Notes: generated by a model from the sequence alone, not told the origin. 39,875 nt of DNA from Deinococcales bacterium (GCA_046289535.1 JBKBVO010000001.1:1-39875); one strand, 5' to 3'. Positions 1 through 39,875 are shown, counted from the first letter of the stretch. Numbers and translations are program-made.

Positions 1-137
1 ACCAGCCCTTGGGTAAAGGCTTTGGGGTCGTGAGCATAGGTTTTGACTACAGCGTAGCTCTGCAGAGCGGCTCGAGGGCTTTGAGCAAAGCCACCAGACA
101 ATAAAATTACCGCAGCGACAGCAAAAAAGTGTTTCAT
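1..137 (-). CDS. Glutaminyl-peptide cyclotransferase-like secreted protein, N-terminal fragment (gene continues past the left edge)
   Basis: A reverse-strand ATG at 135-137 gives MKHFFAVAAVILLSGGFAQSPRAALQSYAVVKTYAHDPKAFTQGL. This reads as a signal peptide followed by the Y.V..Y.HD..AFTQGL motif typical of bacterial/plant-type glutamine cyclotransferases. The fragment is too short to appear in the ORF track. Confidence 0.45.
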   Translation of the reverse strand, partial: MKHFFAVAAVILLSGGFAQSPRAALQSYAVVKTYAHDPKAFTQGL

Positions 138-234
138 AAGGTCATGCTATTCAATGACAGCTTGTGAGTTATGAGTTGCGAAAGTTCAGGTGTTTTATTT
201 CTTTTTGTATTCCATTCAACAAGATTTTTTGAAT

Positions 235-2238
235 CTAGTGCTTTGTTTCAAGACGAATCGGTGTATTGTGGAATAAACTCCCCCCACCTAAATCGGTGAG
301 CTTCTGACTGGTCAGCGTGTTAATGCCCATACCGTCTGGCGCGTACTTGCCCCACCATATGCCTTCCACCACAACCACACCTCGAGTTGTCGCTTCGGTT
401 ACTTTGACGCGGCGCACCACGCTCCCCTGACGGCTCACAATCCGCACTTGCTGCCCATGCTCGAGTTTGTTGTCCACTGCGTCTTGAGGATGAATCATCG
501 CCGTGGGTTCGCCACCCTCTAAACCACGAATCTTCTCGAGTTCGCCATACGTTGTATTCAAAAAATGATGTGCTGGTGGAGTCATTAGCTTTAGTGGAAA
601 TTCTCTATCGGTGCAATCTTGCGGCTCGAGATAAGCTGGCGGTGGGTCGAGGTGGAATTTGCCATCTGTGGTAAATGCCGAGCCGTTTTGGTAGGGAAGA
701 AACTCTTGCGGCACGTGAAGACGCACATAGCCTTGTTGCTTTAGCTGTTCGAGTGTGATTCCAGCCACGTAGGGATGGTTTGTCTCGAGCAGCTGTTGCA
801 CAAGAGTTGGTGTATCCCAATAAACGCTTTCTTCTGTTACTCCAAGACGACGACCAAGTTCAGCAAAAATCCAAGAATTGGCTCGAGACTCAAAATATGG
901 CTCTGTAGCAGCTTGGTTATAGCTTAAATAGTAATGTCCGTAAGCCGTATAAATATCGTCGTGTTCTAAAAATGTTGTGGCAGGCAGTAGAAAATCTGCC
1001 AATTCAGCACTTTCGGTGTAGGCGTTTTCCAACACCACCGTGAGTAAATCTTCGCGTTTCATACCCGCTTGTACCGCTCCAGAATCGGGTGCGACTACTG
1101 CGGGGTTGCAGTTGTAAACAAACATCGCTTTGATTCCATTGTGCGGCTCGAGTTCGCGCCCAAGTTGGTTCATGTTCACGCGACGCGTCTGTTGTTTGAG
1201 CAAATGTAGTGCGCCTAGTTTTGAGCGGTTAAGCTGAAATGCTCCAGAAGTCGAAAGTAGTGCTCCGCCGCCGCGGTGTTTCCACTGCCCTGTCAGGATT
1301 GGCAAAATGGTGACGGCACGTTGTGCATTGCCGCCACCTTCATGGCGTGTCATACCATAACTGGTGCGGATAAAACTTGGGGTAGTGCTGGCATACTCAA
1401 GCGCAAGGGCTTGGATGGTTGCCGCCTGTATGCCTGTGGCTTCGACGGTGCGCGCAAGTGTCCAATCTTTGGCGGCTGCCACAAGTACTTCAAAACCTCG
1501 GGTTTGCTGCGTGACAAATTCTTTGTCCAGATACGGACTCGAGATGATGAAATTTGCCATGTACAGTGCCAATGCTGCATCCGTGCCTGGACGAATGCGA
1601 ATGTGTTGGTCGGCAAATAGGCTAGTTTTATTTTGATATGGGTCAATGTGGATAATCTTTGCTCCATTGCGCCGTGCTGCGGTCAAAAAAGGGGTAAGGT
1701 GGCTATTGGTCGCCAAGCTATTGATGCCCCAAAGCAGAATCAGTTTGGCGTGTAGTACATCCTCGGGGTTGGTACCTAAGCGCGCATTGCCATAGGTTTT
1801 AGCCCAAGCTGCACTGCCTGTCGTGGCACAGATGGTTTCCTCGAGTTCAATAGCTCCGAGTGCGCGAAAGAGCGCGTGTGCGTGTGCGCCTTGGTGCAAG
1901 CCCATGGTACCCCCGTAGTTATAGCGCAAAATGCTTTCTGCCCCGTGTTCGGCAATGATTGTTTGTACTCGAGCTGCGATTTCGTCTAAGGCTTCGTTCC
2001 ACGTGAGTTGCTGCCAGCGCCCTTGTCCTTTTTTGCCAACGCGTTTTTGTGGGTATTTGGGGCGAGTTTCCAAATAGGCGCGTTCGGGGTAGCGGTAAGT
2101 CTTGCTGCAAGCAAATCCCTTGGTGATGGGATGGTCTGGGTCTCCGGTAATTGTCATGGCGCGTCCGTTCTCGAGGGTGACAAGCAGCGAGCAGGCATCG
2201 GGGCAATCAAGTGGGCAAGTTTGGCGCACAACAGTCAT
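235..2238 (-). CDS. Molybdopterin (MopB superfamily) oxidoreductase with N-terminal Fe-S cysteine cluster
   Basis: 672-aa ORF. The N-terminus CPLDCPDACSL...GFACSK is a MopB-type 4Fe-4S motif, and the length and overall pattern fit molybdopterin oxidoreductases. I chose the ATG at 2238 (MTVVRQTCPLDC); the ORF-track start at 2253 is a TTG. Confidence 0.85.
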   Translation of the reverse strand: MTVVRQTCPLDCPDACSLLVTLENGRAMTITGDPDHPITKGFACSKTYRYPERAYLETRPKYPQKRVGKKGQGRWQQLTWNEALDEIAARVQTIIAEHGAESILRYNYGGTMGLHQGAHAHALFRALGAIELEETICATTGSAAWAKTYGNARLGTNPEDVLHAKLILLWGINSLATNSHLTPFLTAARRNGAKIIHIDPYQNKTSLFADQHIRIRPGTDAALALYMANFIISSPYLDKEFVTQQTRGFEVLVAAAKDWTLARTVEATGIQAATIQALALEYASTTPSFIRTSYGMTRHEGGGNAQRAVTILPILTGQWKHRGGGALLSTSGAFQLNRSKLGALHLLKQQTRRVNMNQLGRELEPHNGIKAMFVYNCNPAVVAPDSGAVQAGMKREDLLTVVLENAYTESAELADFLLPATTFLEHDDIYTAYGHYYLSYNQAATEPYFESRANSWIFAELGRRLGVTEESVYWDTPTLVQQLLETNHPYVAGITLEQLKQQGYVRLHVPQEFLPYQNGSAFTTDGKFHLDPPPAYLEPQDCTDREFPLKLMTPPAHHFLNTTYGELEKIRGLEGGEPTAMIHPQDAVDNKLEHGQQVRIVSRQGSVVRRVKVTEATTRGVVVVEGIWWGKYAPDGMGINTLTSQKLTDLGGGSLFHNTPIRLETKH

Positions 2239-2285
2239 GCTCGAGTCTAACAAAATACCGATGTACGATATGGTAGGATATAACC

Positions 2286-2540
2286 ATGAAAGCCAGTATC
2301 TATATACCAGACGAGTTGTATCAGGAGGTTCAAGAGTACCTCAAAATTTACCCACAAAAAAATCTGTCGGGTTTAATCCGCGAAGCACTCGAGGAAAAAC
2401 TTAAACCCAAAACTAGTCGCTTGCTCGAGTTGGCGGGTTTTGTTTCTTCAGACAAACTTGCTGGTCGTACCAAGGAAGATTGGGCGGAACTTCTGCGCCA
2501 AGGTAAGCACGAAGAACGTCAGCCAGTCACAAACTCTTAA
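2286..2540 (+). CDS. vapB: Ribbon-helix-helix (CopG/VapB-like) antitoxin
   Basis: 84 aa. MKASIYIPDELYQEVQEYLK...GLIREALEEKL is a typical RHH N-terminus. It lies 10 bp upstream of a PIN-domain ORF. Confidence 0.6.
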   Translation: MKASIYIPDELYQEVQEYLKIYPQKNLSGLIREALEEKLKPKTSRLLELAGFVSSDKLAGRTKEDWAELLRQGKHEERQPVTNS

Positions 2541-2549
2541 TTCTTAATT

Positions 2550-2956
2550 ATGCAGTTGCTTGTTCTTGATACTGGCGTATTACTTGCCTATTTTAACCAA
2601 AAGGATCATAGCCATGCCCAAGCACTGCGCGGCTTTCGTCAACTTGCCCGAGAAGGTACAAGATTAGTGGTTAGTTCAAGTGTTGTTTTGGAAACTGCAA
2701 AACGTATGCTTTTCGATGTCAGCCCTGTGGCAATGCGTGTGGCTACCGAAATCATGTTTGAAACCTTGGAAATTGTGGATACCACCAAACCTAGTATTCA
2801 AAATGCCCTTGATTTAATCATGCGCCTCAATCATCGCACCATATCACTTGAGGATGCTGTGGTCATCAATCTGGCACTGACCTTTAACGCCCCCGTTTGG
2901 ACATATAACTACCGCGATTTTGGCGGCATTAAAAATCTCGAGTTTTGGACACCTGC

Positions 2957-2960
<4 letters not shown>
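2550..2960 (+). CDS. vapC: PIN-domain ribonuclease toxin (VapC family)
   Basis: 136 aa. The N-terminal LVLDTGVLLAYF carries the first acidic PIN residue, and the size and pairing with a small RHH gene fit. The region is visibly more AT-rich than its neighbours. Confidence 0.7.
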
Positions 2961-5023
<2,063 letters not shown>

Positions 5024-5066
5024 TCATATTTGCGCCATATTCATCTTTATTTGTCAAACTGTGTTT

Positions 5067-5657
5067 ATGAAATGGGTCGTTTGGATACTGGTAGCACTGG
5101 GGCTAGGCTTTTTTTTAGGTCGCTCGAGCATCGTTCCGCCGCTCGAGAACAGCCCAGAAGTAACTTTTGCGCGAGATATGCGCGCTCATCATATGCAGGC
5201 AGTAGACATGGCAACGCGCATCCGCGACCGTACTGCAGACCTCAAATTGCGAATTCTGGCAACCGATATGCTCCTTACTCAACAAAATGAACTCGGGCAG
5301 ATGCAGGCTTGGTTAGACACTTGGGGGCTGCCATTGACGGGGCGCGACCCCGTGATGGGTGGAAATCAAGAGATGATGGGTATGACCACCCGAGCTGAAG
5401 TCTCGAGCCTGAGCATTTTGCCAGTGCGCGAAGCCGAAATTAAATTTTTGCAACTGATGATTCGTCACCATCAAGGCGGGGTGATGATGGCGCAGGAAGT
5501 CTTGTCAAAAAACCCTCGAGCACCTGTAAAGCAGCTTGCAAATAGCATTATGCACGGACAAAAAATCGAAATAGATGCCATGACCGATTATCTCGGGCGG
5601 CGCGGAGCCAAACCACTCGAGCCGTTAGCGCCAATGAAGATGAGCAATCACCGCTAA
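5067..5657 (+). CDS. DUF305 family protein (secreted or membrane-anchored, metal-stress associated family)
   Basis: Duplicated HH-containing helices (RDMRAHHMQAVDMA and MIRHHQGGVMMAQ) are typical of DUF305. Start set at the ATG at 5067 (MKWVVWILVALGLGFF signal/anchor). The upstream part of the track ORF overlaps udk. Confidence 0.75.
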   Translation: MKWVVWILVALGLGFFLGRSSIVPPLENSPEVTFARDMRAHHMQAVDMATRIRDRTADLKLRILATDMLLTQQNELGQMQAWLDTWGLPLTGRDPVMGGNQEMMGMTTRAEVSSLSILPVREAEIKFLQLMIRHHQGGVMMAQEVLSKNPRAPVKQLANSIMHGQKIEIDAMTDYLGRRGAKPLEPLAPMKMSNHR

Positions 5658-5677
5658 TGGCTAAGTAATACACCTGC

Positions 5678-5699
5678 CGTAACTCGAGTTACGCCTTTT
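5678..5699 (+). terminator. Weak terminator-like hairpin after the DUF305 gene (perfect 16-bp palindrome CGTAACTCGAGTTACG followed by CCTTTTG)
   Basis: Perfect palindrome at 5678-5693 centred on a CTCGAG site, followed by a short T-run. Confidence 0.3.
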
Positions 5700-5893
5700 G
5701 CGAGGTGTAAGGCGCTGGGTCTAGTCTGGTAGTTTCGGGCAGGAGCATTTAAGTAAGTGCTTCGCCCAAAAAGTCTTTGTATTAGGTCTGTTGCCGTGTT
5801 TACAAAGCGCCTCAGGTTGCATGGCTCGCCAAAAATCGTAGGTTTTTATTGGCAGCGTAGCACAATTACATTTTCATTGACGGTGTAGCACAA

Positions 5894-6391
5894 TTACAGC
5901 AGTTGGTCGTGGTTACTGTTGGTTTTGCCAAAAGCCCAACTCGCAAAAGCAAAAACCACAGGTCCAATCAGCAAAGTCAAAATCAGTTCGGGCAAAAAAC
6001 GATAGATGAGCGTCTCGAGCGAGATTAAATTTTGCCGTGTCCAATAATTGAGTGCAATAAACACAACCCATTTACCCAAAAGCGCTACAAATACCGCCGC
6101 TGCATGATGAAGGCTGCTCTCTGCCGATAAGCCACGGCGCACAAAGCTCGAGACAAATACCCCTGCCATGATTCCTGCGGCATGGAAGCCCAATAAACCC
6201 CAGCCTAAAATGTCTTGCAATAAACCAAGCCCATAACCCACACACAATGCCGCAAAGAGTGGCACTCGAGTTGCCACAAACAACGCCACCAATGAAAATA
6301 AATCTGGAGTGGACAAAAACGTAGGCAAGAGCACACCCAGCGAGCCCTGCAAGCCGAGCAAAACCACCATAAAAATAAGACGGCGAAACAT
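5894..6391 (-). CDS. mreD: Rod shape-determining protein MreD
   Basis: 165-aa polytopic membrane protein immediately downstream of mreC (adjacent stop and start), with an MreD-like GLLQD segment. Confidence 0.7.
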   Translation of the reverse strand: MFRRLIFMVVLLGLQGSLGVLLPTFLSTPDLFSLVALFVATRVPLFAALCVGYGLGLLQDILGWGLLGFHAAGIMAGVFVSSFVRRGLSAESSLHHAAAVFVALLGKWVVFIALNYWTRQNLISLETLIYRFLPELILTLLIGPVVFAFASWAFGKTNSNHDQLL

Positions 6392-7165
6392 CTAGGGCAG
6401 CCTCAATACATAAACTTGTTCGAGCGCAGAAATATCCACATGGGGGCTAATCTCGAGGGTTTGTCCGAGCGTGTCACCGCGTGAAGCCGAGACTCCTGTC
6501 ACTACACCCAATTGCACTGTAGGAAAAACACCACCAGGCGAATTGCTGCTAAAGACCAGATCGCCTACTTTGACCTTAGGGTTTTTGTAATCCTCGGCGC
6601 GAATAAACCGTCCCGAAACCCCACGGGCTACAGCAACCGAATTATAGCGTGCAACTTTAATACCCACACGAAAATCAGGGTCTAGGATGGTTCTCACCAG
6701 GGCGCTTGTTTCGTCTACCTGCATCACATCGCCAACCAAGCCGCGTGGCGTGGTTACTGCCATTTTTGGCTGTACACCATCTCTGCGTCCTTTATTGATA
6801 CGAATTTCTGCATTGAGTGCACCAAATTGAAAAGCGATAACTTGAGCATCGGTGAGTACCGAATTGGTTTGGGTACGGATAATCTGTTGCACTTCGGTTT
6901 GTTTTTGCACTTGTTGCTCGAGTTTATTGACCCGCAATTCGAGTTCTCCAACTTTGTTTTTGAGGTTGGTGTTTTCGGTATGCAGGTCACGCTCCAAAAT
7001 CAAGGCTTCAAAAAAGAAACGCAAATTTAAGCCGCCTGTGGTAAAAATCTGCCACAAAGGTGTGATACCGCTCGAGAGCGCCAAAGGTGCTTTAGGCGCA
7101 AAGCGTGTGCTGATGAGTGACAGCACCAACAAAACCCCAAAAAGCAAGCCGATTCTCGAGTTCAT
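6392..7165 (-). CDS. mreC: Rod shape-determining protein MreC
   Basis: 257 aa with an N-terminal anchor, a coiled-coil (NLKNKVGELELRVNKLEQQVQKQ) and a C-terminal beta-rich domain with GLVG.V and the G.FP..QLGVV motif. Confidence 0.85.
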   Translation of the reverse strand: MNSRIGLLFGVLLVLSLISTRFAPKAPLALSSGITPLWQIFTTGGLNLRFFFEALILERDLHTENTNLKNKVGELELRVNKLEQQVQKQTEVQQIIRTQTNSVLTDAQVIAFQFGALNAEIRINKGRRDGVQPKMAVTTPRGLVGDVMQVDETSALVRTILDPDFRVGIKVARYNSVAVARGVSGRFIRAEDYKNPKVKVGDLVFSSNSPGGVFPTVQLGVVTGVSASRGDTLGQTLEISPHVDISALEQVYVLRLP

Positions 7166-7794
7166 GCTTTCACCCAGGGTAATAGCTTTAGCCCCGCAGC
7201 ATTTGCAGTTTCGAGCAGACAGGCAATGGGCAGCCCGACCACATTAAAGTAATCACCTTCGATGCGTGCAACAAGAGCCATTCCAAGCGCCTGAATCCCA
7301 TAACCACCCGCTTTGTCCAGTCCTTCGCGGCTACTCGCATAGCCTAGAATTTCGGCATCGCTCAGGGCGCGAAACTTTACTCGAGTCACCTCGACGGCAC
7401 TGCTCGAGAGATTTGCGCCTACCAAGGCAATACCCGTGTAGACCTCATGCCAATTTCCCGAGAGCTGGCGAATAAATTGGGCATTCTCTGCAATGCTGGC
7501 AGGTTTATTGAGGATGACCTCACCAATAGCAACGGTGGTGTCTGCTGCCAGTACTATGGCGTTTGGCTCGAGCCGCGCAACCTCTTGGGCTTTTTGCAGT
7601 GCCAATTGTTGTACCATGCGGCTTGGATTTTTTTCTTGACTGGTTTCGTCTATGTCGGCAGCGCGTACCCGAAACACAATACCCAAGCGCTCTAACAATT
7701 CGCGCCGGCGGGGGCTAGCTGATGCCAACACAAGATCAAACACAAACGATAGTTTAACCCGAGATTGTGAACTGGGTGAAGTGTATGTTTGCAT
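7162..7794 (-). CDS. maf: Maf-like nucleoside triphosphate pyrophosphatase
   Basis: LVLASASPRRRELLERLGI is the canonical Maf N-terminus, and there is a 4-bp overlap with the mreC start. The start is uncertain: ATG at 7794, or GTG at 7743 which would give a typical Maf length. Confidence 0.85.
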   Translation of the reverse strand: MQTYTSPSSQSRVKLSFVFDLVLASASPRRRELLERLGIVFRVRAADIDETSQEKNPSRMVQQLALQKAQEVARLEPNAIVLAADTTVAIGEVILNKPASIAENAQFIRQLSGNWHEVYTGIALVGANLSSSAVEVTRVKFRALSDAEILGYASSREGLDKAGGYGIQALGMALVARIEGDYFNVVGLPIACLLETANAAGLKLLPWVKA

Positions 7795-7815
7795 CGCCTG
7801 TGTCAGAATCTGAGC

Positions 7816-8388
7816 ATGCAGCCATTGGTGGTCGGGATAACAGGAGCAAGCGGAGTACAATATGCACTGGATTTACTCGAGACGCTGCAAACGATTTCTA
7901 TAGAAACACATTTGGTCGTCTCTGAGGGAGCAAAACGTGTCCTCGCCGAAGAACTTGGTATGGGCACTCGAGACCTTTCGGCTATGGTCAGCACCTTGCA
8001 CGATGACCGAGATGTCGGGGCTGGGATTGCCAGTGGTTCGTTTCGCACGCTTGGTATGGTGGTGATTCCGTGCAGCGCCAGCAGTTTGGCAAAAATTGCA
8101 CACGGCATGGCAGATACACTGATTACCCGTGCCGCTCACGTGCACCTCAAAGAGCGGCGCAACCTCGTTCTAGTGCCGCGCGAAACGCCCTACTCGCGCC
8201 CGATGCTCGAGGCGATGCTCAGGGCGCATGATGCGGGCGCACGGATTTTGGCGGCAAACCCTGGGTTTTATGGCAACCCACAGAGCGTCAAAGACCTATT
8301 AGGCTTTATTACGGCGCGGGTTTTAGATAATCTTGGCGTAGAAAACCAGCGCAGTCTGCGTTGGAAAGAACCAACCTCAAAAACGTAA
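7816..8388 (+). CDS. ubiX: Flavin prenyltransferase UbiX
   Basis: MQPLVVGITGASG...IPCS..SLAKIAHG...LVPRETP is the characteristic UbiX/Pad1 pattern. I chose the ATG at 7816 inside the longer track ORF. Confidence 0.9.
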   Translation: MQPLVVGITGASGVQYALDLLETLQTISIETHLVVSEGAKRVLAEELGMGTRDLSAMVSTLHDDRDVGAGIASGSFRTLGMVVIPCSASSLAKIAHGMADTLITRAAHVHLKERRNLVLVPRETPYSRPMLEAMLRAHDAGARILAANPGFYGNPQSVKDLLGFITARVLDNLGVENQRSLRWKEPTSKT

Positions 8389-8507
8389 GCTTCAAACTTG
8401 AGTAGAAGCCTCGTGGCGCCGGTGGTTTATGGGTTGATTACACACTATCAGGACTTTTAGAGCATATTGCGCGTGCTAGAGCTTTAAAATGAAAGTCTTG
8501 GTGGTAT

Positions 8508-9452
8508 ATGATTGCTTTGATGGTTACACTCGAGGACATACAAGCCGCAGCCGCACGCATTCGCGGGGTTGCTCGCCACACCCCACTACTGCCACTTGAA
8601 GGTGGTATTTACCTCAAGCCCGAAAACCTACAAGTCACAGGGAGCTTCAAATTTCGCGGCGCATACAACGCAATCTCGAGCTTAGGACAGGTGCGCGGCG
8701 TGGTCGCCGACTCGAGCGGTAACCACGCCCAAGGGGTCGCGGCAGCTGCAAAAATGCACAATATCCCCGCGACAATTGTGATTCCCGAAAATGCTCCGAA
8801 TATCAAGGTTCAACGCACCAAGGCATGGGGTGCAGAAATTGTGCGCTGCTCCAATGCTTCGAGCGAACGGATGCGTATAGCTATGGAGATTCGTGACCAG
8901 CGCGGTCTCGAGTATATTGCCCCCTTCGATGATGCACGTATGATTGCCGGACAAGGTACGATTGGACTCGAGATTCTGCGCGATATGCAGGATGTAACCG
9001 CGGTTTTGGTTTGTGTTGGTGGAGGCGGTTTGCTCGGCGGCATTGCCAAAGCAATCAAAAGCCTGTCGCCAAAAACCAAAGTGATTGGCGTAGAACCCGA
9101 ACTCGCCGCAGATGCCAGAGATTCATTTTATGCACGTGAACGCCGCGCTTGGGATGCCAGTTTGGTCACACGCACCATCTGCGATGGGGTACGGACACAG
9201 GGCGTTGGCGAGCTGAATTGGGAAATCATTAAAAACCATGTGGACGACATTATTACCGTTTCTGAAGAAGCGGTTCTCGAGGCGATGCGCTACCTTTTTC
9301 TCGAGACAAAATTAGCTGTCGAACCAACTGGTTCGCTGACTGCAGCAGCGATTCGCTCGGGAGCCTTTGAGCCGCTTGGCAAGACGGTGTGCGTCGTATC
9401 AGGCGGTAACTACGACCCGCAAATTCTGGGACAGGTCTTGGGCGCTACTTAA
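8508..9452 (+). CDS. PLP-dependent threonine/serine dehydratase (short, catabolic type without regulatory domain)
   Basis: 314 aa with the PLP-lysine motif SFKFRGA, the glycine loop GGGGLLGG, and fold-type II PLP enzyme architecture. Confidence 0.8.
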   Translation: MIALMVTLEDIQAAAARIRGVARHTPLLPLEGGIYLKPENLQVTGSFKFRGAYNAISSLGQVRGVVADSSGNHAQGVAAAAKMHNIPATIVIPENAPNIKVQRTKAWGAEIVRCSNASSERMRIAMEIRDQRGLEYIAPFDDARMIAGQGTIGLEILRDMQDVTAVLVCVGGGGLLGGIAKAIKSLSPKTKVIGVEPELAADARDSFYARERRAWDASLVTRTICDGVRTQGVGELNWEIIKNHVDDIITVSEEAVLEAMRYLFLETKLAVEPTGSLTAAAIRSGAFEPLGKTVCVVSGGNYDPQILGQVLGAT

Positions 9453-12150
9453 TCTCGAGCCGCATCGGATGGTAGAGCTGGTCGTCCGAATTCGGGTCTT
9501 GGTCCCAGAAGGGATTGGCTTTAAGCCCACCGAGCAGGCGCAGCCAAATCAGGTTGTTGGCGCGGTCGAAGTAGTAGGTTTTGCCGCTGTTATCGGCTTG
9601 CACGGCAGCGATGTTCGCTCCTGCCACATCTATGGCTCGAGTCTGCGCACCGGTCGCTAGGCTGATACTCGGGTTGAGCCGACCATCGAAGGCAACAGCA
9701 AAAAGTACGCTGTCGGATGCGCTCAAAACGTTGCGCACGGTCACCCCAAAGGACTTGGGAAGCTCATAGCCCGCACCCGCACGCTTGGGGAAACGCAACA
9801 CAAAACGCCCATCTTTGAGTGCAGCAAAATGGCGCATGTTGCCGAGCTTGGGCGCGGTGTTGCCATCACCCACACTCCAAGTGCCAATCGCCTGACCGTT
9901 CGCATCCACTCGAGTGACCTCGATTGGGTGCTTAAAAGCGTAGCGGTTGTTGTCAAAGTCGGTCGTGTAATCGCCAAAGGCATAGTACGTACCCGCACAA
10001 CTCACGCCGTTTTTGCCTGCGGGCGCAACCTGCACACAATTCGTACCGGCAGTAAAAAACGGTTGGTCATACACCCAGTAATTGCCTGCCGGTCCCCAAT
10101 AGCCATGCGCATCCCAGAGCGCGCCCGCCAGTGTCCAATGCTCCTCGGTAAAGGGCTGCACGCGCCGCCCAGGGTGCGACTGGATGAGGACGTTATCCGG
10201 ATTGCGTTTCAGACCCTTGTCTACGGCGGTGATGTAGTAGTCGCCGGTCTTGAACACGCCACTCGGGCTGTTTTTGTCGTCTTCTACAAAGCCAAACCCA
10301 ACCACAATGTTTTGCGTCATATCGAAGGTGCTGTGGTAGCTCGCAAGCGCTGCCAAAGGCTGCTTGGAATGGCGCGGCACACCTTTATTGAGGCTCTCTG
10401 CGACAATCAGGCTGCGCGCAATCAAACCGTCGTCGCCGGCACCATCAAACCAACCGCCCTGGTGGTCTGCCGAAACCCACTCGAGAAAATCAGGCTTGGT
10501 GTTGCGGTTCCAGATTCCACCACCACCGCCCCAATACGAACCTGTTTTGTAGGTCGTGACACGCGCAATCCTAAAGCGTATGCCATTTTGGAAATTAAAT
10601 GGCACCCCACCTTCGGTCGGTGCGTATTTGTTCAGCTCGAGATCGCCCGTTTCGGAGTCAATCGGTACGGTATCCAAATGTATGCCATTACTGCCAATAC
10701 TGTGCGCCACGTTGGACTCAAAAATACCAAACGGCAGGTTGTCGGGGCGCGCCCCGATGCCGTTCAGAGAAACGTTCTTGTTGCTGCCCATGACTTGCTT
10801 GGGAAAGGCGAGCCAATAGCCATGCCCCTCGATATCGGCGACCGCGTTGCCGCGCGTGGTGTTATCTGGGTTGACAATCCAAAAACCACTCGGATTCTCG
10901 CGTTCGTGAATCAAAAGCGCACAGTCGCCTTTCGGGCAGCTGGCAAGCCTGAGCGGCTGGCGCACCTTGAGCACCAAATTGCCCTCGAGCAAGTTGCGTC
11001 GCTCAACCGCGTCCTCGAGGAAAATGGCATGCCCACGAATATCGTAGCAGATGTTGTTTTGCACCTTTACGCCGTTAGAGCCGTGAATCACCACACAGCG
11101 CTGCGCCGAATCCCAGATACTCGAGTTCTTGAGCACAGCATCGGCATCGGCGAGTTCCTTGCCCGTGGGGGCGTAAGAAATATTGTGAAAATGCACTGGG
11201 TAGCGCCCAAACCTGCCCGCCTGCCCAACGCGCCGCAGTTCGACTCCGTCGAGCAGCGCCTTGCTGCCTGCGCCCATGACCATGATGTGCGCCCCAAATT
11301 TTTGTTGCTGCCAGAGTGCGTCATCGGCGGCTTGAATGACCACATTGCGGGTCAGGTTGCCGACTTCAGCTCGAGCATCGAGCACTGTGGGCACGTCGCT
11401 GCCACCAGTGTTGCGCTTGCTCGTATCGGGCATGGTGATTTCACCCGGTGTGAGGCTCATGCCGTTGTTGGTCGCGTATTGCAATTTGCCCCAACGCGCC
11501 CCCTGAACGGCGTTCTTGAGCGCCACACTCGAGCCGTTGCGGCTTTGCAGCTCGAGCAATTCCGTGATTGGGGCTTTGACAAAGCTGCCGTCGTTGTAAA
11601 AGTCCGTAGGCGCAAACACCAAGCGGTCACCTGCATTCCAAGTCGTATTTTCGAGCAGCGTGAGCGAATTTGCCCCCGCAGCGACATGGTCAGCAATTTT
11701 AGTCCAGGTCTTGGTGGGCGGCTTGGCATAGATTTCCAGGCTGCCCATTACCAAAATACCGCGAGACCCCATCTGCATGATGTCCTGTGCGCTGTCGCCG
11801 CTCAGCGTGATACTGAGTTTGCTCGAGAACGGATTGATTGCGCTCCCAACGCGCATTGCGCCCTGCACAGCAATATAATCGGCTTGCAGATTGAGGTCTT
11901 TGTCCAAAAACTCGAGCGCGCCAAGCACGGTGATATTTTTTACCCTGGCATTGGTATCGAGCACAATGCGCTTGCCAAGCGGGATGACCACTTGGGTATT
12001 GGCGTCTGGCACAGCCCCGCCCCATGTTTTTGGATCAGACCACAACTGTGCGGGAGCGCCACTTGGCGGATTCACTGTCTGGCTTATGCCCTGCTGGCAG
12101 GCTGCAAAGCCCAGCGCAGCAACGGCTAGGCTCGAGTAGAGAATCTTCAT
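9445..12150 (-). CDS. Secreted lipoprotein with an N-terminal G8 domain and right-handed beta-helix region (CEMIP/TMEM2-like putative polysaccharide-degrading enzyme)
   Basis: The ATG at 12150 gives MKILYSSLAVAALGFAAC (lipobox-like). A G8-like segment WSDPKTWGGAVPDANTQVVIP...LDT...L.VLGALEF follows, then GRYPVHFH (the RYP[IV]HFH motif I associate with CEMIP/TMEM2) and repeated NG/GN beta-helix turns. Confidence 0.65.
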   Translation of the reverse strand: MKILYSSLAVAALGFAACQQGISQTVNPPSGAPAQLWSDPKTWGGAVPDANTQVVIPLGKRIVLDTNARVKNITVLGALEFLDKDLNLQADYIAVQGAMRVGSAINPFSSKLSITLSGDSAQDIMQMGSRGILVMGSLEIYAKPPTKTWTKIADHVAAGANSLTLLENTTWNAGDRLVFAPTDFYNDGSFVKAPITELLELQSRNGSSVALKNAVQGARWGKLQYATNNGMSLTPGEITMPDTSKRNTGGSDVPTVLDARAEVGNLTRNVVIQAADDALWQQQKFGAHIMVMGAGSKALLDGVELRRVGQAGRFGRYPVHFHNISYAPTGKELADADAVLKNSSIWDSAQRCVVIHGSNGVKVQNNICYDIRGHAIFLEDAVERRNLLEGNLVLKVRQPLRLASCPKGDCALLIHERENPSGFWIVNPDNTTRGNAVADIEGHGYWLAFPKQVMGSNKNVSLNGIGARPDNLPFGIFESNVAHSIGSNGIHLDTVPIDSETGDLELNKYAPTEGGVPFNFQNGIRFRIARVTTYKTGSYWGGGGGIWNRNTKPDFLEWVSADHQGGWFDGAGDDGLIARSLIVAESLNKGVPRHSKQPLAALASYHSTFDMTQNIVVGFGFVEDDKNSPSGVFKTGDYYITAVDKGLKRNPDNVLIQSHPGRRVQPFTEEHWTLAGALWDAHGYWGPAGNYWVYDQPFFTAGTNCVQVAPAGKNGVSCAGTYYAFGDYTTDFDNNRYAFKHPIEVTRVDANGQAIGTWSVGDGNTAPKLGNMRHFAALKDGRFVLRFPKRAGAGYELPKSFGVTVRNVLSASDSVLFAVAFDGRLNPSISLATGAQTRAIDVAGANIAAVQADNSGKTYYFDRANNLIWLRLLGGLKANPFWDQDPNSDDQLYHPMRLEIK

Positions 12151-12194
12151 AAATTCAAAAATAGCACAAAAAAAAAATTTATAGCGTGAAATTA

Positions 12195-14093
12195 TTAGCA
12201 CTCGAGCAAGCCCGAAACTTCCTCCCAGCGCGAGATTTTCTCGAGCAAGAGCGCCTCGATTTGGGCATTGCGCTTACCCAGAAGCGCGAAACTCGAGTCG
12301 GCTTTGGGAGCGGCAAGCTCTTGCAAAAGCGCTTTCTGCTCGCTCTCGAGCCTGGCGATTTCCTGCTCTAGGTTTTTTAGCTCCTCGCGCAATTTCCACG
12401 GATTGAACGACTTTTTAGGCGCAGCCGCTCGAGTCGGCTCACGCTTTTGGGGCACGGGGGCGTTTTGCTGCATCAGCGCTCTGTGTTTTTCCATGGCATA
12501 GGCATAGCCGCCCATGTAGGTCTGCACGCCGCCATCCTCGACAATCCAAATCTGGTTGGCAACGTTTTCGATAAAGCGCCGGTCGTGCGAAACCATCAGC
12601 AACGTACCCTCAAAACTCAACAGCGCCGCTTCGAGCTTCTCGAGCATCTCCATATCGAGGTGATTGGTGGGTTCATCGAGCACCAAAAAGTTGCATTCTA
12701 AAAGTGACAGTTTAAGCAGCGCCAAGCGCGCCCGTTCACCACCAGAGAGGCTCGAGATTTTTTTATCCTTGCTCGAGAAGGGAAATAAATACGCACCCAA
12801 AATGTCAAAGACCTCTTGATCCTTTTCAAAAAAGGGCTTGATTTCCAAAAACAAGGTGCTGTTCGGGTCTATGCCACGCAGCTGCTGGTCGTAGTAGCCA
12901 AGTTTTACCCTCGAGCCAAGGCGCACGCTGCCGCGCGCATCGTCGGAAGGTTCAAAGCCAAGCATGGTCTTGAGCAGTGTGGACTTACCCGCGCCATTGC
13001 GCCCAATAATCGCGATGCGCTCGCCCTTGCGAATCGTGGCTTCAAAGCCTTTAAACAATGACCTCGACCCGAATTGGCGTGAAAGATATCCGCCCTGCCA
13101 GACCACTTCGCCCGTTTCCGAGGTCTTAAAACTCACTGTGGCAGCACCCTGCTCGGCAGCGAGTCCATCTAAAACATTCTCGGCGTAGCGCTCGGCGCGT
13201 TTTGCCATAGCACGGGCGCGAATAGCGAGTTTTTCGTTACTGTGACCCCATTGGCGGGTTTTTTCCGCGCTTTGCTCCAAACGTTCGAGTTCGCGCAATT
13301 GATTGATGCGCGTACGCTCATGGATTTCGCGCTCGGCAAGCCATGCTTTTTTGAAAGCGGTGTAATTGCCGGGGTAACGCCGCACCTCTTTGTTAAAAAC
13401 CAGTGCCGTATCGGTTGCCACTGCATCCAAAAAAGCGCGGTCGTGCGAAATTATCAGGACCGCTCCGGGATAACCACGCAAAAAGCCCTCGAGCCATTCG
13501 AGCATCACAATATCGAGGTGATTGGTCGGCTCGTCCAAAAGCAGCAGTTCGGGTTGCGCGACCAAAATCTGCGCCAGTGCCAAGCGCGTGCGCTCACCGC
13601 CGCTCAAGCCATCCACACGCTCGCTTTCGCGCCCCAAAAAGCCAAGGTGCGACAACACCGTATCGCGCCGTGCGGCGCGCCCATAACCGCCGCGCAGGCG
13701 GTAGTGCTCCTCGAGTTCGTGGTATTGCCCTAGGCTCTGCGGATTCTCAAGCTCTGGTTCGAGTTGACGCATTTGGCGCTCGAGGGCATCAAATTCGACA
13801 AAAGCACTCTCGATTGCTTCGAGAATACTCTGTCCACTCGGAAACACCGGGTCTTGCGCCAAGACCCGCACCGACAGGTCTGGGGCGCGCAAAACCTTGC
13901 CATTGGTCGGTTTTTCTGCCCCGGAAAGTAAACGCAAAATTGTGGTCTTGCCCGCCCCATTGCGTCCCACCAGCGCCAAGCGCTCGCCTTCTTGAATTGT
14001 TAGGTTTACACCAACCAAAACATCTTGCGAGCCGTAAAATTTTTCGACATTCTCGAGTCCGACCAACATGGGCGCAGTGTACCGCGTTTGCAC
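12195..14093 (-). CDS. ABC-F family ATPase (two ABC domains plus C-terminal coiled coil, Uup/EttA-like)
   Basis: Two Walker A motifs (GRNGAGKTT, GRNGAGKST), two LSGGE signatures, no transmembrane domain and a charged coiled-coil tail. Alternative ATG start at 14069. Confidence 0.9.
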   Translation of the reverse strand: MQTRYTAPMLVGLENVEKFYGSQDVLVGVNLTIQEGERLALVGRNGAGKTTILRLLSGAEKPTNGKVLRAPDLSVRVLAQDPVFPSGQSILEAIESAFVEFDALERQMRQLEPELENPQSLGQYHELEEHYRLRGGYGRAARRDTVLSHLGFLGRESERVDGLSGGERTRLALAQILVAQPELLLLDEPTNHLDIVMLEWLEGFLRGYPGAVLIISHDRAFLDAVATDTALVFNKEVRRYPGNYTAFKKAWLAEREIHERTRINQLRELERLEQSAEKTRQWGHSNEKLAIRARAMAKRAERYAENVLDGLAAEQGAATVSFKTSETGEVVWQGGYLSRQFGSRSLFKGFEATIRKGERIAIIGRNGAGKSTLLKTMLGFEPSDDARGSVRLGSRVKLGYYDQQLRGIDPNSTLFLEIKPFFEKDQEVFDILGAYLFPFSSKDKKISSLSGGERARLALLKLSLLECNFLVLDEPTNHLDMEMLEKLEAALLSFEGTLLMVSHDRRFIENVANQIWIVEDGGVQTYMGGYAYAMEKHRALMQQNAPVPQKREPTRAAAPKKSFNPWKLREELKNLEQEIARLESEQKALLQELAAPKADSSFALLGKRNAQIEALLLEKISRWEEVSGLLEC

Positions 14094-14110
14094 ACCAAAG
14101 CACAGAACCG

Positions 14111-15634
14111 CTACACAAGTGCGGCAAGAGGCTTGATAACCTCTCCGGGAGGCTGCGCGAAAGTCACGCGGTTCTCGGCAAATTCATCGCGCCAACCGAT
14201 GTCCTCGAGCGCCTTCACCCACGCCCCGTACGATTCTTGCTGGCGCACCGCAAAGGCAGCTTGGGCGATGCGCTGGTCGCCGCGCGCAATCACGTTTTCG
14301 ACCCACGCCCACTTTGCCGACACATTGCGCAACTCGAGGTCGCGGCGCAGTTCCTTCTGAATGCGCTTAAAGCGTTTTTCTATGGTCTCCACACCCGCAA
14401 AGGGGTCGGCATGGTGCGGAGTATGGCGCTTTGGCACAAAAGGCGAAATCCCCATCGCCACTTTGGTAATAGCGGCAAGTTCGCGGCTGAACTCGATTAA
14501 TTCACTAATGTCATCGTCGGTCTCGGGAGGCAGACCAATCATCATGTAAACCTTCAGACTCGAGAAGCCGAGTTTTTTAGAGATATGCGCTGTGCGCAGC
14601 AAATCCTCGCTCGAGATACCCTTTTTCATCCAGTCGCGCAAACGCTGGCTCGGGGCATCGGATGCAACTGTAAAAGAGCGCAAACCACCGTCGCGCAATA
14701 TCTGTGCCAGTTCCTCGTCCACAGTGTCGGCACGGATGCTCGAGACCCCGAGCTTGACCCCGCGCTCGGTCAAGACTCGCCCGACATATTTGGTGTGCTT
14801 AAAATCCGAAAGCGCTGCACCAACCAAGCCAACTTTTTTGACCCAATCAGGAATACAAGCAAGCAAATCATCGGCTTCGTTATTGCGGTTTGGTCCGTAC
14901 ATCGTGCGCGCCAAACAGAATGTGCAGGGACGCGGACAACCACGCTGCGCTTCGACCAAAAACATATTTGAAAGCTCCGAATGCGGTGTGACAATCTGGC
15001 TAAAAGCAGGCAACTTCTCTTTGGGTGCAGTCGCCCAGAGCGGTTCGTGCGCCATGCGGTCGGGCAGATAAATCCCAGGTCTACCCTCGAGATCGGATAA
15101 AAACTCCGCACGGCTGCTCGAGTTGCGCCACGCCTCGGCGACGATTGGCACAATCAGTTCGCCGTCGCCAATACAGATAATATCGGCAAAAGGCGCAACG
15201 GGATAAGGATTACTCGAGGTGAGCGGCCCACCAACAATCACAATTGGGTCGGATTCGTCGCGGGACTCACGCCAAGGATTAATTCCTGCACACTCGAGAA
15301 AACGAATAATATTGGTTAAATCAAGCTCAAAACTCACCGAAAGCGCTAGAATTTCGGCATGACCCACCGGGTCGCCACTCTCGAGCAGGGGCAGGGTTTC
15401 GCCAAGTTTAGAAAACATTTCAAGGTCATCTGGCAAAAAAGCGCGTTCGCAGCTAAAGCCTTCTTCCTCGTTGAACATGCGGTAAATCACTTGATAACCA
15501 AGGCTTGCCATTCCCACGCTATAGCGGTTCGGAAAACCCAAAGCCACTCGAGTCGAGGCGTGGCGGCGAATCGTACCGATTTCGTCCTCGAGCAGAGGTT
15601 TTAAATTTTTGCGCCAATAACTCACAAATTGCAA
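14111..15634 (-). CDS. Radical SAM protein with N-terminal B12-binding-like domain (TIGR03960-like)
   Basis: CxxxCxxC cluster motif in EAQRGCPRPCTFCLA. The N-terminal FPNRYSVGMASLGYQVIY pattern is typical of this radical SAM family. Confidence 0.8.
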   Translation of the reverse strand: MQFVSYWRKNLKPLLEDEIGTIRRHASTRVALGFPNRYSVGMASLGYQVIYRMFNEEEGFSCERAFLPDDLEMFSKLGETLPLLESGDPVGHAEILALSVSFELDLTNIIRFLECAGINPWRESRDESDPIVIVGGPLTSSNPYPVAPFADIICIGDGELIVPIVAEAWRNSSSRAEFLSDLEGRPGIYLPDRMAHEPLWATAPKEKLPAFSQIVTPHSELSNMFLVEAQRGCPRPCTFCLARTMYGPNRNNEADDLLACIPDWVKKVGLVGAALSDFKHTKYVGRVLTERGVKLGVSSIRADTVDEELAQILRDGGLRSFTVASDAPSQRLRDWMKKGISSEDLLRTAHISKKLGFSSLKVYMMIGLPPETDDDISELIEFSRELAAITKVAMGISPFVPKRHTPHHADPFAGVETIEKRFKRIQKELRRDLELRNVSAKWAWVENVIARGDQRIAQAAFAVRQQESYGAWVKALEDIGWRDEFAENRVTFAQPPGEVIKPLAALV

Positions 15635-15810
15635 TGGTACGCAGAGGCTATGGGGCTGTCAAGGGAATGGGGCACATTAGAATTGTGCAGGTAGGTGCAC
15701 TTAGAGACTAAAATTAAGGCAATCGGGTCGTAAACGAGCACCCATAAAGTCACGCTATAGCCAACTACAACGCTTTGAACCACCACCCTAAGACATGATA
15801 GCCTAAAGGC

Positions 15811-16686
15811 GTGCTGAATTTTATGCGCCGTGCCTGGACGGCTCCAGTCACGCAGTCGGACCTCGAGCAAACCTTGCGCCAATTGGGTGTGGAAAGGCAT
15901 CGCCCAATCATTGTGCACTCGAGCCTATCCAGCCTTGGCAACATGATTGGCGGCACAGCAGCGGTATTAGGGGCGTTAGAGCGTGTCTCGAGCACGATTC
16001 TTATGCCAGCGTTTACCTATTACACTTTGGTCTGGCCCCAAAACCAGCGCAGCGAAGACTGGCCCACTCAACCAGGCGAAGATGGTCCACCTTTTCGCAG
16101 CAGCAGCCCTGTCTCGAGAGACATCGGACGTATTCCTCAGGCAATGATCGAACGTTATGGTTCTCTGCGCAGTAACCATCCCGCGCTGTCTTTTGTGGCA
16201 AGTGGCAACGATGCCCAAAAAATCCTTGGCGCACAAACCCTCGGCCATCCCTATGCACCCATTGGTGTTTTGGCGCATTTAGATGGCTTGGTGCTGCTTT
16301 TGGGGGTAGATCAGCGCAGTAACACCAGTATCCACTACGGTGAATACCTTGCGGGTCGCCCGCTGCTCGAGCGCTGGGCAAACAGCCAAGACGGCATTGT
16401 ACGCACCTTCTATCCAAATTGCAGCGCCGCCTTTCATGGCATCGAAGCCAGCCTCACCACACTGCGTGTTGCCGACCTTGGCAAAGCCACATTACAGGTG
16501 ATGAGTGTGCGCGATGTGATTGCCGCAACAAGGCGACTGATTGCCAATAACCCCGAAGCGCTCTTGTGCAACTACCCGAATTGTCGCTGTCAAAATGTAC
16601 GCCGCAAAATTCGCCGCGACGGCGTGCATCCACGCCAAGATATCAGGCTCGAGGAATGGCTAGACAAACACGAAACTGTGCTATGA
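15811..16686 (+). CDS. AAC(3)-family aminoglycoside N-acetyltransferase-like protein
   Basis: LRQLGVERHRPIIVHSSLSSLG..IGG...VLGAL at the N-terminus and an overall length of about 280 aa fit the Antibiotic_NAT family. The start is either GTG at 15811 or ATG at 15823. Confidence 0.65.
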   Translation: MLNFMRRAWTAPVTQSDLEQTLRQLGVERHRPIIVHSSLSSLGNMIGGTAAVLGALERVSSTILMPAFTYYTLVWPQNQRSEDWPTQPGEDGPPFRSSSPVSRDIGRIPQAMIERYGSLRSNHPALSFVASGNDAQKILGAQTLGHPYAPIGVLAHLDGLVLLLGVDQRSNTSIHYGEYLAGRPLLERWANSQDGIVRTFYPNCSAAFHGIEASLTTLRVADLGKATLQVMSVRDVIAATRRLIANNPEALLCNYPNCRCQNVRRKIRRDGVHPRQDIRLEEWLDKHETVL

Positions 16687-16702
16687 GCAAATTATGCCAT
16701 GC

Positions 16703-17332
16703 CTAATGCGGCAAGATTGGTTTCTCGAGCAGTAAATCTTCGATTTCTGCTGCTCCGATTGCGTCGCCACCACGCTGGAACGCCGCCAAACTTTGCAGGA
16801 ACATGGCTTTTTTCATCGTTGGGTTGGTGGCAATTTCGCCCAAGCCTCGGTAGGCACAGGCTTCGGCGATAGGGTCACCACACAATCGCGCTTGCTCAAG
16901 TGCCACAGACAAGAACTCTCTGGCTTCGGGATAGCGCCCAAGTTTACCGCAAATAATGCCTTGCTCGTAGGCATTGGCACTGACCGCCAAGGGTGGGTTT
17001 TTTAGGGTTGCAATCATCTGGCGCTCTTGTTGGAAAATACCAAGCGCAGTTTGCAGTTCTCCTGCCATGCGCTCGACCATGCCAAGCTGGTGCAATGCAA
17101 CGTATTCGTTGCTGGGGTTATTTTGGCTTTGCGCCTCGAGTCGCAACAAGTGGCATTCACTTCTGGCTGCTTCAAAGCGCCCCGTACGTGCGAAAACGTA
17201 AACCAAACCACAGCGCGCTTGCAAAGCGAGGTGAGGCTCGAGCCGCGCATGGCGAAAATCGCGCTCTGCTTTGGCAAAATCCTCGGCTTCAAAGGCTGCC
17301 CAAGCACGCTCAAGAAGGTTCATGATTGCCAA
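16703..17332 (-). CDS. Tetratricopeptide-repeat protein
   Basis: 209 aa of TPR-like helical repeats (A..AY..G, G.Y.EA). Its start codon abuts the stop of the upstream M50-like gene. Confidence 0.55.
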   Translation of the reverse strand: MAIMNLLERAWAAFEAEDFAKAERDFRHARLEPHLALQARCGLVYVFARTGRFEAARSECHLLRLEAQSQNNPSNEYVALHQLGMVERMAGELQTALGIFQQERQMIATLKNPPLAVSANAYEQGIICGKLGRYPEAREFLSVALEQARLCGDPIAEACAYRGLGEIATNPTMKKAMFLQSLAAFQRGGDAIGAAEIEDLLLEKPILPH

Positions 17333-18001
17333 CTACAAAGGACGAGGTAATCCCAAAGCTTGAAGAATCCCAAGCATTACCCCAAGGATTGGAAGGCGCA
17401 CAAAAGCCAAAATACCGGTCAGAGACAACACTAAAAAAATCAGCATAAACCCAAACGGTGTGCGGCTCATCCACTGCTCCAAACTGGCAAGAGTGCGTTT
17501 AATAGTACTGTTTCCGACAGCAAAGAGCGCCTTTGCACCATCGAGTGGCGGGATTGGAAAAATAAAAATTGCAGCCAAGGAAATGCTATTAAACGCCCCC
17601 AAGACCAGTCCAAAAATCACCGAGCGCAGGCTGTCATCGCTACCCGCAAAGGCAGTGAGCAAAGAAGCTAACACAAGCATCAAAAACGCCCACACGAGCA
17701 TCGAAAGTGGCCCCATAAGCCACACACTCGCCTCTCTGGCATATTGGCGATTGTACAAACGCACCGGCACCGAATTCGGCAGCGCAAAGCCAAAAATCGC
17801 CAGCCAAATCCATGAAAAACTATCCAGGTGCAGAGTCGGGTTGTTAGTGCTGGCAAAACCGCGCTGCTTGGCGCTGGGGTCGCCAAAAGCATTGGCTAAA
17901 AGTGCCTGAAAAACATTGTGCAGCACCAGACCAAACGCCAAAATAAAAAGTGCAATCAAGTAGGCAAGCGGGTCTTGCCCAAGGTATTGAACAAAGAACA
18001 T
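17333..18001 (-). CDS. Site-2 protease (M50) family membrane protein with degenerate catalytic motif
   Basis: 222-aa polytopic protein. The layout matches small M50 proteins (..GD..A...G....NP..H.D, GP.S, FIFPIPPLDG), but the HExxH position reads HNVFQ. Confidence 0.6.
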   Translation of the reverse strand: MFFVQYLGQDPLAYLIALFILAFGLVLHNVFQALLANAFGDPSAKQRGFASTNNPTLHLDSFSWIWLAIFGFALPNSVPVRLYNRQYAREASVWLMGPLSMLVWAFLMLVLASLLTAFAGSDDSLRSVIFGLVLGAFNSISLAAIFIFPIPPLDGAKALFAVGNSTIKRTLASLEQWMSRTPFGFMLIFLVLSLTGILAFVRLPILGVMLGILQALGLPRPL

Positions 18002-18069
18002 AGCTAAACCCTAACACGTTTTTAGGGCAAACTCGAGCCTGAAAAAAGCAAAGTGCTAGACTGTAGCGC

Positions 18070-20040
18070 ATGCCCAAACTCGCCGTTTGCGATTACCCCG
18101 AGCAGGTCTCCCCCACCGACTGGCAACACTTCCCCGCCAAAATGCGTCAGCTTGGCATTGAATACGTGCGCATCGGTGAATTCGCTTGGAGTCGTCTCGA
18201 GCCGAAGCGCGAGCAGTTTGATTTTACTTGGCTGGATACTGCTATAGAAACACTGCATCAACACAACCTTAAAGTTGTGCTTTGTACCCCCACTGCCACC
18301 CCACCAGCATGGTTAGTACAAGAACAGCCGAGCATCCTGCCTGTAGGCGCGAATGGTCAGGTGCGCGGTTTCGGCTCGAGACGGCATTATGATTTCGCGA
18401 GCGACGTGTACTGGCAAGAAACAGAGCGCATCGTGACCGCGCTCGCCAAGCGCTACGGGCAGCACGCAGCAGTGGTCGGTTGGCAAACCGATAACGAATA
18501 CGGCTGCCATAACACCACGCACAGCTACAGCACGGCGGCGCTGCTCAAATTCAGGGCATGGCTCGAGCAAAAATACACCAGCTTAGAAAAGCTCAATGCC
18601 GCCTGGGGCAACGCCTTTTGGTCGCAAGACTACAGCGCGTGGTCAGAGATTGGGCTACCCAACCAAACCGTGACCGAACCCAACCCCAGCCATGTGCTGG
18701 ACTTTTATCGTTTCTCGAGCCAGCTGGTGGTGCGCTACAACCAAATGCAGACCAAAATTCTGCGCGAGCATAGCCCAAACCGCTTTGTGACTCACAACTT
18801 TATGCTCTTTTTTGGCGATTTTGACCACTATGCTGCTGCCGCGCATCTGGATTTTGTCAGCTGGGATAACTACCCAACGGGCATGCTCGAGATGTCTTGG
18901 CTACCAGAAACCGAAAAGAACCGTCTGGCAAGGGTTGGACATCCAGATTTGGTGGGCTTTCATCACGACCTGTACTATGGGCTAAAGCAAAAACCCTTTT
19001 GGGTCATGGAGCAGCAATGCGGGCAAATCAATTGGGCACCCCACAACCCATTGCCCGCCACGGGTGCAGTGACGCTCTGGACACTGCAAGCCTTTGCGCA
19101 CGGTGCACAGACGGTTTCTTATTTTCGTTGGCAGGCGGCGCAAAATGCCCAGGAGCAGTACCACTCGGGGCTGCTCAGGCACGACAGCACCCCCGACCGA
19201 GGTTTTCTCGAGGTTGAACGCCTGGCAAAAAACCTGCCAAAACTGTCAAACGCGCCCAAACAAACCCAAGTTTGCCTGCTGCACGACTACGAGAGCCTGT
19301 GGGCGTTTGACCAACAAAAACACAGCGCCAACTCGAGCTATTGGGCGCAGGTTTTGATGTACTACAGCGCCTTGCGCCAATTGGGGCTGGATGTTGCGGT
19401 CTGCCACCCAATGGCAGATTTGAGCAGCTACGCCCTGATTGTCGCCCCAGCACTGATCCTTGGCTCGAGCCAGTTAGCAGCGCATTTGGAGCAATACGCC
19501 CAAAACGGCGCAAGCGTGGTTTTGGGGGCGCGTTCGGGGTTCAAAAACCAGCATGGTGGCGTAGCCGCCCCCAACCATTTGGCGCGGCTCGCGGGGGTGC
19601 GAATCAAAAACTTCGACAGCCTGCGCCAGGGTGTTCACAGCACGCTCGAGGCATTCGAGGGCAGTTACAAAACGCACACTTGGAACGAATCGCTCGAGCC
19701 ACTGGATCCCGATTTGCGCCTGCTCGGAACCTACTTTGAAGACCCGCTTTACAGCGAAATTGGGCTGACTTACCGCGCTTTTTCCAGTGGTGGCGGCGTG
19801 ATGTACATTGGCGTATGGGGCGAGGCGCTCATCAAGCGCTCGCTCGAGTACGCACTATTTCGTACAGGGGTCAATTACACCGAACTCGAGCCAAATTTGC
19901 GCTTAACAAGGCGCGGTGGGCAAGTCTACGCACAGAACTGGTCGCACGGCGGGTTGCCGCTGCCACTCGAGCCAGAAACAGAATTCGCGTACGGCAGCAG
20001 TATTCTCGAGCCGTTTGGGGTAGCGGTGTATTCAGAGTAA
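18070..20040 (+). CDS. Beta-galactosidase, glycoside hydrolase family 42
   Basis: 656 aa. YPEQ, W..D...M...G...VRIGEFAW..LEP and WQTDNEYG (acid/base Glu context) are typical of GH42. Confidence 0.9.
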   Translation: MPKLAVCDYPEQVSPTDWQHFPAKMRQLGIEYVRIGEFAWSRLEPKREQFDFTWLDTAIETLHQHNLKVVLCTPTATPPAWLVQEQPSILPVGANGQVRGFGSRRHYDFASDVYWQETERIVTALAKRYGQHAAVVGWQTDNEYGCHNTTHSYSTAALLKFRAWLEQKYTSLEKLNAAWGNAFWSQDYSAWSEIGLPNQTVTEPNPSHVLDFYRFSSQLVVRYNQMQTKILREHSPNRFVTHNFMLFFGDFDHYAAAAHLDFVSWDNYPTGMLEMSWLPETEKNRLARVGHPDLVGFHHDLYYGLKQKPFWVMEQQCGQINWAPHNPLPATGAVTLWTLQAFAHGAQTVSYFRWQAAQNAQEQYHSGLLRHDSTPDRGFLEVERLAKNLPKLSNAPKQTQVCLLHDYESLWAFDQQKHSANSSYWAQVLMYYSALRQLGLDVAVCHPMADLSSYALIVAPALILGSSQLAAHLEQYAQNGASVVLGARSGFKNQHGGVAAPNHLARLAGVRIKNFDSLRQGVHSTLEAFEGSYKTHTWNESLEPLDPDLRLLGTYFEDPLYSEIGLTYRAFSSGGGVMYIGVWGEALIKRSLEYALFRTGVNYTELEPNLRLTRRGGQVYAQNWSHGGLPLPLEPETEFAYGSSILEPFGVAVYSE

Positions 20041-20652
20041 AGGCTTATTTGGGTCGCGCACAGGCAACTGCAGACGGTAGTGCCGCGCCGCAAGTCTCGA
20101 GAAAAATGTCGCACTTGTGCCGAGTGCTAAAACAATTTCGCTCGAGGCGATGGGCGCGAGCAAAAAAATCACCACACAGCCGAGTGCGGCGGTGCTGGCG
20201 TACAATTCGCCCGGCAAAAAAATGCGCGGCACGTCTCTTGCCAGGACATCTCGAATCACACCCCCACCCACACCGGACACTGTGCCGATAAAAACCACAC
20301 CGAGCACACCAAAACCAAGCTCCACGCCGCGCTGCGCCGCAGTGGCAGCAAAGAGACTCAGACCCAGCGCATCCAAAATCTCGAGCTCGGATTCGCGCTT
20401 CTCGAGTCGGCGGTAACCCAAAAACCCAAGCAGCGCACCAATGATTGCCGCCCAAAGCAAGCGTTCGTCGCGGAACCACGAAGCGGGGAGTAAGCCAGTT
20501 AGGGTATCGCGCAGAGCGCCGCCGCCCACGGCAGTGACACAGCCAAGCACAATCACACCGAGCAAGTCAAAGCCTTTGCGTACACCAAGCATTGCACCCG
20601 AGGCAGCAAATACGATTGTACCGATGAGCGAAGCAACCTCGAGCGCAGTCAT
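20032..20652 (-). CDS. Trimeric intracellular cation channel-like membrane protein (UPF0126/YadS family)
   Basis: 206 aa with two repeats of the glycine-rich motif (AVGGGALRD and GVGGGVIRD) characteristic of UPF0126. Confidence 0.75.
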   Translation of the reverse strand: MTALEVASLIGTIVFAASGAMLGVRKGFDLLGVIVLGCVTAVGGGALRDTLTGLLPASWFRDERLLWAAIIGALLGFLGYRRLEKRESELEILDALGLSLFAATAAQRGVELGFGVLGVVFIGTVSGVGGGVIRDVLARDVPRIFLPGELYASTAALGCVVIFLLAPIASSEIVLALGTSATFFSRLAARHYRLQLPVRDPNKPLL

Positions 20653-20960
20653 GGAGTGATTTTACCCCTCGAGTGTATCAATTCGTTTAGAATCTTCGGC
20701 TCGAGTCAAGCTACCGTAACGTGCCCAGGTATGATTCAAAAGCAACATAACGACAGGCTATTGTCAATAAAAAGCCGACCCCAATGTGTTAAAGGTACTT
20801 GTGTATTTATTTTTTAACCACGAGTATCCGCAGTACTTTGGTTCGGTTCTCGCCATAAAATTATACGAAGCACCACATGCCTTTACAACAACTCTAGCAT
20901 TTGCCAAGCCCAAGGCAGTATGCTTTACACCAAACAAACGTTTATTAGGAGACGATCCCC

Positions 20961-22691
<1,731 letters not shown>

Positions 22692-22764
22692 GCGATAACT
22701 TGTTCCAAGAATGCTCTTTACCAAGGGGCAACAGGGATTTGCACCCACGCTATACGTGAATCCC

Positions 22765-23970
22765 CTAGTTCGGGTTGCGCTTCTGCTCTTTTATTTTCAC
22801 TTCGGCAACCAAACCCACAGCCACTAACTCGAGCGGCTTATGCGTTACAGCTTGCGCTTCCTTGAGTGCGTTGTGCGCAAAACTCCCAATTTTTGTAATT
22901 CCATAGAGCGACAACAGCGACCGAATCGTAGCTGTGGGGTCTTTGGCAGCTCGGGCGCGTTTGTAGGCTTTTTCTGCCATCTCGAGCGCCTTTTGCTTTG
23001 CCCCCCAGAGCAAATGCACCTCTGCCAAGACCGCTAAAGTGAGAGCACTAGCTTCCTCGGAGAGCACTTCGGCAATGCCAATCGCCTGTCCTAAGACAAT
23101 TGCGGCCTCTTTGGGTTCGCTTTGTGTGGCTTTGGCTTGGGTAAGCAACACTTCGCCAATTAAAGTTTTGGCGCTCATGGCTAAGAAACCATCTTCGCTG
23201 GCTTTTGCAGCTTGAAAAGCGGCTTCGGCGCTGGCTCGGGCTTCGGGCAAACGCCCTAAAAACCAGAGCGCATTGGCTTGGTGCAACAGCGCAAAGCCTT
23301 GGGCTTCGCCATCAGGCAGCGGCTCGAGAGCGCTTAAGGCTTGTTCGAGCCGACCTAAACGCACCAAAATTGCTGCATAATTGACCTTGGCACTAGCCTG
23401 CTCTGCGGGCGCAAGCAAAGCCAATCCCGTTTCGAAGTGGGTTGCTGCTTCAGCCAAGCGGTTCAGGCGGTGGTAAAACTTGCCAAGCTCGAGCCAAACC
23501 TGTGCAGCAAAGTTTGGTTTTTGGCTTTGGGCTTCGCGTTCTACATATTCTATATTTTTTTGAGCTTCGGGCAAGCGCGAGGCTTCAAGCAAACCCTGTG
23601 TATTCTCAAGCAACACTTTCAGAAAGTGCAAGTGCACTGCAAAACGCTCCGCCTCGAGCCAGCGGTCGAATTCGGCGCTCACACTCGGGCAATCTGGCGC
23701 AAGTATGGCTTTTTGTCGGTGCAAGGTTTTTAAATCGGTTGTGGCGTAGTAAAGTAGAACGTCCGAGGCACACTCGAGTCGCCATGCACCGCTTGGCATC
23801 TGCTCGAGATAAGGCGCAAATACTCCTTGCTCTTTTGGCATCTCAAGTTCTATGGGTTCATTGGTACAAGCTAAACGCACGAGCGGCTCTAAAAGCGACG
23901 GTGCAGGTATGGCGACAGGCTTTTGGTCAATCATAAAGCCAATCTTTCCAAGAAGAGTAACAACAAGCAT
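22765..23970 (-). CDS. SARP/BTAD-like regulator with C-terminal TPR repeats
   Basis: Starting from the ATG at 23970: LLGK..F.IDQKPV, then EFDRWLEAER (BTAD-like), then alanine-rich TPR-like repeats. The functional call is tentative. Confidence 0.45.
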   Translation of the reverse strand: MLVVTLLGKIGFMIDQKPVAIPAPSLLEPLVRLACTNEPIELEMPKEQGVFAPYLEQMPSGAWRLECASDVLLYYATTDLKTLHRQKAILAPDCPSVSAEFDRWLEAERFAVHLHFLKVLLENTQGLLEASRLPEAQKNIEYVEREAQSQKPNFAAQVWLELGKFYHRLNRLAEAATHFETGLALLAPAEQASAKVNYAAILVRLGRLEQALSALEPLPDGEAQGFALLHQANALWFLGRLPEARASAEAAFQAAKASEDGFLAMSAKTLIGEVLLTQAKATQSEPKEAAIVLGQAIGIAEVLSEEASALTLAVLAEVHLLWGAKQKALEMAEKAYKRARAAKDPTATIRSLLSLYGITKIGSFAHNALKEAQAVTHKPLELVAVGLVAEVKIKEQKRNPN

Positions 23971-24020
23971 TGGGCACAGCCTAACGTGCACAAGGTTTTC
24001 GCGTCTCGAGTCAAAAACCC

Positions 24021-24050
24021 TTGACACACTGTTAAAAAAATTTGTAAAAC
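24021..24050 (+). promoter_or_regulatory. Candidate sigma70-type promoter for the GAF/GGDEF gene
   Basis: TTGACA at 24021-24026, an 18-nt spacer, then TAAAAC at 24045-24050, about 120 nt upstream of the ATG at 24169. Confidence 0.3.
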
Positions 24051-24168
24051 TTCTTGCAAGCCATGCAAATGAACACAGAGTACAGTTCACAAGTGCAGCG
24101 ACTTCTCAAAAAGTACCAAACACAAGAAATACACCACAAACTCAGAATTTACAAGCTAGTATGAAGTC

Positions 24169-24759
24169 ATGAGCGCAACAACCAATGCCGGGCAAATTCT
24201 TGAGCAGCAGTTGCTCGAGGCTCAGATATTGCACCGTGTCAATGCAGCCACCAGCGATGACCCACGTCGTGTTCTGGAGATAATCTGCACCGAAATTGCA
24301 AAAACGCTCAACGCCGATTCAGTCGCATTTGGTCGGCTCAGTGATGCAGGTGATTCCCTGGAAATTATCGCAGAATATTGCCAAAATCAGAACGCCGCTC
24401 TCAGTACTTTTTTGCCACTAACAGAAGGTCAAATCACCTTTCACACACTACGTGAGCGCCGAGCTGTCGTCATGGATGCACAAAATAACCCAGATTTTGC
24501 TGTACACCGCAAAACACTTGAAAAACTGGGCATCAAAAACATGATGATCGTGCCGATTGTAGAGCACCAAGCTATTTTTGGCGCACTCAGCGTAGATTCG
24601 TTCATTGCAAAGAATTTTAGCATCGCCGATCAGCAATTCGCAATGAATGCGGTTCAAGCCGCCATGCCCGCCTTAAAACAAATGCAAATTATTGAAGCAT
24701 TGCGCCAAAGCCAGAATCGTTTTATTCATTTGGTCAACAAACTCGAATGCATTGTTTAA
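24169..24759 (+). CDS. GAF-domain protein; probably the N-terminal fragment of a GAF-PAS-GAF-GGDEF protein, ended by an in-frame TAA
   Basis: 196 aa with a GAF-like core. The last residues NRFIHLVNKLECIV look like the start of a PAS domain that continues in the same frame after the TAA at 24757-24759. Confidence 0.65.
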   Translation: MSATTNAGQILEQQLLEAQILHRVNAATSDDPRRVLEIICTEIAKTLNADSVAFGRLSDAGDSLEIIAEYCQNQNAALSTFLPLTEGQITFHTLRERRAVVMDAQNNPDFAVHRKTLEKLGIKNMMIVPIVEHQAIFGALSVDSFIAKNFSIADQQFAMNAVQAAMPALKQMQIIEALRQSQNRFIHLVNKLECIV

Positions 24760-24789
24760 GAGGGTGTAATTTTAGATGGGCAAATTCAC

Positions 24790-26046
24790 TTGAGCTTTGT
24801 CTCACAATATTCCCAAACCAACATGGGTTATTCAGTCCAAGAGTGGTACCAAAATCCAAAATGGTTTGAAATGGCCATCTATAAGCCAGACCTCGAGTCT
24901 GTATGTGGTCAATTACAAAAAGCGATTCATTCACTCGAGCCTATTGATTTCGAGTACCGCGTTCAGCACAAAAACGGTGGCTTGGTTTGGCTTCGCAATC
25001 AACTCAGTTTTGAAGTACAGAACAACCGCGTTTTTTGGCGCAGTCTGGCTACAGACATCAGTCAAGCCAAAAAACAACAACAACTCGATCAAGAACGCAA
25101 CCATATCCTCGAGATGATTGCTCAGGGAGCAGCGCTCACCGATACCCTGCAAACCATAGTGGGGCTGCTCTATAGACAGTTTGGTTTACCTGTTGGGATT
25201 TCAAGCTACCAGGCTGCAAGCGCCCAGCTCTTGGCGCAAGTGGGTCTGCCAGCTCCCGTGATTACCGAAATGAAGCATATTCAGCTTGGCGAAAATGCCC
25301 TCGAAATGCGGAGATTACTCAAGCAAGGAGAAATCTATCACTTAAAAGTCGCCGATACAGGCATATTCTCGCCAGTTCTTTGTGGGCACCTACTACGCGC
25401 AGGCTTAGAGTACGCTACCCTGTTGCCAATGCATCTCGAGTCTGGACAAGTGCGTGGTGGCTTGGTGTTTTTTTCGCCCACCGAGTTCTTAGAGGCAGCA
25501 GATGCGCGCATTCGGTCTGGCTGTGACCTCGCCGCTATTGCTATCGAGCGGCAGCGCTTATTGGATTCACTCGAGCATCAAGCACTGCATGACCCACTGA
25601 CCGGTTTACCAAATCGCGCCTTATACAAGGCACACCTGGAACACGCAATGGCAACTGCTCTACGCAATCAAAGTAGCTTTGCTTTAATACAGCTCGATCT
25701 AAATTTTTTCAAATCACTCAATGATACCTATGGACACACATACGGAGATAAAGTCTTGTGCCGAGTAGCTCAAACGCTGCTGCAAGCCGTCCGTGCTTCA
25801 GATTTGGTAGCACGACTTGGTGGCGACGAGTTCTGCATCGTTGCATTGGACATTAAAACCCATGAGGAAGCACAACATTTTTGCCACAAACTCGAGCAAA
25901 CTTTAGCCTCTATAGACCTCGAGTCTGGAGAAAGTGTCAGTGCTGCTATTGGTTATGCTATTTTTCCCAGCGATGCCGACCAAGCCGATTCGCTCTATAG
26001 CCATGCCGACCGCGCGATGTACCACGAAAAAAAATTAGCTCGGTAA
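24790..26046 (+). CDS. PAS(partial)-GAF-GGDEF diguanylate cyclase, C-terminal part of the interrupted gene
   Basis: It is in the same frame as 24169-24759. The PAS core is GYSVQEW...[16 protein letters not shown]. The GGDEF domain has an intact RLGGDEF and an RxxD (RASD) I-site 5 residues upstream. The track start at 24790 is a TTG, and the first ATG is at 24832. Confidence 0.8.
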
Positions 26047-26853
26047 ATTCGCACGCGGGTATGAGCCGATCACTTTGATAAAACTGGCTTTTTCAGTCAT
26101 GCCAAGCATTGCGGCTTGGACTTCGGGCTGATGTAAACCGCCTTCAAAGTCTATGTAAATATAGTAGGAAAATGCTCGATCACGGCGTGGACGCGATTCA
26201 ATACGCGTGAGGTTTAAGCCTTTTAACTGCCCCAAAGTCTCGAGCAAAAAACCAGGGGTGTGACGCACCGCAAACACCAAACTGGTCTTATATGGCAAAT
26301 CTTGTACTTCGCGCTCAAAACGCGACAGTACCAAAAAACGCGTGTAGTTGAAATCTTCATCTTCGATATTTTGAGCAAGCACCTCGAGACCATAAAGTTC
26401 GGCAGCCCGTTGCGAGGCAATCACCGCTTCATCCAGTGACCCACGTTTTCGCAATTCCTGAGCGGCACCTGCGGTATCAAAAGCACTGACTGGAACAAAA
26501 CCATTTTTGGCAATAAAACCATCGCACTGCGCCAGCGCTTGGGGGTGCGAATGCACACGTTTGATATCTGAAAATTTTACGCCGGGCAAAGCCAGCAGTT
26601 GGTGTTTTACACGCACAATCACTTCACCAATGATATGCAAATCGGTTTCAGGTAATAAATCCATCGCTTGTTGCACCGTTCCAGCAAGGCTATTTTCCAC
26701 TGGAATTACACCAAGCTCGACCTCACCCTGCGCAACAGCAACAAAAACCTGATGAAAAGTCGGGTAGCCCAGGGCTTGGGCATTTTTATCCACCTCGAGT
26801 GCGGCGATTTCGCCATATGCGCCATTGATTCCCTGAAAAGCAATCCGCTGCAT
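26035..26853 (-). CDS. pheA: Prephenate dehydratase (PDT plus ACT domain)
   Basis: [17 protein letters not shown] and ESRP motifs. Start set at the ATG at 26853 (MQRIAFQG), with an alternative at 26871. The track ORF extends further upstream. Confidence 0.88.
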
Positions 26854-26933
26854 GCCATGCAAGCGTAGCATTTTTGCTCTAGGATGTGGTACACTCACCG
26901 CATGACCTGTTAAGGGTTGCGCAACGTGTCTCT

Positions 26934-26972
26934 CCCCCAAGTGCCTTTTTTGGCGCAAGGGGGTTTTTTCTT
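26934..26972 (+). terminator. Terminator-like GC hairpin plus T-run with no upstream plus-strand gene
   Basis: CCCCCaaGTGCC-tttttt-GGCGCaaGGGGG at 26934-26963, followed by TTTTTTCTT. It lies between the divergent pheA and the DUF4258-like gene. Confidence 0.4.
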
Positions 26973-26999
26973 AAAAGGGATACAAAAGGGGGAAGCGCC

Positions 27000-27413
27000 A
27001 TGAGACGAACCAGCCTCACCGACCTTCAAGACCTGATTTGGCAAGGACGCTATTCGATTAAATCCCATGCTGCGCGTCATGCTCGCGCCGAGGGCTTTAC
27101 CGAAGCGGATATTGTACAAACCCTCGAGTACGGACGCGAGTTAGCGGTTTATCCCGAGGACTGCCGTTTGCTCGTTCTGGGGTATATTTCGGTCAGTTCG
27201 CAATTGCGAATACCACTTCATGTTGTGGTGGATTATTCGCCCTATCGTTGGGTGGATGTTATAACAGCCTATATTCCCGACCAGCCTTATCGTGTTGTCT
27301 CGAGAGAGCGTGTGGCAATTTTAATTTCCGAGGAGCGCGAGCGCACCGTGCGCCCCAAAGGACAACGCTACCGCCCACGCGGATGGAGAATGCGCGGCTT
27401 GGCTCTGCGCTGA
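27000..27413 (+). CDS. DUF4258-like small protein with arginine-rich C-terminal tail
   Basis: The ATG at 27000 is preceded by AAAGGGGGA. The N-terminal 90 aa (I..GRY.I..HA..HA..EGFTE.DI...L..G) resemble DUF4258 toxin-like proteins as I recall them. The tail is RPKGQRYRPRGWRMRGLALR. Confidence 0.4.
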   Translation: MRRTSLTDLQDLIWQGRYSIKSHAARHARAEGFTEADIVQTLEYGRELAVYPEDCRLLVLGYISVSSQLRIPLHVVVDYSPYRWVDVITAYIPDQPYRVVSRERVAILISEERERTVRPKGQRYRPRGWRMRGLALR

Positions 27414-27460
27414 CTGCAGCAAACAGACGGATGGTTTTTCTGCTCAAGTCCGGCGCAAAT

Positions 27461-28093
27461 TTATTTTTTCTTGCTCACAATATAAACCCGAATCATTTTC
27501 GAGGGGGTAGCGGGTGGCTCGCCTTTATTCAGTGCATTGAGCACTTTTTCACCCTCGAGCAACCGCCCAAAAATCGTGTGCTTGCCATTTAAATGTGTGG
27601 TTGGCACAAAAGTGATAAAAAATTGGCTGCCATTGGTTCCTGGTCCTGCATTTGCCATTGCGAGTAAATTCTTTTTATCGAAAGTCAGTTTCTGGCGAAT
27701 TTCATCACCAAACTGATAGCCTGGTCCGCCCGTTCCTGTGCCAAGCGGGTCTCCGGTTTGAGCCATAAAGCCTTCGATAACGCGGTGGAAGATAATCCCA
27801 TCGTAGAATTTATGGCGTGCCAAAAAAACAAAGTTATTGACGGTCACAGGGGTATCGTCCTCGAATAAATCAAGCACCATCCGCCCTTTTTCAGTTTCGA
27901 CCACAGCGCGATAGTCGGTGTTATCCGCCAAAACGTACTTGGGGGCTTTAAACGAGGTGACTCGAGTTTTACTTAAACCTGGCTCGAGTTTAAACCCACT
28001 CGGAATAAATGGCTTTGTGCCTTGTGCCAAAACGCTCGAGATGGCTGCCGCACCCAGTACTAAACCTGATACAATCCGTAAAGCTGTTTTCAT
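27461..28093 (-). CDS. Secreted cyclophilin-type peptidyl-prolyl cis-trans isomerase
   Basis: Signal peptide [23 protein letters not shown], then cyclophilin motifs FHRVI.GFM.Q.GDP, GPGY.F.DE and [13 protein letters not shown]. Confidence 0.9.
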
Positions 28094-28177
28094 CGTGTTG
28101 TATTCTATACCCAAGCGCTGTGACCTAATAACAAGCCAAGATGAGAAGACACGTCACTATTCAGAGCAGACATTATC

Positions 28178-28186
28178 TGATATATT
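28178..28186 (+). promoter_or_regulatory. Candidate extended -10 promoter element for the sdh operon
   Basis: TGATATATT (TGn plus TATATT) about 33 nt upstream of the sdhC ATG. The -35 element is weak. Confidence 0.3.
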
Positions 28187-28218
28187 TAACCAGGTTAAAT
28201 AAATTTTGGAGGGTAACT

Positions 28219-28611
28219 ATGTACAAAGGAAGAGAAGGGCAGTGGGCATTTTTCCTGCATCGCCTTTCGGGTATTGCAATTTTGCTGTACCTGATTATGC
28301 ACACCGTTTCAATTGGCTCGACTATGCTTGGTGAACAGGTTTATACGGCTGTACACAAAGTCTATGAGCTAATGCCGTTTCGTCTAGGTTTGATTGGAGT
28401 GGCGGGTGCGGTTGCCTATCACGCTTTTAATGGTTTACGCATTGTTTTAATGGACTTCACCGATTGGGGTGTGAAGTATCAGCGTCAGCTTTGGTATGCC
28501 GCTCTGGTTTTAGCGGGACTGTTTATGCTGCTCACACTCTACGCCAACCTGCCACGTCTGTTCCCTAGCGTGTTCACCTATAGTATGCCCTGGGAGGTTT
28601 ATGGCAATTAA
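28219..28611 (+). CDS. sdhC: Succinate dehydrogenase cytochrome b subunit SdhC
   Basis: The ATG at 28219 is preceded by GGAGGG. It encodes a 130-aa three-helix membrane protein (HRLSGI..L.YL..H) and is the first gene of an sdhCDAB array. Confidence 0.8.
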   Translation: MYKGREGQWAFFLHRLSGIAILLYLIMHTVSIGSTMLGEQVYTAVHKVYELMPFRLGLIGVAGAVAYHAFNGLRIVLMDFTDWGVKYQRQLWYAALVLAGLFMLLTLYANLPRLFPSVFTYSMPWEVYGN

Positions 28612-29008
28612 AGCCCGTACGTTCCGCGATGCAAAAGCCCAAGCAAAGTCTAACCCGGAGCTTGTGTGGTGGGTTTTCATGCGTCTGTCTGGCACCGCAC
28701 TTGTTTTGCTTACCTTGTTTCACCTTTTCAAAAACCATATCGTTGCCGATGAAGCTGGCTGGGATTACGAAGCTATTGCCTCGAGTTATGCCGATTGGTG
28801 GAATAAGCTGTATTTGTTTGCCTTGCTGAGTTTAGGCTTGCTGCACGGTGGAAACGGTCTGCGTTACGTGATAGACGATGCTACTGCCAAGAATCCTGTT
28901 GCGCGTTTTTGGGCAAAAGCCGTAGCTTACAGCGTTTTAGCCGCCGTTTTGGTTTTTGGGTTGCTGGCACTGATTGTAAAAATTCCCATCCCTGGCGTAG
29001 ACAATTAA
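28601..29008 (+). CDS. sdhD: Succinate dehydrogenase membrane anchor subunit SdhD
   Basis: 135-aa hydrophobic protein with RBS GGGAGG. It overlaps the sdhC end by 11 bp and sits between sdhC and sdhA. Confidence 0.75.
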   Translation: MAIKARTFRDAKAQAKSNPELVWWVFMRLSGTALVLLTLFHLFKNHIVADEAGWDYEAIASSYADWWNKLYLFALLSLGLLHGGNGLRYVIDDATAKNPVARFWAKAVAYSVLAAVLVFGLLALIVKIPIPGVDN

Positions 29009-29064
29009 CCAAAGTAAGTCTCGAGCAATAAGTTTTAAGCTGTCTGCTAATTGAGGAGCAAAAT

Positions 29065-30819
29065 ATGCAGGTTCATAAGTATGATATTATCGTCGTTGGT
29101 GCTGGAGGAAGCGGCTTAATGGCAGCACTTTATGCCAAAAACAATGCCCAAGGAAGTGTAGCGGTCATCTCCAAGCTTTATCCAACACGTTCACACACAG
29201 GCGCAGCACAGGGTGGGGTCGGAGCCGCTCTTGGCAACGTAGATGAAGACCACTGGGAATGGCATATGTTCGACACCATCAAGGGCGGCGATTACTTAAC
29301 TGACCAAGATGCAGCCGAAATCTTTGCCAAGGATGTAATCGAAGCCGTGCTCGAGTTAGAGCACATGGGGCTACCATTTAGCCGTCTACCCAATGGCAAA
29401 ATTGCACAACGTCGCTTTGGTGGACACACCCGTGAATTCGGCAAAGCCCCTGTGCACCGCGCTTGCTATGCCGCCGACCGCACTGGTCATATGATTTTAC
29501 AAACCCTCTACCAGCAAAGCATCAAACAGGGTGTGACTTTTTTTAACGAATATGTCGTGTTAGACATGATTCTCGAGGACGAACCAGACGGCAAAGTTTG
29601 CAAGGGCGTTGTTGCTTGGGAAATGGCAACAGGCGAAATCCATGTTTTCCATGCCAAGAGTGTGGTGCTGGCAACAGGCGGTAACGGACGTATCTTTAAG
29701 GTCACATCCAATGCCCATGCCTTGACCGGCGACCTCACCAGCATCGCCTACAGGCGCGGCATTCCGCTCGAGGACATGGAATTTTACCAGTTCCACCCGA
29801 CTGGATTGTATAAACTCGGCGTGCTTTTAACCGAAGGTGTACGCGGTGAAGGCGGAATTTTACGCAACGCCTCGGGCGAACGCTTTATGGAACGTTATGC
29901 TCCAACAATTAAAGACCTTGCACCGCGCGATATTGTCTCGCGCAGTATGTACTTTGAAATCCGCGAGGGGCGTGGCTGTGGTCCAAATAAAGACTATATT
30001 CATCTTGATGTCACCCATATTGACCCCAAGATTCTCGAGGAGCGCTTGCCCGACATCATGGACTTTAGCCGCACCTATTTGCGCGTCGAGCCAACCAAAG
30101 AGCCTGTGCCGATTCAACCCACCGCGCACTACACCATGGGTGGGATTCCAACCACGCTGGATGGTGAAGTAATTTACGGCACCACCAACCAAGAGAAAGT
30201 GCGCGGTTTGTATGCAGCAGGTGAGGTTGCTTGTGTATCCTTGCACGGCGCAAACCGCCTTGGCACCAACTCCTTGGGTGACCTGATTGTCTTCGGGCGC
30301 AGGGCTGGCGTGGCAGCCGCCAAATACGCCAACAGTGCCACACTCGAGCCACTACCACACGATGCCGATGCGCGTGCCAAGGATTTGGTCTCGAGAACCA
30401 AGAATGCAAGCGGCAAAGAAAGTGTCGCCCAAATCCGAGCCGAAATGCAGCAAACCATGCAGGACAACGCCAGTGTTTTCCGCACCGAAGAAACGCTCTC
30501 TGCCCAAGTCGAAATCCTGCGTGACTTAAACGCCCGCTACCGCAACATTGGCATCTCTGACCGCTCGGAAAAATACAACACCGAACTGCTCGAGGCAATC
30601 GAACTCGGATTCCTTTTAGACAACGCCGAAGCCCTGGTACACAGCGCTCTGAATCGTCGTGAATCGCGTGGTGCACACGCTCGAGAAGACTATACAGAGC
30701 GCGACGACACCAAGTTCTTAAAGCACACTATGTGCTACCAGCTCGAGCCGGGCAAAACCGAAATCAAGTGGAAGGACGTGGTGCTCGGTAAGTACGCACC
30801 AAAGCCGAGAACGTATTAG
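29065..30819 (+). CDS. sdhA: Succinate dehydrogenase flavoprotein subunit SdhA
   Basis: VVGAGGSGL FAD fold, the RSHTGAAQGG covalent-FAD histidine context, and the HPTG and ESRGAH motifs. Confidence 0.95.
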   Translation: MQVHKYDIIVVGAGGSGLMAALYAKNNAQGSVAVISKLYPTRSHTGAAQGGVGAALGNVDEDHWEWHMFDTIKGGDYLTDQDAAEIFAKDVIEAVLELEHMGLPFSRLPNGKIAQRRFGGHTREFGKAPVHRACYAADRTGHMILQTLYQQSIKQGVTFFNEYVVLDMILEDEPDGKVCKGVVAWEMATGEIHVFHAKSVVLATGGNGRIFKVTSNAHALTGDLTSIAYRRGIPLEDMEFYQFHPTGLYKLGVLLTEGVRGEGGILRNASGERFMERYAPTIKDLAPRDIVSRSMYFEIREGRGCGPNKDYIHLDVTHIDPKILEERLPDIMDFSRTYLRVEPTKEPVPIQPTAHYTMGGIPTTLDGEVIYGTTNQEKVRGLYAAGEVACVSLHGANRLGTNSLGDLIVFGRRAGVAAAKYANSATLEPLPHDADARAKDLVSRTKNASGKESVAQIRAEMQQTMQDNASVFRTEETLSAQVEILRDLNARYRNIGISDRSEKYNTELLEAIELGFLLDNAEALVHSALNRRESRGAHAREDYTERDDTKFLKHTMCYQLEPGKTEIKWKDVVLGKYAPKPRTY

Positions 30820-30900
30820 TCATTGGCTAATAGAGCCGCTAGCCTGTGCGCCGCTTGTGCGGACAAAAGTGGTAAAGGCTAGAAGCTAGGAGCAAAAAAT

Positions 30901-31602
30901 ATGCAAGCAGTATTAAAAATCCAGCGTTACAACCCCGAAAAAGACAAGAAGCCCTACTGGGCGGAGTACACGCTCGAGGTCAGCCCCAAAGACCGCATTT
31001 TGGATATCCTCAATCAGATTAAATGGGATATGGACGGTAGCTTGTCATTTAGGCGCTCCTGTGCTCATGGTATCTGTGGCTCAGATGCCATGTTGATTAA
31101 TGGCAAAAACCGTTTGGCTTGTAAAGTCCTGATGATGGATTTGGGCAGCAGTACCGTAACTATCGAACCCATTCGTGGTTTACCCGTGGAAAAAGACTTA
31201 ATTGTGGATATGCGTCCATTCTTTGAGTCATACGAAGCAGTGATGCCATTTTTTATTAACGATGACCCAGCACCAGCGCGTGAACACTTGCAAAGTCCCG
31301 AAGAGCGCGAAATCTATGATGCCAGCACCAAGTGCATTCTGTGCGCCTGCTGTACCACATCTTGCCCGATTTTCTGGGTCAATGGCAGCTATCTTGGACC
31401 AGCAGCGATTGTGCAGGCGCACCGCTTTATATTTGACTCGCGTGATAAGGGCGGCGCGCAGCGCTTGGCACAACTCAATCAAAATACAGGTGTGTGGCGC
31501 TGCCGTACTGCCTATAACTGTACCGAAGCCTGCCCAAGGGATATTCCAATTACCGATATCATTGGGCAAGTCAAACGGGCGATTTTGTATAGCAACACCT
31601 AA
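30901..31602 (+). CDS. sdhB: Succinate dehydrogenase iron-sulfur subunit SdhB
   Basis: Cysteine clusters SCAHGICGSDAM, CILCACCTTSCP and CTEACP are typical of SdhB/FrdB. Confidence 0.95.
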   Translation: MQAVLKIQRYNPEKDKKPYWAEYTLEVSPKDRILDILNQIKWDMDGSLSFRRSCAHGICGSDAMLINGKNRLACKVLMMDLGSSTVTIEPIRGLPVEKDLIVDMRPFFESYEAVMPFFINDDPAPAREHLQSPEEREIYDASTKCILCACCTTSCPIFWVNGSYLGPAAIVQAHRFIFDSRDKGGAQRLAQLNQNTGVWRCRTAYNCTEACPRDIPITDIIGQVKRAILYSNT

Positions 31603-31611
31603 GTGTTCATC

Positions 31612-31652
31612 AAAAAATACAAGGTGGGACATACCCCACCTTGTATTTTTTG
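31612..31652. terminator. Bidirectional intrinsic terminator after sdhB (also downstream of the convergent polyprenyl synthase gene)
   Basis: A-run, then stem ATACAAGGTGGG (31617-31628), a 6-nt loop, CCCACCTTGTAT (31635-31646), then T-run TTTTTT. Confidence 0.8.
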
Positions 31653-31744
31653 TGTTTTAGATACGCCGGTATGCACGACCCGAGCTTAATTCCGACCTAC
31701 CCAAGTCCGACGCTTTTGGCAGCCTGAATGATTGTCATACTTCA

Positions 31745-32698
31745 TCACGCCACGCGCTCGGCTTCGCGCATAGCAAGGGCTTCGAGCGCAGACTTTGCGG
31801 GAGAATTGGGCAACACTGCAAGAGCTTGCACCGCATTCTGGGCACGACGGCGCATTTCGCTGCGTGCTTCTTGGTCTGTTCCATGCTGTAAAACCAAGGC
31901 TCGCATTCGCTCGATATCACCAATTTGGGTTGCACGGCGCTCCAAAATGGCTCGAGCTTCGCTGATTTCGCGCTCGAGCAAATAAAGCACAGGCAGGGTC
32001 GCTTTGCCTTCGCGCAAGTCTCCACCGATGGGTTTACCAATGGTTTGCTCGTCGGACATCAGATCTAAAATATCGTCTTGAATTTGAAATGCCCTGCCAT
32101 ACTCGAGTCCGAATGTCTCGAGCGCCTGCACCACATCTGGCGCAGCACCAGCTAGCAATGCCGCCCCTTTAGTGGCTGCCGCCACCAAAGAAGCTGTTTT
32201 CCCTGTAATAATCGAAAAGTAATTAGGCAAATTGTATGTGCCAAGTGCCGCCACCTGAAACTGCAGCACCTCACCTTCACAAATGGTGCGCGAAGTATTT
32301 CCGACCAAGCGCACAAAATCTGGTGTTAGTGTCCCAAAATCAGAGAGCACAATCATCAGTTTCGCTAGTAAATAGTCGCCGCTCATGACACTGACCACAT
32401 TGCCATAGTGCTTAAAAGCCGTTTCTTTACCGCGCCGCGTATCGGCATCATCTATTAAGTCATCGTGCAACAGACTTGCACTGTGCAGCAGTTCGATCAC
32501 CGCGGCATAGTCCACCAAGCGCGAGTCGCTCGAGCCAAGCGCCTTGGCTACCAAAAACACCAACTGCGGGCGGGCGCGTTTTCCGCCAGCATCGAGCAGG
32601 TCTTCGCCAATCAATTCGATGAACTCGACTTCAGACTGCACCAACTGGCGCAGGCGCGTCTCGAGCAATGCCATTTGGGAAAATACAAGTGGATTCAT
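31745..32698 (-). CDS. Long-chain polyprenyl diphosphate synthase (hepta/octaprenyl type)
   Basis: First aspartate-rich motif LLHDDLIDDADTRRG and second motif FQIQDDILD, in 317 aa. Confidence 0.9.
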   Translation of the reverse strand: MNPLVFSQMALLETRLRQLVQSEVEFIELIGEDLLDAGGKRARPQLVFLVAKALGSSDSRLVDYAAVIELLHSASLLHDDLIDDADTRRGKETAFKHYGNVVSVMSGDYLLAKLMIVLSDFGTLTPDFVRLVGNTSRTICEGEVLQFQVAALGTYNLPNYFSIITGKTASLVAAATKGAALLAGAAPDVVQALETFGLEYGRAFQIQDDILDLMSDEQTIGKPIGGDLREGKATLPVLYLLEREISEARAILERRATQIGDIERMRALVLQHGTDQEARSEMRRRAQNAVQALAVLPNSPAKSALEALAMREAERVA

Positions 32699-33050
32699 GG
32701 GATTGGTTCCAAGCCTTTGTGAAAGTATACACGCATATCTCGGGACAGTGGTCTAAAAGCCGTTATTTTCGTCTGGAATACAGCAAATTTAAGTAAGTCT
32801 CAAGCAAGGGCGCCGTGTTGGCAAAACACTTAAAGACATTGCAACAATTGCTCTGCGCAAGGGCGACTTTCGCTGGCTTTAGCTTTTTGCAGTGGTTTTT
32901 AAGCCACTTTCGAGCGCCTGATTGCCTTGGTGCAAAGCGGTATCAATCTGTTCAGCATTACTCGAGAGATAAAACCCAAAATACCCCGTGAAATAAACGT
33001 GGTTTAAGCCTTGCTCCTGTCTTTGGTTTTGCTCAAGTCGTCTGGAATAC

Positions 33051-33079
33051 TTGACGCGCCTAAAAGGATGTGTTACATT
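33051..33079 (+). promoter_or_regulatory. Candidate sigma70-type promoter of tRNA-fMet
   Basis: TTGACG at 33051-33056, a 17-nt spacer, then TACATT at 33074-33079. The mature tRNA 5-prime end is about 22 nt after the predicted start site. Confidence 0.5.
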
Positions 33080-33107
33080 TCCGAGCCGCGTAGGCAATGC
33101 TCTGTTG

Positions 33108-33184
<77 letters not shown>

Positions 33185-33188
33185 AAGG

Positions 33189-33220
33189 AAATAACCTCAC
33201 GAATGTGGGGTTATTTTTAT
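33189..33220 (+). terminator. Intrinsic terminator after tRNA-fMet
   Basis: Stem ATAACCTCAC / GTGGGGTTAT (one G-U pair), loop GAAT, followed by TTTTATTT. Confidence 0.65.
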
Positions 33221-33292
33221 TTACCGACTCGAGTCATACAGGTTTTCTTAAAGTTTGATTTTGCCACCTCAAAACACAGTAGAATAAGGGAC

Positions 33293-34069
33293 GTGAAACC
33301 GCTTTTGTCCTTAAACTGGAAGCTGCAAAAAGGTCCTGCCGAAAGTTATGCTTGGTGTAGAGCGCTGCTCGAGCAACTCCCCGAAGAGCTGCCCGCCGAC
33401 CTCGCGATTATGGCACCTACAATCAGCTTAGAGCGTGTCAGCAATGCCTTACGCGGTAGCCCAGTGCAGTGGGGAGCACAGGATGTCTCCAAGCACCAAA
33501 AAGGCGCTTACACTGGCGAAACCGCCCCACAATGGCTCAACGAACTCGATTGCAGCTATGTGATCATCGGACACTCCGAACGGCGTGATTATCACGGCGA
33601 GACAGACATCATAGCCGGCGAAAAGACTGCTGTTGCCATCCGTGCTGGAATCAAACCTATTCTTTGCGTCGGTGAAAAATTAGATGTACGCGAAGCAGGA
33701 AACGCAGAAAGCCACACCCTAAGGCAGCTCGAGACCGCATTGGCTTGGCTCACACCAGAAGTGCTTGCAGACGAATTCAGAGGGGTTCTCGAGTGGCTGA
33801 CCATTGCCTACGAGCCGATTTGGGCTATTGGCACGGGCAGAACCGCAACACCAGAAGATGCCGAGAACATGGGTAATGCCATGCGCAGCTGGTTTGTAGA
33901 GCGCTATGGACAAGCAGGAAATAACTTGCGTCTTTTATATGGTGGCAGTGTTAAGCCAGACAACATTAAAGCCTTGTGCAGCCGCCAAAATGTCAATGGT
34001 GCACTGGTTGGTGGAGCGAGCCTTGAACTCGAGAGCGTCCTTGAGATGCTCGAGGCATTGGAAGGTTAA
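33293..34069 (+). CDS. tpiA: Triosephosphate isomerase
   Basis: The GTG at 33293 is preceded by AAGGGA. Motifs LNWK (for GNWK), IGHSERR, AYEPIWAIGTG and GGASL are present. The track ORF start further upstream would overlap the tRNA terminator. Confidence 0.9.
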   Translation: MKPLLSLNWKLQKGPAESYAWCRALLEQLPEELPADLAIMAPTISLERVSNALRGSPVQWGAQDVSKHQKGAYTGETAPQWLNELDCSYVIIGHSERRDYHGETDIIAGEKTAVAIRAGIKPILCVGEKLDVREAGNAESHTLRQLETALAWLTPEVLADEFRGVLEWLTIAYEPIWAIGTGRTATPEDAENMGNAMRSWFVERYGQAGNNLRLLYGGSVKPDNIKALCSRQNVNGALVGGASLELESVLEMLEALEG

Positions 34070-34092
34070 AAAAACTTTTCTTTTTTTGTTCG

Positions 34093-35181
34093 CTAAATAC
34101 TCGGAAAAAGGCTACCTTGCTGCAATTCGCGGGTGGCTTTTTGCTGTTTTAAAACCACTTCGAGCTTCCGCACAATCTCGGGGTCAAAACGGGTGTTTTC
34201 TTGCTTTTTAATGCGCTCGAAGGCTTCATTACTGCTTAATTGTTCACCTCGGTCGGTGGTCAGGATATCAAAAGCATTGGCAACCGCAATGACCCGCGAA
34301 AACAATGGTATTGCCGAACCGCGCAAGCCACGTGGTCCACCTGTACCGTCAAAATATTCGTGCGTATGCAAAATTGCCAAACGGGCAGTTTCGAGTTCTG
34401 AAACGCGCTCGAGCAAATTATAGCCTAGACTGGCAAGGCTCACATCATCGGCTCCTGCCTCGGACAAACGCCCAAGATCGTGCAGCATCGAAGCGAACCA
34501 AATATCGTTTTGCTCGAGCGCATTTAAGCCAAGTTCTCGAGCGATTGCCATCGCGTAGCTGGTCACACGCACCGCATGACCAAGTTGGTTAAATTCTTGG
34601 GCTTCGATGGCTTCGACAAAGGTGAGGGTCAGGTTCCACGCTAAGGAGCGCTGCTTACTCATATCAAGAAAACTACCAAGAATACTGGTGACCACCCCAC
34701 CCCAGCGATTGAGCGCCTCGAGCGCACCTGAAGCAAATGCGTCTTGGTAGCTCTCGAGCATCATTGCACCTCGAATACCCACACTGCGGTCTCGGAAGGG
34801 CACAATCAAACACTGTTTATACTCGCGGATACCCATACTCGAGAGCTTGGCGCGGGCTTCCGGTAAATTGGGATTAAAAAAGTCGTTGCTTGGGTTGGTG
34901 GAAATTCTAGGCTGACCATCTGTCCATGGTCCAACCAACTCAACCCCTATGTATTCACTTCCGTAACCCTTTACTGCGGCGATTTTATCCGTGCCATTGC
35001 TGCGCACCACTGTCCAAGCTCGAGTCGCCGCAGGAGCGAGAAGCATTGCGCTTTGCATTGCGCTCTCGAGTAGGCTTTTGAGGCTTCGAGCAGCGAGCAG
35101 CTCTTGGGCGGCTTTGATTTGATCAAAACTTTCTGTAGGTTCAGCGGCTTTCCTTCGGAACATAATATTAAGTATACCCAC
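34093..35181 (-). CDS. HD-GYP-type phosphohydrolase domain protein with N-terminal sensory (GAF-like) region; GYP position reads GGP
   Basis: It has an LHDLGRL HD motif. HTHEYFDGTGGPRGLRG corresponds to HHE..DG.GYP.GL. Alternative start at 35163. Confidence 0.7.
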   Translation of the reverse strand: MGILNIMFRRKAAEPTESFDQIKAAQELLAARSLKSLLESAMQSAMLLAPAATRAWTVVRSNGTDKIAAVKGYGSEYIGVELVGPWTDGQPRISTNPSNDFFNPNLPEARAKLSSMGIREYKQCLIVPFRDRSVGIRGAMMLESYQDAFASGALEALNRWGGVVTSILGSFLDMSKQRSLAWNLTLTFVEAIEAQEFNQLGHAVRVTSYAMAIARELGLNALEQNDIWFASMLHDLGRLSEAGADDVSLASLGYNLLERVSELETARLAILHTHEYFDGTGGPRGLRGSAIPLFSRVIAVANAFDILTTDRGEQLSSNEAFERIKKQENTRFDPEIVRKLEVVLKQQKATRELQQGSLFPSI

Positions 35182-35213
35182 AACTTGTTTTCGAAATCCC
35201 CAAATTTGCCCCC

Positions 35214-35241
35214 TTGATTTTTAGAACTTCTTTGCTATACT
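35214..35241 (+). promoter_or_regulatory. Candidate strong promoter of rpmF (extended -10)
   Basis: TTGATT at 35214-35219, a 16-nt spacer ending in TGC, then TATACT at 35236-35241. Confidence 0.5.
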
Positions 35242-35319
35242 CCTACGGCTGCCGCGAATGATACACATTCGCGCAAAATAACAACGTCGGGTGCAAACGC
35301 GCCCTAGAGGAGCAAAACA

Positions 35320-35511
35320 ATGGCAAAGCACCCCGTGCCCAAGAAGAAGACCAGCAAATCCAAGCGCGATATGCGTCGTTCACACCACGCCTTGGTCGCC
35401 CCAAACCTGACCACCTGCAAGAACTGTGGCAACAAAAAGCAACAGCACATGGTCTGCCCAAGCTGTGGCTACTATGATGGTCGCCAAGTCTTAGTGGTTG
35501 CCGAAGCATAA
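35320..35511 (+). CDS. rpmF: 50S ribosomal protein L32
   Basis: [25 protein letters not shown]...C..CG......[13 protein letters not shown] is a near-canonical L32 with a zinc-ribbon cysteine pattern. RBS is GAGGAG. Confidence 0.95.
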
Positions 35512-35516
35512 AGCTG

Positions 35517-35553
35517 GTAAAAAAACACAGGCTCTAAGCCTGTGTTTTTTTTA
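35517..35553. terminator. Bidirectional intrinsic terminator shared by rpmF and the convergent malG
   Basis: A-run, then stem ACACAGGC (35525-35532), loop TCTAA, GCCTGTGT (35538-35545), then a T8 run. Confidence 0.85.
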
Positions 35554-35573
35554 TGCTCTCGAGACACTGCAAT

Positions 35574-36932
35574 TTAGCCTTTTTCGCCACCGCTCAAGGC
35601 ACCAGTCACAAAGACTTGCTGGAAGCTGTAGTACAAAATCACAATTGGCAAGGCTCCAAGCACCGCCGCTGCCGCAAACGTGCCATACTCGACACTGAAT
35701 TGACCCGTGGCAAAAGAGCGCAAGCCCACACCAACATTCCAGTTTTGTGCACCTGTGACCAGCACATTGGCAACCAAAAATTCGGTATACGTTCCGACAA
35801 ATTGCATCAAAAAGATAAAGACCATCATCGGACCCGAAAGCGGCAATACAATCCTGGTAAACGCTGTCCAACGCGTGCAGCCATCCACCAAAGCCGCCTC
35901 CTCGAGACTTGCAGGCAGGCTCTCGACGTAGCCCTTGTAAATCCATGTGCCAAAGGAAACCGCACCACCCGTGTAGGCAAGCACCAAACCAGGCAGGGTT
36001 TCAGTCAGACCCAGACGGTAAATAAGCTCGTACATCGCAACCAGTCCCAAAAGCGCAGGAAACATCTGGATAAAAATTAAAAACATCAAAAACTGAAAAC
36101 GCCCAGGAAAGCGCAAGCGAGCCAAGCCATAACCGGTTGTGGTGCAGAGCAAGACCGTTAAAATACCCGTTGCTCCCGAAACCAAGAAGGTATTTCGCAC
36201 CCACAACAAAAATTTGCTCGAGTTGCTAAAACCTGTGAATTGGTCAATATTCAGCGAACCAAAAAAAGCAAACACACCAAGCACCGCCACCCAAGTCGAA
36301 ATCACTCGAGCACGTGCCAAGTTGGGGTCTACCCGTCCACCACCTGTGCGTTGCACCAAGAGCCAAACTGCAGCAATGCCCAAGACCCCAAGCCCCGACA
36401 CCAGCAAAAGCAGCCATTGCCAATCGTAAATTTTCACACCCTCAAAAAGTCGAGCGTAATTGGCAAAGCTGACATTATCAAAACTTGGCACCACTCGAGC
36501 ACGCACTACAAGCGGCTCTTCGCTCGAGCCAAGTGTGGCTTGGGTCAGACGGTTCAGTGGATCAAAGGAAGCGCTGACCACATAAAAAATCGGGTACAAA
36601 CTAAACAGGATCACAATCCAGAAAAATACATGTGTGAACTGGTCGTTTAGTACCGATAGATAACTAACTTTGCGGTGTTTTTTGCCAGATTCACCTATCA
36701 GTTTACCAATAAAACTGGTGACAAAGACCAAAGCGACCAAACCCGCCAAAACTGCCAAGGTAATAAGACCCGCATTCTCGGGGCGGATAATCGCAAAAGA
36801 GGGAGACTTCACCCTCGAGCCGAGATCGCGCACCAAAAAAAACAATGCGACCAGAACGGCTGCAAAAATAGACCAATTCAGCACCAATCGCCACGTCGGA
36901 GTGCGCTGTTCAAATTGCATGGGCTGACTCAT
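35574..36932 (-). CDS. malG: Sugar ABC transporter permease (MalG-like, with long N-terminal extension)
   Basis: Polytopic membrane protein. The EAA-type loop SLEEAALVDGCTRWTAFTRIVLP is typical of MalG-family permeases. Its start overlaps the malF stop by 4 bp. Confidence 0.8.
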   Translation of the reverse strand: MSQPMQFEQRTPTWRLVLNWSIFAAVLVALFFLVRDLGSRVKSPSFAIIRPENAGLITLAVLAGLVALVFVTSFIGKLIGESGKKHRKVSYLSVLNDQFTHVFFWIVILFSLYPIFYVVSASFDPLNRLTQATLGSSEEPLVVRARVVPSFDNVSFANYARLFEGVKIYDWQWLLLLVSGLGVLGIAAVWLLVQRTGGGRVDPNLARARVISTWVAVLGVFAFFGSLNIDQFTGFSNSSKFLLWVRNTFLVSGATGILTVLLCTTTGYGLARLRFPGRFQFLMFLIFIQMFPALLGLVAMYELIYRLGLTETLPGLVLAYTGGAVSFGTWIYKGYVESLPASLEEAALVDGCTRWTAFTRIVLPLSGPMMVFIFLMQFVGTYTEFLVANVLVTGAQNWNVGVGLRSFATGQFSVEYGTFAAAAVLGALPIVILYYSFQQVFVTGALSGGEKG

Positions 36933-38362
36933 TTGCTTGCCTCCTTAAAGACTCCGGCTGCACGGAAATTAAAGATTGAAATCACCACCGTAAGCACACC
37001 AACAATCACCGAAACCGCACCCGCAAGCCCGTAAGCCTGTGCGCCAGAACCAGTAAAAGCGGTGTTAAAACCCCAAGAGAGCAAAATGTCCGTAGCTCGA
37101 GCCGTGGATTCACGCCCTACTTCCGCAGGACCTCCGCCTGTTAAGAGATAAATAATCCCGAAATTGTTAAAATTATAGGCAAAAGTCGAAAGAATAATCG
37201 GCGTAAATGCAGCTTGGAGCATTGGCAGGGTAATAAACTTAACCTGTTCGACTTTTGTTGCGCCGTCTACTTCGGCGGCTTCGTATAGCTCATCTGGAAT
37301 TGCGGACAGCGCACCGAGCGTTGCAGTCATCATGTATGGAAAGCCCAGCCAAAGGTTCACGAGCAAAATAGCCACCTTTGCCCAAAGCGGATCGGTGAGC
37401 CAGGGAATGGGCAAAGCGCCAAACAAGCCAAGTAAGCGGTTTAAACCACCAAAATTCTGGTTCAAGAGCGCAACCCACATTTGAATCGAAATCACCCCAG
37501 GCACTGCCCACGGCAAAATCAAGATAGCACGGTAAAAATTGCGGAATTTGAGCCGCTTGTTGTTGAGCAAAATCCCCAAAAGCAATCCAACAATCACATT
37601 AATCACTGTTGTGGAAAGCGCAAAAATTACCGTCCAAATGAAAACAGGGTACAACTGAACATTGGCTTTGGAAAAAATTTCTTGGAAATTACCCAAACCA
37701 ATATTTTGCACGGGATTGATGCGCCGCACTCTAGTTGTGTCCTGCGGAATATCTATCGCAAAGTTAATGCTATTACCCGAAACACCAAGCGCGTAAAAAG
37801 TTGGTCCTGGCTTACCCAACTCCAGATCCGAGCGCAACTCGAGCGGTTCATTGACACAGCCCTTTTGGCGGCAAGCAAGCGTCTCGAGTTTGGAGTCACC
37901 GATAAGCTCGAGTGTGCGTACACCCGAGACACGCACCGAAATTTCGGTGGTGCTGTCTGGGCGGTCGTTATTTTGTGAATTAAAATTTGTGAAGGCGTAA
38001 CCAAAAGTCATAATAATTGGGTAGACCGTAAACGCCAGCAAACAAATAATTGCTGGCAACATGTAGTACCAATTTGTGAGCCACGGAAAAATCCGCACCG
38101 CTAAAAGCAAAATAGGCAGCAGTGCGACAAGCACAAAAACCAGCAACAACCAATTGCGTGCAGATGGTACTGCTGCGACCACCGCAGAAGTCAAAACTGT
38201 GCCAATAAATAAGGCTACAACACAAATTGCTAAAATCAAACCAATTGCAAATGCCACTCCAAGCGAGCCTTCTGGCGGCTTATTTGAACCCACCCCAAAA
38301 ATACCTGGCTTTGCACCGACCACTGCCATATTGCCCCCTTGCGCAAAATATTGCGGAAACAC
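36929..38362 (-). CDS. malF: Sugar ABC transporter permease (MalF-like, with large periplasmic loop)
   Basis: Polytopic membrane protein with EAA loop ELYEAAEVDGATKVEQVKFITLP and a periplasmic insertion of about 100 aa after the early helices. An alternative start near 38329 is possible. Confidence 0.8.
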   Translation of the reverse strand: MFPQYFAQGGNMAVVGAKPGIFGVGSNKPPEGSLGVAFAIGLILAICVVALFIGTVLTSAVVAAVPSARNWLLLVFVLVALLPILLLAVRIFPWLTNWYYMLPAIICLLAFTVYPIIMTFGYAFTNFNSQNNDRPDSTTEISVRVSGVRTLELIGDSKLETLACRQKGCVNEPLELRSDLELGKPGPTFYALGVSGNSINFAIDIPQDTTRVRRINPVQNIGLGNFQEIFSKANVQLYPVFIWTVIFALSTTVINVIVGLLLGILLNNKRLKFRNFYRAILILPWAVPGVISIQMWVALLNQNFGGLNRLLGLFGALPIPWLTDPLWAKVAILLVNLWLGFPYMMTATLGALSAIPDELYEAAEVDGATKVEQVKFITLPMLQAAFTPIILSTFAYNFNNFGIIYLLTGGGPAEVGRESTARATDILLSWGFNTAFTGSGAQAYGLAGAVSVIVGVLTVVISIFNFRAAGVFKEASK

Positions 38363-38425
38363 CTCACCCTAACAGTGCTAGGGCGAGGTGCAATCTGACT
38401 CGAGTCGTATTTCGAGCCAAGTGAT

Positions 38426-39661
38426 TTACTTCTTGATAATCGCCGCTTTGATCTGCTCTACGCCCTTGGCATGCAAACCTGCAATATCGGCATTGGCGGT
38501 CTTGATCGAGAGGTTCAGTGCATCGCCCCAAGGACCCCAAACCTGACCCATTTCGGGAATGTTTGGCATTGGAATACCCTTGGCGATGGCTGCACCGAAG
38601 CCTGCAGCGACTGGGTCTTTGCCCAATTGGCGCACGGCGCTCTTGGAAATTGGCAAGCGCCCACCTGTCTTAAAGAGGCTGACTTGGTTGGCGTTGCTGA
38701 CCAAGAATTTGGCGAACTCAGAAGTGATTGCTTTTTGCTTGGAGTAGGCATTCATCACCACGCCACGCACACCAATGAATGGTTGGAAGTCTTGGGTTGC
38801 ACCCGTTGGGCGTGGTGGCAAACCAATACCATAGTCAATCTTGGCTTTCTTGATGTCTGCCATCTTCCAAGGACCGTTCAGCCACATGGCAAGATTACCC
38901 TTGGCAAAGAGGTCGGTTTGCAAGCCATCGTCTTCCGCGCCTTCGGGGATCAGCTTAAACTTGAAGCGCAAATCGTTGAGCATCTGCGCCGCTTTGACTG
39001 CACCAGCATTGGCAAGACCAATGTCATTGATATTCAAGCTGCCATCTTTATTCTTACCAAAAACATATGCACCAAAGGCGCGGTAGAAGCCGTGCATGTG
39101 GTATTGAATACCAATTGGTGAGAGGAAGCCAAACTGCTGCTTCTCGAGATTGGTGAGGTTTTGCGAAACCTTAATAAATTCATCCCAAGTCTTGGGGATA
39201 CCGCCGGGCAACAACTTCTTATTGTAAATCAAAGCCACGGCTTCGCCGAACATCGGGATACCAAAGGTGCGTCCCTTGTAGTTAAACGCGTCCAAACCGC
39301 TTTCGGCGACATCGGCTTTGAAGCCTACGGTCAGGTACTTATCCATTGGCTCGAGTACACCGGCGCTAGCGAACTGACCGACTTGGTCATGCGGGATTGT
39401 CGCAATCAAATCCGGACCCTCGCCTTTTGGTGCGCTTTGAATAAATTTGTCGCGGTTTTCGCCCAAGGGCACCGCCACAACCTCGAGTTTCGCACCCTTA
39501 GCAGCGGGGGTCTTCTCGAAAGCGTTTGCTGCTGCCGAGAACCACTTCAGTTCTTCGGTACCAAAGTCCGTCCAGATTGTAATCTTGCTCTGCCCTTGTA
39601 CGGTTGCACCAGCAACCAGTGCCAAGCTCAGCGCCGCAACTGTTCCAATAACCTTTTTCAT
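38426..39661 (-). CDS. malE: Maltose/maltodextrin-type extracellular solute-binding protein
   Basis: The ATG at 39661 is preceded by GGAGGAAGG, followed by signal peptide MKKVIGTVAALSLALVAGA. GPDLIATIPHDQVGQFASAGVLEP parallels E. coli MalE [21 protein letters not shown]. The upstream part of the track ORF is probably untranslated. Confidence 0.85.
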   Translation of the reverse strand: MKKVIGTVAALSLALVAGATVQGQSKITIWTDFGTEELKWFSAAANAFEKTPAAKGAKLEVVAVPLGENRDKFIQSAPKGEGPDLIATIPHDQVGQFASAGVLEPMDKYLTVGFKADVAESGLDAFNYKGRTFGIPMFGEAVALIYNKKLLPGGIPKTWDEFIKVSQNLTNLEKQQFGFLSPIGIQYHMHGFYRAFGAYVFGKNKDGSLNINDIGLANAGAVKAAQMLNDLRFKFKLIPEGAEDDGLQTDLFAKGNLAMWLNGPWKMADIKKAKIDYGIGLPPRPTGATQDFQPFIGVRGVVMNAYSKQKAITSEFAKFLVSNANQVSLFKTGGRLPISKSAVRQLGKDPVAAGFGAAIAKGIPMPNIPEMGQVWGPWGDALNLSIKTANADIAGLHAKGVEQIKAAIIKK

Positions 39662-39875
39662 GTTCCTTCCTCCGTGGGCTTCAAGCCGTTCATCCGAACT
39701 TGGTAGCGCTTCCACCGCAAAGGAGACACGAAAACGCCCGAGAACAGATTGAATCATGCTTTTGCCTCGTTTGGATGCTAACACAAAATTGTTAGAAGTG
39801 GAAGTACGCGCGACAAAACAAGAACACCAATAGAACAAAGGCACGCGTACCTCATTCATGAAGTTATCCCTGGTA

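Follow-up and report, generated by a model that had tools for sequence, protein, structure and literature searches.

The hyper-abundant palindrome CTCGAG in the chromosome of an uncultured Deinococcales lineage

Results

CTCGAG saturates the window

The DNA analysed here, referred to as the window, is a stretch of 39,875 bp with a GC content of 51.3% from the housekeeping chromosome of an uncultured, lower-GC Deinococcales lineage. Sites were phased against a set of 37 ORFs, 34 of which have Pfam support. A sequence-only reading of this stretch had reported 206 CTCGAG sites against an expectation of about 10, and our scripted count returned exactly 206, hundreds rather than tens, with 10.2 expected from base composition. 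This corresponds to 5.2 sites per kb, or one per 194 bp, so that 3.1% of all bases in the window lie inside a site. Markov models of order 1, 2 and 3 predicted 5.8, 18.4 and 58 copies, and the observed-to-expected ratio (O/E) is 20 at order 0, 35 at order 1, 11 at order 2 and 7 under synonymous shuffling. The order-4 expectation is high (179) because the 5-mers themselves are mostly made of the CTCGAG site. CTCGAG is the top-ranked hexamer, and the second and third, TCGAGC (98) and GCTCGA (83), both overlap it. Also as previously described, the control palindrome GAATTC occurs near expectation (9 copies) and one-off variants of CTCGAG are sporadic, with 1-21 copies each. The transition neighbours are not depleted (CTTGAG 13, CTCAAG 14, TTCGAG 21, CTCGAA 9), and transversion neighbours occur 1-14 times each against about 10 expected. 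Almost all other 6-bp palindromes are depleted and ten of them are absent; GGCC has 8 copies where about 170-190 are expected, and GATC has 35 against about 100. An avoided restriction-modification site was rejected as an identity for CTCGAG, which is 20-fold enriched while most other palindromes are avoided. HIP1 proper, the iterated palindrome of cyanobacteria, was rejected as well, since the word is a different one (CGATCG has 0 copies) and the lineage is not cyanobacterial.

Of 38 ORFs, 35 contain at least one site; all three phases are represented, and so are the spacers. The site coordinates reported earlier were mostly right, with small slips at three positions (1538 rather than 1539, 1968 rather than 1969, and 35558 rather than 35568). 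The field, its one sizeable gap and the sites outside genes are as follows.

1..39875, no strand: CTCGAG field, 206 sites
17333..18001, minus strand: sole sizeable site-free ORF (669 bp; Poisson P=0.03), without a Pfam match and with 0.9% Glu
5683..5688, no strand: intergenic site
18032..18037, no strand: intergenic site between divergent genes
20668..20705, no strand: intergenic pair of sites at 20668 and 20700, 32 bp apart
29020..29025, no strand: intergenic site between sdhD and sdhA
32961..32966, no strand: site upstream of tRNA-Met, within a spurious ORF only
33228..33233, no strand: site probably in the 5' leader of the gene for triose-phosphate isomerase (ORF start over-extended)
35558..35563, no strand: intergenic site
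38399..38404, no strand: intergenic site

The site at 33228 falls in the 5' end of the triose-phosphate isomerase ORF, which is over-extended, and is probably intergenic too.

The excess is independent of codon usage and has altered the proteome

We compared the coding sites with a shuffle of synonymous codons, which preserves both the proteins and their codon usage. Against 197 coding sites observed, the shuffle gave 27.7±4.9, with a maximum of 40 in 500 shuffles, and permutation of codons gave 11.9. By phase, 129 sites read CTC-GAG, 23 read xCT-CGA-Gxx and 45 read xxC-TCG-AGx, where 23.2, 1.5 and 2.9 were expected; in-frame CTC-GAG thus makes up 65% of the sites, and both off-frame phases are enriched about 15-fold. 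Phasing by hand in two genes, 235-2253 (minus strand) and 18070-20040 (plus strand), had pointed the same way, and these genes carry 17 sites in frame and 9 off frame. The intergenic sites that had been noted are likewise borne out: the 2,479 bp of non-ORF DNA hold 9 sites, a density of 3.6 per kb where about 0.26 would be expected. The excess therefore acts on the DNA word and is independent of codon-pair bias, as the earlier reading had argued; it persists off frame under synonymous shuffling, and between genes.

The accumulation of CTCGAG has in turn reshaped the proteome, about doubling Leu-Glu. There are 198 Leu-Glu dipeptides where 84 are expected, compared with 71 for Glu-Leu. CTC-GAG encodes 129 of the 198, although codon usage predicts about 10%, and without these pairs 69 Leu-Glu remain against the 84 expected, so that the surplus is attributable to one codon pair of twelve. 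The suggestion that the DNA word had shaped the proteins is thereby upheld. The reverse order, GAG-CTC (GAGCTC), encodes only 1 of the 71 Glu-Leu pairs, and 23 of the 68 copies of the rare Arg codon CGA in the window fall inside CTCGAG sites.

Sites lack flanking consensus and are mildly regular in spacing

Flanking positions carry at most 0.08 bit of information each, in keeping with the earlier observation of no extended consensus, and CTCGAG is therefore not a dispersed repeat: a REP or MITE was rejected, as nothing is common to the sites beyond the core word. For an uptake signal of the USS/DUS type we looked for an asymmetric core of 9-12 nt with a flanking consensus, and found instead a 6-bp palindrome with these near-empty flanks. 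Spacing had been described as roughly exponential, which holds as an approximation; it is in fact mildly regular, with a coefficient of variation of 0.83 where random placement gives 0.99±0.07 (P=0.005), and 13 gaps are shorter than 25 bp when 24 would be expected. A related locus, L002, is also more evenly spaced than random (P=0.0002).

Saturation is a property of the clade

Over 4.8 kb the window is identical (100%) to a Logan read assembly (L081), CTCGAG sites included, and the excess is therefore not an assembly artefact. Loci from related Deinococcales metagenome-assembled genomes (MAGs), seven of seven and all from different assemblies, carry 4.6-7.2 CTCGAG per kb at a GC content of 51-61%; their O/E under synonymous shuffling is 4.3-10.7, and that of Leu-Glu is 2.1-2.4. 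The presence of sites in all phases and in non-coding DNA also holds in five relatives. Saturation is thus a lineage property of this uncultured Deinococcales clade. Elsewhere in the phylum, loci from Meiothermus and Calidithermus show an approximately 2-fold excess (O/E 2.2-2.8), the O/E is 2.0 in 50 kb of a plasmid from Allomeiothermus silvanus, Thermus loci are not enriched and Deinococcus loci avoid the word. The Thermaceae excess is mostly in frame and may be of the codon-pair type. A single phylum thereby provides a natural gradient for finding the cause, from avoidance (Deinococcus) through neutrality (Thermus) and mild enrichment (Meiothermus, Calidithermus) to saturation.

Sites are conserved and have replaced amino acids

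Two of the related loci, L002 and L004, are 84% identical over 11.7 kb and could be compared site by site. They have 60 of 79 CTCGAG sites (76%) in common, versus 45% of all hexamers (P=4e-8). CTC codons are conserved at 94-97% inside sites versus 50-64% outside, and GAG codons at 91% versus 50-59%; for the CGA and TCG codons of the two off-frame phases the excess has the right direction and is not significant at these sample sizes. Among unshared sites, 19 of 31 differ from CTCGAG at two or more positions, versus about 38% expected. The same test of sites and codons was used to infer selection on HIP1 (PMC5861425). By itself, conservation above background cannot tell selection from repair that continually restores sites.

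Individual sites in sdhA reveal how the word arises.

29767..29772, plus strand: in-frame site where SdhA has a universally conserved Leu-Glu
30034..30039, plus strand: in-frame site, common to 6 of 7 clade relatives
30343..30348, plus strand: in-frame site, Leu-Glu in 7 of 7 clade relatives
30390..30395, plus strand: off-frame site xxC-TCG-AGx, Val-Ser-Arg in the window
30680..30685, plus strand: off-frame site GCT-CGA-GAx at a conserved Ala-Arg-Glu, made via the rare Arg codon CGA

Only one of the seven in-frame SdhA sites falls on an ancestral Leu-Glu; the others replace different residues. At 29767..29772 the outgroups mostly have CTGGAG or CTAGAG, and the site therefore came from synonymous codon choice alone. 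The counterpart of 30034..30039 in Thermaceae and Deinococcus is Ile-Glu or Ile-His, with ATCGAG in several, so that this site arose via Ile to Leu. At 30343..30348 the outgroups (Thermaceae, Deinococcus and other phyla) have FV, YA, FY, YH or HV, and the site is a clade-specific replacement of two residues that created CTCGAG. Clade relatives have Val-Ala-Arg/Lys at 30390..30395, or Ile-Glu-Arg in one.

Discussion

Our best reading is that CTCGAG saturation is an independent, denser counterpart of cyanobacterial HIP1. More specifically, we tentatively favour a methylation-linked iterated palindrome of the HIP1 kind, accumulated and retained chromosome-wide and read via an orphan m6A methyltransferase. 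The precedent comes from SMRT methylomes of three Thermaceae with active Type II m6A CTCGAG methyltransferases that have no cognate endonuclease, M.Mru1279II (Meiothermus ruber), M.Mch9957IV and M.Mhy14884I; CTCGAG is methylated at 99.5% of sites in M. ruber, 94.1% in Calidithermus chliarophilus and 94.6% in Marinithermus hydrothermalis (PMC4752239 and its supplement). A partnerless enzyme is also present in Nocardia, where it accompanies site clusters at the replication origin (PMC4752239). Within Thermaceae enrichment does not follow the methyltransferase consistently: A. silvanus has no CTCGAG methylation in its methylome (PMC4752239), yet the O/E of its plasmid stretch is near that of Meiothermus and Calidithermus. 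The genes of the 39,875-bp window, the part of the genome covered here, include no methyltransferase, and none was found for the clade; methylation here is therefore an extrapolation from this sister family. Nor could a competence, recombination or repair gene be linked to CTCGAG.

Under the favoured reading, a bare 6-bp word outside any longer repeat would accumulate and then stay everywhere in the chromosome. New sites would come from ordinary point substitutions at near-cognate words, by synonymous CTG to CTC changes, by Ile, Val or Phe to Leu before Glu, or through rare CGA or TCG codons, and once formed a site would far outlast the surrounding sequence. The likeliest reader, by the precedent of Thermaceae, would be an orphan gamma-class N6-adenine methyltransferase making CTCGm6AG, and the dense, even carpet of methylated sites could then serve as a chromosome-wide self-mark for a short-distance DNA transaction. 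One candidate is preferred uptake or recombination of own-species DNA, as reported for HIP1, which when methylated boosts natural transformation up to about 100-fold (bioRxiv 10.1101/2024.09.10.611283); the other is a parental-strand label used in repair or replication. It is possible rather than probable that a HIP-like system evolved a second time, independently, with CTCGAG as a 6-bp m6A self-label read by one of these two processes.

The alternative that survives best is a neutral mutational ratchet, in which sequence-specific repair or gene conversion makes and restores CTCGAG at no benefit to the cell, for example by an enzyme that nicks at the XhoI word or by patch repair linked to it, as in Elhai's model for HIP1. 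We consider it rather unlikely. It accounts for sites in all phases and spacers and for the amino-acid costs, continuous restoration would also give high apparent conservation, and the many unshared L002/L004 sites with two or more differences could hint at templated multi-base changes. However, one-off neighbours are not depleted, and the shortage of closely spaced sites better fits diminishing returns. The sub-variant that couples a methyltransferase to very-short-patch repair is disfavoured because the documented CTCGAG enzymes of the phylum make m6A rather than m5C, which leaves no deamination mismatch as substrate, and because the transition neighbours, on which a ratchet of this type would draw, are not depleted.

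Quite unlikely, in our estimate, is a methylation-independent signal for uptake or recombination that molecular drive has spread, whereby a competence or recombination protein favours CTCGAG DNA and recombination keeps importing sites. Like the USS of Pasteurellaceae and the DUS of Neisseria, CTCGAG is genome-wide, roughly even, located in genes with a peptide imprint and conserved among relatives, and within the phylum Thermus and Deinococcus are naturally competent. HIP1 itself is now proposed as an uptake sequence (bioRxiv 10.64898/2026.06.24.733823), but its effect on transformation required methylation (bioRxiv 10.1101/2024.09.10.611283). A 6-bp palindrome is moreover far less specific than asymmetric signals of 9-12 nt, and no receptor is known or was found. 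Uptake by Thermus is, to our knowledge, not sequence-specific.

A role in chromosome architecture that is independent of methylation, with CTCGAG sites arrayed for binding by a nucleoid-associated protein or some other DNA-binding protein, is improbable. The word is palindromic, chromosome-wide and mildly regular, and HIP1 has been tied to nucleoid structure through periodicity (PMC5861425), but there is no candidate protein, the 40-kb window is short relative to a periodicity of 10-90 kb, and a site every 190 bp that overrides protein sequence would be extreme. A translational preference for CTC followed by GAG, or protein-level selection for Leu-Glu, is highly improbable: it would suit the in-frame majority of sites, and perhaps the mild Thermaceae excess, but as the main cause it is refuted by the off-frame and intergenic excess, and the Leu-Glu surplus is confined to a single codon pair. 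A dispersed repeat or mobile element with an XhoI site has a practically negligible probability, as does an artefact of assembly or cloning; these are refuted by the bare flanks, by in-frame sites within conserved housekeeping genes and by recurrence in seven MAG loci and the Logan assembly, with nothing found in their favour.

Hyper-abundant palindromes have so far been essentially cyanobacterial, with a function only now linked to methylation-dependent transformation. An independent case in a second phylum, with another word, probably another methylation chemistry and a protein-altering density, indicates that the phenomenon is general, and makes it possible to ask, beyond what a single lineage allows, which genes accompany saturation and whether the shared factor is methylation, competence or repair. 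If the reading as a second HIP-like system is true, CTCGAG would be denser than any other functional oligonucleotide known from bacterial genomes, under a pressure that places a site every ~190 bp and rewrites conserved proteins, and cultivable Meiothermus, with the same methyltransferase specificity at lower density, would be a tractable comparator for the 30-year-old HIP1 question. In practice, CTCGAG gives a strong signature for binning MAGs of the clade and for host assignment, the Leu-Glu bias affects phylogenetics, and clade DNA, unless methylated, would be cut by XhoI to pieces of about 200 bp.

Comparison with known systems

Among known systems, the Dam site GATC of Gammaproteobacteria is an m6A palindrome of an orphan enzyme, read hemimethylated after replication by SeqA and MutH, and its usefulness declines with distance, which would favour dense sites. 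As far as we know, GATC has neither a strong genome-wide excess nor an effect on protein sequences, and the window contains fewer copies than expected. The USS and DUS of Pasteurellaceae and Neisseriaceae occur genome-wide at about one copy per kb, evenly and inside genes with peptide effects, and spread by uptake bias and recombination. In contrast to CTCGAG, they are 9-12 nt long, asymmetric and not known to be methylation-dependent, and CTCGAG is about 5 times denser. The partnerless m6A methyltransferases of Thermaceae act on the same word in the sister family of this lineage, but the Thermaceae and Nocardia work concerns methylation and origin clusters, not genome-wide saturation. Our full-text literature search found no description of a CTCGAG-saturated genome, in agreement with the earlier reading.

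The closest parallel is HIP1 (GCGATCGC), the highly iterated palindrome of cyanobacteria, which is 15-300-fold over-represented and whose function is still debated (PMC4390886, PMC5861425). For the HIP class in the sense of Elhai 2015 and Xu et al. 2018, a member is a short G+C-rich palindrome at or near the top of the over-represented words of equal length, with an O/E from about 15 upwards; CTCGAG ranks first among hexamers with an O/E of 20 (order 0), occurs in all frames and in non-coding DNA, and is conserved in both its sites and their constituent codons. Alternate HIPs, each with a matching methyltransferase, are GGCGCC in Calothrix PCC 7103 and GGGATCCC in Synechococcus JA-3-3Ab and JA-2-3B'a (PMC4390886), and GGCGCC reaches an O/E of 15.5 in the related strain D253 (Elhai). 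They resemble the present case as lineage-specific switches to another palindrome, a hexamer included, but are cyanobacterial and of lower density (GGCGCC in D253), and none is CTCGAG. HIP1 and CTCGAG are both short, G+C-rich palindromes found in all reading frames and spacers and conserved in relatives beyond codon preference; HIP1 is associated with orphan methyltransferases, for which the CTCGAG clade has the precedent of the Thermaceae literature. CTCGAG differs in its word, in its length (6 versus 8 bp) and in its phylum, Deinococcota, and its modification is likely gamma-class m6A, by analogy, rather than the m5C or m4C plus Dam-like m6A of HIP1. At 5.2-7.2 per kb against 0.3-2.7 per kb it is 2-17 times denser, as the description HIP1-like but several-fold denser had anticipated, and it leaves a large imprint on the proteome, with Leu-Glu at about 2.3 times expectation.

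CTCGAG dominates an ordinary chromosomal segment

A scripted count of the window (39,875 bp, GC 51.3%) returned 206 exact CTCGAG sites, or a site every 194 bp on average; together they make up 3.1% of the bases. The figure is identical to that of an earlier sequence-only reading, which had itself scanned 206 sites, and lies in the hundreds rather than the tens; the control palindrome GAATTC, reported there at an expected 9-10 copies, was counted 9 times. CTCGAG is the top hexamer of the window, the runners-up TCGAGC (98) and GCTCGA (83) both overlap it, and its single-base variants have 1-21 copies each. Base composition predicts 10.2 copies, and Markov models of orders 1, 2 and 3 predict 5.8, 18.4 and 58, respectively. 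The order-4 expectation of 179 was dropped as uninformative because the underlying 5-mers are mostly made up of the site itself, with 206 of 235-242 CTCGA/TCGAG occurrences lying within CTCGAG. The commonest hexamers not derived from CTCGAG are A-runs following C or G (CAAAAA 80, CCAAAA 62, GCAAAA 61); these are strand-asymmetric (TTTTTG 39), and AT skew reaches +0.24 at 36-38 kb.

The ORFs encode ordinary chromosomal functions, and no DNA methyltransferase, restriction enzyme or repair nuclease was found among them.

Features of the window
2286-2960: PIN-domain gene preceded by a small ORF, which together probably form a VapBC-type toxin-antitoxin pair; GC 45%, below its surroundings, yet with 3 CTCGAG sites
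9445-12201, minus strand: 918-aa protein with G8 and CEMIP beta-helix domains, an architecture better known in animal hyaluronidase-like proteins
33203-33300 region: start of the longest triose-phosphate isomerase ORF, about 30 codons ahead of the Pfam domain; the gene probably begins further downstream, and site 33228 would therefore be intergenic
Other products: molybdopterin oxidoreductase, Mur ligase, MreC, Maf, ABC-F ATPase, GH42 beta-galactosidase, malic enzyme, SdhCDAB, prephenate dehydratase, ABC sugar transporter; one tRNA-Met

The window's SdhA is 94% identical to that of one uncultured 'Deinococcales bacterium' MAG and 85-89% identical to those of six further Deinococcales MAGs, including the complete 5.08-Mb chromosome OZ252252.1; identity to the outgroups is 66-70% (Thermaceae) and 65-67% (Deinococcus). 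A Logan read assembly is identical to the window over 4.8 kb, CTCGAG sites included.

The excess resides in the DNA word

We phased the sites against 37 ORFs and compared them with 500 synonymous shuffles, in which synonymous codons are exchanged within each gene, thereby keeping the protein and the per-gene codon usage.

CTCGAG sites by phase (observed; expected)
CTC-GAG, in frame: 129; 23.2
xCT-CGA-Gxx: 23; 1.5
xxC-TCG-AGx: 45; 2.9
All coding sites: 197; 27.7±4.9 (maximum of 500 shuffles, 40)
Non-ORF DNA (2,479 bp): 9, or 3.6 per kb; about 0.26 per kb

Permutation of whole codons predicted just 11.9 coding sites. Since the off-frame phases and intergenic DNA are enriched too, codon-pair bias is excluded as the main cause, as the sequence-only reading had argued from hand phasing; its phases were right, and three of its coordinates had slipped, by one base at 1538 and 1968 and by ten bases at 35558. 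Selection for Leu-Glu in proteins was likewise rejected. This dipeptide occurs 198 times in the window's proteins versus 84 expected from amino-acid frequencies (Glu-Leu, 71), and the surplus is all CTC-GAG, which encodes 129 of the 198 where codon usage predicts about 10%; the 69 left without it are at or under expectation. GAG-CTC, the reverse codon order and the SacI word, encodes 1 of 71 Glu-Leu. Rare codons are caught up in the sites as well (a third of CGA, 23/68, and 45/160 TCG), and 35 of 38 ORFs hold at least one site, with no strong outliers. The signal thus acts on the DNA word and not on codons or proteins.

The word also stands in isolation. Each of the 12 positions on either side carries at most 0.08 bit, the one bias being a slight excess of G at -1 and of C at +1, which bears out the earlier impression of no extended consensus; with no sequence shared by the flanks, CTCGAG is therefore not a dispersed repeat, and a repeat family is excluded. 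Spacing had been described as roughly exponential, which is nearly so, but the gaps are significantly more even than random (CV 0.83 versus 0.99±0.07, P=0.005), and only 13 of them are shorter than 25 bp where 24 are expected. In the related locus L002 the evenness is stronger (CV 0.77, P=0.0002).

CTCGAG is the only strongly enriched palindrome in the window, and most others are depleted: GGCC occurs 8 times versus about 170-190 expected, GATC 35 versus about 100, and CCGG 45 versus 105-145. Of the 6-bp palindromes, ten are missing entirely, including CGATCG, GTCGAC, CCCGGG, GGGCCC, CGGCCG and AGGCCT, and GAGCTC, GGATCC and TGGCCA have one each. Palindrome depletion is what restriction pressure commonly leaves behind, and avoidance of this severity suggests a past of many restriction systems; against that background the enrichment of CTCGAG stands out all the more. 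Two other palindromes exceed expectation, AGCGCT (34 copies, O/E 1.7) and CTATAG (9 copies, O/E 3.4).

Saturation is a property of the lineage

Density and observed/expected ratios (O/E) were compared across the phylum, where "clade" denotes the uncultured lower-GC Deinococcales lineage of the window and related MAG loci.

CTCGAG across Deinococcota
Clade (7 MAG loci, GC 51-61%): 4.6-7.2 sites per kb; shuffle O/E 4.3-10.7, Leu-Glu O/E 2.1-2.4 (5 loci)
Meiothermus and Calidithermus: 2.0-3.4 sites per kb; shuffle O/E 2.2-2.8; Leu-Glu O/E 1.05-1.6
Thermus: 0.7-1.0 sites per kb; shuffle O/E 0.6-0.7
Deinococcus (L019, L051, L057, L059; 18-22 kb; GC 61-67%): 0-0.05 sites per kb, 0-1 site each; O/E 0-0.2 (3 loci)

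The clade sample, window included, holds 681 sites in 121 kb, and its excess extends to all three phases and to uncalled DNA. CTCGAG saturation is therefore a lineage property within a gradient across the phylum, and one phylum holds both strong avoidance, in Deinococcus, and saturation of the same word. An assembly or cloning artefact is excluded, as the Logan read assembly and seven MAG loci from different assemblies carry the same property. In two Thermus loci (L009, L011) the TaqI word TCGA is almost confined to CTCGAG, at 15/17 and 12/14 occurrences.

A metagenome scan for three clustered CTCGAG sites yielded 120 contigs, most of them high in GC and soil-like, and none from the low-GC clade. 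A triple-site pattern scan of IMG/VR found saturated viral or proviral contigs of GC 58-69% (L144, L181, L188, L198, L127, L095) with 3.3-6.8 sites per kb, CTCGAG being the top hexamer in several; L188 carries a head-morphogenesis/portal-like gene. No methyltransferase was seen in these contigs, and a large ORF, in L181, encodes a ParB-family protein instead.

Sites arise by point changes and are retained

In an 11.7-kb alignment of the clade loci L002 and L004 (84% identity), 60 of 79 L002 sites are shared, whereas the shared fraction among all hexamers of the alignment is 45% (binomial P=4e-8). The window shares 10/15 sites with L001 (77% identity; background 24%) and 3/18 with L005 (69% identity; background 12%). 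We then repeated the control of codon conservation inside versus outside sites from work on HIP1, the highly iterated palindrome of cyanobacteria (PMC5861425). CTC codons are conserved at 94-97% in sites versus 50-64% elsewhere (Fisher P=7e-5, 6e-4), and GAG codons at 91% versus 50-59%. The off-frame CGA and TCG codons mostly followed the same trend, TCG being reversed in one direction, and did not reach significance.

In SdhA, one of seven in-frame sites falls on a universally conserved Leu-Glu and was made by a synonymous CTG->CTC change; the others correspond in relatives to Ile-Glu, Val-Glu, Tyr-Glu or Leu-Asp. The site at window position 30343 is Leu-Glu in all 7 clade relatives, as in the window, and Phe-Val, Tyr-Ala or His-Val in relatives outside the clade. 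Point changes at near-cognate words, non-synonymous changes among them, thus create sites that are subsequently retained. Where only one of L002 and L004 has a site, 19/31 counterparts depart from CTCGAG by at least two bases (about 38% expected at 16% divergence); fast-evolving contexts or multi-base events are possible causes. These data establish a chromosome-wide force on the hexamer itself, which prevails over codon choice and over residues of moderate conservation and preserves sites more than local constraint would.

CTCGAG methyltransferases in related bacteria

SMRT data for the sister family Thermaceae list three active Type II m6A enzymes for CTCGAG, each without a listed partner endonuclease: M.Mru1279II of Meiothermus ruber (99.5% of sites methylated), M.Mch9957IV of Calidithermus chliarophilus (94.1%) and M.Mhy14884I of Marinithermus hydrothermalis (94.6%; annotated as Eco57I family) (PMC4752239, supplementary table). 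Nocardia has an orphan CTCGAG enzyme, with site clusters at the origin (PMC4752239). By analogy, any modification of the word in the clade would probably be m6A. The link between methyltransferase and enrichment is not clean within Thermaceae: the published methylome of Allomeiothermus silvanus lacks CTCGAG methylation (PMC4752239), and a 50-kb stretch of its plasmid pMESIL01 has a CTCGAG O/E of 2.0. Part of the Thermaceae excess, which is roughly 2-fold and mostly in frame, may therefore reflect a codon-pair effect, and a DNA-level cause is clearly needed only for the 4-11-fold, all-phase excess of the clade.

As the probe for a clade enzyme we employed M.TaqI, a gamma-class methyltransferase that recognises TCGA. 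Its sequence was checked and is identical to PDB 1aqj. Nothing was found by tblastn against all fetched loci, and a word-indexed protein search gave TaqI orthologues only. A HMMER search of cluster representatives yielded 150 family members, which were ranked by Leu-Glu excess and by how near their composition was to the window or Meiothermus. Two of these, P0204 and P0238, come from genomes with 0.06-0.3 CTCGAG per kb and so are not from this clade. Xanthomonas plasmid matches belong to a PstI-type system, and viral loci encoding TaqI-family enzymes were not CTCGAG-rich. The clade's own CTCGAG methyltransferase was not found by these indirect routes, which gave TaqI orthologues or CTCGAG-poor genomes.

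Possible mechanisms and comparison with HIP1

In cyanobacteria that have an alternate palindrome, a methyltransferase of matching specificity is also present (PMC4390886), and the conservation of HIP1 argues for selection (PMC5861425). Methylated HIP1 sites raise natural transformation by about 100-fold at most (bioRxiv 10.1101/2024.09.10.611283), an effect that led to the proposal of HIP1 as an uptake signal (bioRxiv 10.64898/2026.06.24.733823). Guided by these parallels, we tentatively favour a reading in which a partnerless m6A methyltransferase would methylate the dense CTCGAG carpet and a short-range DNA transaction would read the mark. Candidate transactions are uptake or recombination of kin DNA and post-replicative strand marking. 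Such a self-mark would account for both the even spacing and the site retention.

The main rival, a neutral repair ratchet, appears unlikely; it is weakened because one-off neighbours of CTCGAG are not depleted and because m6A offers VSP-type repair no deamination substrate. Methylation-free molecular drive through uptake seems quite improbable, and an array of protein-binding sites is a distant prospect.

Full-text searches of PMC (7.7 M papers) and bioRxiv yielded no account of CTCGAG being over-represented in Deinococcota or other bacteria, in line with the sequence-only reading, which knew of no such saturated genome; the sole match for CTCGAG as an enriched motif was honey-bee intergenic DNA. 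HIP1 is the nearest known system, and the earlier suggestion that CTCGAG is the denser of the two holds: cyanobacterial HIP densities are 300-2,700 per Mb (PMC4390886), whereas CTCGAG here reaches 5,200-7,200 per Mb. It extends HIP-like iterated palindromes to a new phylum and a new word, probably with m6A chemistry, and its imprint on the proteome is unusually large.
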